Part shown: positions 1 through 64,000 of the stretch, in pieces
Position numbering within the stretch: the stretch's first letter is position 1
How the letters are laid out: every line of letters starts with the position of its first letter
Assembly: GCA_963664225.1 (NCBI GenBank)
Contig: OY760937.1
Span: 1,568,001-1,632,000, forward strand
Direction: 5' to 3'
DNA from: Verrucomicrobiia bacterium
GTDB taxonomy: Bacteria > Verrucomicrobiota > Verrucomicrobiia > Limisphaerales > UBA1319
DNA: 64,000 nt
Made by a program: the position numbers and the translations under genes
The notes under the pieces: generated by a model
Told to the model about the DNA's origin: nothing
Database searches by the model: none
Seen by the model: only the letters and a program-made list of their open reading frames with translations

Positions 1-1437
1 ATTCCCAAGTTTTGCTCCCACAACGATTCCGTACGCAGGAAACGGGGTCTGTCCTTTGCGAGCCACCCTGCCATAGAAACCCAGGTCGGCGGACATGTGG
101 GCGCCGCAGGTGTTGGGGCAGCCCGAAAGATTCATCCTAAAATCAGACAATTGGTCCAAGTCAAGCTTGGACGTTTTGAGTTTCTTCACCACCGCGGCCA
201 GAGCGCCGCGAGGCAGGCATATCCCCAGCTTGCATGTGGCCGCGCCGGTGCAAGCCACCGAGGAACCCACAAAACGCGGTTCGGAAGCCAGCGGTGCGAT
301 ATCCTTGATCAGATTATAAGCATTGCCCAGAAACTCATCGGGAATATTGCGCAGGCAAAGGTTCTGGTCGAGCGTCGCCCGTAAAACATCAGTGCCGAAC
401 GGAGCCAAAAAGTCGGCCAGCGCGAGGGCGCTCTTATTGGGAAGGTCCCCCAGGAAGATGGGGATAAAAACTGAATACAGGCCCGGCTGCTTTTGAGGCG
501 TTACATACCGCTTGCGCCAAAGCTCAAATTCCGGTGAAGAAACCGAATCCGGCGTGAGCGTCGGCCGCATCACTGCGGAATACGGCTGCGGCAGCAACAA
601 AGACGCCACCTTATCTTGACGCAACGACTCCACTTCCTTCTGATACAACTCTCGAAATTTCGCCTCGCCCAGGTTGTTCCACAGAAACCGCAATCGGGCC
701 GCGTAACGATTCTTCCGATTGCCGTGCTGGTTAAACAAACGCTTGATCGCCTCCGCAATGAGACACACTTCCGTGTCGGGAACAAACTCATGAAGCCGGT
801 GTCCAACCTGCGGTTTGGTGCCCATTCCACCGGCGATATAGACCTCGAACCCTTTTACGCCATCTTGAACTTTTGCAATGAAACCCAGGTCGTTGAAGGC
901 TGCCCGGGCATTGTCAGCGGGAGAGTTGGAGAAGGCAATTTTGTATTTTCGCGGCAGTAGCCAGGAATCGGGTTCACTGACAAGCCGCGTGGTCAGGGCA
1001 AAGGCATGGGGCGAGACATCAAACACCTCATCGGCTGCCACCCCGGAATCGAACGAAGCCGTGATGTTGCGCACGGTATTGCCGCCGCCGCCCCGAGTGG
1101 ACAGCCCGACCTCCAGCAATTGCCGCATAATGAGAACCACGTCCTCAAGTTGGACGCTGTGAAGCTGAAGCTCCTGGCGCGTGGTGATATGAAGCGTATC
1201 GGCGGCGTGCTGCTCCGAAATTTGCGCCACGCGGCGCAGTTGTTCGGGAGTAATGGCACCCGCGGCACAACGGACACGCACCATGAATGTGTTGTCCATG
1301 CGCTGTTCGTAAACTCCGAACGGCACGCGGCGCACTTTAAACGCGGAAGCTTCCAATCGACCTTCCCGGAAGTCCCGAATCTTGGACTCAAGATCGTCAA
1401 TTTCGCCCTTGAGCGAGTCAGGGATGGTGTAAAACAT
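1..1437 (-). CDS. Ferredoxin-type sulfite/nitrite reductase (siroheme), 3' end runs off the left edge
   Basis: Not in the ORF track. Manual translation from ATG 1437: MFYTIPDSLK...FGVYEQR...FMVRVR...LHITTRQELQLH...GGGNTVRNI...LPRKYKIAFS...NDLGFIA...YIAGGMG, typical NIR/SIR motifs; last visible gene of the sulfur operon. Confidence 0.85.
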   Translation of the reverse strand, partial: MFYTIPDSLKGEIDDLESKIRDFREGRLEASAFKVRRVPFGVYEQRMDNTFMVRVRCAAGAITPEQLRRVAQISEQHAADTLHITTRQELQLHSVQLEDVVLIMRQLLEVGLSTRGGGGNTVRNITASFDSGVAADEVFDVSPHAFALTTRLVSEPDSWLLPRKYKIAFSNSPADNARAAFNDLGFIAKVQDGVKGFEVYIAGGMGTKPQVGHRLHEFVPDTEVCLIAEAIKRLFNQHGNRKNRYAARLRFLWNNLGEAKFRELYQKEVESLRQDKVASLLLPQPYSAVMRPTLTPDSVSSPEFELWRKRYVTPQKQPGLYSVFIPIFLGDLPNKSALALADFLAPFGTDVLRATLDQNLCLRNIPDEFLGNAYNLIKDIAPLASEPRFVGSSVACTGAATCKLGICLPRGALAAVVKKLKTSKLDLDQLSDFRMNLSGCPNTCGAHMSADLGFYGRVARKGQTPFPAYGIVVGAKLGN

Positions 1438-1439
1438 AA

Positions 1440-1838
1440 TTAATCCTCAAGAATATGAAGTTCCTCCACAGTGACTTGTCCGTCACGAATTTGGAAGGAT
1501 TTGACGACCGGCTGCGGTTCGGCCAGAGAGACGATGACGTAGCTCAGGGCCGGGTCGTTGGCCAGACGAATGTCCTCTTGTGAGGGCCGGGCTGGAGAAG
1601 CCGGGTGGCTATGATAAACCGCGCTCAGGCGCAGCCCGCCCGCCCGCATCTGTCGAACTGCCGCAAACTGTTCGGCGGGCTCAAAACTGAAGTGCTCAGG
1701 CGAGGCATCGACGTTTTTCATTTTGAAAATGGCGCTGATAATCCCATCTTTTACAGCCAGGTAACCGCACGCCTCGATCGGGGCATCCGCCTGCGCATGT
1801 TGGATCACCTGATTTACAATGGAACGTTGAATTTTCAC
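1440..1838 (-). CDS. JAMM/Mov34 (M67) metalloprotease, HcyD/Mec-like sulfur-carrier maturase
   Basis: EACG near the N-terminus and YHSHPASPARPSQED (HxH-x7-S-xx-D JAMM motif). Confidence 0.9.
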   Translation of the reverse strand: MKIQRSIVNQVIQHAQADAPIEACGYLAVKDGIISAIFKMKNVDASPEHFSFEPAEQFAAVRQMRAGGLRLSAVYHSHPASPARPSQEDIRLANDPALSYVIVSLAEPQPVVKSFQIRDGQVTVEELHILED

Positions 1839-2662
1839 AGCGCGGTTTTTTTAAGATCGCATACCACCGACGACTCCTCGTCAAAAAGTTCGGTAATCAT
1901 CGGATGTTCGCCGCAAAGGGGACAGTCAGGATTCCGTTTGACCTTCACCTTCCTGAAATTCATTTCCAGCGCATCGAACGTCAGGAGCGAATCGGTGAGA
2001 AGATGGCCGACGCCGGTAATGTATTTCAGGGCTTCCGTGGCCTGGATTGTTCCCAGCATGCCGGCAATCGCCCCCAGCACCCCCGCTTGCGAGCAAGTCG
2101 GCACCACACCCTTGGGCGGCGGTTTGGAAAACAGGCACCTATAGCAGGCAGATTGGCGGGGCTGCACGGTCAGAGTCTGGCCATTGAACCGAAGAATCCC
2201 CCCATGTGAATAAGGAACGCCCGCCAGCACACAGGCGTCGTTAATCAAAAACTTGGCGGGAAAATTGTCCGTCCCGTCGATCACAAAATCGTAACCGGCA
2301 ATCAACGCCCCGATATTGTCAGCCATCACAAATTGGTGATAGGTGCGGACCATGATATCGGGATTGATGGCGCGCATTTTGGCGGCGGCGGACTCAACCT
2401 TCAATGTTCCCACATCGGGAGTGTGGTGAATGATCTGGCGTTGGAGGTTGGACAAATCGACATTGTCGGCATCCACAATGCCGAGCGTGCCCACTCCCGC
2501 TGCCGCGAGATACAATGCGGCGGGCGCCCCAAGCCCCCCTGCCCCAATGATAAGCACCTTTGATTGATACAGCCGCTCCTGGCCCTTGATGCCAATCTCC
2601 TTAAGGATGATGTGGCGGCTATACCGTTCAAGCCGCTCTTCGGTGAAGAATTCCATAAGCAT
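1835..2662 (-). CDS. ThiF/MoeB/HesA-family adenylyltransferase (HcyF-like)
   Basis: RYSRH, GAGGLG, SNLQRQ, CYRC and CPLC zinc motifs; start overlaps the upstream stop (TAATG). Confidence 0.92.
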   Translation of the reverse strand: MLMEFFTEERLERYSRHIILKEIGIKGQERLYQSKVLIIGAGGLGAPAALYLAAAGVGTLGIVDADNVDLSNLQRQIIHHTPDVGTLKVESAAAKMRAINPDIMVRTYHQFVMADNIGALIAGYDFVIDGTDNFPAKFLINDACVLAGVPYSHGGILRFNGQTLTVQPRQSACYRCLFSKPPPKGVVPTCSQAGVLGAIAGMLGTIQATEALKYITGVGHLLTDSLLTFDALEMNFRKVKVKRNPDCPLCGEHPMITELFDEESSVVCDLKKTAL

Positions 2663-3885
2663 TATAATGCGAAGGTCAGATCCTCCAGTATGTCGGCCGC
2701 ATCCTCAATGCCAACCGAGAGCCTCATCAGATCCTCGCCCACTTCCATCCCGGCCTTCTCGTCCAGCGAATACTCGCAGAAGATGGTCGATGCTGGGTGG
2801 AGAATGAGCGTTTTATTGTCGTGAATGTTGGTGGCCCGGCGCACGACCTTGCATTTATTCATCAACTCGAAGCAAGCCTGACGGTCCTCCAGACAGAAAC
2901 CCAGGAGGCTGCCGCTTCCGTTCGGAAACTGTGCGAGGGCGGTCCTGTGATAGGGTGAGCTTTCAAGTCCGGGATAAATCACCTGTTTGATCCTGGAATT
3001 CTTTAGCAGCGCTCTGGCGATTTGAAGCGCATTGTCACAGCTCTTCCGAAGACGCAATTCCAGGGTCTCAAGTCCCAGCGTCTGCAAATTGGCGTTATGG
3101 GGTGAAAGGCACGCCCCTAGGTTGCGATAGACCTCCCGGCGCAGATAAACGAGCAACGCCATCGGGCCGCATTTCTCCGCCCAGGGACGAATCTTCGGAC
3201 TATGGCTCCAATCAAAGATGCCATTATCGATAATCAATCCACCTATGGATGTGCCGCCGCCCGAAATGCTTTTTGTGCTGGATAGGACTTCGACGGCGAT
3301 CCCAAAGTCCCGCGATTTGAACAGATAAGGCGTGGTCATGGTCCCATCGATAATGACCGGAATATTCTTCGCCTGCGCGATCCGGGTCACCATGCGCATG
3401 TCGGCCACCTGGAGTTGGGGATTGGTGATGGTCTCCAGGAAAATCGCCCGGGTCTTGTCTTCAATCGCGGCTTCAAGTTCCTCTGGATTGGTCATGTCCA
3501 CGCAGGATACGTTCAGCCCCCAGGGTTTGAGCGTCTGCGCAAACAAGGAATGAGTGTTGCCAAATAGAAACCGGGAGGTCACCACGTTGGCGCCCGCTTC
3601 AGCAATGGCCAGAATCACATTTGCAATGGCGGACATCCCCGAGGTTGTTGCGATGACACCGCGAGCCTCAGCCAGTATCCGGACTCGATCCTCAAACTCA
3701 TCCACCGTTGGATTCGAGATGCGCGAATAGGAGTGCGCCAGGCGTCGGCCTTCGAATGCCTGCTGCATATCCAAAGCCGTCTTAAACTCAAAAGCCACGC
3801 TGTCGTAAACTGCGGGGCGTAATGTCCCGTGAGGGTCGTTCTTGCGGAGAGAACCGTGGATCGCCTTTGTTGCAAAACCTTTCAC
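2662..3885 (-). CDS. O-acetylhomoserine sulfhydrylase (MetY/MetZ-like, Cys/Met PLP family)
   Basis: YSRISNPT, ETITNP, PLP-lysine motif SSTK, HPASTI, RLSVGIED; GTG start at 3885 overlaps the thiS stop (GTGA). Confidence 0.88.
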   Translation of the reverse strand: MKGFATKAIHGSLRKNDPHGTLRPAVYDSVAFEFKTALDMQQAFEGRRLAHSYSRISNPTVDEFEDRVRILAEARGVIATTSGMSAIANVILAIAEAGANVVTSRFLFGNTHSLFAQTLKPWGLNVSCVDMTNPEELEAAIEDKTRAIFLETITNPQLQVADMRMVTRIAQAKNIPVIIDGTMTTPYLFKSRDFGIAVEVLSSTKSISGGGTSIGGLIIDNGIFDWSHSPKIRPWAEKCGPMALLVYLRREVYRNLGACLSPHNANLQTLGLETLELRLRKSCDNALQIARALLKNSRIKQVIYPGLESSPYHRTALAQFPNGSGSLLGFCLEDRQACFELMNKCKVVRRATNIHDNKTLILHPASTIFCEYSLDEKAGMEVGEDLMRLSVGIEDAADILEDLTFAL

Positions 3886-4097
3886 TGGCCGCAACCTCCT
3901 CCAAGGAAATAGAGAAATTCGATTTCGTCGTTTTCCTGAATTTGGGTTGCGTGATGGAGTTTGCCATCAACAAACTTTCCGTTGAGCTGGACGCTCACCG
4001 TCTCGGGCTGCTCCACTTTATTCAAGGTCAACAGTTCGGCCACCGTGAGGGCGGTGTTGTCAATTGTCTGGGATTCTCCGTTTACTTTGATCTTCAT
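3882..4097 (-). CDS. ThiS-family sulfur carrier protein with C-terminal extension after the Gly-Gly motif (HcyS-like)
   Basis: 71 aa, MKIKVNGE...SVQLNG...DEIEFLYFLGGG-CGQ. Confidence 0.88.
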   Translation of the reverse strand: MKIKVNGESQTIDNTALTVAELLTLNKVEQPETVSVQLNGKFVDGKLHHATQIQENDEIEFLYFLGGGCGQ

Positions 4098-4100
4098 AAA

Positions 4101-5510
4101 TCAGATGGCAAAATCGTTGTAATCGAGCTTGGCCGACTCCGAAGGCGGTAATAGAAGGCCCGCGGCTACAGTGGCGTTGGTGCCCTGTTCGATCAGGATG
4201 AATGAACCCGTCAGGCGATTGGTGGTATAGCCATCGAAGACCAGCGGATGGGAGGTTTGGAGACGGATTTCACCGATGTCGTTCAAAACCAGTTCAGAGG
4301 GTTCCGACTCCGGTTCGAGCGTTGAGATGTTAATGCGATTCTCAATCCTCGATATGATGGCTTGGACCGTTCGCGTGGTATGTTTCAGCAAGTACCTTTT
4401 GCCGCGCTGAAGCGGACGCTGATGCATCCAGCATATCCTTGCCTGCAAATCGGTGCTCGAGCCTGGAAGATGCTCCGGCCCGATAATCATGTCTCCACGG
4501 CTGATATCGATATCATGATCGAGCACGAGGGTGATGGACTGCGGGCAGAAGGCCTCAGGCAACGATCCGTCGCTGGTATGGATCTCCTTGACGGTGCTGA
4601 TCAATCCGCTGGGCAACACGATCACTTTCTGTCCCACGCGCACGATGCCGCCGGCGATCTGGCCGCTGAATCCGCGAAAATCGTGCAACCGGGGATCCGT
4701 GGGGCTGTTCGGACGGTTGACCCATTGGACGGGCAGGCGGAAACCATTGAGATTCCAGTCGCTGGCGATATGAACGGTTTCAAGATGTCCCAGCAGCGTC
4801 GGCCCTTGGAACCACGGCGTGTTGGGAGAAGCGCTGACGACGTTATCCCCGTTGAGCGCGCTGATGGGGATGAACTTTACATCCTTGATGTCCAGGCGAG
4901 GCAGAAATTTCTCGAATTCCTCGCAAATCTCGCGAAACCGCTCTTCGCTCCAATTGACCAGATCCATTTTGTTGATGGCGACCACGAGGTGCGGAATGCG
5001 CAGCAGCGAGGCGATATAGGTATGACGGCGGCTTTGCTCGATGACCCCGGCCCGCGCATCCACCAGCACAATCGCCAGGTTGGCATTGGAAGCCCCGGTC
5101 ACCATGTTGCGGGTGTATTGGACGTGTCCGGGCGTGTCCGCGATGATGAACTTGCGTTTTGGTGTGGCGAAATAGCGGTAAGCCACATCAATCGTGATGC
5201 CTTGCTCGCGTTCAGCGCGGAGGCCATCGGTGAGATTGGCCAGGTTGATTTGGCCGTCACCGGTGATATCGGCGGAACGCTCCAGAGCCTCGAGTTGGTC
5301 CTCCATCAAAGACTTCGAATCATACAGAAGCCGTCCGATGAGAGTCGATTTGCCATCATCCACTGAACCGCACGTGTTGAAGCGGAGGATTTCGACGGGA
5401 TGCTGCGGCGCTTGTGGCGCGTTGCCAATGTTACCATTGGGATTCAGGAACGGTTGGGGCGCAATCCGCCCCGCCATTTCGGGAGAGCGAGTTGCAACAA
5501 GTGTAGTCAT
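4101..5510 (-). CDS. cysN: Sulfate adenylyltransferase subunit 1 (GTPase), no fused APS kinase
   Basis: GSVDDGKSTLIGRLL, EREQGITIDVAYRYF, DTPGH, NKMD. Confidence 0.93.
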   Translation of the reverse strand: MTTLVATRSPEMAGRIAPQPFLNPNGNIGNAPQAPQHPVEILRFNTCGSVDDGKSTLIGRLLYDSKSLMEDQLEALERSADITGDGQINLANLTDGLRAEREQGITIDVAYRYFATPKRKFIIADTPGHVQYTRNMVTGASNANLAIVLVDARAGVIEQSRRHTYIASLLRIPHLVVAINKMDLVNWSEERFREICEEFEKFLPRLDIKDVKFIPISALNGDNVVSASPNTPWFQGPTLLGHLETVHIASDWNLNGFRLPVQWVNRPNSPTDPRLHDFRGFSGQIAGGIVRVGQKVIVLPSGLISTVKEIHTSDGSLPEAFCPQSITLVLDHDIDISRGDMIIGPEHLPGSSTDLQARICWMHQRPLQRGKRYLLKHTTRTVQAIISRIENRINISTLEPESEPSELVLNDIGEIRLQTSHPLVFDGYTTNRLTGSFILIEQGTNATVAAGLLLPPSESAKLDYNDFAI

Positions 5511-5528
5511 GGTAATGATTGAAAATCG

Positions 5529-6431
5529 TTAAAAATAGCCCTGTTTTTTCCGGTCCTCCATGGCCGCTTCGGAGGCTTTATCATCGGCCCGGCTGCCCCG
5601 TTCGGTGACACGCGCCGCGGCAATTTCGGCGATGATGTCCTCCACCGAATCCGCCGGCGATTCCACCATTCCGGTGCTGATGATATCGCCAATGGTGCGC
5701 ACCCGGACGATGACGTCCTTGACCGCTTCATTGCGTTTGAGCGGCAGCAGGTTACTCACTGGCAGCCATTGGCCCAGTCGGCGGACACATTGCCGCCGGT
5801 GGCTGAAGTAGATAGTGGGGACTTCGAGTTGCTCGCGCCGTATATATTCCCACACATCCATCTCAGTCCAATTGCTTAGAGGAAAGACCCGCATGTGTTC
5901 TCCCGGATTAACCCGGGCATTATAGAGATTCCAGATTTCCGGGCGTTGGTTTTTGGGATCCCACTGGCCAAAACTGTCGCGAAAACTGAAAAATCGTTCC
6001 TTGGCCCGTGCTTTTTCCTCATCGCGCCGTGCCCCGCCAATGCAGCAGTCAAACCGAAATTCCTCAATGGCTGCGAGCAGAGTCGGTATTTGCAGCCGGT
6101 TGCGGCTGACCTCGCCTGGCGCCGGAACGGCAATGCCATTGGCGATGGCGTCTTCCACCTTTCGGATAATGAGCCGCGCGCCGAGTTGACTGGCCCGGCG
6201 GTCACGAAATTCGTTCAGCTCAGGAAAATGATGCCCGGTGTCCACGTTCAGCAGCGGCATCGGAATGTCGGAGGGCCGGAAGGCCTTTTCCGCCAGACGC
6301 AGCAGGCATATGGAGTCTTTTCCGCCTGAGAACATGATGCAGGGCCGCTCGAACTCGGCGGCAACTTCGCGCATGATGTGAATGGCCTCGGTTTCGAGGT
6401 GCTGGAGATGGTCCAGATGATAACTCCTCAT
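5529..6431 (-). CDS. cysD: Sulfate adenylyltransferase subunit 2
   Basis: LETEAIHIMREV, FSGGKDS, GGARRDEEKARAKER, MEDRKKQGYF; ATG 6431 overlaps the cysH stop. Confidence 0.95.
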   Translation of the reverse strand: MRSYHLDHLQHLETEAIHIMREVAAEFERPCIMFSGGKDSICLLRLAEKAFRPSDIPMPLLNVDTGHHFPELNEFRDRRASQLGARLIIRKVEDAIANGIAVPAPGEVSRNRLQIPTLLAAIEEFRFDCCIGGARRDEEKARAKERFFSFRDSFGQWDPKNQRPEIWNLYNARVNPGEHMRVFPLSNWTEMDVWEYIRREQLEVPTIYFSHRRQCVRRLGQWLPVSNLLPLKRNEAVKDVIVRVRTIGDIISTGMVESPADSVEDIIAEIAAARVTERGSRADDKASEAAMEDRKKQGYF

Positions 6432-7111
6432 ATTGAAGACCCGGAATTCTCGACTTGTGAGGCGACCGCTTTTGCACCCCAGTTGGCATGCAAGCCGCAC
6501 TCGCGCTTCTCGTCGGCTTTGGCGGGATCAAAATAATCCCATTCGTTGGGCAATTGGTGCGTTTTCAAATACTCTTCCATATCGGCGTCCGTCAGATAAA
6601 AGACGGGGCTAACCTTGAGAGTGCCAAAGTTCGCGTCGTGACTAACGATATCCAGCCCCGCCCGGTTTGGATTCTGAACCTTGCGCAAAGCCGTAATCCA
6701 CACCGTGGGCGCCAACTCGCGCATACCGCGCTGGAACGGCTCCAATTTCATCAAGGCGCTGAACTCTTTCAGGGCGGCCTCATCCTCCGGTCCGGGAATC
6801 GGCCCGTGGATGGCATCCCTGTGAGCGGGTGTGATCCTGGGGAGGTAGGCTTTAATGTTCAGCTTGAGCAGCCGTTTAAGCTGCTCGGCATGCAAGTAGG
6901 TCGCCGGCCGATTATACCCATGATCCACCCAAAGCACGGGAATATCGGCTTGGACCTGCGTGGCAAGGTGCAGCACCGCGGCTTCGTAAGGGCGAAAGTT
7001 CGTGGAAACGACCGCATGGCCTCCGGCTTGGGCAATGGCCCACCGGGTAATCTCGAGCGGTGACTTGGAGCGCAACTCCGCGTTCCATTGATCGATCAGA
7101 TGTGGATTCAT
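6428..7111 (-). CDS. cysH: (Phospho)adenosine phosphosulfate reductase without Fe-S cysteines
   Basis: C-terminal ECGLH, KLEPF; first gene of the cysHDN operon. Confidence 0.85.
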   Translation of the reverse strand: MNPHLIDQWNAELRSKSPLEITRWAIAQAGGHAVVSTNFRPYEAAVLHLATQVQADIPVLWVDHGYNRPATYLHAEQLKRLLKLNIKAYLPRITPAHRDAIHGPIPGPEDEAALKEFSALMKLEPFQRGMRELAPTVWITALRKVQNPNRAGLDIVSHDANFGTLKVSPVFYLTDADMEEYLKTHQLPNEWDYFDPAKADEKRECGLHANWGAKAVASQVENSGSSI

Positions 7112-7315
7112 ATCGAATAATCCTCCGAATAAATAGGGCGTTCCCCAAACTCAATGACGACCAGGGCCCAAATCCTTGTCATCTCAGATACCCAAAAATC
7201 AAAAAACACAAATTCCGGACTCCCTGACCACAAACTGCGGACTGGTCCGTTCGTTTCGATCTGGCGCTCGCGAAAACCGTTTCTATTGGATTGCAGACGT
7301 TTCAAATCGCAGAAA

Positions 7316-7343
7316 ATCATACAGCTATACTACTGTATGTCAA
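7316..7343 (-). promoter_or_regulatory. Putative sigma-70 promoter of the cys operon
   Basis: Minus strand TTGACA-N16-TATGAT upstream of cysH. Confidence 0.5.
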
Positions 7344-7418
7344 CTGAGTATCGGTACTTTATGTATGTTGTTGTTGTGTAATTTTATGCGCTTGTTTTTA
7401 TAAGTTATGCGCGTGTAT

Positions 7419-7437
7419 CTTGATTATTCCAATCAAG
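7419..7437. promoter_or_regulatory. Putative Rrf2 operator
   Basis: Inverted repeat CTTGATT-ATTCC-AATCAAG 20 bp before the Rrf2 ATG, in the divergent intergenic region. Confidence 0.45.
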
Positions 7438-7456
7438 TTTGTATATTCATGGTCAC

Positions 7457-7918
7457 ATGAAATTATCGCTTCGTGGGCAATACGCTTTGCGCGCCTTGAT
7501 CGCGCTGGGAGATAGCTATGAAAACGACGTGATTCCCATGCAGACCATTTCCGACCAGCAGGAAATCCCAAAACGGTTTCTTGAGCAGATTCTGAACGAC
7601 TTGCGGGCTGTGGGATTCGTGGAGAGTAAGCGCGGAATTGCCGGAGGTTATCGCCTGGCCCGACCAGCACACGAAATCACCCTCGCACAGGTCATCGAGC
7701 ATGTGGAAGGCCCCTTGGCGCCGATGGCCAACCTGAGCCAGAAGCCACCCAAACTGAATCCGCAAGCGGGAGGCGCTCAACTCGCAATCCGTGTCACGAT
7801 GAAAGATGTTCGCGATTTAGTTGTGAAGGTCCTCGATGCGGTGACGATTGCCGACCTGTGCGAGCGGGCGCGCCAATTGCGCGACCGCCTGAGTGAATCC
7901 CCCGACTACGCGATTTAA
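7457..7918 (+). CDS. Rrf2-family transcriptional regulator, CymR-like
   Basis: MKLSLRGQYALRAL...FLEQILNDLR...SKRGIAGGYRLARP; lacks the three-Cys Fe-S ligand set of IscR; divergent from the cys operon. Confidence 0.9.
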   Translation: MKLSLRGQYALRALIALGDSYENDVIPMQTISDQQEIPKRFLEQILNDLRAVGFVESKRGIAGGYRLARPAHEITLAQVIEHVEGPLAPMANLSQKPPKLNPQAGGAQLAIRVTMKDVRDLVVKVLDAVTIADLCERARQLRDRLSESPDYAI

Positions 7919-8262
7919 CACCCAACGGACAGCCAATTCGAGCAGCATCGACATGCAAAAAAGGGATACAGGCATCAACCCACTCATTTTTGTGAAATCG
8001 ATACGATCACGCCAAAAACACTTTTAATTCAATCGAAGTCGTTTGGCCTGGTCTGCAATGTCCAATGGGGCGTCATTCGCCGCTGTCTCATCGGGCCTTT
8101 TTCCATAACGCCAGATTTCGCAAATCTTCCTCTCCTCGCCACTGGCTTCTGTTGGCTTTTGAACAGTTCTTCAGAAGATGCCAAGTGCTGTTGGCGGCGG
8201 CGCGAACCTTTAAGGATATGGCCGTTGAGAAGTTGATATTGAAACCGGGCAAATAATCGAGG

Positions 8263-8631
8263 TGTGAGGTCCAAAAGTGAGGCGGGCGAAGGGGCGATAT
8301 TTCTGGAGGCCCACTGGGGATCAAGGAACACACCGGCAGGCCGGGAAGAAGCCGGTGTGCAACGGAAGATTAAAAGACTTCAGGATCAGTTTTCGACCTG
8401 ATCCTTCATTCGATAGCTGGATCCTTCGATTACAATGATCTCGGCATGGTGCAACAGGCGATCCAAGACCGCGGAGGCAATGGTGCTGTCATTGTTAAGG
8501 ATCGAAGACCACTGTTTAAAGGGTTTGTTGGTGGTTAAAATCAACGATCCACGCTCATAGCGATGGCTGATCACCTGGAAGAGCAAATCGGCCCCATGCT
8601 GGTCAATGGGCAGATATCCGACCTCATCGAG
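8263..8631 (-). mobile_element. istB: IS21-family right-end remnant: istB 3' half (8386-8631) plus probable terminal repeat
   Basis: LDEVGYLPIDQHGADLLFQVISHRYERGSLILTTNKPFKQW...AVLDRLLHH...IEGSSYRMK; possible terminus TGTGAGGTCCAAAAGTGAGGCGG at 8263 (less certain). Confidence 0.8.
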
Positions 8632-8659
8632 TTATGTGGAGCTCCACATAACTCGATGA
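8624..8659. repeat. Perfect 36-bp palindrome joining two istB halves
   Basis: TCATCGAGTTATGTGGAG-CTCCACATAACTCGATGA, 18-bp arms, no loop. Confidence 0.95.
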
Positions 8660-8714
8660 CCTCGGGTACGTTCAGCAAGATCGGGAAGAAATGGAAGTGC
8701 TCTTTACCTTTCTA

Positions 8715-9920
8715 GTGTAGTGTCTCACAAACGACTGGAGTTATTATTCCTTTGTTTTTCGCATTCTGAAACGGGTGCATCCGGGTTTAATCCGCTCGAG
8801 CGTCTGTTTGCACCGGCTTAGTTTATCGACAATCGACTCGACCCTCGCCGTCCACACGAATGGTTTGGGGTCGTCGTTCCAGGCAGCGAGGAATTCCGCG
8901 ATGGCCGACTGCAAATCCGCCACGCTGACAAAGACTCCACGGCGAATGCGTTTGCCGGTCAGCTCACCAAACCACCGTTCCACCAGGTTTAGCCAACTCG
9001 AGCTGGTTGGGACGAAATGAGCTATGAAACGGTCATGCCGTTTGAACCAGCGCTGCACTCGCGGGTGCTTATGCGTGCCATAATTATCCATGACCACATG
9101 CAACTTGATCTCACCGGGAAACTCCGCATCCAACCGTTGCATAAACTTCAAAAACTCATGGTGGCGATGGCGTGCGTAACATTGACCAACGACCTTGCCT
9201 TGCGCCAGTTCCAGGGCGGCGAATAACGTCGTCGTGCCGTTGCGCTTGTAGTCATGGGTCATCGTTCCACAACGACCTTTCTTGAGTGGCAATCCTGGCT
9301 GCGTGCGATCCAAGGCCTGAATTTGGCTCTTTTCATCGACACAGAGCACCAAAGCCTTCTCGGGAGGGTTCAGATACAAGCCAACAACATCGGTGAGCTT
9401 CCTCAGAAATTCCGGATCCCGCGAAAGTTTGAAGCCTTTGGTCCGATGCGGCTTGATCTGATGGCTTTGCCAGATCCGGTTCACGGTAGCCTTGCTCACG
9501 CCTCGGGCTTTGGCCATCGTGCGACAACTCCAGTGCGTGGCTCCCGCAGGCTTGGTTTGGAGTGTCGCCGCGATCACTTGCTCGACATCTTCGGCAGTTA
9601 AGGCGGGCTTGCGTCCGCGCCCCTCGGCCACCTCCCACAGGCTCTCAGGGCCTTCGATCACAAAGCGCTTCCGCCACAAGGCCACGGTCTTGAAATTGAG
9701 GCTCAGGTCGTCGGCGATCAACTTGTCTTGCTGACCTTGGGCTGCAGCTAAAACAATACGGCATCGTTGCGAAACTTGCTGGGGTGTGTGATGTGCTGCC
9801 ACCCAACGTTCCAGCTCTTGGCGATCAGTTTCGGTTAAATTTAAAGTGATTGCGTGTCGCGGCATGCAGGTAAAATAACCCGCAGAACGTATAACGCCCG
9901 TTATTTATGAGACACTACAC
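8715..9920 (-). mobile_element. Intact IS630-family insertion sequence (1206 bp)
   Basis: Terminal inverted repeats GTGTAGTGTCTCA / TGAGACACTACAC flanked by duplicated TA (8713-8714, 9921-9922). Confidence 0.93.
8744..9865 (-). CDS. IS630-family DDE transposase
   Basis: N-terminal HTH, VDEKSQIQALDR, HDYKRNGTTTLFAAL, MDNYGTHK, SSWLNLVERWF. Confidence 0.95.
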   Translation of the reverse strand: MPRHAITLNLTETDRQELERWVAAHHTPQQVSQRCRIVLAAAQGQQDKLIADDLSLNFKTVALWRKRFVIEGPESLWEVAEGRGRKPALTAEDVEQVIAATLQTKPAGATHWSCRTMAKARGVSKATVNRIWQSHQIKPHRTKGFKLSRDPEFLRKLTDVVGLYLNPPEKALVLCVDEKSQIQALDRTQPGLPLKKGRCGTMTHDYKRNGTTTLFAALELAQGKVVGQCYARHRHHEFLKFMQRLDAEFPGEIKLHVVMDNYGTHKHPRVQRWFKRHDRFIAHFVPTSSSWLNLVERWFGELTGKRIRRGVFVSVADLQSAIAEFLAAWNDDPKPFVWTARVESIVDKLSRCKQTLERIKPGCTRFRMRKTKE

Positions 9921-10207
9921 TAGCGGAGCGTTACGAGCGCCGCAGTTTGATGATTAGCAGCAATCTGGTTTTTTCCAAGTGGGATCAGATTTTCAAGGAC
10001 CCGATGACAACCATGGCGGCGGTGGACCGGTTGGTGCATCACGCGGTCATTCTGGTTTTCAACAACGAAAGCATTCGGGAAAAAGAAGCGAAAAATAAAA
10101 CTCGGGCCTAACCCGGCATGCTAACATCAAAATTAACCATGAAAACCAACAGGAGAAGTGGGGAATTATAATTGTCGTTGGTGCGGAATAATAATTGTCG
10201 TTGACCA

Positions 10208-10310
10208 ATGACCAAAGAAAACCTTGTTTTCGCCCAACTCATTTATCGTGATAGCTTGCGAGATATCGAAGCCTGTCTTCGCGCCCGGCCCAGTTTGCTC
10301 TACCAGTATG
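10208..10310 (+). pseudogene. IS4-family (DUF4372-like) transposase N-terminal remnant
   Basis: VFAQLIYRDSLRDIEACLRA resembles the FAQLTYRESLRDIEACL motif; the rest of the 255-aa ORF is antisense to minus-strand genes. Confidence 0.6.
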
Positions 10311-10339
10311 CCGACCCGGCTCAACGGTTCATCGCTCGC

Positions 10340-10514
10340 GCCAGAAAAGGCCAGCTTCAGCAACAGCTCCTGGGAATTTGTTGGGCGGCTGCGTTCTGGA
10401 ATAACAACCCGTTCGAGTGTCCACCGCCGTCAGGGGCGCGTTGGCCAGATAATGTGCGCAACCACCGGCAAACAGCGCAGCCGTCAGAGGAACAATTAAG
10501 AATCTCATTCCCAC
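10340..10514 (-). pseudogene. Truncated, frameshifted patatin-like lipoprotein 5' end
   Basis: Signal peptide and lipobox (AGGC-AHY...NAPL), then in another frame NSQELLLKLAFSG, the lead-in to the patatin SGGG motif; breaks at the IS debris. Confidence 0.5.
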
Positions 10515-10741
10515 GGCTTTTCCCCATCTACAACGAAAGGCAGCTGGTGCTCGTAATCCGCCAAGTCTCGCCCATCGCTGTTAGTCGTCGGACGCAGTGT
10601 GTCAAAATAGCTGAGCGCACACGCGGGACTGCAGAGCACTATTCTCTTCTCTTCACGAGGCACTCGACAGAACCAGATGTCCACCGCCAACTCCTTGCCA
10701 CAAGTGAAGCACTTCTGTGCGTTGCCATCCTCCAACGTCAC
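10505..10741 (-). CDS. Small Cys-rich protein, TRASH/YHS-like metal-binding
   Basis: CFTCGK...FC...LCSPAC; co-oriented with neighbours. Confidence 0.55.
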   Translation of the reverse strand: MTLEDGNAQKCFTCGKELAVDIWFCRVPREEKRIVLCSPACALSYFDTLRPTTNSDGRDLADYEHQLPFVVDGEKPWE

Positions 10742-11101
10742 AGCGTCACCTCATGCGCTATCGCCATGGGCTTTTGTTCTTTCCCGGCGGGGTGTGGTTC
10801 TGTAAACCGATGCATCGCTCTGAGTTCGGTTCTTTGGCTCTGGATTTTGCTGGTTACTCATCGAATTCGTAAGTGTCATGCAGGAGTTGCCGCGCCGTTC
10901 GCGCTTCTTGCGAGTAACGGAACGAGAAAGGTAGTCCCAACGCGCGTGGTGAGTTGCGAAGAATTCGGAGTCTAAGGGATTAATATGATTCTTCATAGAT
11001 TATTTGGACGACGAGGCTCTGGAATGTGGGTGGAAAGGGAGTCTGATCCAGAGCACTTGCCGCTCGTCACGAAAAAGTGCACTTCTTCGCCTACATCTCG
11101 G

Positions 11102-11404
11102 TCAATCCTCCAAGAAGTCTTCCCAATCGCCGACCGGCCTGGTGAAAGTGTCTCTAGCTGGCACCGCCACCAGCGCGTGCGCCACCTTTTTCACGCTTCC
11201 TGCTGGGATTGTGACAGGGAGACTGACCACAAACACTGCCGATCCAAGCAGTGCCAGGGCGCAGGTGATCGGACGCGTCACGGTCAGATCGACCACGACC
11301 GAGACCGCGTCCGCCTCCCACTCAGAGGACCCAAATACTGAGGTTGGGCTGATCATCACGAGCACTAGCACACAGATGACGGTTGGTATTAGTTTGTTCT
11401 TCAT
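11102..11404 (-). CDS. Small exported/membrane hypothetical protein
   Basis: Signal peptide, then DLTVTRP...GSAVFVVSLPV...TFTRPVGD. Confidence 0.7.
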   Translation of the reverse strand: MKNKLIPTVICVLVLVMISPTSVFGSSEWEADAVSVVVDLTVTRPITCALALLGSAVFVVSLPVTIPAGSVKKVAHALVAVPARDTFTRPVGDWEDFLED

Positions 11405-11521
11405 GCCTGTGTCTCAATGTTCAATGGGGGCTGGGCTCACAAGGCCTCGCCGATGCGGGCATAATGCAATTCCGCCATTATCTTAGGCCTGTTGATTTGT
11501 TAATTTCATCTGGAGAAAGTC

Positions 11522-12232
11522 TCAGAAGAACCAAGTCAGGCCACTGCTGAACAGAAACGAGTTAACGCCGTGATTAGGCTGGTCAATACCCGCATTGGAC
11601 AGGTGGATGTAGCGCCCATCGAATGTGAGCGCGAGATTCTTCCGCAAGACCCAGTGAAACCCGACTCCCGCCTGGAGATTGAATTCGAAAGTTGTGCTCA
11701 AGTCTGGGCGCCCAATGTCAGTTGCCGTGACACCGGCGCCGCCGTCAATAAATGGGTCCAGCCGCGAGCCTGGCAGGAAATGATAGCGCGCGACCGGCGT
11801 GAGCCCAACCAAGTAGGCGCTATCGGGGTGAAACTGTGCGCCACTCCACAATTCGCCGGCCAATTCCACATGGCGGAGAAGCGGCCTTCCCGACTCCAGC
11901 AGTTTTCCAACGTGCAGCGTAGCTGCCGTGAGATGGTGTGATTCAGCGCTGCCCATGTCACTCACACCGAAGCCTGCGCCCAGAGTGAAGCCCATGTTCC
12001 AATTTGTGGACAAGAGTGCATGCGGATCGGGAAGGGTTGGTAATGCAGGCGCGTGCTCAAGGCTTGGCATGGGCGCAAAGGGAGACGAATCTTGGGCGTG
12101 GGCGGCGCATACAAAAAGTGAGATTGCTAAAGCCAGGAATCGTTTATGGGGTCTCTGGTCGAGGCTGCTGAAAGCAGGCCGCGATCTCGGCTTTGGGGTG
12201 CGAACACTAACAAGAATGTTTGGATATTTCAT
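11522..12232 (-). CDS. Lipid A 3-O-deacylase (PagL)/acyloxyacyl hydrolase-family outer-membrane beta-barrel
   Basis: FEFNLQAGVG, YIHLSNAG catalytic H-x-S, PNHGVN, terminal Phe. Confidence 0.85.
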   Translation of the reverse strand: MKYPNILVSVRTPKPRSRPAFSSLDQRPHKRFLALAISLFVCAAHAQDSSPFAPMPSLEHAPALPTLPDPHALLSTNWNMGFTLGAGFGVSDMGSAESHHLTAATLHVGKLLESGRPLLRHVELAGELWSGAQFHPDSAYLVGLTPVARYHFLPGSRLDPFIDGGAGVTATDIGRPDLSTTFEFNLQAGVGFHWVLRKNLALTFDGRYIHLSNAGIDQPNHGVNSFLFSSGLTWFF

Positions 12233-12516
12233 GGGTTTATAGGGTTTGCCTGAGTCTTTCCTTTAATCCGGGCTGGCGTTGGATCTGTCGATCCATTGGC
12301 CTGCGTCGCATCACTTTCGCCACATACGCCAGGTCCTACGGGAAATATGTGTATGGACGCTGGAATACTTGGGCTCTTTAGGCCCAGTTCTGGCCGCAGT
12401 TCGTTCCTGTGGTTATCGTCGTCCACCGCACAGTTATTTTCATTGCCGGGCTGATCGTGCCAAAGGAAACCGCAGGCCACAGCCAGGACGATGAAAGCGA
12501 CAATCAGGATGAGCAT
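12229..12516 (-). CDS. Hypothetical protein with N-terminal membrane anchor
   Basis: MLILIVAFIVLAVACGFLW; stop overlaps the PagL-like start. Confidence 0.4.
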   Translation of the reverse strand: MLILIVAFIVLAVACGFLWHDQPGNENNCAVDDDNHRNELRPELGLKSPSIPASIHIFPVGPGVCGESDATQANGSTDPTPARIKGKTQANPINP

Positions 12517-12538
12517 AAGCGTACCGTTCTCTATGGCT

Positions 12539-12739
12539 CTACAGGTGCCAGTACCTGCTACCGACCGCTGGATAGCCGTTATTCGGGTTGTATTGCCACG
12601 GGTCAACATCTTCTTGGACTCGGGCTGAAGTGTAGCCTTTTCGCAGGACAAGCCCCGTGGCGGCACCCAGAGCCAAGTGGCCTGGCGGATACATTGCCAC
12701 GGTCATTGCCAAGTGTTGCTGGACCTCTTCACGCATCAC
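12539..12739 (-). CDS. Small hypothetical protein
   Basis: Fills the gap in a co-oriented run and overlaps the end of the upstream gene; no recognised domain. Confidence 0.3.
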   Translation of the reverse strand: MMREEVQQHLAMTVAMYPPGHLALGAATGLVLRKGYTSARVQEDVDPWQYNPNNGYPAVGSRYWHL

Positions 12740-13181
12740 AATCTCCTCTCATTGCTTTGGTTGGTTCTACTCCTGGGTGCTGAGGCACCTCGAAATGTGC
12801 GTTGTGCATTAACGGTGGGGTTCTTCGCACCCAAACCTCCGCCTTCTGGGCATCGATGAAATACGTTAGAAATGTGCCGCCTTTGCGAGCCAACTGCTCT
12901 ATCAGTCTGGCGTGCTTTGCCTGGTCCTGTCGCACAACCAGCGCAATTCGGACGCTCCGAGGCAGGCTTCGAGATAACGATTTACCAAGACCGAACACTT
13001 CGGCCCCTTTGGGGACGGATTGCATGGCAGTGACATTCACGATAATCCGGTTCCATCGTTTTGCAGCCAATAATTCCGCGACATCCTGCTGAGCCGCCGC
13101 TGTTTCGGCCAGGGACATCGTCCCATCGTGGGTAACAAACGCGCACATCGCTTCTTCAAATTGATTTATGTAATACGACAT
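12729..13181 (-). CDS. Hypothetical protein, possibly SpoIIAA/STAS-like
   Basis: RIIVNV...RIALVV...YFIDAQKAEVWV pattern. Confidence 0.6.
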   Translation of the reverse strand: MSYYINQFEEAMCAFVTHDGTMSLAETAAAQQDVAELLAAKRWNRIIVNVTAMQSVPKGAEVFGLGKSLSRSLPRSVRIALVVRQDQAKHARLIEQLARKGGTFLTYFIDAQKAEVWVRRTPPLMHNAHFEVPQHPGVEPTKAMRGDCDA

Positions 13182-13522
13182 GCAGAAGAACCTTTCATTG
13201 GATTCGTTTACGACTGGTTTGCGTGAACCAAGGAATGCTTCACATAGGTGGCTTCTGGAGAGGTTTGGCTGACAGCCGTTGGAACAACTAAATCCATCGT
13301 TCGAGAAAGTTTAGTGTGTGTCCCCCTTATCATGCGGGAAGCGGATGCTGGCGGGCTCCCGCTTGCGCGACGCATGACCACGCGTAATATTCGATGTATG
13401 GGATCCGACGTTTGGCAATGACTGTATTCCTTGGTGAGCCGAAACAGGCCACGCGTCACACCCGGCTGGAATTTTCCGTGGAAAACGATCCTCATAACTC
13501 CTGCGTCCGGTTCCCATTGCGG

Positions 13523-14077
13523 TCATTCATATCTCAATCTAGTCTGTGGGTGTGTGAGACAAGGCAGCGCGGTGCCTCGATCCCCCCAAAGGCAATCCCG
13601 AACCGCCACAAATACCCGGTTCTCCTTTCGGGCCAATTTGCGCAAAAACACTTGGGCCTTACTCTCATCACCCGGTTCATCTCCGGTGAGGTCGAAAAAT
13701 CCGACTGACGCCCGTGGTTCGCGTTCTTGAGAAAGCCAGCTTTCCGACCCGCGTTGAACATACGACGGCAAGGCCGTCGGTGTTGACTGGCAGAACACGA
13801 CCCAGTTCGCTGTGCCAACGGCCTGACTGGCAGTAGCCATTCCCAACGGCTGTGCAATACCGGCATAGGACCAGTATTTCCATTTGGGTTGTTCAGAGGG
13901 GCATACACGCTCAAAAAAGGTTGTGAGGTGCCAAACATAAGTCAGCAAGAAGGCTTCGTGATCCACAATCAGTATGCGAACCGATTGGTCGCCCTTTTGA
14001 GCCGCAAGCAATTCGAGGCTGGACGTTGGAATTCCCGGCAGCCGCTGTTCCATCCTCTTTGAATGGACCATACGCAT
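13523..14077 (-). CDS. Hypothetical protein
   Basis: Co-oriented ORF starting just after the DUF2934 stop; globular composition. Confidence 0.5.
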   Translation of the reverse strand: MRMVHSKRMEQRLPGIPTSSLELLAAQKGDQSVRILIVDHEAFLLTYVWHLTTFFERVCPSEQPKWKYWSYAGIAQPLGMATASQAVGTANWVVFCQSTPTALPSYVQRGSESWLSQEREPRASVGFFDLTGDEPGDESKAQVFLRKLARKENRVFVAVRDCLWGDRGTALPCLTHPQTRLRYE

Positions 14078-14079
14078 GG

Positions 14080-14322
14080 TTAAGTGCCTGGGTTTGAGAA
14101 ATCGGAGGCATGCTGCATTTCGGCTTTGATTTCGCGCTCCGCTTGCAGCCAATCATCCAAGTCCTGCCCCATGCCACCGCCTCTCGTCATATGGATTTCG
14201 TAGGCGCGCCGACGAATGAGGTCCCTGGGAATGGACGCGTTTGCATGGACGATCTTTGTCAACCCATCCTCACGTTCCGGGTTATTGGCGCCAGTCTTTT
14301 TATTGTTCTGCTTTTTGTTCAT
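14080..14322 (-). CDS. DUF2934 domain protein
   Basis: IRRRAYEIH..RG...G..LDDWLQAEREI signature. Confidence 0.85.
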   Translation of the reverse strand: MNKKQNNKKTGANNPEREDGLTKIVHANASIPRDLIRRRAYEIHMTRGGGMGQDLDDWLQAEREIKAEMQHASDFSNPGT

Positions 14323-14353
14323 AATGTTGCCTCGACTCAGTGTCTTTTACCGC

Positions 14354-15823
14354 TCAGTTGTTTTTTGGCTTAACTGAGGCAGAAGCCAAACTATCTGGCC
14401 CGTTGGATTGACTTTCCGTTTCCCAGCCGCCGCCCAGCACGGCGTAAAGGCTCACCTGGTTGGCGAGTTTTGCCAGACGGAGGGAAACGAGTCCCTGTTG
14501 CGCGGCATAGAGCGACCTTTGTGCATCAAGCACATTCAGATAGCTATCAATCCCCTTGTCATAGCGGGAAGTGGATAAGCGATAGGTTTTTTCCACAGCC
14601 TTGACCAGGGATTGTTGCGCATCCAGTTGCTGGCCCACCGTGCCGCGAACAGTCAGAGTGTCCGCCACTTCCCGGAAGGAATCTTGAATCGACTTTTCGT
14701 ATGAGGTCACAGCAATTTGCTGCTGCACCCTGGCGCCCCTGTGAGCAGCCCAGACCCGTGCGTCGAAAATAGGCATCACAATCTGCGGTGCGTAGCTCCA
14801 GGTGCCTGAACCGGACTTGAAGAGTCCATCCAGATCGCTGCTGGCGGTCCCCACCGCGGCAGTCAGTGAAATGCGCGGGAAAAACGCCGCGCGCGCGGCA
14901 CCAATGTTCGCATTGGCGGCCTTGAGCATGTTTTCAGCCTGGAGAACATCCGGGCGGCCAAGAAGCACCTCAGAGGTCAGCCCGGCTTGGACTTCCATGG
15001 GGGGAGCAACCGTCCCCAGCTCGGCAGGCAGCAGTTCGACCGGCACTGTGGAACCAGCCAGTAGGTTCAGGGCATTTTGGTACTGCGCCACCAATTGTGT
15101 GAAACGAGCGACATCGCCGCAGGCGGAATCCACCTGGGTTTGCGCGCGCAACAAATCCAACTCAGGTAGAAGACCGAGCGTGTAGCGCCGTTTGATCAGA
15201 TCATAAGAGCCTCGTTGAGTCTCCAGGGTGGTCTGCGCCAGTTTGAGGTTTTCCTGAACTGCAGCCAGTGTCAGATAGGTGTTGGCCACCGTGGACACGA
15301 GCAGAATCTGGGCACTGCGGCGGGCTTGTTCCGTGGCCAGATATTGCTCCAAGGCGTTGTCCTTCAGGCTGCGGATGCGTCCGAAAAAGTCGATTTCCCA
15401 CGACGCAACCCCCAGATTGGCATCATATCGCTCAATAGTCTGCCTCTTTCCAGAACTCGAGAGATCCGCAGGCACCCGTTGTTTGCTGCCGCTGCCTGTG
15501 GCATCGACCACCGGCAGGAGGTTGGCCCGTTGAATACCGTATCCCACCCGTGCCTGTTCCACATTCAAGATTGAAAGACGCAGATCACGGTTGTTCGTTA
15601 GTGCCGTCCCGATGACCTTTTGAAGCTTCGCGTCGGTGAAGAATTCCCTCCACTTGAGCTGCGAAGCAACGGTGGCGTTGGTCGCCACTGCTGACTCGTA
15701 GGCCGCACCTGTTGGCCACTCGACCGGAATTGGGGCAGTCGGCCGCACATATTTCGGGGCCATGGTGCATCCGACCAAGGCGACGGCAATTCCAACCAAC
15801 ACCGGAAGAAGTTTCTTGTTCAT
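14354..15823 (-). CDS. RND efflux outer-membrane lipoprotein (OprM/NodT family)
   Basis: Lipobox LVGC-TMAPKY, WEIDFFGR, RPDVLQAE, AAFFPRISLT, LGGGW. Confidence 0.95.
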   Translation of the reverse strand: MNKKLLPVLVGIAVALVGCTMAPKYVRPTAPIPVEWPTGAAYESAVATNATVASQLKWREFFTDAKLQKVIGTALTNNRDLRLSILNVEQARVGYGIQRANLLPVVDATGSGSKQRVPADLSSSGKRQTIERYDANLGVASWEIDFFGRIRSLKDNALEQYLATEQARRSAQILLVSTVANTYLTLAAVQENLKLAQTTLETQRGSYDLIKRRYTLGLLPELDLLRAQTQVDSACGDVARFTQLVAQYQNALNLLAGSTVPVELLPAELGTVAPPMEVQAGLTSEVLLGRPDVLQAENMLKAANANIGAARAAFFPRISLTAAVGTASSDLDGLFKSGSGTWSYAPQIVMPIFDARVWAAHRGARVQQQIAVTSYEKSIQDSFREVADTLTVRGTVGQQLDAQQSLVKAVEKTYRLSTSRYDKGIDSYLNVLDAQRSLYAAQQGLVSLRLAKLANQVSLYAVLGGGWETESQSNGPDSLASASVKPKNN

Positions 15824-18800
15824 TTATTGATTAGCAGATGGAGTTGTCGCGATGCTGTTGGCCTCTGATTGCAATTTGCGTTTACCGAAGGTTTTCTCGA
15901 TGACCACGTAGAACAACGGGGCAAATAAAATCGCGAGGAGCGTGCCGGTGATCATCCCGCCAAGCACTGAGGTGCCGATGGCATTCATAGCCCCTGCACC
16001 CGCGCCTGTGTTCAATGCCAGGGGCAGGACGCCAAACCCGAAGGCAAGCGAAGTCATGACGATGGGACGGAACCGCAGTTTGGTGGCTTCCAGCGTTGCC
16101 TCAATAAGGCCCATTCCCTGTTCAGCCCGGGCCTTGGCGAACTGGATGATGAGGATGGCATTCTTTGTGGTCAGACCCAAGGTGGTCAACAACCCGATCT
16201 GGAAATAGACGTCATTGGGCAATCCCCGCAGCGTTGAGGCGATGACGCCGCCGATGATCCCCAATGGTAGTACTAGCAGGATCGCAACGGGGATGGCCCA
16301 GCTTTCATAAAGGGCGGCGAGGCACAGAAAGATCACGAGAATGGAAAAGATGTAAAGCGGCGCCGACTGGGCGTTGGACATCCGTTCCTGGTACGAAAGC
16401 CCGGTCCAGTCATAGCCGACCCCCTGCGGCAGATTGGAGACAATCTCTTCCATGGCCTGCATCGCCTCACCCGAACTCCGGCCTGGCGCCGCCTCGCCCC
16501 AGATGTTCATGGACGGGAACCCATTGTAGCGCTCCAGTCGGGGCGAACCAGTGGTCCAGTGGCTGGAGGCAAGCGAGGCAAAGGGTGCCATCTTCCCGCT
16601 GGTATTTCGCACGTAGATTTTATTCAGATCCTCGGGCAGCATGCGGTGGTCGGTGTCCGCCTGGACAAAAACCCGTTTAACGCGGCCGCCTTGAATGAAG
16701 TTGTTGACGTAAGCACCACCGAAAGCCGCAGAGATTGTATTGTGGATCGAGGTGATGGGTGCTCCTAACGCTCCGGCTTTTTCCCAGTCCACGTCAATCC
16801 GGTATTCGGGCACATCCTCCATGCCGTTAGGCCGGACATTCACCAATCTCGGATCCAGCGCCACCATGTTCATCATTTGGTTGCGGGCGTTCAACAGGGA
16901 GGCATGACCGAGGCCGCCACGGTCCAGCAGCTGAAAATCAAATCCCTTGGCCATACCCAACTCGATAACCGACGGAGGCGGGAAGACAAACACCATGGCA
17001 CTGCGGATCTTGGACATCGCTCCCATGGCGCGTTCGGCGATGGCCTTGACCCGTAAATCCGGACGTTCACGCAGCTTCCAATCCTTCAGCTTGGCAAACA
17101 CCATGCCGTTGTTTTGTGCCCGGCCTGAGAAACCCATGCCGACAGCCGTCATGCACGATTCCACCGCCTCCTTTTCGTTTTCTTGAAAATAGCGTTGGAT
17201 TTCATCAGCAACCTCCTGGGTCTGTTCCATGGTGGCGCCTGTTGGCATGACGATCTGGGCGAATAAATTCCCCTGGTCTTCATCCGGGAGATAACTCTTG
17301 GGCATCCTGGCAAAAAGAAATCCCAGTCCTGCCACAATCAGGACGAACGCCGTGAGGTAGCGCAGTTTCCGGGCAAGCGCGTGGCCAACCAGTTTCACAT
17401 AGGCGTCCCGAAACCTGCAAAAGGCGCGATCAAACCACACGAAAAACGGACGCACAAACCAAATCGCCCCTTCTGCCGACTCGTGCCCTTTGGGCACTGG
17501 CTTGAGGAGTGTCGCGCACAACACTGGCGACAGAATCAAGGCCACGACCACGGACAGCAGCATGGCGGCGACAATGGTTACGGAAAACTGGCGATAGAGG
17601 ACGCCAGTGGATCCGCCAAAAAACGCCATGGGACCAAAGACCGCCGCGAGCACCAGACCGATGCCGATAAGGGCGGGGGTGATCTGGTCCATGGACTTGG
17701 CTGTGGCTTCCCGGGGCGAAAGCCCCTCCTCGCTCATGATCCGTTCCACGTTTTCAACGACCACGATGGCGTCATCCACCAGCAGGCCGATGGCCAGCAC
17801 CATCGCGAACATGGTTAGCATGTTGATGGAAAAGCCAAACGCTCCCAGCATTCCGAACGTGCCCAAGAGGACCACCGGCACAGCGATGGTGGGGACCAGT
17901 GTGGCGCGGATGTTCCCCATAAATAGATACATCACCACGAACACAAGCCCAATCGCCTCAAACAGGGTCTTAACGGTTTCATTGATGGCGACCTTGACGA
18001 ACGGGGTGGTGTCGTAGGGATACACGACCTTCATTCTCGGCGGGAAGTAGCGGCTCATCTCCGCCAATTTGGTCTTGATGGTATCCGCAGTCACCAGAGC
18101 GTTCGCCCCAGGTTCCATCCGGATGAGCATGCCGGCGGCAGGCTTCCCGTTGTATCTGACATCAACATCGTAGTAGTCCGTTCCCAGTTCCGTTCTCCCG
18201 ACGTCTTTGACCCGCACAATGGATCCGTCCGGATTGGTGCGCAGAGGAACGTTGGCAAACTCGTCAGGAGTCTTAAGGAGGCTCTGCACGATGATGTTGA
18301 CGTTTAATCGCTGACCTTTCCTCGCCGGTGCCCCTCCGAACTGGCCGGCGGAAACTTCCACGTTGTAGGCCCGCAGTGCCAGAACCACATCTTCGACGGT
18401 CAGGCGGTAATTGGTGAGCTTGTCCGGGTCGAGCCAGACGCGCATGGCATACTGGAAACCCAACTCCTGGATTTCACCCACACCGGGCACGCGGGCAAGA
18501 ACCTGCTCGAGTTTGGATTGAGCGTAATCCCGCAAATCGATGTCGCTCATGCTGCCGTCTTCAGAGATCAGGCCCACTGCCAGCAGGTAGTTTTTTGTGG
18601 CTTTTCCGACATCGACGCCTGTTTGCTGGACCACTTCCGGAAGGCTGGCCATGGCCGACTGGAGCTTGTTCTGCACCTTGACCCATGCAATGTCCGGATC
18701 GGTCCCAGGGGCAAAAGTCAGTTCGATCATGGAACTGCCGGCAGAATCGCTGGTGGAGGACATGTAGATCATCTTATCCAGGCCGGTCATCTTCTGTTCG

Positions 18801-18997
18801 ATGATCTGGGTAACGCTGTTCTCCACCGTCTCCGCAGAGGCTCCAGGGTAAAAGGCCACAATGCGGATGGAAGGTGGAGCGATGGCTGGATACTGGGCAA
18901 TGGGCAGGTTGTAAATGGCCAACCCGCCCAACACCATGATGACGACGGCGACAACCCACGCGAATACCGGCCGTTGCAGAAAGAATCTCGAGATCAT
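15824..18997 (-). CDS. RND efflux permease (AcrB/MexB, HAE1 family)
   Basis: 1057 aa; FF.RPVFAWV, IGLLVDDAIVVVENVER, KNAILI, RFRPIVMTS. Confidence 0.97.
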   Translation of the reverse strand: MISRFFLQRPVFAWVVAVVIMVLGGLAIYNLPIAQYPAIAPPSIRIVAFYPGASAETVENSVTQIIEQKMTGLDKMIYMSSTSDSAGSSMIELTFAPGTDPDIAWVKVQNKLQSAMASLPEVVQQTGVDVGKATKNYLLAVGLISEDGSMSDIDLRDYAQSKLEQVLARVPGVGEIQELGFQYAMRVWLDPDKLTNYRLTVEDVVLALRAYNVEVSAGQFGGAPARKGQRLNVNIIVQSLLKTPDEFANVPLRTNPDGSIVRVKDVGRTELGTDYYDVDVRYNGKPAAGMLIRMEPGANALVTADTIKTKLAEMSRYFPPRMKVVYPYDTTPFVKVAINETVKTLFEAIGLVFVVMYLFMGNIRATLVPTIAVPVVLLGTFGMLGAFGFSINMLTMFAMVLAIGLLVDDAIVVVENVERIMSEEGLSPREATAKSMDQITPALIGIGLVLAAVFGPMAFFGGSTGVLYRQFSVTIVAAMLLSVVVALILSPVLCATLLKPVPKGHESAEGAIWFVRPFFVWFDRAFCRFRDAYVKLVGHALARKLRYLTAFVLIVAGLGFLFARMPKSYLPDEDQGNLFAQIVMPTGATMEQTQEVADEIQRYFQENEKEAVESCMTAVGMGFSGRAQNNGMVFAKLKDWKLRERPDLRVKAIAERAMGAMSKIRSAMVFVFPPPSVIELGMAKGFDFQLLDRGGLGHASLLNARNQMMNMVALDPRLVNVRPNGMEDVPEYRIDVDWEKAGALGAPITSIHNTISAAFGGAYVNNFIQGGRVKRVFVQADTDHRMLPEDLNKIYVRNTSGKMAPFASLASSHWTTGSPRLERYNGFPSMNIWGEAAPGRSSGEAMQAMEEIVSNLPQGVGYDWTGLSYQERMSNAQSAPLYIFSILVIFLCLAALYESWAIPVAILLVLPLGIIGGVIASTLRGLPNDVYFQIGLLTTLGLTTKNAILIIQFAKARAEQGMGLIEATLEATKLRFRPIVMTSLAFGFGVLPLALNTGAGAGAMNAIGTSVLGGMITGTLLAILFAPLFYVVIEKTFGKRKLQSEANSIATTPSANQ

Positions 18998-19009
18998 AAA
19001 GTGTCTGTG

Positions 19010-20224
19010 TTAGTTCGATTTTGGGGCCGCTTGGGCCGCTTGGTTTAGTGGCTCTCTCTCTCTTCCTTCAGTAATGGAAGGAACTTCTTTGACCGGCATT
19101 CCGGGTCGCACACGCTGTATCCCCTCAATGATGGCCCGGTCGCCAGCAGCAAGACCTGAGCTGACGAGCCATTTGTTCCCAAGGCTCCGATCAACGGTAA
19201 GTGACCGCTGCTGAACTTTGCCGTCGGCGTCCACAAGCAGAGCCACGGGATTTCCCTTGTTATTGCGCGATACCGCCTGCTGGGGAATCAGGATGGCCTG
19301 TTCGTTAACACCTTCCTTGACCAACACCCGCACAAACATTCCCGGCAGAAGAGTTCCGTTGGGATTGGGAAAGACCATTCGCAGAATCACTGATCCTGTG
19401 GTTGGCTCCACCGAGATATCACGGAATTGGAGGGTCCCCTCCTGAGCATACGTTGTGCCGTCCTCCAAAAGAAGTTGCACCACGTTCATGTTTGTTCCGC
19501 TATGGTTGATCTGACCTTCCTTGAGGCGGCGCTTCAATCGGAGCAGGTCGGTGGTGGATTGGGGCACGTCCACATAAATAGGATCCAATTGCTGAATGGA
19601 AGCCAGCGCCGTCGGCTGATACGCCGTCACAATGGCGCCATCCGTCACTGTGGAGGTTCCGATACGGCCGGAGATTGGCGACACGACATGAGCGTATCCA
19701 AGGTTGATGCGGGCTGTCTCCACCAATGCCTGGTAATACGCAATATCGGCTTTGGCCTGTTTCAGGGCGGCGGAGACATCATCGAGATCTTGCTGGCTGA
19801 TCGCTTTGTCAGTCAGTGCTTCCTTGTAACGATCCGCCCTCGACTGAAGGGCAGGCAGGTTGGCTTCAGCCCTGCCAAGTGCAGCCTTGGCGTTGTCAAG
19901 TGCCGCCTGAAAGGGAGCAGGATCGATTTGATAAAGTTCCTGGCCGGCTTGAACGTCTGTGCCCTCAGTGAAAAGGCGCTTCTGTATGAGGCCGTTGACC
20001 TGAGGCCGGATATCAGCAATGCGATATGCAGAGGTGCGTCCAGGCAGTTCGATGGTCAGCAAGGCCTGTTGCTGGGCTACCGTCACCGTTGTCACCTCTG
20101 GTACTCGGGGTGGCGGAGCTTGGACCTGGCGATTGCAGGCGGTCATGGAAAGCCCGCACAAGAGGGCTGGCAGAATTGTTTTCCATCTTACAAAATTTTC
20201 AGGAGTCTGGTTATTAAGTTGCAT
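19010..20224 (-). CDS. RND periplasmic adaptor (AcrA/MexA family)
   Basis: Lipoprotein signal, ELPGRT, IRPQVNG, SPISGRIG, LLPGMFVR. Confidence 0.95.
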   Translation of the reverse strand: MQLNNQTPENFVRWKTILPALLCGLSMTACNRQVQAPPPRVPEVTTVTVAQQQALLTIELPGRTSAYRIADIRPQVNGLIQKRLFTEGTDVQAGQELYQIDPAPFQAALDNAKAALGRAEANLPALQSRADRYKEALTDKAISQQDLDDVSAALKQAKADIAYYQALVETARINLGYAHVVSPISGRIGTSTVTDGAIVTAYQPTALASIQQLDPIYVDVPQSTTDLLRLKRRLKEGQINHSGTNMNVVQLLLEDGTTYAQEGTLQFRDISVEPTTGSVILRMVFPNPNGTLLPGMFVRVLVKEGVNEQAILIPQQAVSRNNKGNPVALLVDADGKVQQRSLTVDRSLGNKWLVSSGLAAGDRAIIEGIQRVRPGMPVKEVPSITEGREREPLNQAAQAAPKSN

Positions 20225-20276
20225 TACAATTTAACAGCTTGTTGTCAATGAGTGGGGTACGGTTTCGAGTTGAGCG

Positions 20277-20819
20277 TCACGGCTGATACAAGTCCGAAAG
20301 GTGATTTAGCAAATCTGGGCCTAACAGCACGGGTTTATTCGGATCCCAAACGTATCGGCTTTCGGGGCTCGCCCCGAACATGCGCACTTTGATGTAATTG
20401 GGGTGGGCGACAATGATGGCGTCCCAACGATTCCTTAACTCCAGGTGATGGTGTATGCCGGGCAAATCGGAAGCCGAAAATTGAGTGATCGATAGTTCAT
20501 CAGGTGGTTCACCGACCAGTAGCCCGTATTTCTTTGCAATCGCCTCGGCAATCCTTTTCTTCTCCACCGTGATCCAGCCCTGGGTTGAATACCAGTTCGC
20601 CAGGTCCTGATGGGGAACATTCAACGTTGTTATCCCGCTGCGGAAACTCAGAAATGTGAATCCCTCTTCGGTCGGCAGGGCCGTTTCGCGTAACAACCAG
20701 GTGAGTTCGTCGTCATTGAGGCCATCCCCAACACACGTTCGAGTTACTCTGATCGTGTCCAATAGACGGGTAATGGGCTTGGAAACCGCTTGGGCATTGG
20801 GTGCGCTTGGGTTGGTCAT
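20277..20819 (-). CDS. Hypothetical protein
   Basis: 180-aa ORF with SD-less but co-oriented position between the thioredoxin-like gene and the adaptor. Confidence 0.6.
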   Translation of the reverse strand: MTNPSAPNAQAVSKPITRLLDTIRVTRTCVGDGLNDDELTWLLRETALPTEEGFTFLSFRSGITTLNVPHQDLANWYSTQGWITVEKKRIAEAIAKKYGLLVGEPPDELSITQFSASDLPGIHHHLELRNRWDAIIVAHPNYIKVRMFGASPESRYVWDPNKPVLLGPDLLNHLSDLYQP

Positions 20820-20906
20820 ACGTTTAAGGACTGGTTACTCGTCGAGGGTCATTAGCTTGGTCTTCGTCATCTGGATATCGCATTGGTCTCTGGACGGGTT
20901 GGGGAT

Positions 20907-21251
20907 TCAAACTCTGGAGAGGAAAGGCTCCAATTTGGACAAAATCGCTTCTTTGCTGGCGGTCCCGACGATTCGGACGCACACCTTGCCGCTGACGAAG
21001 CAGAGCAAAGCTGGGATGGATTCGATGTCATAAAAAATTCCAAGATCTGGATGGTCATCCGCGTTGACCTTCAAGAATTTCACCTTCCCGGCGCACGCGC
21101 TCATGACTTCGTCCAGCACAGGTCTGATAATGCGGCAAGCTTGGCTCCACGGAGCCAAGAACACCACCACTACTGGCCGCTCTGACATCAGAACCACCGA
21201 CTCGAAGTTCTTTTCACCGATTTCAACGTTCTGTGTGTTGTCCGTGTTCAT
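20907..21251 (-). CDS. Thioredoxin-fold protein with atypical WSQAC site
   Basis: NFESVVL.SERPVVV.F.APWSQAC...KVNADD...IESIPAL. Confidence 0.85.
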   Translation of the reverse strand: MNTDNTQNVEIGEKNFESVVLMSERPVVVVFLAPWSQACRIIRPVLDEVMSACAGKVKFLKVNADDHPDLGIFYDIESIPALLCFVSGKVCVRIVGTASKEAILSKLEPFLSRV

Positions 21252-21287
21252 GCTTTTGATTGAATCACATATTCTATCGCTCCTTAA

Positions 21288-21303
21288 ACATGACCTGTGC
21301 CAA
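21288..21303 (-). promoter_or_regulatory. Imperfect sigma-54 promoter upstream of the thioredoxin-RND run
   Basis: TTGGCAC-AGGTC-ATGT: good -24, deviant -12; same distance to ATG as the shc copy. Confidence 0.45.
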
Positions 21304-21449
21304 CCTGATAACATATTTATATTATATTGCACTACAACGTGTTACATATACATTCACGTCGACAGCATACGGGTCTTATACTTGAACGTTCAATATATTG
21401 GCCGAATAAAGTTGTGAAGCCGTTCGGTTTCTGAAAGGATTCAACTCCA

Positions 21450-23081
21450 GTGGAATCAAACAATGATACTCGGTTCAATCCGAATTTCGCCATGCGCTTG
21501 CTCTTGGATATCGCGCATGAGCAATCAGTGGAGCGCCTGCTGCAAAGGATCATTCGGAGTGCAATGGAGCGGACTCACGTGGCCTGCGTCCAAATCTGGT
21601 TGGTTGATAAAGGAGACCGCTGCTCCGTTTGTCCTCAAAGATCGAAGTGTCCTGATCAAACCCGCTGCCTGCACTTGGCTGCTGGCGGGGGCAAATCGTT
21701 CTCTGATTCCGCCGTGCGTGTTCCGCGTTTCGACGATCCAAACGCTCGGTTGCCGCTGGGAATTGGCCTGGTAGGAAAGGTTGTTGCGACAGGTCAGCAG
21801 CTTATTCTGAGAGACTTGGACAAAAGGCCCGAAGAGTTGGCTGAGTTTGACTGGGTAGAGGGTGAACGGCTTCGAGTGTTCACTGGGTCGCCGATCACTT
21901 TCAAAGGCGAGGCTTTGGGAGTCGCAGCCGCATTTGTCCGTGAGGACATGCCAGATGATGTGTTCCCTTGGGGGCAAATCTTTGCCGACCATATTGGCGC
22001 CGCAATCGTCAGCGCGCGGGACTTTGAGGAGATTCAGCGGCTCAAGGCGCAGCTAGAACAGCAGAACACCTACTTGCAGGAGGAGGTGGTGGAAGCCAAG
22101 GCCTTCGGCGACATGATCGGCCAAAGTGCAGCCCTGCGACAGATCGTCAGCCAGATTGACCTGGTGGCACCGACGGAAGCCTCGGTCCTGATCCTGGGTG
22201 ATACCGGCACCGGCAAGGAATTGGTCGCGCACGAGATTCATCGTCGCAGCCGGCGCAAGGACAACCCGCTGGTCCGGGTCAATTGCGCTTCGATCCCCAA
22301 GGAGTTATTTGAAAGCGAGTTGTTCGGCCACGTGAAAGGTGCTTTCACAAGTGCAATCAAGGACAGGCCAGGTCGTTTCGAAACAGCCGAGGGCGGGACT
22401 CTGTTTCTGGATGAAATTGGGGAATTGCCCATGGAAATGCAGGCCAAACTTCTGCGCGTCCTGCAGGAAAAACGTTATGAACGCGTGGGAGATGACCGAA
22501 CGCGGCATGCCAATGTACGAATCATCGCAGCCACTAATCGGGACATGAAGAAGGAAGTGGCGGCCCGACGTTTCCGTGAAGACCTGTATTACCGGCTCCA
22601 CGTTTTCCCGATCCACGTCACCACTCTGAAGGAGCGAAAGGATGACATTCCGCTCCTGGTGAAGCATTTCGTCGAGCTATCGGTGAAGGAACTCAGATGT
22701 CCCAAACCCCGGCTGACTCTGGCGGCGGTAACCAAGCTTCAGAATTACGACTGGCCGGGCAATGTTCGGGAATTACGCAACGTGATCGAACGGGCAGTCA
22801 TCCTGGCACGGGGTGGTGCTCTATTCTTCGACTTACCAACGACAGATACCGCCCCCCTTCCTCCGTCCTCATCCGCGTCCCATCCCATCGGGAAGGCTGC
22901 CAACGAGTATTTCACCGAGGCGGAAATGCAGCAGCGTGAGCGCGAGAACCTCATCACGATTCTCGAAAGGGCCGGATGGAAGATCAAAGGTCCAGACGGA
23001 GCGGCGGAACGTCTGGGAGTAAAACCGACCACTATATTCGAGCGGATGAAGAGAATGGGGATCAAGCGCCCCGGAAAATGA
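21450..23081 (+). CDS. Sigma-54-dependent activator, GAF-AAA+-HTH (FhlA/HyfR-like)
   Basis: GDTGTGKE, ESELFGHVKGAFTSA, LFLDEIGE, WPGNVRELRNVIER, C-terminal HTH. Confidence 0.95.
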   Translation: MESNNDTRFNPNFAMRLLLDIAHEQSVERLLQRIIRSAMERTHVACVQIWLVDKGDRCSVCPQRSKCPDQTRCLHLAAGGGKSFSDSAVRVPRFDDPNARLPLGIGLVGKVVATGQQLILRDLDKRPEELAEFDWVEGERLRVFTGSPITFKGEALGVAAAFVREDMPDDVFPWGQIFADHIGAAIVSARDFEEIQRLKAQLEQQNTYLQEEVVEAKAFGDMIGQSAALRQIVSQIDLVAPTEASVLILGDTGTGKELVAHEIHRRSRRKDNPLVRVNCASIPKELFESELFGHVKGAFTSAIKDRPGRFETAEGGTLFLDEIGELPMEMQAKLLRVLQEKRYERVGDDRTRHANVRIIAATNRDMKKEVAARRFREDLYYRLHVFPIHVTTLKERKDDIPLLVKHFVELSVKELRCPKPRLTLAAVTKLQNYDWPGNVRELRNVIERAVILARGGALFFDLPTTDTAPLPPSSSASHPIGKAANEYFTEAEMQQRERENLITILERAGWKIKGPDGAAERLGVKPTTIFERMKRMGIKRPGK

Positions 23082-23180
23082 CTTTGGTTCTCAGAACCCT
23101 TTTTCGCCCCTTTAGCGACGCGCTGCGATTTCGCTGTCGGTGATTGCGGAAGCCAGCCAGCCTTTTTGCAGCCGGTCCAT

Positions 23181-23606
23181 TCAATTTGAGGGCCGGTCGG
23201 ATTGGGTGCGCAAAGAGAGCCGAGTGATCTCTCCGCGTTGGCACATGTCGAGGACTCGCGCCACGTGCTTGTAAGGCCCGTTCTCGTCCGCACGGATATA
23301 TACCACCATATTTGGATTGGCGCCGTGAGCCTGGGTCAGTTCAATTTCCAGCTGAGAAAAGTTGATGGGTTGGCCCCCCAGACGGTAATCCCCATCGGTG
23401 GTGATCTCAACGGTGCGGATATCGTCCTTGGTCAGTTTCTTGGCATCGTTTCTGCCGCCCGACGGTAAGTTCGTGCGGATGCTCTGCTCCAGCAAGGGCG
23501 TGGTAATGACAAAGATGATGAGTAGCACGAACACCAAATCCAGTAGAGGAGTGACGTTGATCTCGGTCAATGTCACCAGGGAATTCTTCCGGGAAAAACG
23601 GCGCAT
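23181..23606 (-). CDS. exbD: ExbD/TolR biopolymer transport protein
   Basis: EINVTPLLDLVFVLLIIF, VYIRAD. Confidence 0.9.
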   Translation of the reverse strand: MRRFSRKNSLVTLTEINVTPLLDLVFVLLIIFVITTPLLEQSIRTNLPSGGRNDAKKLTKDDIRTVEITTDGDYRLGGQPINFSQLEIELTQAHGANPNMVVYIRADENGPYKHVARVLDMCQRGEITRLSLRTQSDRPSN

Positions 23607-23609
23607 GGC

Positions 23610-25703
23610 TCAGCGTCGGACCGGATCATCCCGGTCCGTCATTATTGTTCTGGTGGCACTGCTTAGGTGCTGGCGTGCCCGACCAAGCGCCTGAAGCGGA
23701 AAGTAATGACGATACATGTTGTAGTTGATCATGAAGCCGCGGGCCAATTCGCGGCCTTGTGCAAGCATGGTTGTGTTTTTGTTCAGGTCAATGCGCTCCC
23801 CGATTCCGTAGCCCGGGAAACCACAACCAACGTAGTCTGGCTCATTCCATGTGCCAGCCATCTGATGATTCACCAGCCAGTTTACTCCCCGGCGTATTGC
23901 GGGATCGAATTCGTGACCGCCAATTGCCAGCAGGCCGATCAAGGCCCAAGCGGTTTGGGAAGGCGTGTTCGGGCCTGTGCCCCGCAAGGTATCATCCATG
24001 TAGGACCCGCAAGACTCACCCCATCCGCCGTCTTGACTTTGTTTGGATGCCAGCCATTGCCCAGCCCGTCGAACTCGCGGGTCTTCCATGTCAAAGCCGA
24101 CGGCCCGCAGCCCCGGCAAGACCAGCGCGGTGCCGTAAAGGTGGTTGACCCCCCACCGTCCAAACCAGCTCCCTTCCGGTTCTTGCTCGCTCATGACATA
24201 GTCCACGGCACGTTTTACGGCGGGGTCAGTTATGGTGCAGCCCATGAGACCGAGTGCTTCCAGCTTGTGCCCCGTTAGATCAGCGCTGGGAGGATCTAAT
24301 ATTTCGCCAAAATCGCAGAATGGTATCCTGGTGAGAATCCATTTGTCATTGTCCTTATCGAAAGCTCCCCACCCCCCACTCGAAGACTGCATTGCCCTCA
24401 CCCATGCTTCAGCTCGTTCGAGTGCGGTGTCAATGCGCGTGTGGTATTCCACAGGGACCCGCCTGCGGATTCGGGCCAGGACGATGATGGCAACGGCAGT
24501 GTCGTCCAGGTCCGGGTAAAACGTATTCGCCCGCTCGAAGGCCCAGCCGCCGCACTCGACTCCCTTGACCGTCATCGCCCAATCGCCTTTGACCAGAATC
24601 TGCTTGTTCAGAATCCAATCCAGAGCGGGGAGCATCTGGGGAAAACTGTTCACGGTTGCGTCGCAATCAAGCAAAGCTTGGAGAGTTAGCAGCGTATCCC
24701 AGACTGGCGATTCGCTCGCCTGGAGATGCGTTGCTCCATCCCTCTCGTAAGACCAGTGCTGGTTCCAGGCATCGAGGCCTTTCTGTATCGCGGGATGACC
24801 CAACAAGTAACCTTCTGTCTTGAGCGCCAATAAGCTGTATATCCAAGGCGGCTGGATTCCGCCCCAGGCTCCGTCCGAATCCTGATGCCTCAGTATCCAT
24901 TCCAGGCACAGTTTAATGGAAGTCTCACGTCCTGGTTTCCAAGGGCTGCTTATGTATATGTGTAACAACTTCTCGTTCAGTCGGAAATACGCGGGCCAAA
25001 ACCCTGTCATCCTTTTCGGCATCGCATAATCGAATCGTTCCCGCCCATCGGGGAATAGTTCGTCCAATCGGGATTTGGACGGCAAATAGCGGACAGGGCG
25101 TCGGGCCGAGACAATCGCCAAGGGGACAATGGTAGCCCGAACCCAGCTGGCAAACCAATAAAGATTGAACGGAGTCCACGTGGGTAGGCAAATCATTTCG
25201 GGAGGGACTGCCGGGGTTTGTCCCCACGGCCATTCGCCGATTAGAGCAAGCCAGATGCGAGTGAAGTTACGAATTTTGCCCAGGCCACCGTGGGATAGTA
25301 TCCACTCCCGTGCCTTCCGCACCGGGGGATCATTTGCCGCAAAACCCGAACATCTTAACGCGGCGTAGCATTCGACCGTGGTATTTATGTCCCCCATGGG
25401 CGCCTGGTGATATACCTCCCAGGATCCGTCCGATCGCTGTTCGTTTAGGATGGCACGAATCACCCCCGGAACCTTTGGGTCGCTTTCCACACCTAAGAAA
25501 TGCATCCCCAGAATCCACTGCGCTTCCATGCAGCAGTTTGATTCGAGCATGCCAACCCAAAAGCCCTCCGGTTGCTGCTGGTCTGACAGCCACTGCAAAC
25601 CCTTCGAGATAGCTTGATTAAGCGGAGAGGTCTCTTCTGCCAGGCATTTTTTGCTCCCGCAGGAGAGGCTGGTTGCATTCACCTGCGCCGAGGACGCTAG
25701 CAT
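23610..25703 (-). CDS. shc: Squalene-hopene cyclase
   Basis: YPDLDDTA (DxDD) motif, QW repeats (QRSDGSW, QDSDGAW, QSSSGGW, QEPEGSW), FGRWGVN. Confidence 0.95.
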   Translation of the reverse strand: MLASSAQVNATSLSCGSKKCLAEETSPLNQAISKGLQWLSDQQQPEGFWVGMLESNCCMEAQWILGMHFLGVESDPKVPGVIRAILNEQRSDGSWEVYHQAPMGDINTTVECYAALRCSGFAANDPPVRKAREWILSHGGLGKIRNFTRIWLALIGEWPWGQTPAVPPEMICLPTWTPFNLYWFASWVRATIVPLAIVSARRPVRYLPSKSRLDELFPDGRERFDYAMPKRMTGFWPAYFRLNEKLLHIYISSPWKPGRETSIKLCLEWILRHQDSDGAWGGIQPPWIYSLLALKTEGYLLGHPAIQKGLDAWNQHWSYERDGATHLQASESPVWDTLLTLQALLDCDATVNSFPQMLPALDWILNKQILVKGDWAMTVKGVECGGWAFERANTFYPDLDDTAVAIIVLARIRRRVPVEYHTRIDTALERAEAWVRAMQSSSGGWGAFDKDNDKWILTRIPFCDFGEILDPPSADLTGHKLEALGLMGCTITDPAVKRAVDYVMSEQEPEGSWFGRWGVNHLYGTALVLPGLRAVGFDMEDPRVRRAGQWLASKQSQDGGWGESCGSYMDDTLRGTGPNTPSQTAWALIGLLAIGGHEFDPAIRRGVNWLVNHQMAGTWNEPDYVGCGFPGYGIGERIDLNKNTTMLAQGRELARGFMINYNMYRHYFPLQALGRARQHLSSATRTIMTDRDDPVRR

Positions 25704-25777
25704 ATAGACTGTTTCGTTACCACTGACGCGAGGTTCGTTCCGGCAGTTTCACCGTTCTGGGTTTTGTCAGTGTTCAT
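25697..25777 (-). pseudogene. 26-codon leader ORF homologous to the thioredoxin N-terminus, stop overlapping the shc start
   Basis: MNTDKTQNGETAGTNLASVV versus MNTDNTQNVEIGEKNFESVV; 46/59 nt identical ungapped by manual alignment. Confidence 0.7.
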
Positions 25778-25813
25778 GTATTGCGACGACATTTCATATC
25801 TGCCGTGCTTATC

Positions 25814-25829
25814 GCAAGAGGTGTGCCAA
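25814..25829 (-). promoter_or_regulatory. Consensus sigma-54 promoter of shc-exbD
   Basis: Minus strand TTGGCAC-ACCTC-TTGC. Confidence 0.8.
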
Positions 25830-26369
25830 ACTATTGAATATATACTTATCACGCTTATTGTGAACATGTTATGAATCTTGCGAAGCAAGATTATTATGGG
25901 TCTGTTTATTGAACGTCCAAATATATGGCTGATTTGATTAGCCATCCGCATTCTGAGAACATCCGCACGTTGCAGATCAACTGGAGGGCGAAACGCTTTA
26001 AACCCAGATTCAGTTCCCAAGGATTCAGTGTGGAGAATTCATCCCCCGCGGCACGCAGTAAGCCAGCAACAGCCGAAACCGGCAAGGCGCGGTCGCTTGC
26101 GCCCGATTCTGAGGGTTGAAGATCGACGTTCGAAAATATTTGAAAGACGTGCTGCACCCACTGTCCCAGTGGCCAGTGCCCACCCGGACCAAATGACGTC
26201 GCTAGCCTGGCGAAACGCCAGCAACCAAAAACCATCTAATTGGATTCTTGGAAATCAGGGAGTCCAGTAACTGGTTCACTTTTACCCAGGGTCCCTTCGC
26301 CAATCCATTCATTCACTTGAATAGATTACCCTGCCCGGTCCCTTGCCGCCTATATGGTGTTGCCCACGC

Positions 26370-26576
26370 CAATACGGTTACCCGCGTTTGGATGAACACA
26401 AGCAAGTGCATAAAGAATATTTGAGTCAGGTTGAGCAGATACGGGAAAACTCAAAGACCTCAGCGGGAGACATGGTTTACGAATTATTTTTCTTTTTAAA
26501 GGAATGGTGCTTAAATCATATCATCCAAATGGACTGCGAATATTCACTCGTTTTAAATCGTCCTGAGCAAAAATGA
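26370..26576 (+). pseudogene. Bacteriohemerythrin C-terminal remnant
   Basis: YGYPRLDEHKQVHKEY...FLKEWCLNHIIQMD (HxxxH and HIxxxD); N-terminal helices absent. Confidence 0.7.
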
Positions 26577-27010
26577 TGTGACTCAAGGATCGGGATTGTT
26601 CCTTGGACCTCAAGATACCGTTCAATTTCATTTATCAATTTCATGTTTCTGTTACGTTTCCTCAGTAAACCCTTGTCCAGGAGACGAACGAGAAGCATGA
26701 ATCCTGATCGCGATGTTTTGAATTTCAACAGACGTGAAAGCTCTCTTGTCGAGGGTATGGATTTACCATGCCTGGCTCTTTGTTAGATGATTTCAATCGC
26801 TGCCTGCTCATCGTGAGACAATTCAGGGGTTTCTTTGGAGATAGCATTGAGCTCAGTCAATATGTCACAAAGGGTACGAAGAGGCTTGCCCATATCGTAA
26901 ACCTCCTCATCGCTGCTATTCCCAGATCGACCTGCGATCCGTTTCAAATTCCTTGCGTCCAAAACAGACCCGCGATTCTGTAGATAATCAGACACCTTCA
27001 ACCTCGACAA
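26516..27010 (-). pseudogene. Degraded gene with LexA-like winged HTH, split by in-frame TAA at 26783-26785
   Basis: Read-through gives LSHDEQAAIEII*QRARHGKSIPSTRELSRLLKFKTSRSGFMLLVRLLDKGLLRK. Confidence 0.45.
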
Positions 27011-27043
27011 GGTTGCATAAACGGCTCAATGTCCAGTTTATTA

Positions 27044-27076
27044 AACCGCCATGAAAAAGAATATTTCATGGCGGTT
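27044..27076. terminator. Hairpin downstream of the beta-helix gene
   Basis: AACCGCCATGAAA...TTTCATGGCGGTT 13-bp stem. Confidence 0.55.
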
Positions 27077-27147
27077 ATTGAAATGTCGAGCATGCTCGAT
27101 ATATCCGAAATATGGATCGACTCTATTTAATGCAATACAATGACATT

Positions 27148-28845
27148 CTATTTCCTAACAACCCATTGCGATCCATTGCTATAGACTTCTAATGCAATGT
27201 AACCTGAAGTAGTAATCGGATAAGTGAACGCAAACCCAAAGCTTTGGCTTGCCGCGTCGAATACTTGTTGATACGTTGTATTAACGGTGTTAATAATAAG
27301 GCTACAAGGACCTCCATTATAAAAACCTAACTTTAAGCGGCGTCCGGTATGCCAAGAAGGCTCAGGAAATGTAACTGTTTTAGTGGACGAACCGGAGCTC
27401 ATGAGTCCCACTTGTCCTTCTAACTCTCCTTTGTCATCGCTGAGAGTGTATGTCGTCCCAGAAAGTGTGGCCCCAGTCACTTGATCCCCACGAGTTCCAT
27501 CAACAGGAAAACCTTTTAGAGATCGCCCTTTAAAGTCATGATTATTAAACATGTAGTTACCACTAGTGTTGAAAACCGGAAAAAAGATTTGTGGGAGTTG
27601 ATTTTGAAATGCCACATCAATTAGATTATTTTCAATGACGTACTTGATGTTTTCTCCAGTGCCCAACCCCTGAGAATAACCACCAGTGAAATATAAACCA
27701 TACCAATTTGATTGAACGATTCCTATATTGGGCTTCGTAGGAACAATTATGTTAGCACGAATAATGAAATTGGTTGTGTTACCCGCGAACCACATTCCAG
27801 CGGGTTTATATACTGAGTCATTTGTTTTAGTATTATTAATTTCAATGTAGTTATTTTCAACTATGTATCTATTAAACGTTTGGCTTCCTCTGGCGTCCAC
27901 ACCAATGCGTATTCCAAGGCCTGTATCTTTAAAAACATTGTTGCGTATAAAACAATCTTCGTTTATCCAGGAATCCATGTTGAAACCCATGTTACAACCA
28001 ATGGCAACATTTCCTTCCATAGTGGCGTTCAATTGGCCGACAGCATATGCAATGCCATTTGGAACATTCAGCACCTTATTGTTGAAAAGTTTGGCTGTGC
28101 TAAGACCATTGCTTGGATTGTAACTACCAAAAGCCGAAATGCACGTCGCATAACCGCCTCCTTTCACGGAACCTTGAACAATGCAATCTTGAATGGTACA
28201 CGTACCACCATTACCAGAAGAAGTCCACATTAATGGGAACGCCTCAATCGAGGCCCCTGCTCCATAGTTTATCACTTTGACACGTTCAATAACAGTATTG
28301 TCAGCAAAAGCGTTAATACCAGATATTACCGCTGCCGTTACATTCGATCCACCCCAGTTGCAATCAAGTGTAACATCACTTAGGTTAAGATTTCGATTGT
28401 TAACGTTGTCATAGGAGGAACCGCAGGTTAATACGGCGGCACCACCACCAGTGTTAATGTTGGCAAGACGAATAATTGTATTGTCTAGACCTGCTCCTTT
28501 TATGTTAGAACCCTGTGGAATTGGAGTGTTTACATTGCCACCGCCAGTTTTGTAACAATCGCTCAATCCAGAAGGCAACAAATGAATTGTTAGATTAGAT
28601 CGCACCTGAGTGGTCCCGTCTGGTGCTTGCTGATTCCATGTCCAAGCGGCCAACCATGAATGGAAATAGCCACCACTTCCATTATATGGATCTTGCAGCG
28701 TGCCAGTTCCAATACCGTTTGTACCACGCAAGGCAAACCACACCTCACTTGTAGTCACCTGAGAATAGCAAGATACTGTTGCCTGCATTAAACACGCAGC
28801 ACCTATTGCCATTATGTACTTATGATGCCTATTTATGAACTTCAT
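27148..28845 (-). CDS. Secreted right-handed parallel beta-helix (pectin-lyase-like) protein with tail-fibre-like C-terminus
   Basis: Signal peptide; IKGAGLDNTIIRL start motif; repeated I.NN units; ends LEVYSNGSQWVV; visibly AT-rich. Confidence 0.75.
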   Translation of the reverse strand: MKFINRHHKYIMAIGAACLMQATVSCYSQVTTSEVWFALRGTNGIGTGTLQDPYNGSGGYFHSWLAAWTWNQQAPDGTTQVRSNLTIHLLPSGLSDCYKTGGGNVNTPIPQGSNIKGAGLDNTIIRLANINTGGGAAVLTCGSSYDNVNNRNLNLSDVTLDCNWGGSNVTAAVISGINAFADNTVIERVKVINYGAGASIEAFPLMWTSSGNGGTCTIQDCIVQGSVKGGGYATCISAFGSYNPSNGLSTAKLFNNKVLNVPNGIAYAVGQLNATMEGNVAIGCNMGFNMDSWINEDCFIRNNVFKDTGLGIRIGVDARGSQTFNRYIVENNYIEINNTKTNDSVYKPAGMWFAGNTTNFIIRANIIVPTKPNIGIVQSNWYGLYFTGGYSQGLGTGENIKYVIENNLIDVAFQNQLPQIFFPVFNTSGNYMFNNHDFKGRSLKGFPVDGTRGDQVTGATLSGTTYTLSDDKGELEGQVGLMSSGSSTKTVTFPEPSWHTGRRLKLGFYNGGPCSLIINTVNTTYQQVFDAASQSFGFAFTYPITTSGYIALEVYSNGSQWVVRK

Positions 28846-29874
28846 AACCTAACAGTTTCCTTGATTACTTGATTTTGTTTATATGTTACTTCGACTCGGA
28901 CTTCAGCGCATCACAAGATGCGCATGAAATTGTTTCATAGAAAGTATTTTGTGCAATAAAGGATACTAGCGACAAACAAGGACAGACTGTATGGTACAGA
29001 ATGTCAGCCCAATTGACTTTCAAGTTATTTCGCAACTATTCTCGATTGGCCACGTCCGACTGCTAATAATTACGAACCCGGAAAACGCAAATAGTGCGGA
29101 ACGAATATATTTGGTAATTTGCAAACAATGTAACATCGCAATTGGCAATCTCTGCCGTGCCGTTTCAAATGCCCAACAGCGAGCTCACCTTGGCAGCAGT
29201 GCGATAGTTTACTCAATTCGCTCAAACTAACTGTTATACTAAAACGATTATTGTTTAATCAATTCGATGTGATTGCCATAATTTCAGTTTTGTTTCGCAA
29301 TAACATGTATCGAAGGTCCGGAATTAGTGGCACATCAACAATCTCAGTGTTCAAGTAAAAACCACATTTACGAATAGGTTATTATTTGACAACTGGTTTC
29401 ATTATCTCGTCGGATTAATTGCTAATCGTGATGACACCTATGTTAACTATGAATTATTCACAATTTATATCGTAACCTCCATCAATATAAATGTTCGAAA
29501 CATATTTACTAGATCACTAGTGTGAAGTTAAGAGCCAGACATAACGGTCTGCTTGTGTTGAGACAATGCTTTCGCAGGGAGAGCGATGACGCTAATTGTG
29601 TTTTGTTTCATGCAACAGAATATTTGACGGACAATTAACCAGGACCGGTAGGAAACACCCCCAACGCAGAACTAATTTTCCTGCCGCAGTGCTTATTTGT
29701 TGGCCAAGTTATCAAAAACAACTCTCATGTCAACCACATAATGAATATTAATGCACTTTATTTTTAGCCGGTTCACATTATTGGAATACATGCCCAAGAA
29801 TGAGACAGCCCGACTGGTTTATTACAATTATCGTGAGTTCCGTAAACGCAATTGTAACAAATTTCACCCTACGG

Positions 29875-30250
29875 CCTACATACATGGTATGTAGGGGCGA
29901 TTGCCCATCACGATTCCATTTTTCGGCTTAACCGCCGCACCACGACCTCCCCAACGTGTCGTCGGCTACCGCCCGACTTAACGCTTTTTCCCTACGGGCT
30001 TTCCGGCTAAAGGACATCTACCCGTTGTCCTTTATCAAAAATCGTTAAGTCGGCCGATAATCGCCGACACGTTGGGGGACTGGTTTTATAATAAGGGCTA
30101 TCGCCCAACCAACGTGCTCGTTATCACGACCGTTCACGCTGAAGCGTGGAGATTACGTGTTCGCGATTGCGAGATGACGCAAACGAGCAGTAGGAAAAAG
30201 CGTAGCCGCGAGAGCGGCCAAAACATAGCCACGCCGATAGGCGTGCCGAC
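29875..30250. other. Block of nested inverted repeats; candidate origin (oriT/sso) or structured RNA
   Basis: CCTACATAC-ATG-GTATGTAGG; CCCCAACGTGTCG/CGACACGTTGGGG enclosing CCGACTTAACG/CGTTAAGTCGG enclosing TAAAGGACA/TGTCCTTTA; further stems to about 30250. Confidence 0.6.
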
Positions 30251-30251
30251 A

Positions 30252-30279
30252 TTGCCCCAAACGGCAAATCTTGCCGTCT
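30252..30279 (+). promoter_or_regulatory. Element box 1 (TTGCC-N6-GGCAA)
   Basis: TTGCCCCAAACGGCAAATCTTGCCGTCT, TATCAT at 30301. Confidence 0.7.
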
Positions 30280-30314
30280 TCGCAAATAATTCCCACTGGC
30301 TATCATTGATCCAT

Positions 30315-30533
30315 ATGAAAAACACAAAAAACAAACAAGCGAACGGGTTCGGGAATTTTCAAACGAAGCAGATTAGAAAAATGGTGGTCAAGCCATTGAC
30401 CCAACTAATCACTGAAAAGACGAATAGTCTCCACAAAACAAGTCGAGAGTGTTTCGAGGAAATCAAAAAGGTCGAGCAAATGATCGAGATCATCGCCCGT
30501 CAAATGGGCCGGGATTTGATGGAGCACAAATGA
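30315..30533 (+). CDS. Small basic/helical hypothetical protein
   Basis: Starts just after box 1 and its -10; stop overlaps the next ATG (ATGA). Confidence 0.5.
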   Translation: MKNTKNKQANGFGNFQTKQIRKMVVKPLTQLITEKTNSLHKTSRECFEEIKKVEQMIEIIARQMGRDLMEHK

Positions 30534-31972
30534 TCCCGGGTTTGGATGATTCAAGTTCTTCGGGTTTCAAGACCAGCCGCCATTACCTCGTTGGCTCGCT
30601 CCCCACGCGTTTGCCAGCGGCTCAGGTTACGGTTTTACGCAGAGGAGTGGCGGCTGATCCTGGAATCATGCATGAAGAACAATCCATCATCATCGGACAC
30701 CGTCAGGTTTGGAGCGAAGAGCTGTCTTTTGGAATATCTGCAGTCGATCATCGCCATCATGTTTACATCATCGGGAAGACAGGCTCGGGTAAAACGACCC
30801 TGCTTCGTAATTTGCTGATCCAACACATTGCCTTGGGCCACGGCGTTGGACTCATCGATCCACATGGCGATCTGGCTGAGGAAATTCTCAACCATATTCC
30901 GCCATGGCGTGCCGATCAATTGGTGTATTTCAATCCGGGCGACATCGAGTTTCCAATTTCGATGAATTTACTGGCTCACGTTGCGCCTGATGCTCGGCAC
31001 CTTGTTGCTTCTGGGATCGTCGGGGCCTGCAAAAGCATTTGGTCCGACTCCTGGGGCCCGAGGCTCGAATATATTCTCTACAACGCCATCGCAGCTCTGC
31101 TCGATTGTCCCAATACCTCGCTTTTGGGTGTGAATCGAATGTTGATGGACGATTCATATCGCGCTTGGGTGATCCGGCAAATCAAAGATCCCTTCATTCG
31201 AGCATTCTGGGCGGAGGAATATGCCGGATATGACGAACGGTTCAGGCGCGAAGCCATTTCACCAATCCAGAACAAACTTGGACAATTCCTGTTGAATCCG
31301 GTGATCCGCAACATTTTGGGGCAAGTCAGATGCAGTGTGGATATTCCCTTCGTCATGGACAACCAGAGGATGTTCATCGCCAACCTATCGAAAGGTCGGC
31401 TGGGCCATGACAAAGCCAACCTCCTTGGATCCTTGCTCACGACTCAATTTCAACTGGGCGCAATGGCCCGAGTGAACCGTCCCGAAGACGAACGCCAGGA
31501 TTTTTACCTGTTCATCGACGAATTCCAGTCCTTCTCCACCGATGCGTTTGCTTCAATTCTGGCCGAAGCCCGTAAATACCGATTATGCCTCACCCTCTCG
31601 CATCAATACATTGACCAGCTTCCGCTTCCCATCCGCCAGGCGGTTTTTGGCAATGTGGGAACCCTGATTGCCTTTCGCATCGGCAATATCGATGCCGAGG
31701 TGATGGCCAAGGAGTTTGGAAACACATTTGCACCAAGCACGCTTGCCGACCTTGGCCGATATGAAGCGGTCGTGAAGTTGCTGGAAAATGGAACAAACCG
31801 GGAACCATTCCTCGGTAAGATGCTCGCACCACTCAAAAATTGCATTGGCCGGAAGGAAAAGCTCATCGCCCGTTCGCGCGAGCGTTTTGCCGCATCACGC
31901 TCGCGAATTGATGAAAAACTGAACCGGTGGATGGCTTCGGCGAAAACTCCATTACCGACTGACGAATCTTGA
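30530..31972 (+). CDS. VirD4/TraG-like coupling ATPase (short form)
   Basis: HVYIIGKTGSGKT, IDPHGDL, FYLFIDEFQ, EARKYRL, VFGNVGT; start may be 30530 or 30668. Confidence 0.88.
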   Translation: MIPGLDDSSSSGFKTSRHYLVGSLPTRLPAAQVTVLRRGVAADPGIMHEEQSIIIGHRQVWSEELSFGISAVDHRHHVYIIGKTGSGKTTLLRNLLIQHIALGHGVGLIDPHGDLAEEILNHIPPWRADQLVYFNPGDIEFPISMNLLAHVAPDARHLVASGIVGACKSIWSDSWGPRLEYILYNAIAALLDCPNTSLLGVNRMLMDDSYRAWVIRQIKDPFIRAFWAEEYAGYDERFRREAISPIQNKLGQFLLNPVIRNILGQVRCSVDIPFVMDNQRMFIANLSKGRLGHDKANLLGSLLTTQFQLGAMARVNRPEDERQDFYLFIDEFQSFSTDAFASILAEARKYRLCLTLSHQYIDQLPLPIRQAVFGNVGTLIAFRIGNIDAEVMAKEFGNTFAPSTLADLGRYEAVVKLLENGTNREPFLGKMLAPLKNCIGRKEKLIARSRERFAASRSRIDEKLNRWMASAKTPLPTDES

Positions 31973-32007
31973 AACAATCACCACTGGCTGGGTTCGTTCA
32001 TCCAAAC

Positions 32008-32035
32008 TTGCCCGAAAGCGCAAATCCTGTCGTCT
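32008..32035 (+). promoter_or_regulatory. Element box 2
   Basis: TTGCCCGAAAGCGCAAATCCTGTCGTCT (23/28 to box 1), TACGAT at 32058, ATG at 32070. Confidence 0.65.
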
Positions 32036-32069
32036 TCTTCCTTAGTTTGCCACCCGTTACGATGGACGG

Positions 32070-32975
32070 ATGGATTCCTCCCGTCTTCCCCGCTTCAAAC
32101 GCTCTTCCGTCGTTGCCCCCATGCAACTGACAGAACGCGACCGCGAAATCATCCGGCTCGTGGATCGGCATCGTTTTCTCCATTCTTCGCAGATCGTTGC
32201 ACTCATCGGCGGCAGTTCGCAGCAACTCTTGCGTCGATTGAAATTACTGTATCATCACGGCTTTTTGGAACGGCCACGCGCCCAGCTTGAATATTACCGC
32301 CAGAGCGGTTCTCATCACATCGTTTACGGCCTGGGAAACAAGGGTGGGACGCTTTTGAAGCAGGAGTTCGGGATTGCGCTTCGTCGAGTCTCTTGGGGTG
32401 AGAAGAACCGCGCCGTGGGCCGGATATTCCTTGAACATGCGCTTTTGGTTTCAGATGTGATGGTGACGATTGAACTGGCTTGCCGAAAGCGCGGTTTCCA
32501 GCTTTTGACCGAAAAGGAGCTTGCACCGCCTGACAAGAAACAGCCGTTCCGATGGAGGGTGAACATCAACAACCGCTTGCAACTCGGTATCATCCCCGAC
32601 CGCGTATTCGCCTTGGAGATTCCAGATGCGGACGGCAAACGTCAGCGCAGGTATTTCTTCCTTGAGGCCGACCGGGGCACCATGCCGGTCAAACGTCGAA
32701 ACCTTTCCCAAACCTCGTTTTACCGCAAGCTCATTGCATATGAAGCCACCTGGTCGCAAAACCTGCATCGCACTCGATTTGGTTTCAATCGTTTCCGCGT
32801 GATCACCGTCACCACGAGTGCGGGACGACGGAATTCTCTGGTGGAGGCCTGTTCGGAACTGGAGCGTGGCCGAGGCTTGTTCCTGTTTACCGACCATTCC
32901 ATTTTGTCCGATGATATATTTTCCTCTGCCTGGTTGACGGGCAATCCGGGTGGAACTGCCAGTTTGCTCGATTAG
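32070..32975 (+). CDS. Replication-relaxation (Replic_Relax) family protein
   Basis: LTERDREII...RRLKLLY..G.L winged helix; HALLVSDV; IPD...FLEADRGT...KLIAY PD-(D/E)xK-like core. Confidence 0.85.
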   Translation: MDSSRLPRFKRSSVVAPMQLTERDREIIRLVDRHRFLHSSQIVALIGGSSQQLLRRLKLLYHHGFLERPRAQLEYYRQSGSHHIVYGLGNKGGTLLKQEFGIALRRVSWGEKNRAVGRIFLEHALLVSDVMVTIELACRKRGFQLLTEKELAPPDKKQPFRWRVNINNRLQLGIIPDRVFALEIPDADGKRQRRYFFLEADRGTMPVKRRNLSQTSFYRKLIAYEATWSQNLHRTRFGFNRFRVITVTTSAGRRNSLVEACSELERGRGLFLFTDHSILSDDIFSSAWLTGNPGGTASLLD

Positions 32976-32980
32976 AAATC

Positions 32981-33008
32981 TTGCCCCAAACGGCAAATCT
33001 TGCCGTCT
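32981..33008 (+). promoter_or_regulatory. Element box 3
   Basis: 28/28 identical to box 1, TATGCT at 33032. Confidence 0.7.
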
Positions 33009-33106
33009 AGTGAAGTCATCGACAAGGGCGATATGCTTCTCTTGGAAGCGGTTCGGTTCTTGAGCCGCATTTGTTCTTCACAATTAATCATAACCAAGGA
33101 AATACC

Positions 33107-34126
33107 ATGCCAAAATCATCGTTTGTTGACTTCAAGGCCGTCAAGGAGGCCATCACCATGGAGCAGGTGCTCGGACATTACAACCTGCTCGATCAGTTCA
33201 AGCGGAGCGGAGACAGCCTGAGTGGTCCATGTCCGATCCACAAAGGCACCAATCCGACACAATTCCGGGTCAGTATCAGCAAAAACATCTGGAACTGTTT
33301 CAGCGAATGCAAACACGGGGGCAACACCCTCGACTTCATCTCCCGGATGGACAATGTGAGCGTCCACGCGGCGGCCTTAAACGCCATCGAATGGTTTCAC
33401 CTTGATCCCGCAGCCGTGTCGATGGATTCCCCAAAGGAAGCCGGAGCTGAGCATGAAGACCCGAAGACTCACGATGTTCCCCGACCGACGCCAGTCACAA
33501 AGACAGCGCCGGTCCTGGAAAACAGCGCGCCGAACAAGCCGTTGAAGTTCCGGTTGGAAAAACTGGAACGCGAAAATCCCTACCTTGTCGAACGCGGTCT
33601 CACGCCGGAAACCATTGCAGATTTCGACATAGGGTACTGCGCCAAAGGCATGATGGCGGAACGGATCGCCATTCCCATCCGCAACGTGAACGGAGAGGTG
33701 GTGGCATATGCGGGACGCTGGCCTGGAATGCCAGCCGAAGGTAATCCCAAATACAAGTTGCCCCAGGGATTCAGGAAATCACTAGAGCTGTTCAACTTTG
33801 ACCGAGCCATAAAAGAATCAGGGCCGCTGGTTATTGTCGAAGGCTTCTTTGGCTGTATGAAACTTCACCAGCTCGGTTGCCGCAAGGTGGCCGCCCTCAT
33901 GGGCAGCACCCTCTCCACCGCGCAGGAGGAGTTGATTCGCACTCACACCGACCACAACAGCCAAGTCATCGTCATGCTCGATGAGGACGAGGCGGGAAGG
34001 GCGGGACGTGAGGACATGGCCGTTCGTCTGGCCAAGTTCGTTTTTGTGAAGGTTCACACCTTCGGCAAGGACGGACAGCAACCGGATGACTTGAGCGCCG
34101 AGGAAGTGACAATGTTGTTAACCTGA
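33107..34126 (+). CDS. DnaG-like primase (CHC2 zinc finger plus Toprim)
   Basis: CPIH...WNCFSEC, YLVERGL, YAGR, PKY, IVEGFF, LDEDEAG. Confidence 0.9.
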   Translation: MPKSSFVDFKAVKEAITMEQVLGHYNLLDQFKRSGDSLSGPCPIHKGTNPTQFRVSISKNIWNCFSECKHGGNTLDFISRMDNVSVHAAALNAIEWFHLDPAAVSMDSPKEAGAEHEDPKTHDVPRPTPVTKTAPVLENSAPNKPLKFRLEKLERENPYLVERGLTPETIADFDIGYCAKGMMAERIAIPIRNVNGEVVAYAGRWPGMPAEGNPKYKLPQGFRKSLELFNFDRAIKESGPLVIVEGFFGCMKLHQLGCRKVAALMGSTLSTAQEELIRTHTDHNSQVIVMLDEDEAGRAGREDMAVRLAKFVFVKVHTFGKDGQQPDDLSAEEVTMLLT

Positions 34127-34138
34127 AAGGAGACCACC

Positions 34139-34468
34139 ATGGATGTTCATTGTTCCACCTGTGGCGAGCCATGGGATACATTTCATCTCTGGCACGAAGC
34201 CATATTCGAGACGGGATTGAGTTTTGAGGAAGCCGAAGCCTGGCGCTTTCTTCCCCGCTCTCTAAAACTAAACGACCGTTACCGGAAGGAATTTCGGGCA
34301 GTCGGCTGGGAATTCGGGCAAACGGTGATCAACGTCATTCATTGCCCGTGTTGTCCCAAGGATGCAAAACCCAACCCTGAGGCTGTAAAAACCAAGGCAG
34401 TCCTTGAACAGCTTTTGGGCAACGACCAGGATGGATTGGCTGCGACCTTTGAGGATCATCACCTATGA
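34139..34468 (+). CDS. Hypothetical zinc-binding protein
   Basis: CSTCGEPWD...CPCCP; GGAG RBS. Confidence 0.7.
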   Translation: MDVHCSTCGEPWDTFHLWHEAIFETGLSFEEAEAWRFLPRSLKLNDRYRKEFRAVGWEFGQTVINVIHCPCCPKDAKPNPEAVKTKAVLEQLLGNDQDGLAATFEDHHL

Positions 34469-34752
34469 AAGCAGCCACCAATTGCATCGCTAGGTTCCCT
34501 CTTGGCCAACTCATGGTAACATCCAATGCCCTCAAATACTTGACCCTGAATGAAATCATTTCCGGTGTCATTCGCCATCAATTGGGCGATTGGGGTGAGT
34601 TGAACAGTGACGACCGAATGGAGAACGATCTGAACATCGAAAGGGGGTTGATTCTCATATCGGTTTATCACGACAGCAATGACATGGCATTCTTTGTCAT
34701 TACCGAGGCGGATCGGTCCGTCACAACGGTCTTGATGCCGACCGATTATTAA
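34465..34752 (+). CDS. Conserved plasmid/ICE hypothetical protein
   Basis: FPLGQL..T...RH..GDWGEL..DD...ND...ITEADRSVTTVLMPTDY signature. Confidence 0.8.
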   Translation: MKAATNCIARFPLGQLMVTSNALKYLTLNEIISGVIRHQLGDWGELNSDDRMENDLNIERGLILISVYHDSNDMAFFVITEADRSVTTVLMPTDY

Positions 34753-34756
34753 TCAC

Positions 34757-34786
34757 AAGAGCGATTCACGCGAATCGCTCTTTTTC
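34757..34786 (+). terminator. Rho-independent terminator
   Basis: AAGAGCGATTC-ACGC-GAATCGCTCTT followed by Ts. Confidence 0.8.
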
Positions 34787-34814
34787 TTGCCCCATCAGGC
34801 AAAGAGAGCCGTCT
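34787..34814 (+). promoter_or_regulatory. Element box 4
   Basis: TTGCCCCATCAGGCAAAGAGAGCCGTCT (21/28 to box 1), TACGCT at 34837. Confidence 0.65.
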
Positions 34815-34894
34815 TTGGCGAAACAGCCGCATGCCATACGCTACAGAGTGGGTTCAAATGGTTCTTTTAAAATCAACAACCACAGGAAGATATC

Positions 34895-35746
34895 ATGAAT
34901 TATCAAGCGTATGAACGGATCACCGAGCGCATCACTGCCTTGCTTCTGCAAGGCACGGTGCCCTGGCACAAACCATGGAAGGCAACAACCAGTTGGCCGC
35001 GAAATGGCGTTTCCCAAAAACCATATCGCGGCATCAATGTCTTTTTGCTTTTAACCATGAGTTACGAGTCCCCCATCTGGCTCACTTACCGTCAGGCCTT
35101 GCAGCTTGGCGGCTCTGTCCGCAAGGGTGAGAAATCCTGTCCCGTTGTCTTTTGGAAACCCCTGAAGATTGCGGACAAGACATCGGGCGAAGAAAGGCAA
35201 ATCCCTTTGCTACGCCTCTATCACGTCTTCAACGTCGCCCAATGTGACGGCTTGAAAGACTCACCACCCGTGACAAACGAAATTGTCGCGTCCAAACCGG
35301 CGGAGATTGTGGCAGCGATGCCTCAACCGCCCGCCATCAAACACGGCATGAACTCCGCCTTCTATTCACCCCAGGAGGATTGCGTTGGAATGCCTTTACG
35401 CGAACGGTTCGAGAACGAGAATGGCTATTTTGCCACCTTGTTCCATGAGCTCGTTCATTCGACCGGCCACGAAAAGCGGTTGAACCGGGCAACGCTCGCC
35501 GAAAACAATGGATTCGGTTCCGATCCATACTGCAAGGAGGAATTGATTGCGGAAATGGGGGCGGCGTTTCTTTGCGGCCAGGCCGAGATTGTCGAGCGGA
35601 CGATTGATAGCTCCGCCGCTTATATCCAGAACTGGCTTCAGCGCCTGAAGCAAGACAAGAGCCTGATTGTGCAGGCTGCAGCGCAGGCACAGAAAGCCGT
35701 TGACTTCATTCTTGGCCGGACGGAAAGCGAGGTATTCCATGACTGA
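34895..35746 (+). CDS. ardC: ArdC-like ssDNA-binding antirestriction protein with zincin domain
   Basis: PWHKPW, YRGIN, W.TY.QA..LGG.VRKGEK, VFNVAQ, HELVHSTGH, EELIAE. Confidence 0.9.
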   Translation: MNYQAYERITERITALLLQGTVPWHKPWKATTSWPRNGVSQKPYRGINVFLLLTMSYESPIWLTYRQALQLGGSVRKGEKSCPVVFWKPLKIADKTSGEERQIPLLRLYHVFNVAQCDGLKDSPPVTNEIVASKPAEIVAAMPQPPAIKHGMNSAFYSPQEDCVGMPLRERFENENGYFATLFHELVHSTGHEKRLNRATLAENNGFGSDPYCKEELIAEMGAAFLCGQAEIVERTIDSSAAYIQNWLQRLKQDKSLIVQAAAQAQKAVDFILGRTESEVFHD

Positions 35747-35972
35747 ATTGGAAAAAGCAGTCAGACGACGCACCCGTCTGCCCTTTGCCCACTATCGCAA
35801 ACGCATCGTGGTCATCCTTGAACCGGGTGACTGTGTGACCATGCGATTGGAACGGACGCGCACTGTGTTTCGCGCCCCCATCTCGGCATTGTATCGGCAG
35901 ATGGTGGAGTGGCACGTTGCCGCGATCCAGCGCGAGAAACAGCGGGAGCGAAAACAAAGGAGGACCGTATGA
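35739..35972 (+). CDS. Small basic hypothetical protein
   Basis: GAGG RBS; overlaps the ardC end and the radC start. Confidence 0.6.
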   Translation: MTELEKAVRRRTRLPFAHYRKRIVVILEPGDCVTMRLERTRTVFRAPISALYRQMVEWHVAAIQREKQRERKQRRTV

Positions 35973-36430
35973 AAGACTTCAATCCGAAGGAGTTCAAGCT
36001 CGTCGCACTGCGTGAATGTCCGACACCCGAACAGATGCAGGTCTGCGATACACCGGAAAAGGCAGTCGAATATTGGACAGCACATATTGGCAATTCGGCC
36101 CAATTCAACCAAGAATGTGAAAGTTTCTTCGTGTTAGTCCTGAACACGCGGAGACGTGTCAGAGGCCATCACTTGGTTTCAACGGGCACGATGGATACCA
36201 TTCTGGTCCATCCGAGAGAAGTCTTCCGCATTGCCATTATCGCCGGAGCATCCGCTGTCGTGCTCATGCACAATCACCCGTCGGGTGAACCGCAGCCGTC
36301 CGAGGCGGATATCAAAGTGACTCGCGATTTAATTCGCGCCGGTGAGTTGGTTAAAATTGAGGTGCTTGATCACGTTATCGTGGGCAATCCAAACCATTGC
36401 TCATTACGCGAGCTTGGCTATTTTTACTAG
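35969..36430 (+). CDS. radC: RadC-like JAB domain protein
   Basis: VHPREVF, HNHPSGEPQPSEAD, VLDHVIVG. Confidence 0.92.
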   Translation: MKDFNPKEFKLVALRECPTPEQMQVCDTPEKAVEYWTAHIGNSAQFNQECESFFVLVLNTRRRVRGHHLVSTGTMDTILVHPREVFRIAIIAGASAVVLMHNHPSGEPQPSEADIKVTRDLIRAGELVKIEVLDHVIVGNPNHCSLRELGYFY

Positions 36431-36443
36431 CTAAAGCCATCCA

Positions 36444-36474
36444 AACCCCGTCCATTTTTAGGCCGGGGTTTTTC
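36444..36474 (+). terminator. Probable terminator after radC
   Basis: AAACCCCG...CGGGGTTT plus T run. Confidence 0.6.
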
Positions 36475-36660
36475 ATACTCACAGTAACCAATCACTTCGT
36501 CTGTGATACGGATTTTATTCCCAATACCACTGAAGTTCACAAATAAATTGACATTCGGAAATCGTCATGAAATATATCGCTGACATCCGGTAATTCAATG
36601 GGTAACCAATCCCAATCTGTGCATGAAGTTTATGCACCAAAAAAAAGGAAGGGAAAAACT

Positions 36661-37131
36661 ATGTCTGAGCCCATCGTTCCACCTACTGAACCTGTTCAGG
36701 TTCAAAATGAAGTATCATACAACATTCCAACAACCCAGGCCTCACCAGCCTTGTCTGTGAGCCTTTTGGAGATATTTCTTGCCATAGGCTTGGGCTTTTG
36801 CTTTTTCCTGCCTTGGATCAAAATCTTAGGCGTTGGAGTCTCCGGCTTTCAAATACAAAAGCTGGGCCAAGACGGCCTAATCTTTTGGCTCATTCCCGTT
36901 ATGAGTAGCATTGCCGTTTTGGCTGGAATGATCGGAAAGAGCCAGAAAGACGCTGCCATGCTTGCTGGTATCACGCCATTCGGCATTGTCATATATTTCT
37001 GCATTCAAGCTGGGAATAATTATCAGCAAATCATTGATGCATTGGGAGCCGGGGCCTGGGTGGCTTTGGTCATCGGCTTCCTGATGATCGTCCTTTCCTT
37101 CAATTTAAAGAATGCAAATGCCAAATCATAG
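36661..37131 (+). CDS. Hypothetical membrane protein (about 4 TM)
   Basis: Hydrophobic segments, FFLPW motif; start may be 36598. Confidence 0.7.
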   Translation: MSEPIVPPTEPVQVQNEVSYNIPTTQASPALSVSLLEIFLAIGLGFCFFLPWIKILGVGVSGFQIQKLGQDGLIFWLIPVMSSIAVLAGMIGKSQKDAAMLAGITPFGIVIYFCIQAGNNYQQIIDALGAGAWVALVIGFLMIVLSFNLKNANAKS

Positions 37132-37149
37132 ATCAGGGGAAGGACGATT

Positions 37150-37872
37150 ATGTTTTCATTCTTTCGTAAAAAGGCCGATGTATTGAGCCACTGGTACGTT
37201 TTGGTGGAAAACTTTAAGCTTTCATCCCAAGACTTTTATAACGAAATCGAAACTGCATTGAAGGAACGTGAGGTGCCGGGGCTTGGCTTTTCTAAGGTTG
37301 AGTTTTCCGAAGGTGGCCTCCTTTCAGCCAATCGCATCTATCTTCGCATGGTCCGGGAACGGCTGGTTTTTGATGTCTGCGCCGCTCCCTTTGGCACCGG
37401 CTTTTTCTTCTCTTGCCGATTTGCTGAGATTCCCGCTGTGATTACTGTCTGGCAACTCATTGTCGTATTCGCGGGCCTGTTTTTAGGCGCGATCCTTTCC
37501 TTTTTTATTCTAAGCAAACTCTTAGGAGTGTTGGGTTTAGTGCTCTTCCCATTTGCTTTAATCGTCGGCCTCTTTCTCATGATTTACGTCATGAGAAACG
37601 CTGTGTCCATGGGGCTTAGAGATTTGGATGCCTCCTTAATTAAGTCCCCCGTGCTTGGTCCGATCTACGAAAACTGGTTTCGCAAGGAAACATATTATCG
37701 CCACGACACCCGTCTCATGTATTGCGATACGGTGAATTCCATTGTGAAGACAAGAGTGGAGGAAACCACGGGCTCGAAAGGAATAAAATTGGTTCGTTTT
37801 AACGAATTCAATCCCGTTCTGAGCGACCTTTACAAACCGACCATCGTGGCCTTGCCCAAGGAACCCTCCTGA
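37150..37872 (+). CDS. Hypothetical membrane protein (2 TM hairpin between soluble parts)
   Basis: AGGA RBS; central hydrophobic pair; 6 bp before the large ATPase. Confidence 0.75.
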   Translation: MFSFFRKKADVLSHWYVLVENFKLSSQDFYNEIETALKEREVPGLGFSKVEFSEGGLLSANRIYLRMVRERLVFDVCAAPFGTGFFFSCRFAEIPAVITVWQLIVVFAGLFLGAILSFFILSKLLGVLGLVLFPFALIVGLFLMIYVMRNAVSMGLRDLDASLIKSPVLGPIYENWFRKETYYRHDTRLMYCDTVNSIVKTRVEETTGSKGIKLVRFNEFNPVLSDLYKPTIVALPKEPS

Positions 37873-37878
37873 CGTCAT

Positions 37879-40800
37879 ATGTCCCGGCTCGACGAGCAAT
37901 TGAGCGAACGGTTCCACCTCTGGGAACTGCGCGGACGTGGCTGGCAGGTCTTTCCCGAACCGGTGTATCCCGAGCCGCCTTTTACCCCGTTTCTCGGCCA
38001 TTATCTCCCCGATACCCCGCCAGTTGATGACGGAGCCAGGCCAACCTTTTTGAGTTCGCTGGTGCGGAAACTGAGCCGCACGTTAAGCACCGAGACTCCA
38101 CCGATTGCGGTTGCGCCCGAGCCCGAAATTGAACCGGAGCCAACGCCCCTCATTCGTGAATCGCTTGTGGAATTGCAGGCATCCCTCCCGGACAAACTCG
38201 ACATCTCCAAGGATGCTTTTGAACAGTTCCTTTTGAATCTGTCCCTCTGTCGCGAACCCATTGCCTTTGAACTGCTTGGCACGCACAAAAAAGTCACAAC
38301 CCAATTCGTCGCCGGTGCAACTGACGCCCCGCTCCTCCGCCGACAGTTGCAGGCATATTTTCCTGAAGCCGTCTTTGTCTCCCGTGAAGGTGGCTTGGAA
38401 CAGGCTTTGAATGCAAGCCAGGGCGACGAGGTTTTAGCGGTGGAGTTTGGCCTTAAAGAAGAATTCATGCTGCCTTTGGCAAGCGGCAAGCTTGATCCAT
38501 TCATCGGCATCGTGGGTGCCTTGGCTGAGTTGCAGCCCGGAGAACTCGGACTTTTCCAAGTCCTGTTTCAACCGGTGCAGCATCCCTGGGCGGAAAGCAT
38601 CCTGTATTCCGTGACTCACGCGGACGGCAAACCGTATTTCATCAATTCTCCAGAACTGGCAGGGGCAGCCAATGCCAAGGTTGCCCGTCCCCTTTACGCT
38701 GCCGTTGTCCGCATCCTGCTTCGCACCGGGGACTATGATCGTTTGCTCCAATTAGCCCGTGATCTGGCCGGATCATTGCGCGTATTCGCGCACCCCAGCG
38801 GCAACGAACTCATCCCGCTTCACAATGATGATTACCCTTTCGAGGACCACATTGAAGACGTGCTTCGTCGTCAGACGCACAGGACAGGCATGCTACTCAA
38901 CACCGACGAACTCATCGGCTTTGTCCACCTGCCATCAAGCGCCGTCCGTTCACCGGTCTTTGAGCGGCAAGCGGTCAAATCCAAGGCGGCACCGGCCATT
39001 ACCCGGCAACAAGGGCTATTGCTTGGTCATAACGACCATGCCGGCCAGACGGTTGAAGTCAGGTTGTCCGCTGAACAGCGCACCCGGCATACGCATATCA
39101 TCGGTGCCAGCGGCACAGGCAAGTCCACACTGCTTTTCAATCTCATCCGGCAGGACATTGAGAACGGTGAAGGCGTGGCCGTCCTTGATCCTCACGGGGA
39201 CTTGATAGACCGGATTTGTGGCATCATTCCGCCGGAGCGGATTTGCGACGTGGTGTTGCTTGATCCTTCGGACGAATCAAATTCGGTTGGATTCAATATC
39301 CTGTCGGCTCACAGCGATCTTGAGAAAAACCTGCTGGCCTCTGACTTGGTTGCCGTGTTCCAACGCCTCTCGTCTTCATGGGGCGACCAGATGAACAGCG
39401 TGCTCTCAAACGCCATTCTCGCGTTTCTGGAAAGCGACCGGCGTGGCACCATCGCTGATTTGCGCCGGTTCCTCATTGAAACGCCGTTTCGGAATGAGTT
39501 CCTCAAATCAGTGAAGGATTCCGAGATCGTATATTACTGGCAGAAAAGTTTTCCGCATCTCTCCGGCAACAAATCCATCGGTTCCATCCTGACCCGCTTG
39601 GACACCTTTCTGGCCCAAAAGCCCATCCGGCTCATGGTCTCACAGCCAGAGAACCGGCTGGACTTCGCGCATATCATGGACAGCGGGAAAATCTTCCTGG
39701 CCAAATTGCCAGAGGGATTGCTTGGCCGGGAAAATTCGTATCTGCTTGGCACCCTCCTCGTGTCCAAGTTCCAGCAGATTGCCATGAGTCGCCAGGCCCA
39801 ACAGATCGCCGCGCGCCGCGACTACTGGCTCTATATCGACGAGTTTGCCAATTTCATCACGCCCTCAATGGCGGAGATATTGTCGGGAGCACGCAAGTAT
39901 AGGATTGGGCTTACGTTGGCCCATCACGAATTACACCAGTTACAGAGGAATCCCGAAGTTGCCAGTGCTGTCATGTCGCATCCCTACACCCGCATCGTGT
40001 TCCGGGTTGGCGACGACGATGCCAAAAAACTGGCCGAGGGATTCTCATATTTCGAGGCCAGGGATTTGCGGAACTTGGAGGCCGGGCAGGCCATTGTTCG
40101 CGTGGAACGCAGCGATTTTGATTTCAATTTGTCGGTCCCGCTTCCAGTCGAGCCAGACAGGGACACAGCCATCCTCAGACGACAGGAAATCATTACCGTT
40201 TCAAGAAAAACGTACGGCACACCACGCGCCGACGTTGAGGCGATGTTCGCAAAATCGCATGAGAGTAAGACAACGATTGAACCCTCCATTGAAGCCCCTG
40301 CGCCAGCACCGACCAAGCCGGTCGCCAAAACACCGAAAGCGACCATAATTCCAGAGGCAGCAGCAGCGCCACCGCCCCCTGTTGTGATCCAGCCGCCACC
40401 AGTTACGGAAAAACCGAAAGCGATGGCATCGCCAGTCAAGGTTGAGACCCAACCTCCGGTTGTTAACCGTCCACAGGAAACACGCGATCTGGGCCGGGGC
40501 GGAGCGCAGCATCAGGCCATACAGAAACGCATCAAAGAGGCGGCGGAGAAACTTGGTTTCCGCAGCGTCATTGAAAAACCGATTCTCGGTGGTCAGGGCA
40601 GTATCGATTTGTGGCTGGAACGCCCTGGCCAAACCATCGCCTGCGAAGTTTCCATTTCCACCACCATTGACCATGAGGTTGGCAATGTCGCGAAAGGTCT
40701 GAAGGCTGGAGTCCTCAACGTGGCGGTAATTTGCCTGGATGAAGAGCGTTTGCGGAAGATCGAGGCGGCGGTTTCCGGCAGTCTTGGCCCTGAACTCGCG

Positions 40801-41025
40801 GCACAAGTGGTGTATTTCCAGCCCGATTCGTTTATCGCCCATTTGAAATCGTTACCGCTGCCGGTCCCCAAGGATTCCACAACCATTCGTCGGGGGTATA
40901 AAATACGACGCTCGGCACCGGCGCTTACCGCCGAGGAACAAAAGCAACGCGAAGACCTGGCCAATCAAATGATGGCCGAGGCTATGCAGCAGAAGCGCAA
41001 GGCTCATTCAAAGAAGATTCAATAA
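37879..41025 (+). CDS. Large VirD4/TraD-like ATPase with Pro-rich linker and C-terminal restriction-endonuclease-like domain
   Basis: HTHIIGASGTGKS, LDPHGDL, LYIDEF, ARKYRIG; C-terminal GRGGAQHQ...IDLWLE...IACEVS. Confidence 0.85.
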   Translation: MSRLDEQLSERFHLWELRGRGWQVFPEPVYPEPPFTPFLGHYLPDTPPVDDGARPTFLSSLVRKLSRTLSTETPPIAVAPEPEIEPEPTPLIRESLVELQASLPDKLDISKDAFEQFLLNLSLCREPIAFELLGTHKKVTTQFVAGATDAPLLRRQLQAYFPEAVFVSREGGLEQALNASQGDEVLAVEFGLKEEFMLPLASGKLDPFIGIVGALAELQPGELGLFQVLFQPVQHPWAESILYSVTHADGKPYFINSPELAGAANAKVARPLYAAVVRILLRTGDYDRLLQLARDLAGSLRVFAHPSGNELIPLHNDDYPFEDHIEDVLRRQTHRTGMLLNTDELIGFVHLPSSAVRSPVFERQAVKSKAAPAITRQQGLLLGHNDHAGQTVEVRLSAEQRTRHTHIIGASGTGKSTLLFNLIRQDIENGEGVAVLDPHGDLIDRICGIIPPERICDVVLLDPSDESNSVGFNILSAHSDLEKNLLASDLVAVFQRLSSSWGDQMNSVLSNAILAFLESDRRGTIADLRRFLIETPFRNEFLKSVKDSEIVYYWQKSFPHLSGNKSIGSILTRLDTFLAQKPIRLMVSQPENRLDFAHIMDSGKIFLAKLPEGLLGRENSYLLGTLLVSKFQQIAMSRQAQQIAARRDYWLYIDEFANFITPSMAEILSGARKYRIGLTLAHHELHQLQRNPEVASAVMSHPYTRIVFRVGDDDAKKLAEGFSYFEARDLRNLEAGQAIVRVERSDFDFNLSVPLPVEPDRDTAILRRQEIITVSRKTYGTPRADVEAMFAKSHESKTTIEPSIEAPAPAPTKPVAKTPKATIIPEAAAAPPPPVVIQPPPVTEKPKAMASPVKVETQPPVVNRPQETRDLGRGGAQHQAIQKRIKEAAEKLGFRSVIEKPILGGQGSIDLWLERPGQTIACEVSISTTIDHEVGNVAKGLKAGVLNVAVICLDEERLRKIEAAVSGSLGPELAAQVVYFQPDSFIAHLKSLPLPVPKDSTTIRRGYKIRRSAPALTAEEQKQREDLANQMMAEAMQQKRKAHSKKIQ

Positions 41026-41452
41026 AGGCTGCAAAATCTTGATTTTGCAGCAGTTTGACTGAGGTCCAAACTGCGTTTGGAATGGGCAGGGAGAAAAACA
41101 TTTTCACATCCCGTCGCAAGCCGTCCTGTTTGGCCAGAAGTTCGTCCTGAATGGCTTCATGCACACTGTTTGTGTGGGAAATGACCATGGTGACGAACAA
41201 CTTTTCCTCTGGCGTGACGGGCTGGCTTTCCAAATCCACTGACGGATCGAGTACGCGGGCCAGTTTTGGTTGATGGAGGAATTCTTTCCATACATCACGG
41301 TAATTAGCGGTGATGGCCAGGAGATTGGCAATTCGACGGGTCTTGGTTTCCGAATGAAGTGAGACAGCCGTAAACAAAAGGCTGCCGACAATGCCGACTG
41401 TGCTTAATAGATCGAACCAATTTTGAACAACCCATTGTCCCATGTCCCCCAT
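40982..41452 (-). CDS. Membrane-anchored helical protein (DUF6082/DUF4760-like)
   Basis: N-terminal TM (LLSTVGIVGSLLFTAVSL) then helical domain; 3' end overlaps the ATPase stop convergently. Confidence 0.65.
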   Translation of the reverse strand: MGDMGQWVVQNWFDLLSTVGIVGSLLFTAVSLHSETKTRRIANLLAITANYRDVWKEFLHQPKLARVLDPSVDLESQPVTPEEKLFVTMVISHTNSVHEAIQDELLAKQDGLRRDVKMFFSLPIPNAVWTSVKLLQNQDFAAFIESSLNEPCASAA

Positions 41453-41477
41453 TTTAGCATATGGGGGCCAGGAAACG

Positions 41478-41723
41478 CTATGGACGGTCGGGGATATCGT
41501 GCTTGGCGTTGACCAAGAGATTGCGCGGCAACCGGATGATTCGTTCATCGGGACCACAGCCCGCCGTTCGTGGCAATTTGGCGATGGCAGCAGCCGTGAT
41601 GTCGATACCGATCACTGCGAAATCGCCATTTTCAAGTTCCCAAATATCTGGGCAACCCCAGCAGCCAACCGTTTGGGCACCGTTGGCATGAGGGTCTGGG
41701 CCAATGCGTTTCTTAAAGTTCAT
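41478..41723 (-). CDS. Small conserved hypothetical protein
   Basis: GGAGG RBS; GCPDIWELENGDFAVIG...CGPDERII. Confidence 0.75.
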   Translation of the reverse strand: MNFKKRIGPDPHANGAQTVGCWGCPDIWELENGDFAVIGIDITAAAIAKLPRTAGCGPDERIIRLPRNLLVNAKHDIPDRP

Positions 41724-41733
41724 ACCTCCACTA

Positions 41734-41753
41734 TACTTGACTATAGTAAAGTA
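41734..41753. promoter_or_regulatory. Palindromic operator between divergent genes
   Basis: TACTTGACTATAGTAAAGTA, one mismatched pair. Confidence 0.6.
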
Positions 41754-41786
41754 ACTGTCAAGCCGCATTTTGGATAAAGTTCAAAT

Positions 41787-42044
41787 GTGCCAAAAATCGG
41801 CCATTACGAAGCCGTCAGTGCGGAGATCATTCGCCTTTTGCGTGAGGAGCGCGAAACGCGCAAGATCACGAACTATATGGTCGCGCAGAAATCCGGCGTT
41901 TCTGAATCCATGTTAAGCCTTGTGGATCGAGGACTTCGGAATCCTTCCATGGAAATCATTTTACGGATCGCTGATGCCGTCGAAGCAGATCTTCCTGCCT
42001 TGATCAAAAAAGCCCATACCACCGTTTCGAGCAAAGAAAAGTGA
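41787..42044 (+). CDS. XRE-family HTH regulator
   Basis: LLREERE...VAQKSGVSESMLSLVDRGLRNPSMEIILRIADA. Confidence 0.85.
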   Translation: MPKIGHYEAVSAEIIRLLREERETRKITNYMVAQKSGVSESMLSLVDRGLRNPSMEIILRIADAVEADLPALIKKAHTTVSSKEK

Positions 42045-42073
42045 GCTGTTTTCAGATCGAATCGCTCTACGTT

Positions 42074-42298
42074 TCAATTTGGAATAACGGGCCTGACGTT
42101 TTGGCATCTGAACATTTCAATGATCTTGATGCGCAGTTTGGTGAGGCTCAAAAACGGATATTCCTCAGCTTGATGAATGGCGCTCTTGGTAACACCCAGT
42201 TGCCGTGCAACTTCTGCTTTAGATATGCGCGCCTGTATTCGGGCTGCCTTTGCCAAGGATGCCAGTTCATTCTCTTCCAACAATCGTTTTTGCCGCAC
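42074..42298 (-). CDS. Small HTH protein divergent from the recombinase
   Basis: GTG start; AKAARIQARISKAEVARQLGVTKSAIHQAE. Confidence 0.55.
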   Translation of the reverse strand: MRQKRLLEENELASLAKAARIQARISKAEVARQLGVTKSAIHQAEEYPFLSLTKLRIKIIEMFRCQNVRPVIPN

Positions 42299-42380
42299 GA
42301 ACCGATTCAACCACAATGGGTAACGCGAGGAAATGCTATTCTCTTGAAACGAGATTGGCTTTTCAATATGAAGTAGTGCT

Positions 42381-43883
42381 ATGAAGGACCATAGTGCCTT
42401 GAATAAACCGGTGGGCATCTGGATTCGCGTTTCCACAGAGGATCAAGCCCAAGGTGAGAGCCCGCAACATCACGAGTCTCGTGCCAGAGAATACGCCAAA
42501 TTCAACGACTGGTCGGTGAAAGAGGTTTACAATCTCGCGGGCGTCTCAGGCAAGACGGTCATGGAGCATCCCGAAGCCAAACGAATGCTCGCTGATATAA
42601 AGCGAGGCCACATCACCGGCCTCATTTTTTCCAAACTCGCCCGTCTGGCAAGAAACACCAGGGAGCTCTTGGATTTCGCTGATTTCTTCCGTGAGCAGCA
42701 TGCCGATATGATCTCGATCCAAGAAAAGATCGATACGAGCACCCCTGCCGGTCGCCTTTTTTACACAATGATCGCCGCTCTCTCTCAGTGGGAACGGGAA
42801 GAAATTGCGGATCGGGTCAAAGCATCAATCAAAACGCGAGCTAAACTTGGGAAAAGTTTGGGTGGCCCTGCCCCATTTGGTTATATGTGGAAGAATAACA
42901 GGCTCATTCCTGATCCTGCCGAAGTGCCAATCCGCAAACTCATGTATGAACTCTTTGCGGAACAGAAACGTCTTAAAGGCGTCGCTCGCCACTTGAACCA
43001 ATCTGGTTATAGAACCAGAAAAGGTGCCCACTTCACGGATACGACCGTTCTGCGACTCATCCAAGACTCAACCGCCAAAGGAATATATCGGGCAAACCAC
43101 ACTTACAGGGACAACAAGGGTAAACTCCGTACAAAACCTGAATCCGATTGGATTCAAACACCTGTAGAACCAATCATTTCAATAGAGCTTTGGGATCAAT
43201 GCAATGAATTGCTGGAAAAGCGCAAAACCATGCGTCCCCTTGGCCCTAAACCAGTCCACCTTTTTGCTGGTCTTCTGTATTGTGGCTGCGGTCAGAAAAT
43301 GTATGTGTTTTCGCGTACGCTAAAATACATCTGCCACAAATGCCGCAACAAGATCCCCATGGAAGACATTGAGGCAATTTTCCGGGAGGAGCTTGAAGAT
43401 TTCTTTGTATCAAAAGAAAAAATCACAGCTCACTTGGCGAGTGGCAACGTTCACCTTGCCGACAAGAAAGAGCGGCTGATGGTCCATGAACGACAATTGG
43501 AAAAGATCAGAGTGGAAATGCGCAAAGTTTACCAACTCTACCAAAATGATCAAATTGACCCCGAAGGCTTCGGAAAACTGTATCGCCCATTGGAAGACCA
43601 AGAACGATCGCTTGGTATTGAATTAGCGAAATTACAGGGCGAGCTGGCAGCCCTCCAAATGCACCAATTGTCTGCCGACGAAGTGATCACCGAAGCCATC
43701 GATCTTCACCGACAATGGCCAAAGTTCACTCAAAATGAAAAACGCCGAATCATCGAAAGTATCACTGAAAAGATTGTAGTGAGCGGCGACGAAATAAACA
43801 TAACCCTCTGCTATATGCCATCTTGTGAAGAACTCACAAAAAGGCAACGAAACCTCTGGGATTCATCGCCGCAATCAGCATGA
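42381..43883 (+). CDS. Large serine recombinase (integrase)
   Basis: WIRVSTEDQ catalytic Ser, SGK, RLARN, recombinase domain (APFGY), zinc ribbon (LYCGCG...YICHKC), coiled coil. Confidence 0.95.
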
Positions 43884-44910
43884 ATTGTGATGGGAATGTC
43901 ATGGACCCCGCGGCGCGCGAAATGGTGACGCACCCCTCTTCCAAAGGCTGACGCAAGGTCTCCAGAACGTTGCGTTTGAACTCCGGCAATTCGTCCAAAA
44001 AGAGCACGCCATGATGCGCGATGGAAATTTCCCCGGGCGTCGGATTGATGTTGCCTCCGAGCAATCCGGCATCGCTGACCGTATGATGGGGGGCTCGAAA
44101 AGGACGCTTGGTAAGCAACGCCTGTCCCGGCGGAAGGATGCCCACGATGCTGTGAATCTTGGTCGTCTCCAGGGCTTCCTCCAGCGTCAACGGCGGCAGT
44201 ATGGACGGCAGCCGCTTGGTCAACATCGATTTGCCCGTCCCCGGCGGCCCAATGAGAAGCGCGTTATGCCCGCCTGCGGCGGCGATTTCCAGGGCGCGCT
44301 TCACCGATTCCTGCCCTTTCACATCCGCAAAATCCAATTCATCTTCCACCGGTTGGGCGAAGAGCGCGGCGATATCCACACGCGTGGGCGGAATTTGGAG
44401 ACGCCCCTCGAGAAACTCCGCAGCCTCGCGCAAGTTGTGAACGCCAATCACACACAACCCCTCCACCACCGCCGCTTCGAGCGCATTTTCAGCGGGCACC
44501 AACACCCCGGCCTTGCCTTCAGCCCGCGCGCGCAGCGCCACTGGCAGAACCCCCTTGACCGCGCGCACGCCACCCGTCAGCGCCAGTTCACCCACAATCG
44601 CGAAATTCTCCAACTGGTCCGTCTCGATTTGTTCGCTCGCGGAAAGCAGGCCCAGGGCAATGGGCAGATCGAAGCTCGGACCCTCCTTCTTCACATCGGC
44701 GGGCGCCAGGTTGATCGTGATCCGCCCCATCGGAAACGTGAACCCGGAATTGGCCATTGCAGTCGCCACCCGATCCCGCGATTCCTTCACCGCGGCATCA
44801 GGCAGCCCTACAATCACCACCAGGGTATCACCAAAGCCCGCATTGACCTCCACCTCTATGGGATAGGCGTCAATACCGGCCAGCGCCGCCGAACAAACCT
44901 TGGCCAACAT
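43858..44910 (-). pseudogene. comM: ComM/YifB Mg-chelatase-like AAA+ ATPase, 5' part interrupted after AAMNP
   Basis: [58 protein letters not shown], then unrelated sequence and stop. Confidence 0.92.
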
Positions 44911-45020
44911 GGAAAAGATTTATGCGCAAACCCAAGCCCTTGCGCAATGGAATAATGGCGTAGGCCCGAGCGTAGGACGCATGAATACGGCCTGCCCAGA
45001 GAAATTAAGCGCGCGTTCTG

Positions 45021-45058
45021 TCACTCTCGTCCCGCGAGGCACGAGCGGGAGAGTGGGA
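45021..45058. repeat. REP-like GC-rich hairpin
   Basis: CACTCTC...CCGCGAGGCACGAGCGGGAGAGTG intergenic stem. Confidence 0.4.
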
Positions 45059-45127
45059 TCCGTGGCCGACGACAGAGCAATCAGTATAGGACCTCGGTCC
45101 GCTCGATGGTCTGATTAGGCGTTTTCA

Positions 45128-47998
45128 TTATTCGGCATCCGGGGCGGTCTGTTGGAGGCGCTTTAGGTCCTGAAGTTCCACCGGGTCATTTACATAACCA
45201 TTATTGAACCAGGAGACTGGCGCCGGTCCTTTCCACTTCCAGTATTCCGCATGGTTATCGGCAAAAACCAGCACGCAGCCGTGCTGGTGCCGTCGAGCCG
45301 GGAGGTCCATCCATACGTCCATTTTGGAGGCATACAGAAGACCGCCATTGTTGATTCCGTTCTCATCCTCATCGAGAAAAGTGAGGGTCTTCGATGGATG
45401 TCGTATCTCGCTGAATTTCGCCAGCGGAAAAACCATGTAGTTGCTCACGCAGTCGTCTCCCGCCATGTAGATGCTCAACGACACGCTACGCAGCCTGGGT
45501 GTGCTGGTATCCTCGACGCACGTATGGTCGGATGGGCAACGGTAAATTTGGAGCGACTGCGCGTACGGGAAGAGCGTGCCCTTTTTGATCGTTGTCGGAT
45601 CCGCGTCATGGGTGGCACTGCCGGTGACCCAGCTGCCGACCGGGCTGCGGTGGACGCCGGTGTCAACGCTGTCCAGGTTGAGCGCCAGCCGGTCGGCGTT
45701 GTCTGGGGCATAAAGCGTCCATGCCAGTCCAAGCTGTCGTTGATTGCTGAGGCATTTGGTTCTGGCGGCTTGTCCTTTTGCCGATGATAACGCGGGCAGC
45801 AGCAATGACGCCAGGATGGCTATGATCGCAATGACCACAAGCAGTTCAACCAGGGTAAAACCAGGGTCCGAACGGATGCCGGTGCCACGCGAAAACGTCG
45901 GCGGGCGGGTTTGCGACGGTAGCGGCTTCGCGCCAGAGTGGGTGGAATCGAGTACCATATCGTTCCCGGACCCGGGATGCGTGATGGGGGATTCAGGCCG
46001 GTTTTTTACCGCCCAGAAAAACAGGATTCCGGCGCCAGTCGTTAATGCGAGGATCCACAGCGCAGTGATGGACGCACTTGGTCCCGGGAGACCGTCCGCC
46101 TCGGCTACGTAAGTTTGGTAAGTGATGTTCTGGCGGGTCAACTCTCCCAGGGTGAATTCGTTCGCGGGCGCAATGAAGTCCGGAGTGCGAAGGTCGGAGA
46201 TCCACAGTTTTCTGGAACCATCCATATACTCGAACACTTCGAATCGGGCGTTTTTGTGCCGGGCGACGATGCCCGGTACGCGATCGGCGGAGATGGTGCG
46301 CACCTTCCAGTCCATGGTTACCCCCAGAAAAACGGCCAGTGCGACCATTCCGCACGCGGCCAATGCGGCAAAAGCTTTATCCACACGATGTTCATTAATC
46401 AGGTCCGTGGCGGAGAGCGGTCCGGATTGGCGATCATGACTTCCGCGCAACAATGTCACCGCGCCAGCCACGAGGATGAACCAGCAGAATGGAATCAGCA
46501 GCCACACGGACCACCACCCTGGACGCGTCATGCTGAGCAGGGGCGCATCCCGGTTTTCAACCTGCGTCTCATGGCTGATTCCCTTCTCGGCCAGCAAGGC
46601 CATCGTGGTGTTCTCTGCCGGAGCGACGAACGGGGTCACCTTCCTATTCTCCAGCAGATCACCATGGAGCGTGCGGACTCCTCTGGCATTTTGGAGCAGC
46701 TTAAAGCGGAATTTCCCCACCTGCGAATCGGCGATACGGCTTTGTATTTCACTGGTGGACATGTAGCGAGGTACCGGAAAGTGCGTGGAAGAAATGCGAC
46801 TGGACGCCCAGCAGAAAAGGCCCAAATAAAAGAGAGCCACTGTCATGGCCGTCATCGCCCAGGCAGTGATGAATTTTGGAGATGGTCTGGAGATGGAACC
46901 GTCTTTAACCCCTTCAGGAACGGTTCGACATCTTCGTTGCCAAATCCAGATGCCAAGGGATAGCGGCACCACCCCAAACATAAAGATCGGCAGACAGACG
47001 TTCAGCCAAATATTCAACGTTATTAAGCCTCTGGCCGCGGATAGACCGGTCACTTTGGCGAGCGAGACCGTCCCTAGCGGAAGGAGACAAAAGAAAAAGG
47101 ACATGCTGATTCCCATATTGCGCCAAAAAGTGGCTACAGACCGACGCGCCCGCTCACTATTCCGACTATCCCCTCCCATTTTAAATCCAATGTATCCACC
47201 TAAGGACAAAGCCGCGACAACCCAGCCAATCATGCCCATGACAAAATTGGCAACGGTTTGCAGAAACCCGACGGAGCTCGTTGTCTTGGCGGCCACGCTA
47301 CCATGTTGCGCCAGCGCCGTGCCGGCCGTCGCCGCCTTGGCGGTCGTGGCCAGCAGGGGCAGAGCCGCAATCACTCCGAACGTGAAGTCCTTGCCCGGAC
47401 GGGTTTGCTTCAACGCACCGGCGACAAACGCGAGGAATTCTTCCTGCAGGAGTTTTCGCCCGCGGGATAGTCGTTGTTTTACCGCATCCTCGCTGAGACC
47501 TAAATCCTGCGCCACGGCCCCGATGGATTGTTGTTCGCGATAGAACAACACCAACGGCTCGCGATAAATTTCCGGGATGCGTTCGAGCGAGCGCCAAAGA
47601 ATCGCCTTTTCCTCGTCGCTGATGACTTGATCGAAAGGCAGCGGTTCTGGTGAGACCCATTCGTCCATTGCCTCCAGAGATTCAGCGGCATGATCCGGCT
47701 CCCGTCCCTGGCGTCGAAACTCTTTGCTGATAAGCGAACGCGCAATGCTGCACAGCCAGGGCCGCAACTTGGATGGTTCACGCAATTCTGAAAGCTGCTT
47801 CCAGGCCGCCACAAAGGTCTCCTGGGCCAGGTCTTCGCTCCGGCTCACGTCACCAGTGGCACAGTACGCCAGCGACGAAATCAAGATTTGATAGCGTTCA
47901 ACAATCAGCCGGAAGTGATCCCGATTCCCGCTCAGGCTCTCGGCCACTAGCTCGGCGTCGTTGATATCTCCCCTCTGCATCGCTTCGCTCGTCATCAT
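45128..47998 (-). CDS. ECF sigma-70 factor fused to a multi-TM region and a C-terminal prepilin/DUF1559 domain
   Basis: Sigma2 ([11 protein letters not shown]), sigma4 ([10 protein letters not shown]), several TM helices, internal [46 protein letters not shown]. Confidence 0.85.
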
Positions 47999-48007
47999 AT
48001 CACCCTG

Positions 48008-48037
48008 TAAGAACCCGAAAAGCCTCATGAGGTGACA
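48008..48037 (-). promoter_or_regulatory. Putative ECF autoregulatory promoter
   Basis: Minus strand TGTCAC...TCTTA just upstream of the ATG. Confidence 0.35.
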
Positions 48038-48060
48038 AACAATCGAAGAATCCGCTCCCT

Positions 48061-48240
48061 GGAAAACGCGAACCCGGAATTGGCCATCGCGGTCGCCACC
48101 CGATCCCGCGCTTCCTTCACCGCGGCATCAGGCAGCCCCACAATCACCACCAGGGTATCTCCAAAGCCCGCATTGACCTCGACTTCAATCGGACAGGCAT
48201 CGACGCCGTTCACAGCGGCGGAAAAAACCCGGGCTAACAT
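48061..48240 (-). pseudogene. comM: Second comM 5' fragment (about 60 codons)
   Basis: [59 protein letters not shown]. Confidence 0.9.
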
Positions 48241-48561
48241 AGGGGCGATTCTGGGGAAAAGCAGGGATTCGGAAAGGACAAAGTAGCAGGCGGGGGATGG
48301 CCACAAAAATGCACAAATGGTGCAAGAAATAAGAGGAATGCAAAGGAACCCAGAAAAGCGAGGGTTCAGTCGCTGGGAAAAACGCCCGACGCCATGGTCC
48401 AACCTTGTTCCCATATCCCACTTGCCTGCTTGTTCTGGGAGTTCTGAACAACCCTAACTGGTGAACTTTAGCATACATCAAAAACGAGGACACTTGCTTG
48501 AATCCGACAAAGGGCTCGGTATTCTTCCGGTTGGTGCGGCCTTACTAGCCGCCAGAACAAA

Positions 48562-50217
48562 TTGAAATTCATGATGCTGAATAAAATCAAATTAAACGTG
48601 CTGGTCGGGAAGAGTGTATTGGCCCGGCTTGCCGGTATTCTCTTGATGGCCCTCGTCCTCGCCTCCGTCGCGTCTCATCCCCTTGCGGCGGAACAGGCGC
48701 ATCCTGCCCATAATCCCATTACCTGGGCCGATGTTCCGGACATCGCAATGATCCGTGTAGGAAAAACCTATTACATGAGCAGCACGACGATGCACATGAG
48801 CCCGGGCCTCCCGATCATGAAGTCGGCGGACCTGGTCAACTGGAGTATGGCCTCCTACGCCTATGAAACCCTCGCCGACAACGAAGCCCTCCGCCTCGAA
48901 AACGGCAAAAACGCCTACGGTCAGGGCTCCTGGGCCAGCAGCCTGCGTTTCCACGACGGCGTATTCTATGCCTCGACTTTCTCCGCCACCAGCGGACGCA
49001 CTCACATCTACAGCACGCGCGATCCGGAGCGCGGCCCGTGGAAAGCGACGAGTTTCGAGCCCTTGCTGGGTGACCACAGCCTGTTTTTCGACGACGATGG
49101 TCGCGTTTACATGGTTTACGGGGGCGGTCGCATCAGGCTCACCGAGCTGCAACCCGATCTCTCCGGAATCAAGCCCGGTGGCGTGAACAAGGTCATCGTC
49201 GAAAACGTCAACGCCCTCTTCGGCGCCGACCAGGGTGGGCTCAAGGGCGAGGGCTCGCAGCTTTTCAAGATCAATGGCCGCTACTACCTCTTCAACATCG
49301 CCTCGCCCGGGAGCCGCTGGGCGCGCACCGTCATCGTCCACCGCGCCGACTCAATCAACGGTCCCTACGAGGGTCGCATCGCGCTCGATGATCGCGGTAT
49401 CGCCCAGGGCGGCCTCATCGACACCCCGGAAGGCAAATGGTATGCCTATCTTTTCAAGGACAACGACGCCGTCGGTCGCATCCCCTACCTCGTGCCGGTG
49501 ACTTGGAAGGACGGCTGGCCCGTTCTCGGTGAAAACGGCAAGGCGCCCATGACGCTCGACATCCCCGCCGGCGGACAAGGCGTCTCCGGTGTCTCCGGCA
49601 TCGTCGCCTCTGACGAATTCGACCGCGAGCCCGGCACCCTCGACCTGCCCCTCGCCTGGCAATGGAATCACAATCCCGAGTCTCGTTTCTGGTCGCTCGC
49701 CAAGCGCCCGGGGTACCTGAGCTTCGTCACCAGCCGGATCGTTTCCACTCTGCCCGAGGCCCCGAATACTCTCACCCAGCGCACCTTTGGCCCTCGCAGT
49801 TCCGCCACCACCAGCATCGACGTGAGCGGCATGAAGGACGGCGACTACGCCGGCATCGCCGCATTTCAGAAACGCTATGGTTTTGTGGGCGTAAAGATGA
49901 GCGACGGCGCCAGATCTCTCGTCATGGTGAGTGCCGACTCCGACAAACCCGAGGAAATCGCCTCCGTTCCCCTCACTGGCAAAACAGTTCACCTCAAGGT
50001 CGAATGCGAATTTCAGCCCGCGCCTGAAGTCGCGCACTTCTCCTACAGCCTCGACGGCAAATCCTGGACACCCCTCGGTCGTCCCTCGCGCCTTTCCTAC
50101 ACCGTGCCGCACTTCATGGGTTATCGCTTCGCCCTCTTCTATTATTCGACCAAGACTCCCGGCGGCCGTGTGGACTTTGACTACTACCGAGTCGGGCAAA
50201 GCGGCGACTCACTCTGA
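48562..50217 (+). CDS. Glycoside hydrolase family 43 with C-terminal ConA-like domain (beta-xylosidase/arabinofuranosidase type)
   Basis: Signal peptide, NPI.WADVPD, S.DLVNW, DHSLFFDDDG, GEGSQ, WQWNHNP, HFMGYR. Confidence 0.92.
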   Translation: MKFMMLNKIKLNVLVGKSVLARLAGILLMALVLASVASHPLAAEQAHPAHNPITWADVPDIAMIRVGKTYYMSSTTMHMSPGLPIMKSADLVNWSMASYAYETLADNEALRLENGKNAYGQGSWASSLRFHDGVFYASTFSATSGRTHIYSTRDPERGPWKATSFEPLLGDHSLFFDDDGRVYMVYGGGRIRLTELQPDLSGIKPGGVNKVIVENVNALFGADQGGLKGEGSQLFKINGRYYLFNIASPGSRWARTVIVHRADSINGPYEGRIALDDRGIAQGGLIDTPEGKWYAYLFKDNDAVGRIPYLVPVTWKDGWPVLGENGKAPMTLDIPAGGQGVSGVSGIVASDEFDREPGTLDLPLAWQWNHNPESRFWSLAKRPGYLSFVTSRIVSTLPEAPNTLTQRTFGPRSSATTSIDVSGMKDGDYAGIAAFQKRYGFVGVKMSDGARSLVMVSADSDKPEEIASVPLTGKTVHLKVECEFQPAPEVAHFSYSLDGKSWTPLGRPSRLSYTVPHFMGYRFALFYYSTKTPGGRVDFDYYRVGQSGDSL

Positions 50218-50336
50218 CCTTCGCCTTTCCTTTTCAAGGGTCGTGGAAGGGTCTGGAAGAGTTGGTCCGACAAACGACAATTTGGAATGGATTTGCGGAA
50301 TGTCGCTGCAGTGAATTTGGTGGGGGTATATCGGCA

Positions 50337-50495
50337 CGACAATGACCACCAGGGTATCACCGAAGCCCGCATTGACCTCCACCTCGATGGGATAGGCGTC
50401 AATACCGGCCAGCGCCGCCGAACAAACCTTGGCCAACATGGAAACGATTTATGCGCAAACCCGCGCCTTTGCGCAATGGAATAATGGCGCAGGCC
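50337..50495 (-). pseudogene. comM: Third comM 5' fragment (about 34 codons, ATG 50439) with upstream promoter region
   Basis: [34 protein letters not shown] identical to the 44910 copy; about 55 bp upstream also near-identical. Confidence 0.9.
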
Positions 50496-50605
50496 TTCTC
50501 CCATTTCGCGGTTTAAAAATCCGCGTTCCTCTGCAGTCCGGCAATCATCCCGCTTAATCCTGTCATCCTGTCTCATTTTCTTCGCGGCTTCACGTGCGTC
50601 CGTCC

Positions 50606-51331
50606 CTACCCGCCACACCCCAAATCCACCACATGCGCGCCCGGAACCTTCGCATCAATGATCCACCGCGCTAGATTCGTCCAACGCGAACACCGATCCA
50701 GTATCACGCTATCCGAAGTGGCGACGCCATGACTCGTCTCACACAAAACCTTGTCGGGGCTGAAAACCAATTCCACCTCCCAGTGCCAGCCCATGCGCCC
50801 CGCCAAATCTAGGAGAACGCGCTTGAGCCGACCGCTGTTGGACACCGGGCTGTCCAGCCACCAGCGGCACGTGGCAATTTCCCACGCGGCCAGAGTTTCA
50901 CCCAGCATACGCAAGGCGGGCATGGTTTCTTCCACCGGTCGATATCCGCCGTGCGTGCCAGCCATATCCCGATAACACCCATCGCGCCCCCGCAGGATCA
51001 CCCCGCCAGCCATCGCGGACTCAAGGATGTTCAGGATATTATAGCCATCCAGCCAGAGCTCGCCGTTGCGGATTTGCGCGGGCGCAACCTCATGCTGCTG
51101 ACGCCGCAGCAACATTGCATCCGAACAGACACAGCGGCCCACTGCAATCCGCTGCCGACGTATCAGCTCGTAGCGATTGCCCACCAATTCCAGCGAAGAA
51201 GCCAGCGCATAACCGTGATTCAGCAGCCAGCATAAATCCCCCGCCGCCTGGCGCATGACGCCACAGGCTTCCGGGGCGAATAGCCGGGCATCCTCCGGGT
51301 CCGGCCCGCGATGTCGCCGTTTTTCGGGCAT
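50606..51331 (-). CDS. DUF434 domain protein (PIN-like)
   Basis: HRGPDPED, DL.WLL..GY, LVGNRY.L, LDGYN, DG.YRD.AG, PVSNSGRL, TSDSVILD. Confidence 0.8.
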   Translation of the reverse strand: MPEKRRHRGPDPEDARLFAPEACGVMRQAAGDLCWLLNHGYALASSLELVGNRYELIRRQRIAVGRCVCSDAMLLRRQQHEVAPAQIRNGELWLDGYNILNILESAMAGGVILRGRDGCYRDMAGTHGGYRPVEETMPALRMLGETLAAWEIATCRWWLDSPVSNSGRLKRVLLDLAGRMGWHWEVELVFSPDKVLCETSHGVATSDSVILDRCSRWTNLARWIIDAKVPGAHVVDLGCGG

Positions 51332-51491
51332 GCCCCAATCTGCACCCGCCGTGCCTGCGGCGAAAAGAATTTTTCCCGGTCCCGGGCGGGAGCCCACTCG
51401 CACGCGACATTCAGGACAATCTCTTTTTCCCTGTTTGTGCCTCAGTGCCTTTGGGGTCCATTTCTTTCCCGATACTGGGCAACAGCCCGCC

Positions 51492-52715
51492 TCATTCCAA
51501 GGTCGCCTTCTGCTCGGTCTGGATGAATTCCTCGTTGTCCTCGTAGGCGGTCCTTCTGGAACCCGTCGCGCGGATGATATACCCGGACACCAGCCCGCCC
51601 GTCAGCGCCAGGACAAGCGTCGTGCCGATTCCAACCAGTTGAGCCTTTGCGATGCCTGGAACAACCAGCACCGCCACCAGTCCGCCGAAGAGTCCCGGCA
51701 TTCCGTGCAGGTTATGCACTCCGCAGGTGTCCACAATGCGAAACGTGTTTTTGATTTTGCCCTGCACCACCGCGTAGCCAAAAACACACAGCAGCCCCGC
51801 CAGCGCTCCGATCCCCAGAGCCGTGGGGGCGCTGACCATGTTGCAGGTGGCGCCAATCGAAACACCGCCCGCCAGCGCCGCATTGGCGATGTCGCCGATC
51901 ATGACCTTGCCTTTATTAAACACCGCGCTGAAAACGCAGGTGGAGATCGTGGCCCCGCACAAGGCGAAAACAGTGTTCACGGCCGTGGCGGCCACTTGTT
52001 CCGGCGGAACAACCGCGCAGCAAAAGCTCGGCCAGAACAACCAGAGCACCATGGAGCCAATCATGGAAAAACGATTCGAGGTGGCGTCGCCGGGTATTTC
52101 CTTTTCCAGGTGGTTCGCCTGCGTCAACGCCACGGCCAGTCCCAGTCCAAAATAGGCCCCAAACGCATGAATGATGATCGATCCGGCGGAATCCACAAAA
52201 CCCCTGGTGATGCCCAACCCCCCGTCCAGCACCAGCCACTCGTTGAGCATATAGAACGGCACAAGCAACAACGCCAGCAGCCCGTATTGATGCAGCCGCA
52301 CCCGTCCCAGCACCGCCCCGGTCGCGATCAACGCCGAGGCCACGGCAAATTCAGCCAGCAGCAAGCCCTTGATGCTCTGCATCGGCACCACTTCCGCCGT
52401 CAGCACCCCCATCGACCTCAGAATAAAATAGACCGGCAATCCCACCGACGTCACCAGAAACGTGCCCGTCGTGGCGCTGTATCCGTAGTTCCTCACGAAC
52501 ACCATGAGAAAACCGAACCCGACCAGCAGCATGGCCAGGATGTGAATCGCAAAATTGTATTGCTGCACCTCGCGCAACGCCGTGGCCGCGCTGACCGCCG
52601 CCGGGGCCTCAGCCATTCCAAGAACGGGCATCAGCAGCAGGCCTGTCAGGACGCACTTACTCAGCCTGTTAAAATTGGACCTTCTGGCGGGTTGAGAAGC
52701 GGGATTTATGTCCAT
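51492..52715 (-). CDS. Ammonium transporter, Rh50 (Rhesus) type
   Basis: ILAMLLVGFGFLM, DSAGSIIIHAFGAYFGL, LWLFWPSF, DTCGVHNLHG, Rh-specific motifs. Confidence 0.9.
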   Translation of the reverse strand: MDINPASQPARRSNFNRLSKCVLTGLLLMPVLGMAEAPAAVSAATALREVQQYNFAIHILAMLLVGFGFLMVFVRNYGYSATTGTFLVTSVGLPVYFILRSMGVLTAEVVPMQSIKGLLLAEFAVASALIATGAVLGRVRLHQYGLLALLLVPFYMLNEWLVLDGGLGITRGFVDSAGSIIIHAFGAYFGLGLAVALTQANHLEKEIPGDATSNRFSMIGSMVLWLFWPSFCCAVVPPEQVAATAVNTVFALCGATISTCVFSAVFNKGKVMIGDIANAALAGGVSIGATCNMVSAPTALGIGALAGLLCVFGYAVVQGKIKNTFRIVDTCGVHNLHGMPGLFGGLVAVLVVPGIAKAQLVGIGTTLVLALTGGLVSGYIIRATGSRRTAYEDNEEFIQTEQKATLE

Positions 52716-52947
52716 GCAATGGAATGGGGTGGAGCTGCGCCGAAACACGCCACAGTTCGTGGTGCGGCGATGCAGCCTGGATTTTGTGAATGCGGTAATG
52801 AGCTGTGAGTTTTCATATCCACCGCACAAAGTCAAGCCCAGCCTGCGCTGAATGGAATATCAAAAAGAAGCAATAAGGCAAAAAATAACAAGGACGTTGC
52901 TTTTTTTCTTGCATGTAAACGGCATGTTCATCTTAGATGAAACCATC

Positions 52948-54588
52948 ATGGCTGCAAAGACTCGTTTTGTTAATTTGGACGCAATGATTCCGAGGGCTGA
53001 CTTTGCCTTAGAACCAAACAACTCCGTAAGCGGCAACACAAGTTTCCATTCAATTTCTGTGAAAGATTTGCAGACAGGAGGCCTGATCCGCCCCACTCTT
53101 CGCAAACCAGACTTCCAGAGGGAAACAAATCATTGGTCACCAGAACAGGTAGTTTCCTTGCTCGAGTGCTTTTTCAATGGTGACCTGATTCCATCGGTCA
53201 TCGTCTGGAAATCGCCAACATATCTTTTTGTCATAGACGGAGGGCATCGGCTAAGCGCGATCAGGGCATGGATTGAGGATGACTATGGCGACGGACCAGT
53301 GTCTCGTTCATTCTTTGGCGACGCAATTTCGAAAGAGCAAAAAGCCACTGCTGCAAAAACCCGCGATTTAATTGCGAAAGGAATCGGAAAGTGGCAGCAC
53401 ATCCAGTCGAGTATGGAAAATCCTAGTCTGGATGATACAGAACGCCGACGGATTTTGCCAGTTGTATCGCGAGCAATCCCAGTCCAATGGGTTGAGGGTA
53501 ATGCGGAAAAGGCTGAAGCCTCTTTCTTCAAAATTAACACACAAGGCACTGCACTGGACGATATTGAGGAACTCTTGCTTTCCAACAGAAGGAAACCAAT
53601 TGCTATAGCGTCTCGAGCCGTGATTCGAGCAGGAATGGGACATCGCTACTGGTCACGTTTTTCACATCCCGTCCCTGAACAAATTGAGGAATTGGCGAAG
53701 AAAATTCATTCTACACTCTTCCAACCAGAGGCCGAAACACCGACTAAAACCTTAGACCTTCCGCTTGGTGGCCCAACAGGGGTGCGCGCCGCGCTACAAA
53801 TACTAATTGAGTGTGCTCTTGCTGCCAACAGGGACCAAAGCGGCAATCCGAAGAAACTGAAGGATCAAGCAGACGACGATACCGGTGATGCAACCAAAGA
53901 GACCCTTTCTCGCATGCTTGGTTTGGCACATCGGATGACTGGCAATGACAAGGGAAGCCTGGGACTTTATCCAGCAATATATTTTTATGGTCCAACAGGA
54001 CGCCACCTAAGTCCCATGTTTCTAGGCGTTGTTCTATTGCTAAGCCGGAAGATGATCAATAACGATAAGGCCTTTTTCTCGAATTTCACAAACGTTCGCG
54101 GCAAGCTCGAGAATATTCTGATAGAGCACAAAGATCTCATCGCTACAATCCTCCAAAAGACAATCAGCAGCAAGCGAGTCGTCACCTACGCAGATTTGCT
54201 AAATACCCTTGTCGAGAAACTAAACGCCGATGCTTGCGGGGTAATAAAGGAGTCGGATCTTGTTTCTTTTGCGGGGCTAAATGGCAAAATCATTACAGGG
54301 ACCTCAGAAGACGTCAGCGCAAGATTCTCTGATGATATAAAGAGTGCGGTGTTTATCAAAACCGCACTAAAATCAGCAATCAAATGTCCTATTTGCGATG
54401 GTTATTTAGACACAACAAAGTCTGTCTCTTACGATCACATTACCGAAAAGGCTATAGGTGGTAAGGGAGACGAACAGAATTGTCAGCTGACACACCCGTA
54501 TTGCAATCAGTCTGTCAAAAATGGAGTCTTTCAGGCTGCCATCCCATTCCATCTTGAACAGCCCGTGTCCTCGGTGGAAGATGTTTAA
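52948..54588 (+). CDS. DUF262 (GmrS/ParB-like) plus C-terminal HNH nuclease; putative defence protein
   Basis: KPDFQR...W, VIDGGHRL, FFKINTQG; CPIC...DHI...GG....NCQLTHPYCN; AT-richer than flanks. Confidence 0.85.
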   Translation: MAAKTRFVNLDAMIPRADFALEPNNSVSGNTSFHSISVKDLQTGGLIRPTLRKPDFQRETNHWSPEQVVSLLECFFNGDLIPSVIVWKSPTYLFVIDGGHRLSAIRAWIEDDYGDGPVSRSFFGDAISKEQKATAAKTRDLIAKGIGKWQHIQSSMENPSLDDTERRRILPVVSRAIPVQWVEGNAEKAEASFFKINTQGTALDDIEELLLSNRRKPIAIASRAVIRAGMGHRYWSRFSHPVPEQIEELAKKIHSTLFQPEAETPTKTLDLPLGGPTGVRAALQILIECALAANRDQSGNPKKLKDQADDDTGDATKETLSRMLGLAHRMTGNDKGSLGLYPAIYFYGPTGRHLSPMFLGVVLLLSRKMINNDKAFFSNFTNVRGKLENILIEHKDLIATILQKTISSKRVVTYADLLNTLVEKLNADACGVIKESDLVSFAGLNGKIITGTSEDVSARFSDDIKSAVFIKTALKSAIKCPICDGYLDTTKSVSYDHITEKAIGGKGDEQNCQLTHPYCNQSVKNGVFQAAIPFHLEQPVSSVEDV

Positions 54589-54732
54589 ATGGGTGATGTC
54601 GTCTTCTGCATCAAGACAATTTAATTAGCGGTTTAACCTTTGCATGCCATGGCGGGCTGATGCTCAATTGCACTGCATACAATTGATAATTTGACAATGG
54701 CCCCATCGAATTCGATATTTAGCAAGGATTTT

Positions 54733-55383
54733 ATGAAAAGGCCATTCCAAACAGCACTCATTCCCGCCGTCTTGTGTCTGATTCTGATCACCGGCTGCCG
54801 CAGCACCTATTACGCCGCCTACGAGAAGGTCGGCGTCTATAAGCGCGATCTGCTCAAGAAGGATGTCCAGAAAGCCCGGGACGACCAGGCCGACGCCCAG
54901 CAGCAGTTCAAGGACGCCATGACCCGTCTCAAGGAAATCACCAAGTTCGATGGCGGCGACCTGGAAAAACGCTACAACGCGCTCAAGGACGACTACAACG
55001 GGTGCGTCACCCGTGTCGATAGCGTGCACAAGCGCGTCAAGGAGGTCGAAACGGTGTCCACCGACCTCTTCGCCGAATGGGAGAAGGAGATTCAGCAAAT
55101 CGGCACTCCGTCCTTGCGCGACGCCAGTCGTCAGCAGCTCACCTCCACCCGCCAGAAATACGACGAACTCCACGCCGCCCTCAAGCGCGCGGAAGAGAGC
55201 ATGGATCCCGTCCTCCGTCAGTTCAACGATTACGTGCTCTACCTCAAGCACAGCCTGAACGCCGAGGCCATCGCTTCATTGAAGGGCGAAACCGCCAGCA
55301 TCCAGGCGGAGATTTCCAAGCTGATCGAACAGATGAACACCTCGATTCAGCACGCGGACGAGTTCGTCAAATCCATGAAGTGA
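54733..55383 (+). CDS. DUF2959 family lipoprotein
   Basis: LITGC lipobox, YY..YEKVG..KRD, LFAEWEKE, VLYLKH.LNA. Confidence 0.85.
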   Translation: MKRPFQTALIPAVLCLILITGCRSTYYAAYEKVGVYKRDLLKKDVQKARDDQADAQQQFKDAMTRLKEITKFDGGDLEKRYNALKDDYNGCVTRVDSVHKRVKEVETVSTDLFAEWEKEIQQIGTPSLRDASRQQLTSTRQKYDELHAALKRAEESMDPVLRQFNDYVLYLKHSLNAEAIASLKGETASIQAEISKLIEQMNTSIQHADEFVKSMK

Positions 55384-55394
55384 TCGGCATCCGA

Positions 55395-56780
55395 TCAGCG
55401 GATCGGTGCGCCTGGATTCCGCACGTCCAGGCACTTCATTTGATTCTGGTCGCGCACGATCAATTTTCCATCAGATAGCGCCAGCGGAGCCCAGACGTTG
55501 CCGTGCTTCGCCTCCAGCACCTTGGCGCTCCCCAACACCTTCGCGCCGGCATCGGAAAGCCCGAGCATATAAAGCACCCCCGTTCTGCCGTGCAGCACGA
55601 ACGCCAGATCGTCCGCGATCAGATAACCTCCAGAATCGAATTGCAGATCCACGCCCGTCTGCCATAGCGGCTGACCGTCCAGGCCCAGACAAACCAGGCC
55701 GTTCTGGTTGCCCCCCTGATCCTTGAAGCACGTGAGATAAATCCGACCCTTATAGAGCACCGGCGACTGCAGCTTCGGCGTCGCCTTCGGATTGTGCGTC
55801 AGCAGTTTGACGCCCCATTGCTCCCCTGTGTGCGACGCCTGCAAAATGAACGAGCCCATATTGTATCCGCCGGTGATGAACAGCCGGTCCTCTCCAATCT
55901 GCACCGGCTGCGGAATCGGAATTTTGTGCGGCTTGGGACTCTGCGTTTTCCATAGAATCGCGCCCGTGCCCGGATCGACCGAGGTGATATTGGACCGCGG
56001 CGCGTCATCCGGCGACTTCTCAGGATCGCTCGGCTGGGCCAGCATGATCACCTGGTCCACGCCGCACAAAGTCGCCAGGTAGGGACTGACATGGCTGTAC
56101 CAGTTGCGCCCGATATACTCCGAGCGCCACCGGATTTTCCCCGTCGCCTTTTCGTAGGCCACCAGGCCGACCTTCTGCGTCTGCGGAGCAACAATGACGA
56201 GATCACGGTAAAGCAGCGGCGCCTGCGTGATGCCCCACATGGGAACCTGCGTGCGCCGCAGTGTATCCTCCCGGTTCGTCGGCGCCTGGCTGATGTCGAT
56301 GGCCGGATCCTTGAAATCATTCACCAGATGCCTGCTCCACACAATCGCATGCGTCTTCCGGTCAATGCACTGAAACTCGCCCAACGGACCCGCCACAAAC
56401 ACAAACTTCTCATCCACCGTCGGAATCGACCTCGAACCATTCTCCGCATACTTCCCCGGCGCATCCCAGGCCACCTTCCAAAGCTCCCGCCCGCTCGCCA
56501 ACTCCAGGCACCGCAGCACATCCTGCGTATCCGGCACCCGATCCACCAGATACACCTCCCCGTCCCGGATGGCCGGTCCGGCATAACCCTCGCCCACATC
56601 CACCGTCCACAAAACCCGCGGCCCCTCCGCAGCCCACGCATGCGCCAGATTCGCCTCCAGCGACGCCCCCGTGCAATTCGGCCCCCCATACCTCGGCCAG
56701 TCGGCGGCCTGACACACCGCGGCAGCCCACATGCAAACGATCACAGCAAATCGGTTTAATTGCTTTTCACGGAAAATCAT
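55395..56780 (-). CDS. PQQ-binding-like beta-propeller exported protein
   Basis: Signal peptide, DWP.YGGP, repeated LxxxxGxxxW blades. Confidence 0.85.
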   Translation of the reverse strand: MIFREKQLNRFAVIVCMWAAAVCQAADWPRYGGPNCTGASLEANLAHAWAAEGPRVLWTVDVGEGYAGPAIRDGEVYLVDRVPDTQDVLRCLELASGRELWKVAWDAPGKYAENGSRSIPTVDEKFVFVAGPLGEFQCIDRKTHAIVWSRHLVNDFKDPAIDISQAPTNREDTLRRTQVPMWGITQAPLLYRDLVIVAPQTQKVGLVAYEKATGKIRWRSEYIGRNWYSHVSPYLATLCGVDQVIMLAQPSDPEKSPDDAPRSNITSVDPGTGAILWKTQSPKPHKIPIPQPVQIGEDRLFITGGYNMGSFILQASHTGEQWGVKLLTHNPKATPKLQSPVLYKGRIYLTCFKDQGGNQNGLVCLGLDGQPLWQTGVDLQFDSGGYLIADDLAFVLHGRTGVLYMLGLSDAGAKVLGSAKVLEAKHGNVWAPLALSDGKLIVRDQNQMKCLDVRNPGAPIR

Positions 56781-56892
56781 CCATGAAGAAAACAGTCTTT
56801 TTGAATCGGGGGCAAATGAAATTCAATCCTCCGCTCCCCATCCTGTCCATCCTGTTAATTCTGTCCACCCATGTAAATTTCCAGTCCCGCCA

Positions 56893-59385
56893 TCACGGCA
56901 TCGCGATCCTATACCAGCGCATTGGATGCCTCCCCGCATCGGCATCGATGAGTCTCCCAGCCCCCGCAGAATCGGTCTGGTTGGTGCTCAGATTACTCCA
57001 GGCCGCTTCCGCCAGCGCATCCCTGCATTGCAGCACGTAAGCCTGCCCCGTGCGCCCGCTGAAACTTATCGTGGCCACCCCCTCCTGATAATCCATCGAA
57101 CGGATCACGATCGTTTCCGTGCTCGCTGCCGCACCCGCCTCGACCGCAGTTTGCGTTGCGGTCGGTGTATTCGTCGTGCCTGAGAGATGCGGCACTGGAA
57201 ACCGCCGATGCGTGTTTAATTCCGCCAATCCGATGAACCGGTTCTTGAACGTCTCATCCAGCGACCCGTCGGAATTCACCCGGGCCAGATGCTGGCGTGG
57301 AACCCCATTCACTCTGTCGAAAAATCCGCAGATGACAATCCGTCCATCGTTTTGAATCGCCATGTCCATGACGCGCCCTTCTAACGAACTGGCGGTTTTG
57401 CATTTGAAACCGGGGTCCGTCGAGCCATTCTTTTCGAGCCGGACCACCCCGGACGCGTCTTCCCCATTGATGGTCCCGATCAGCCCCGACACCAGTATCC
57501 TTCCGCTCCCATCCGTCTTAAGCGTGATGGAACTTCGGATATCGGCCTCGTATCGATTCGTGAAACTGAAATCAGGCCGCCAATTCCGGTCAAAACGCAT
57601 CAGCCGGCCGCGCGCTTTCATGGCGCCATCAACAACCTCATCCCGTATCGCCAGAATGGCGCCTCCATCCGGCAAACGCACCGCATACCGGCAAAGCTCA
57701 ATGGGCACTTCCTCAAAAAGCGCCTGGAACACCACCGCCGCATCCACCGCGGACGGAGCTTCCGTCCAGCGCTCAAAAGGAAGATCGACCGCAGGCGCCT
57801 TTCCGGGCAGATCGGATGCGGGCGCTCCAGCCTGAAAGGGAGGTCTCCGCGCCGCGGGCGTGTCGCGCGTCCAGTCAATCGCTTTTCGAGTCCAGAATCC
57901 GACAGGCCCCAGTGTAAGAACCAATCCCGAAGGTCGTGAAAATTCCCCATTCGATGAAATCGCGGGAATTGGCAAAACCGGCGCCCCCGTCGCGTCCAGC
58001 CGATGCACCGTCCAGGGATAGGGCGCCCTCGGTCCATCGACCGCCGCGCTCATCACCGCCATCGTGCCATCGCTAAGCAGCGCGGCAGGAACAATTCCAC
58101 CCGGCAGATACGGTCTTCCGGGAACATTCGTCCTCCCGCGCCAGGGCTCGAATGCCTCATCCACACGCCCATCGGACATTAACATCGCATAGCCCGGTCT
58201 CTTCCTTTCATCCACCGCATCGAACAGGCCCGAGGTGAAAATCCTGCCATCGTCACAAACCGTTGCATGCGCGTTCATGGCGCTGGATCCCGGCAGCGTC
58301 ACACTGGAGAAAAAGGTGCGATCCAGAGAACCGTCGGGTTGGAGCCGTAACGCCGCCCGCCTGAAATAGCCAAGCGATCCCGACTCCGGATCCGTGAAGT
58401 AACCGAACAGGCTTGCCGCCACCACAATCCTGCCGTCCGCCTGCAGCGCCAATCCGCCCGGGGGAGAACTCAGGGACATGAACGCGGCCTCTGCTAGTGG
58501 TTCGCGCACTTCTGTTCCGTCCGGAGCTTCAGCCAGACCTGAACCCGACGCCACTACCTGATTCGTGCCAGCAACCTTCTCCGCTGGTGTCCCGGACGGC
58601 CCATGGTTGACCATCGCGGTGAAGAGGACGCCTCCGGTCACCAGTGCGGTCGCCCCCAAACCAATAAGCCATTTGTATTTCGCCCAGGCCATCACATTGG
58701 GCACGGTCTTGGCGAGCGCCAAAACGGTTGTGGAAGCGCCTCCACCATTTAAAGCCATTCCCACAACCCCCGCCGCCATTCCTATTGGCGCGGCCTGCAC
58801 CGAATGGGCCGTCAGCGCTCCCGCAATGGCCGTGCCCGTCATGACTACACCGCGCTTGGCAAAATATTTTCGCAATCTCTCCAGTGCGCGCGACACCCGC
58901 TTTTGCGCCACCTCAGGACTCACCTTCAGCGCCATGGCGATTTCCGCTCCAGTTTTCCTCTCAAAATAGCGCAGCACCAGCGCGGCACGATCCGTTTCTC
59001 CCAGCGACGTCATCGCCTCCTCCAGCATAGGGGATAGTTGCTGCCACGCGGAATTGGGATCGTCGTTTGGCAGTGCGGATTGCATGTAAGCCTCCTGTTC
59101 TCGACGTTGACGTCGGCGCTGGATTTTCAAGGCATCCGCCGCCGCGTACAGCGCGGCCCGATACAACCACGCGGATAGGATGGTGTTGGGCCCGAGCGTC
59201 CCAGCCTTGCGCGCCAGAATGACGAATACGGCTTGCGTAACGTCCTGCGCCAGATGCGAGTCGCCCACCTGCCGAAGCGCCGCCGAGTGGACCAGCCCAA
59301 TGTACCGCTCCACCAGCGCGGCAAAGGCCGACTCGGATTGGCTGGCGACAAACTCCCGCACCAACGCCATGTCGTCGTTCATCAT
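56893..59385 (-). CDS. ECF sigma-70 factor fused via TM to Delta-60 (DUF5122) repeats and a C-terminal beta domain
   Basis: AQDVTQAVF.ILARKA, AQKRVSRALERLR; repeats LQADGRIVV, RLQPDGSLDRTF, IQNDGRIVI, RVNSDGSLDETF. Confidence 0.88.
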   Translation of the reverse strand: MMNDDMALVREFVASQSESAFAALVERYIGLVHSAALRQVGDSHLAQDVTQAVFVILARKAGTLGPNTILSAWLYRAALYAAADALKIQRRRQRREQEAYMQSALPNDDPNSAWQQLSPMLEEAMTSLGETDRAALVLRYFERKTGAEIAMALKVSPEVAQKRVSRALERLRKYFAKRGVVMTGTAIAGALTAHSVQAAPIGMAAGVVGMALNGGGASTTVLALAKTVPNVMAWAKYKWLIGLGATALVTGGVLFTAMVNHGPSGTPAEKVAGTNQVVASGSGLAEAPDGTEVREPLAEAAFMSLSSPPGGLALQADGRIVVAASLFGYFTDPESGSLGYFRRAALRLQPDGSLDRTFFSSVTLPGSSAMNAHATVCDDGRIFTSGLFDAVDERKRPGYAMLMSDGRVDEAFEPWRGRTNVPGRPYLPGGIVPAALLSDGTMAVMSAAVDGPRAPYPWTVHRLDATGAPVLPIPAISSNGEFSRPSGLVLTLGPVGFWTRKAIDWTRDTPAARRPPFQAGAPASDLPGKAPAVDLPFERWTEAPSAVDAAVVFQALFEEVPIELCRYAVRLPDGGAILAIRDEVVDGAMKARGRLMRFDRNWRPDFSFTNRYEADIRSSITLKTDGSGRILVSGLIGTINGEDASGVVRLEKNGSTDPGFKCKTASSLEGRVMDMAIQNDGRIVICGFFDRVNGVPRQHLARVNSDGSLDETFKNRFIGLAELNTHRRFPVPHLSGTTNTPTATQTAVEAGAAASTETIVIRSMDYQEGVATISFSGRTGQAYVLQCRDALAEAAWSNLSTNQTDSAGAGRLIDADAGRHPMRWYRIAMP

Positions 59386-59397
59386 TCACCTATTCAT

Positions 59398-59421
59398 GGA
59401 CGCAGATCGCCGAATCGGACA
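59398..59421 (-). promoter_or_regulatory. Putative ECF autoregulatory promoter
   Basis: Minus strand TGTCCG...CGTCC just upstream of the start. Confidence 0.35.
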
Positions 59422-59536
59422 ATCTTTTTGATGAAACGATTTTCGACTTATTTTGAACAAGGTCGTTATTTTGGAGTCTTCTACTTTGTGATACAAAGTT
59501 ATCAGCTTAACAAAGTTTAGCCTAGGTATAGTCCTT

Positions 59537-61084
59537 ATGCGCATTCTTTTGCTCAATCCACCGCACAATGCCATCGGCAGCCGGATTCCTCTCGAACATC
59601 TCCCTCCCCTCGGCCTTTTATGCCTGGGCGGCCCTCTCCTTGACGCCGGTCACCAGGTCCATCTCTTCGATGCCGAGTTTGGCCCGGCTTCGATGGACGC
59701 GATTCTGGCCCAGGTGCGCCGCCACAAACCGCAGGCCGTCTTGATTGGCCATTCAGGATCGACCTCCGCGCATCCCGTCGTCGTTGCCATCACCCGCGCC
59801 ATCCGCAGGGAACATCCCGGCATCTGGATCATCTATGGCGGCGTGTTTCCCACCTTTCACTGGCGCGACATCATGGAGCGGGAAACGCAAATCGACATCA
59901 TCGTGCGGGGCGAAGGCGAGGAAACCATCGTTCGCTTGATCTCCGCGCTGGAAACCGGGACACCCCTGGGGGAAGTGCCCGGCATCGTCTATCGTGCTGC
60001 AAACACGCATCATCCCGACGAACCTGGCACGGCTATGGCCACCGTCCCGGCACGAATCGTCGAGAATCTGGATCGCCACAGGGTGGGTTGGGAATTGATC
60101 GATCACAAGCGCTACAGCTATTGGGGCAATCGTCGCGCGGTCGTGGCCCAATTCTCACGCGGCTGTCCGCATCGCTGCAATTACTGCGGCCAGCGTGAAT
60201 TCTGGAAACGCTGGCGTCACCGGGACCCCGTCACATTCGCTGCCGAACTGGCCCGGCTTTACCGCGAACACGGCGTGGAGGTGATTAATTTTGCCGACGA
60301 AAATCCTACCGCGTCCCGCCCGGCCTGGCGCGCCTTTCTCGAGGCGCTCATCGCGGAAAAAGTCCCGCTGATTCTCGTGGCCTCCACCCGCTCGGACGAC
60401 ATCGTCCGCGACGCCGATATTCTGCATCTCTACAAGAAAGCGGGCGTCGCGCGTTTCCTTCTTGGCATGGAGAGCACGGATGAGCGGACTCTTGAGAAGA
60501 TTCAAAAGGACAGCCACGCATCCACCGATCGCGAGGCCATCCGGCTGTTGCGCAAAAACGGCATTCTCTCAATGGTGGCCTATGCCACGGGGTTTCAGGA
60601 GGAGACGGATGCGGACTACTTTCGCACCTTGCGCCAGATTGTTTCCTATGATCCGGACCAGATCCAGGCACTCTATGTCACGCCGCATCGCTGGACACCG
60701 CTGGCGCAAATGGAATCGGGGCGTCGCGTGATCCAGATGGACCTGCGCAAATGGGATTACAAACACCAGGTGCTGGCCTCGAAAAACATGCCACCCTGGC
60801 GCATGCTACTCTGGTTGAAGCTCATTGAAGCGGCCGTTCAGCTCCGGCCCAAGTCGCTCTGGCGCGTTTTGGCCCATCCCGATCCCGGACTGCGCCGGGC
60901 CATGCGCTGGTATTACCAAATCGGCCGCCGTGTCTGGCCCTATGAACTCTGGAATTTTATATTCAACGACCGACGTATCGAAAACGGTCCCACGCTGGGC
61001 GAATTCTGGGGACCGGATCGCCGTGCCGAACCAGTGCGTGGCCCTGTCTCAGCCATCGCGAAACACTTCGAGATTCACGCGTAA
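59537..61084 (+). CDS. B12-binding radical SAM protein (BchE-like family)
   Basis: PPLGL, YGGVFPT, VRGEGE, SRGCPHRCNYC, FADEN. Confidence 0.88.
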   Translation: MRILLLNPPHNAIGSRIPLEHLPPLGLLCLGGPLLDAGHQVHLFDAEFGPASMDAILAQVRRHKPQAVLIGHSGSTSAHPVVVAITRAIRREHPGIWIIYGGVFPTFHWRDIMERETQIDIIVRGEGEETIVRLISALETGTPLGEVPGIVYRAANTHHPDEPGTAMATVPARIVENLDRHRVGWELIDHKRYSYWGNRRAVVAQFSRGCPHRCNYCGQREFWKRWRHRDPVTFAAELARLYREHGVEVINFADENPTASRPAWRAFLEALIAEKVPLILVASTRSDDIVRDADILHLYKKAGVARFLLGMESTDERTLEKIQKDSHASTDREAIRLLRKNGILSMVAYATGFQEETDADYFRTLRQIVSYDPDQIQALYVTPHRWTPLAQMESGRRVIQMDLRKWDYKHQVLASKNMPPWRMLLWLKLIEAAVQLRPKSLWRVLAHPDPGLRRAMRWYYQIGRRVWPYELWNFIFNDRRIENGPTLGEFWGPDRRAEPVRGPVSAIAKHFEIHA

Positions 61085-61408
61085 GGCCGCCAACCGATGG
61101 TTCCTGCGGAAACCGTTGCGCTTGCATTAAACAGGACGCTTATCCAAGTTGGGATCGCATTAATGCAGGATCGTCCAAAGGGCGCACAGGGCAGTGCTCG
61201 TACTGGTCTAATCTTCTTTGCCCGGTCATGGAACGTCTGGCAACACCGCCAGGGTTCCCTGATGTGGTTTTATTCATCACGTCCGGCGTTTGATTGGTTT
61301 GTCCGCGTTCAGCATTGGAAAACAGCCCTGACCTGAAAAAGTATTTCATAATGTTATTGAGTGGTGAACCGCATGGTTTGAGTCGGCTTTGTTGAAACGA
61401 TACAACGA

Positions 61409-61516
61409 TTAACGGCGCACGAGTAGAATCAACACAATGATGACAAGAAGGAATCCAACCGAGCCTCCGCCGACCCAGATGAGATTGCCAAGAATGGGTG
61501 AGAATAAAATATGCAT
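61409..61516 (-). CDS. 35-aa single-TM small protein
   Basis: Manual translation MHILFSPILGNLIWVGGGSVGFLLVIIVLILLVRR; below the ORF track cut-off. Confidence 0.55.
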   Translation of the reverse strand: MHILFSPILGNLIWVGGGSVGFLLVIIVLILLVRR

Positions 61517-61912
61517 GCTTTGTCTTTCGTTTTCGATGGCCGTCATTCGCCACCATTTCCTACATCAACGTTAAGTGATGCTGCAAATGCTGCCATGGGG
61601 TGAAACCCTAACGACTGCACGCGGGAGTGGGCTTGTGAAGAATGCCAAAACGCCTGAATTATTTGAGAAACCGGTTTCGACGCGAAGAAGGGATGTATGC
61701 CTCCGGCTCAGTGAAGGACTTTTGGCCGGCAATCAAAGGTAGGGTTTCACCCCATATCGTTCGAGCAGATTTCAAGCGATCCTATCCTTGCACAAGATTC
61801 AGACGTCACGTCCAACTAAATGATAGCGTCAGATCGGACGTTCCTGTTCCGGATTTCGGGTTAACGACGCCTTGCGCTTTCGCAATGCTGGATAGTCATT
61901 TTATTGCGCACG

Positions 61913-62554
61913 ATGAAAACAATTGCAAAGGCACTCCCTCCGGAACAACTCGAAGGCAGGGCTGACAAGAGTTTTGCAAAAGACTTTCCTGTCGTTTGCG
62001 TTGGCGGTTCAGCCGGTGGGCTCGACGCATTTACGCGGCTACTCCAACATTTGCCGACTGATATGGGGGCGGCCGTCGTCATCGTTAATCATGTGAGAAA
62101 CGTGGACACCCGGCTGCATGAAATTCTTCCGCGCTTCACGACGATGCCGGTTGAATTGATCACAGAACGATTGGATATCCGGCCCAACCATGTATTCATC
62201 ATCCCCACGCAGCGCGACTTGCATGTCCTCAATGGAGAGTTTCGCTTGAAGCCCATATCCAAACCGCGGGGATGGCCCGACGTGATCACGGTGTTTCTGC
62301 GATCCCTCACCCATCACTGGGATGGGAAACTGATCGCGGTCATTGTCTCGGGCTACGATGGCGATGGGGCCGCCGGGCTGTGCGGGATCAAGGAAGTGGG
62401 CGGCATTACCATCGCACAGAAGCTCGACACAGCCATTCAGCCCGATATGCCGGAGAGCGCCATCGCAAGCGGGTGCATCGATTTTGTTCTTTCACCCGAG
62501 GATATCGCTGTAAAAATTGGCCAGATTGCAAAAGCCACTCCAAAGGCTGGGTGA
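61913..62554 (+). CDS. cheB: Stand-alone CheB-type methylesterase domain
   Basis: GGSAGG, VNH, SGYDGDG..G, PDMP.SAI; no receiver domain. Confidence 0.85.
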   Translation: MKTIAKALPPEQLEGRADKSFAKDFPVVCVGGSAGGLDAFTRLLQHLPTDMGAAVVIVNHVRNVDTRLHEILPRFTTMPVELITERLDIRPNHVFIIPTQRDLHVLNGEFRLKPISKPRGWPDVITVFLRSLTHHWDGKLIAVIVSGYDGDGAAGLCGIKEVGGITIAQKLDTAIQPDMPESAIASGCIDFVLSPEDIAVKIGQIAKATPKAG

Positions 62555-62627
62555 AACCGGGTCCTGCTTGTGATTCAGGACCCGATCCCTTTCTTGCACT
62601 CAAACGTCTTGCCAGACGTAACGACGT

Positions 62628-63098
62628 CTATTCGCCGGCCTGAATCGCGAGAAAATTCTGAATACCCATCTGCTTGATTTGATCCAGTTTCTCCTCGATC
62701 TCATTCACATGCCTGTCTTCATCCTTTAGATTTCCCTCCAGAATTTCCTTCGTGGCATTGTCGCCCAGATCGGTGGCCAATTTGACCGCCTTATTGTAAT
62801 TCCCCACCGCCGTCATTTCGGAGGCCAGGTCGTTGGCGCACTGCTGCGGAACATCGGCGCCAATATGGACCTTGTTCAGCACTCCGACGACCGGCGTGCC
62901 TTCCAGAAACAAAATCCGCTCGATCAGCTTTTCGGCATGCTTCATTTCCGTGATGGCGCGCGCGCCTACGGATTTCTTCAGCTTGCGGTAGCCCCAATTC
63001 TCGGCCATTTCCCCATGCACGACATACTGATTGATCGCGGTCAATTCATCGGCCAGCAATTCGTTGAGTGCGTGCAGCAGTTTCTCATTGCCCTTCAT
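62628..63098 (-). CDS. bfr: Bacterioferritin
   Basis: MKG...LNELLADELTAINQY, EMKHA..LIERILFLEG.P, DEDRH. Confidence 0.93.
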   Translation of the reverse strand: MKGNEKLLHALNELLADELTAINQYVVHGEMAENWGYRKLKKSVGARAITEMKHAEKLIERILFLEGTPVVGVLNKVHIGADVPQQCANDLASEMTAVGNYNKAVKLATDLGDNATKEILEGNLKDEDRHVNEIEEKLDQIKQMGIQNFLAIQAGE

Positions 63099-63139
63099 TT
63101 CGGTATCCTCCTGTTTTGCGCCCTTGCGGAGGCGCGGGT

Positions 63140-63772
63140 TTATTTCAGTTGCGATGCGGCAAACTCCCAGTTCGCCAGATGTTCCAGGAAGGCTTCCACG
63201 AAATCCTTCCGTCGGTTCTGGTAGTCCAGATAATAGGCGTGCTCCCACACATCGCAGGCCAGGATCGCGGTTTGTCCGTGAGCCGCCGGGGTATCCGCGT
63301 TGGAGGTCTTCATGATCTTCAACACCTCGCCCTCTTGAACCAGCCAGGCCCAGCCGCTGCCAAACTGCGCCAGGGCTGCTGTCGCGAAGGCCTTTTTGAA
63401 TTCGTCGAAACTCTGGAAGGACTTGTCAACCATCTTCAATAGTCGTCCCGTCGGCTTGCCGTTGCCGCCGCCTTTCATGCTTTTCCAGAAAAAGGTGTGG
63501 TTCCAGACCTGGGCCGCGTTGTTGAAAATGGCCGCCTTGTCGGTGGCACCCGCGGTTTCCGTGATGATCTTATCCAGCGGCTGCCCCACCCATGACGTGC
63601 CCGCTGCCAGCTTGTTCAGGTTATCGACGTATGCCTGGTGGTGCTTGCCGTAATGGAAACTCATGGTCTTGGCGGAAATGGAAGGCTCCAGCGCGTCCTG
63701 GGCGTAAGGCAACGGCGGCAGTTCAAACTCCGTCGTGGCGATAATGGGATGTTTCGATTCAGGTTTATTCAT
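63140..63772 (-). CDS. sodB: Fe/Mn superoxide dismutase, probably Fe type
   Basis: HYGKHHQAY, FNNAAQVWNHTF, FGSGWAW, DVWEHAYY. Confidence 0.93.
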   Translation of the reverse strand: MNKPESKHPIIATTEFELPPLPYAQDALEPSISAKTMSFHYGKHHQAYVDNLNKLAAGTSWVGQPLDKIITETAGATDKAAIFNNAAQVWNHTFFWKSMKGGGNGKPTGRLLKMVDKSFQSFDEFKKAFATAALAQFGSGWAWLVQEGEVLKIMKTSNADTPAAHGQTAILACDVWEHAYYLDYQNRRKDFVEAFLEHLANWEFAASQLK

Positions 63773-64000
63773 AAAAGCTCCTTGGGACTGAAAACATCGT
63801 TAAAATGTCTAAAGATAATCAACCCCGCCATGGGGTGTATTCCCCATGGACAACTCTCTTTTTTAGAACCAGGTGAACAGCGCGTGCCATGAGTGGAATT
63901 CCCCTGGCCCATCAAAAGTGCGCGACCGGCCATACAGTGCCGCAACAAAAACCTCAGACCTGAAGGAATGCCAGAAGGTCGGCATTGAGTTGGTCTTTGT

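Follow-up and report, generated by a model that had tools for sequence, protein, structure and literature searches.

A conserved 14-kb mobile-element backbone inserted in comM encodes two coupling-type ATPases and a MOB_C-type relaxase candidate

We analysed a 64,000-nt stretch of the genome of a Verrucomicrobiia bacterium (the window) and find that positions 29,871-43,883 are the conserved 14-kb backbone of an integrating mobile-element family. Here, a composite island interrupts the competence gene comM, and the backbone makes up the right end of that island. Performing an ORF and Pfam scan, we found all the genes named in an earlier note on this DNA, and its left coordinate, 29,875, matches the start of DNA similarity to the related loci L017 and L026 (29,871-29,875). 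The core of "about 14 kb" described there stands as the backbone but not as the whole element, because a cargo arm and the other half of comM lie outside the window. That reading was made without the comM split. The N-terminal 358 codons of comM (43,834-44,910, minus strand; ChlI 8e-44, Mg_chelatase 3.7e-73) end after ..AAMNP, and the Pfam Mg_chelatase match spans profile positions 1-158 of 207 only. The C-terminal domain, PF13335, occurs once in the genome, at genome 44,607-44,900 on the plus strand. Reading the sequence, we located the right attachment-site half, GGCAACG plus 8 nt, at 43,843-43,857, directly next to the comM codons that encode ..AAMNP. Its counterpart (CGTTGCC..) lies beyond the window, at genome 44,430-44,447. 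The cargo arm and the remaining half of comM are 1.57 Mb distant in the assembly, across an inversion between 14.5-kb inverted repeats. This arm carries a type I-C CRISPR-Cas system and Gabija-like genes (an OLD-type and UvrD pair). A Bryobacteraceae element has an attachment-site and comM layout identical to that of the island.

The backbone starts with a conserved non-coding region (29,871-30,109, plus strand; DNA similarity and fold), whose identity from 29,871/29,875 on is 84% to L017 and 75% to L026. It contains an inverted repeat with 41-nt arms (29,949-29,989 and 30,037-30,077) that are 85% complementary. The single-stranded DNA fold has -39.6 kcal/mol (z -6.8), which was equalled by 0 of 200 shuffles. 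Similar inverted repeats lie 5′ of the first ATPase gene, A1, in L017, L026 and L042, and both-sided changes occur at 9 of the 45 predicted pairs, as judged from four sequences only. The region had no Rfam match. Judged by these features, the 130-nt hairpin upstream of A1 is a candidate oriT.

A1 (30,449-31,972, plus strand) is a soluble coupling-type ATPase of 507 aa with TrwB_AAD_bind (7.2e-10) and TraG-D_C (0.0031) matches. It also matches the NCBIfam profile SXT_TraD at 6.1e-11, far under that profile's cut-off, and hydropathy gave no membrane helix. The adjoining gene (32,070-32,975, plus strand; PF13814 6.5e-24) encodes a MOB_C-type relaxase candidate, Replic_Relax, with a winged HTH and a PD-(D/E)xK domain. 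The match of its N-terminal part to wHTH regulators is weak (E 0.019), and the protein matches phrog_9381, "replication initiation by nicking", at 1.3e-10. Seven residues (H123, P176, D177, E199, D201, K220 and Y224) are the same in all 14 sequences compared, whose identity goes down to 24%. The earlier note had singled out this protein as standing in place of an HUH relaxase. Its presence is not unusual, since PF13814 is the MobC profile of CONJscan and represents the known MOB_C relaxase superfamily (PMC5357655).

Next in the same orientation are a DnaG-type primase (33,071-34,126; Zn_ribbon_DnaG 2.3e-13, DNAG_N, Toprim_2, TIGR01391 6.7e-42), two small conserved genes of 109 and 95 aa with a 4-nt overlap (34,139-34,752), an ArdC-type antirestriction protein (34,895-35,746; ArdcN 2.4e-32, MPTase-PolyVal 7.5e-38) and a RadC-like JAB-domain protein (35,909-36,430; RadC 1.6e-38), all on the plus strand. 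For the two small genes, with clusters in 5 and 11 of 80 sources, respectively, searches of Pfam, NCBIfam, PADLOC and PHROGs gave no family. Two small membrane proteins follow on the plus strand, as had been noted. The first (36,598-37,131), of 177 aa, has four predicted helices (hydropathy peaks 52-70, 94-112, 118-136 and 148-166) and no family in the same four collections; it is a variable member of the set, its cluster being present in 8 of 80 sources. The second (37,150-37,872), of 240 aa, is predicted to have 2-3 helices and carries soluble N- and C-parts that flank a membrane hairpin, which is absent from the Bacteroidota and Desulforudis versions. It has no Pfam family. Its cluster is present in 64 of 80 sources, every time directly 5′ of the second ATPase gene, A2, and here its stop is 7 nt 5′ of the A2 start. 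R62, Y64, S88 and D186 are invariant in 55 sequences.

A2 (37,879-41,025, plus strand; TrwB_AAD_bind 1.7e-13) is a three-part ATPase of 1048 aa. Residues 1-385 are PF26449 (DUF8128), residues ~390-790 form the coupling-type motor, and residues ~870-960 form a PD-(D/E)xK nuclease-like (restriction-enzyme-like) domain. The two outer domains had escaped the earlier note. Across 46 A2 sequences, the Walker A and B residues show no variation, and neither do H878, E899, D910 and E933. The predicted model of the N-domain (pLDDT 87.8) aligned with TrwK/VirB4 residues 33-423 at Z 15.0-15.4 (rmsd 3.5-4.0, 241-249 residues aligned), while the next-best fold reached Z 8.2. Going by the model, the A2 N-domain shares its fold with the N-terminal domain of VirB4, so A2 may replace the signature mating-pair ATPase. 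The description of the locus as two VirD4-like ATPases without mating-pair genes is thus too simple. For the C-domain model (pLDDT 91.3), the top Foldseek matches were all restriction-endonuclease-fold nucleases, at E 1.3e-3 and weaker.

We also predicted the complex of the 240-aa protein with the A2 N-domain. The median score was 0.34 (runs 0.50, 0.34 and 0.28), compared to 0.00 for the best of three controls, with at least 50% of contacts in agreement between runs and a partner pLDDT of at least 66. Of 157 solved complexes, 116 pass the mark for such predictions, as do 2 of 215 mismatched pairs; at scores of 0.60 or less, it is passed by only 18 of the 157, plus both of these mismatches. These models lend weak support to binding of the A2 N-domain by the 240-aa protein.

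The right end of the backbone holds a conserved small gene on the minus strand (40,982-41,557; cluster in 7 of 80 sources), with no Pfam, PADLOC or PHROGs family, and an 85-aa Cro/C1-type HTH regulator (41,787-42,044, plus strand; HTH_3 7.8e-08) that matches a TrbA-like profile at 1.2e-09, under the cut-off. A second small HTH regulator (42,074-42,436, minus strand; HTH_31 0.0004) is divergent from the integrase gene; its cluster is found in 16 of 80 sources, invariably on the minus strand between A2 and the integrase. Since its homologues have ~78 aa, the true start is probably near 42,31x. The plus-strand ORF at 42,041-42,376 is probably spurious, as the conserved gene there is this HTH gene. 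The large serine recombinase (42,381-43,883, plus strand; Resolvase 4e-33, Recombinase 1.3e-19, Zn_ribbon_recom 2.4e-4; cluster in 54 of 80 sources) serves as integrase, and its final codons extend into comM-derived DNA.

A1 and A2 are paralogues, as previously proposed, with 32% identity over 448 residues (E 3e-65). In a quick tree that left out L025, A1 (23 rows) and A2 (46 rows) were parted by one branch with an SH-aLRT of 100, and their sub-clades were mirrored, which indicates that the pair is old and jointly inherited. Catalytic residues are retained in A1, A2 and the relaxase. Counts across related loci show that the gene set is conserved. Where at least 8 kb are available upstream of A2 (47 loci), the 240-aa gene is present in 43, an A1-type paralogue in 19, the primase in 19 and the relaxase in 13; where at least 2.5 kb are available downstream of A2 (63 loci), 47 have a serine integrase, and a tyrosine integrase is joined to the family in a few loci. 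We found 2843 related proteins at E ≤ 0.001, the best 120 of which have 73-100% identity, and 186 relatives among genome contigs. They come from at least eight phyla, including Verrucomicrobiota, Acidobacteriota, Bacteroidota, Sumerlaeota, Planctomycetota, Pseudomonadota, Bacillota and candidate phyla. The family is widespread and unstudied, and we found no published description of the A2 family.

In agreement with the earlier note, a Pfam scan of 20 proteins at 23.6-48 kb gave no match to VirB4, VirB6, pilin or phage structural families. A full T4SS in the remaining island, beyond the window, was not found either: the 23 ORFs scanned at genome 9.5-44.4 kb gave no T4SS family. VirB6, VirB8, pilins and the outer-membrane core have no counterpart in the element. 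The closed 5.78-Mb host genome has no VirB4 by PF03135, PF12846 or TIGR00929. Across 151 sampled genomes of the host's order, 31 of which carry A1/A2-type genes, PF03135 matched none, PF12846 gave P-loop-only matches, and TIGR00929 at E ≤ 1e-8 matched 8, none above the cut-off, including 2 of the 31 carriers; divergent or plasmid-borne helpers may be lost from such MAGs.

The missing mating-channel genes suggest that DNA may pass between cells by a stripped-down route. As the most likely reading we tentatively propose, with a probability of about 45%, a reduced conjugation-type transfer module in which A2 takes the place of VirB4. The serine integrase would excise the island as a circle, and the relaxase would bind and nick the hairpin upstream of A1. 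A1 would pass the DNA to A2, which may be held at the inner membrane via its VirB4-like N-domain and the 240-aa partner and would pump the DNA out. Primase, ArdC and RadC would then aid establishment in the new cell, where the integrase would insert the DNA into comM. The grouping of relaxase, coupling-type ATPase, primase, ArdC and RadC in one co-oriented block headed by a strong, conserved hairpin speaks for such a module, as do the predicted N-domain fold with the small membrane-protein gene directly 5′ of it, the old A1/A2 pair with its catalytic residues, the mobile and widespread family, and a helper that is hard to find in host genome and order. Against it, the relaxase is not universal, and the complete 43-kb Bryobacteraceae element yielded no relaxase family. 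The A2 motor is by sequence closer to coupling proteins than to VirB4 (conju_CD1115 6e-11 and SXT_TraD 3.9e-9 versus VirB4_CagE 0.002), and its PDB matches are TrwB and DotL. A distant A2-like gene on a 24.7-kb B. subtilis plasmid adjoins a replication-relaxation gene and lies alongside a distinct Tcp-type set, which includes a large ATPase; the product of the A2-like gene looks like a coupling protein, not VirB4. Verrucomicrobiota are double-membraned, yet no envelope-spanning component named above was recognised.

The main rival, which we regard as rather unlikely, is a mobilisable hitch-hiker (IME) with its own integrase, relaxase, oriT and coupling ATPase(s) that borrows the channel of a co-resident conjugative element, as in CloDF13 and streptococcal class-8 IMEs. 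The lack of mating-pair families in backbone and island fits, and so does the Bacillus plasmid, where the A2-like gene next to the relaxase works beside a separate T4SS. PMC5357655 describes an IME class with serine integrase, MOB_C relaxase and VirD4-type coupling protein, and in PMC3357382 the usual neighbour of the CloDF13 MobC relaxase gene is a translocase acting as coupling protein. However, neither the closed host genome nor the order offers a clear VirB4, and a pure hitch-hiker has no use for a second motor that has a VirB4-like N-domain and a dedicated membrane partner. Hosts of the same backbone also differ greatly in their envelopes, including Bacillota and candidate-phyla bacteria, so a single coupling protein would need to match many different channels.

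It is improbable that A2 and its membrane partner, perhaps with A1, are instead an ATPase-nuclease module for defence, exclusion or competition, a fixed passenger like MAD7-MAD8 of the MADS defence system, which is described as such a module in PMC13662399. A1 and A2 do match PADLOC mad8 (1.6e-16 and 9.5e-19, over positions 4-287 of 314), which also counts against a transfer role; A2 has a conserved nuclease-fold domain, and the rest of the island is defence-rich. But no further MADS gene was found by PADLOC among 10 proteins scanned, and A2 co-descends with A1, the neighbour of the relaxase. Within the family, no part is more constant than the A2 module, which has a fixed place beside the integrase and outside the variable cargo, and the modelled N-domain has a secretion-ATPase fold. 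Most improbable, in our view, is that the genes replicate and segregate an excised, plasmid-like form, in the manner of the "DNA translocation operon" known from Bacillus phages. In that case, a Replic_Relax nick would start rolling-circle replication with priming by the primase, the ATPases would move or partition DNA intracellularly, and spread would occur via other routes such as transformation or vesicles. According to PMC3357382, phage 0305phi8-36 has a MobC-type relaxase, a VirD4-like ATPase without N-terminal membrane domain and membrane anchors, whose deletion caused no laboratory growth defect. The phrog_9381 match of Replic_Relax, matches of A2 and A1 to phrog_5156 (4.1e-62 and 4.4e-54) and A2-like genes in 16 Bacillus phage records point the same way. 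Of 86 plasmids with distant matches, 80 were typed non-mobilizable, but this MOB-suite typing overlooks Tcp-type genes visible in at least one of the 86. The roles of ArdC and RadC are better suited to DNA that arrives in a new cell than to replication in the resident one, and near-identical backbones (73-86% protein identity) over many contigs and several phyla need an efficient intercellular route.

Left of the backbone, the GC profile shows a non-conserved low-GC (0.41-0.45) stretch (25,992-29,870), which is probably cargo; it had no DNA or protein similarity in 79 related loci. Its 565-aa gene (27,148-28,845, minus strand), with a hydrophobic N-terminus, matched no family of Pfam, NCBIfam, PADLOC or PHROGs. 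Close to both element ends is a 13-nt stretch, TGCCATCTTGTGA. Second copies of the 109-aa and 95-aa genes, 91% and 78% identical, are located at genome 397.9-398.6 kb.

Performing ORF, Pfam, NCBIfam and hydropathy analyses, we find that the + strand at 29,871-43,883 carries a single block of co-oriented genes, and this block is the backbone of a mobile-element family. It encodes a 507-aa ATPase (A1, 30449-31972; TrwB_AAD_bind and TraG-D_C), a Replic_Relax protein (32070-32975; PF13814, 6.5e-24, scoring 85.5 bits where the cut-off is 25.3), a primase of the DnaG type, two small genes with no function assigned, ArdC, RadC, two predicted membrane proteins, one of 177 aa with four helices and one of 240 aa with a hairpin (37150-37872), a 1048-aa ATPase (A2, 37879-41025; TrwB_AAD_bind and DUF87), small regulators and a 500-aa large serine recombinase (Resolvase 4e-33, Recombinase 1.3e-19, zinc ribbon 2.4e-4). 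The earlier note had described this block, its left boundary and the paralogy of its two ATPases. All of its parts are present, the DNA similarity to the nearest relatives begins at 29,871-29,875, exactly where the boundary had been placed, and A1 and A2 share 32% identity across 448 residues (E 3e-65). Intact ORFs throughout and retained catalytic residues rule out a dead remnant. A phage was also rejected, as no structural or packaging family was found and the sole terminase match (phrog_2666 against A2 residues 393-441) covers only the P-loop. An Rfam search of 25,500-45,000 returned no match at E <= 1.

Database searches find 2843 relatives of A2 (E <= 0.001); in the best 120, identity is 73-100% over 94-100% of the length. 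A relative is encoded in 186 of 246 candidate stretches from one-genome-per-species contigs. We retained 79 loci for comparison, from Verrucomicrobiota, Acidobacteriota, Bacteroidota, Sumerlaeota, Planctomycetota, Pseudomonadota, Bacillota and candidate phyla; with the window, they gave 80 sources for ORF clustering. The 240-aa gene recurs in 64 of the 80 sources and the serine integrase in 54, followed by the primase (22), a small - strand HTH gene (16), the relaxase (15), RadC (12) and ArdC (10). In the 47 loci that extend at least 8 kb upstream of A2, the 240-aa gene is present in 43, an A1-type paralogue and the primase in 19 each and the relaxase in 13; of the 63 loci reaching at least 2.5 kb downstream, 47 have the serine integrase. 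Besides the window, L017, L026, L028, L041, L042 and L044 show the order A1 - relaxase - primase - ... - 240-aa gene - A2 - integrase, and L038, L054, L055, L062 and L065 a compact A1 - 240-aa gene - A2 - integrase set. The earlier note had allowed that the gene set might not be conserved; its clusters and order recur across the related loci.

Some members carry a tyrosine integrase near A2, replacing or adding to the serine integrase (L021, L028, L034 and L064; also L023, L032, L056 and L081), indicating that the transfer module has joined differing integration modules. In seven loci (L041, L042, L044, L050, L052, L057 and L064), a protein of about 800 aa, with 5-6 N-terminal membrane helices followed by a large domain, is encoded directly upstream of the 240-aa gene, at the place of the 177-aa protein. 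This protein of the Prosthecobacter-type loci is a candidate channel component, and the four-helix 177-aa protein is another candidate.

The accessible text on CONJscan assigns PF13814 to the MOB_C relaxase superfamily (PMC5357655), and we regard the Replic_Relax protein, from its sequence, as a putative MOB_C-type relaxase. Residues P176-D177, E199-x-D201 and K220 are invariant in 14 sequences, and residues 17-107 weakly match wHTH regulators. Upstream of A1, an inverted repeat with 41-nt arms (29,949-30,077) has a predicted fold far superior to that of shuffled sequences (z -6.8). A similar repeat precedes A1 in L017, L026 and, more diverged, L042, with some compensatory changes; nhmmer with the hairpin profile recovered only the three sequences used to build it. 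We infer that this hairpin is a candidate oriT.

The motif TTGCC-N6-GCAA(A) has five + strand copies, at 30252, 32008, 32981, 34787 and 35785, each in a spacer and 35-200 nt ahead of a gene (A1, the relaxase, the primase, ArdC and RadC, respectively). Two of the five sit within an identical 28-mer, and elsewhere one copy precedes the relaxase in L010 and one the primase in L029. The five copies are probably a common operator or promoter element. The looser intergenic motif TTGCCN6GGCAA showed no enrichment over the whole window (6 matches against 4.1 expected) and was found in just 5 of 96 loci, once each; it stands out solely by its clustering. A 565-aa protein, hydrophobic at its N-terminus, is encoded in the low-GC stretch that borders the backbone on the left (27148-28845, - strand). 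It matched nothing in Pfam, NCBIfam, PADLOC or PHROGs, and nothing in the 79 related loci or the rest of the genome.

Residues 1-385 of A2 correspond to DUF8128 (PF26449, a name obtained from an Atlas search), and we found no paper naming this domain. The predicted structure of the N-domain (pLDDT 87.8) matches residues 33-423 of TrwK/VirB4 of R388 with Z 15.0-15.4 and an rmsd of 3.5-4.0 Å over 241-249 residues; among other folds, the next Z was 8.2, and flavoenzyme domains stayed below 7. Thus, on the modelled structure, the N-domain has the VirB4 N-terminal fold. A sequence link to VirB4 was not detected, as PF03135 gave no match in the N-domain and the domain profile hit no PDB chain at E <= 10. 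Across the backbone, neither PF03135 nor PF12846 matched, and TIGR00929 scored 16.4 bits on A2 against a cut-off of 643. The A2 motor is nearest to coupling proteins by profile, with TrwB and DotL as the best PDB sequence hits. PF10412 scored 38.7 bits on A1 and 50.7 bits on A2 (cut-off 20.5), and the Walker residues are invariant; every score of the NCBIfam T4CP models on A1 and A2 lay far under its cut-off. Neither ATPase has a hydrophobic segment that could form the N-terminal transmembrane domain typical of type IV coupling proteins.

The modelled C-domain of A2 (pLDDT 91.3) matched solely restriction-endonuclease-fold nucleases (AF1548, NucS, the R2 endonuclease domain, Can2 and Hjc; E 1.3e-3 or weaker), and H878, E899, D910 and E933 are invariant in 46 sequences. 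A specific kinship of this domain with the relaxase was ruled out (hhalign probability 1.7%). Judged from these models, A2 unites three parts in one protein: an N-domain of the VirB4 fold, a motor of the coupling type and a nuclease. Predicted complexes weakly support binding of the A2 N-domain to the 240-aa protein, with a median score of 0.34 against 0.00 for the best control; of 157 solved complexes, 116 reach the mark for such scores, as do 2 of 215 mismatches, and with scores of 0.60 or less only 18 of the 157 solved complexes reach it, together with both passing mismatches. The central membrane hairpin of the partner is absent in Bacteroidota and Desulforudis.

A quick maximum-likelihood tree of the motor domains, excluding the truncated L025, parted A1 (23 rows) and A2 (46 rows) by a single branch (SH-aLRT 100), with sub-clades that mirror one another. 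This topology indicates that the duplication is older than the spread over phyla and that the two genes have travelled together.

The backbone forms the right end of an island inserted in comM. The integrase gene reads into a comM gene cut after ..AAMNP (43834-44910, - strand), and the genome's only Mg_chelatase_C domain (5.78 Mb, single contig) lies at genome 44,607-44,900 on the opposite strand, 1.57 Mb from the window. The two comM junctions bear complementary half sites, GGCAACG plus 8 nt at window 43,843-43,857 and CGTTGCC.. at genome 44,430-44,447, a layout identical in a Bryobacteraceae relative. The integrase thus stands at the element end with target-site halves on both sides, the ends being 1.57 Mb apart in the assembly. 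The comM gene is interrupted at the identical codon in 12 of the 79 loci. In the Bryobacteraceae MAG, the two comM halves are on the same contig, 43 kb apart, and the element has, besides A1 - 232-aa gene - A2 and a primase, an M23 peptidase, a further serine recombinase and genes for type I restriction. The 34 of its ORFs that were scanned, each of at least 100 aa, gave no relaxase or T4SS family.

Window 11,467-25,991 is an inverted copy, 99.7-99.9% identical, of genome 5,778,330..5,783,426 plus 1..9,461, spanning the contig start. This 14.5-kb duplicate contains an RND efflux pump gene, a squalene-hopene cyclase and other chromosomal-looking genes; an extra 470 bp (window 10999-11468) is just 90% identical to genome 10192-10661. 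The two copies flank the 1.57 Mb and part the two halves of the comM island. Either a true inversion accompanied by gene conversion or a choice made in the assembly would account for this arrangement. Recombination between the repeats would restore a single island of about 67 kb, in the order comM-C, 35-kb arm, 14.5-kb repeat, window 25,992-43,857 and comM-N. Beside the distant comM half lie genes for multi-HTH and RuvC-like proteins homologous to genes of the complete Bryobacteraceae element (E 2e-12 and 5e-29). Window 26582-26949 and genome 12602-12969 share 368 bp at 81% identity, including the 3' end of the distant arm's 493-aa serine recombinase gene; in the un-inverted order they would be direct repeats flanking the 14.5-kb repeat, and the stretch may be the relic end of another integrated element. 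In the comM C-terminal fragment (genome 44,355-44,927), SRSP...ESRS stands for the CRCG...ECRC of the Bryobacteraceae comM, all four cysteines of a presumed metal-binding motif being replaced by serines. This may be decay after the split or a lineage trait.

In the distant arm (genome 9.5-44.4 kb; loci L003 and L005) lie two more genes for large serine recombinases, of 493 and 613 aa, a Gabija-like pair made up of an OLD-type ATPase-TOPRIM gene and a UvrD helicase gene that an IS66 transposase separates, and a type I-C cas3-cas5-cas8c-cas7-cas4-cas1 set with an array of 51 repeats at 32,979-36,618. RuvC-like, 1105-aa HAD-like and MBL-fold proteins are also encoded there. The 50 CRISPR spacers of the island gave a single chance-level 17-nt match against the 79 loci and the genome. 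The earlier note had left room for a full T4SS beyond the window; the 23 ORFs scanned in the distant arm include no T4SS family. Among the 20 + 23 proteins scanned in the two island arms, we found no VirB6, VirB8, pilin or other type-specific channel gene. Pfam and NCBIfam profiles detect no mating-pair genes of the element's own, yet the A2 N-domain has the modelled VirB4 fold.

Comparing the backbone with known systems, we find the closest layout in MOB_C modules. According to the available text, streptococcal IME_Class_8 combines a serine integrase, Rel_PF13814/MobC and a VirD4-type coupling protein (PMC5357655). As far as the accessible accounts go, such modules (CloDF13 MobB-MobC, IME_Class_8) resemble the backbone in having a Replic_Relax/MOB_C relaxase beside a coupling-type ATPase, a serine integrase and a compact layout in which profiles recognise no mating-pair genes (PMC5357655, PMC3357382). 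In contrast to them, A1 has no membrane domain, and a second, far larger paralogue, A2, carries additional N- and C-domains and comes with a membrane partner of its own; the hosts, double-membraned bacteria from the environment, belong to an order in which canonical VirB4 was not found in 151 sampled genomes. The family is best filed as a variant of conjugative or mobilisable integrative elements, with MOB_C-type DNA processing and an unusual two-motor set.

VirB4 itself (TrwK of R388; 7o43, 7o42, 8rtb, 8rtd) has the same two-part build in the models, an N-domain of the same fold followed by a RecA-type motor. The virB3 gene lies directly upstream of virB4, and a small membrane-protein gene likewise directly precedes A2. 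Unlike VirB4, A2 has a motor nearer to TrwB, TraD and VirD4 by profile, adds a C-terminal nuclease-fold domain and has no VirB6, VirB8 or VirB10 partners. A1/A2 may also be compared with single-translocase DNA transfer systems (TraB in actinomycete integrative elements, TdtA in Thermus ICETh1 and archaeal Ced), in which one motor of the FtsK/HerA/VirD4 superfamily works with few or no channel proteins. These systems are not known to have a relaxase and belong to separate branches of the ATPase superfamily, with faint NCBIfam CedD and CedB matches on A1 (2.4e-6 and 0.0028).

The 'DNA translocation operon' of Bacillus phages 0305phi8-36 and SPO1, laboratory-dispensable in the available text of Pathria et al. 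2012, has a MobC-type relaxase adjoining a VirD4-like ATPase, separate membrane anchors and no T4SS (PMC3357382). The phage ATPase is described there as having no N-terminal membrane helices and an N-domain with no detectable homologue (PMC3357382). The phages differ in being lytic or temperate and in having a single ATPase, with no nuclease tail reported in that text. Phage G and PBC1 are among the 16 Bacillus phage records with A2-like genes (22-25% identity over 30-47% of A2). Distant ones occur in 86 plasmid records, none covering 80% of A2 and 80 of them typed non-mobilizable. In Bacillus plasmids (e.g. NZ_CP032854.1), an A2-like DUF87 ATPase is encoded directly upstream of a Replic_Relax gene; the B. 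subtilis plasmid protein matches A2 residues 263-743 at 24% identity and looks like a coupling protein. In contrast to the backbone, the plasmid has no integrase and encodes TcpE-like, 'conjugal transfer' and separate 848-aa ATP-binding proteins, which indicate a full Gram-positive-type channel.

A self-transmissible ICE is recognized by CONJscan from a relaxase, a T4CP, VirB4 and type-specific MPF genes. We favour a reduced self-transfer machine, at a probability of about 0.45. Against it stand the absence of the relaxase from much of the family, the lack of any component for the outer membrane and the coexistence of the Bacillus plasmid gene with a full channel. In a bolder form, a self-sufficient minimal DNA-transfer system would serve double-membraned, single-membraned and candidate-phyla hosts, the hybrid A2 motor supplanting the multi-protein T4SS, one small partner anchoring it and the soluble paralogue feeding it; we consider this unlikely. 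Such a minimal machine might only export donor DNA, to be imported by the recipient's own uptake machinery.

Helper-dependent mobilisation, which would share the layout of the MOB_C modules, is the main rival and less likely. In the host genome (96% complete, one contig), PF03135 and PF12846 gave no match, and TIGR00929 gave only P-loop-level matches. Sampling 151 genomes of the order, each at least 90% complete, we found A1/A2-type matches (E <= 1e-30) in 31, at least 22 of them with a near full-length A2. PF03135 matched in none of the 151; PF12846 matches were limited to profile positions ~17-70, mainly in ORFs of about 900 aa. TIGR00929 reached E <= 1e-8 in 8 of the 151 genomes, two of which (G028 and G053) are among the 31 carriers, and never exceeded its cut-off. 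As these genomes are a sample and for the most part MAGs, plasmid-borne helpers could be missed. A defence or exclusion module is quite unlikely. A1 and A2 match the PADLOC mad8 profile of MADS, in which, by the accessible text, MAD7-MAD8 is an ATPase-nuclease module (PMC13662399). Of the eight-gene mad1-mad8 operon, only mad8 matched among 10 proteins scanned; unlike in MADS, the ATPase and nuclease are fused in A2, with a VirB4-fold N-domain added, in the fixed backbone of a mobile element. A replication or segregation set is slightly less likely still.

Searching the literature for DUF8128, Replic_Relax, comM/serine recombinase elements and VirB4 N-domain/nuclease fusions, we found no description of this family. 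Genome surveys detect conjugative and mobilisable elements by relaxase, coupling protein and VirB4 profiles; the A1/A2 family would score "mobilisable" or escape such detection. It is common: within one verrucomicrobial order, 31 of the 151 genomes sampled carry it, and its hosts in soil, peat and freshwater belong to at least eight phyla. The family occurs where canonical VirB4 was not found, with defence islands as cargo, here CRISPR-Cas and Gabija-like genes. If the two-motor module transfers DNA without a classical channel, the known routes of horizontal transfer in poorly studied phyla would be broader, and the evolutionary link between VirB4 and coupling proteins would be testable within one system. 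If the self-sufficient form were true, the comM insertion would also protect the element against removal by transformation, and A1/A2 would be a living example of how duplication of a VirB4-like ancestor, together with loss of its N-domain, can give rise to a coupling protein.

Checking assembled contigs of public sequencing runs, we find one contig each in runs X1 and X3, which may be the source sample, that spans 34,270-44,887 with zero differences and thereby shows the right junction in its integrated form. The contigs, which cannot reveal rare circles, contained no clean excision joint at the attachment site; a 43,889-to-44,652 joint was present (depth 3.1, side 22). A 29,654-to-41,680 joint matches a second element near genome 378-381 kb. 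In runs X4 and X5, short contigs match backbone pieces (window 29886-42010) at 0-1 differences, with sparse coverage over most of the stretch; this element, or one very close to it, seems to be present in further samples from the same two studies. The second related element (genome 374-400 kb) is without A2. It carries an A1-like ATPase with 51% identity (374,269-375,516), an additional Replic_Relax gene (379,735-380,328, - strand), a primase-like gene and another distant ATPase (391.8-392.8 kb). ArdC (66%) is also encoded there, and the 109-aa and 95-aa genes have counterparts at 91% and 78% identity.
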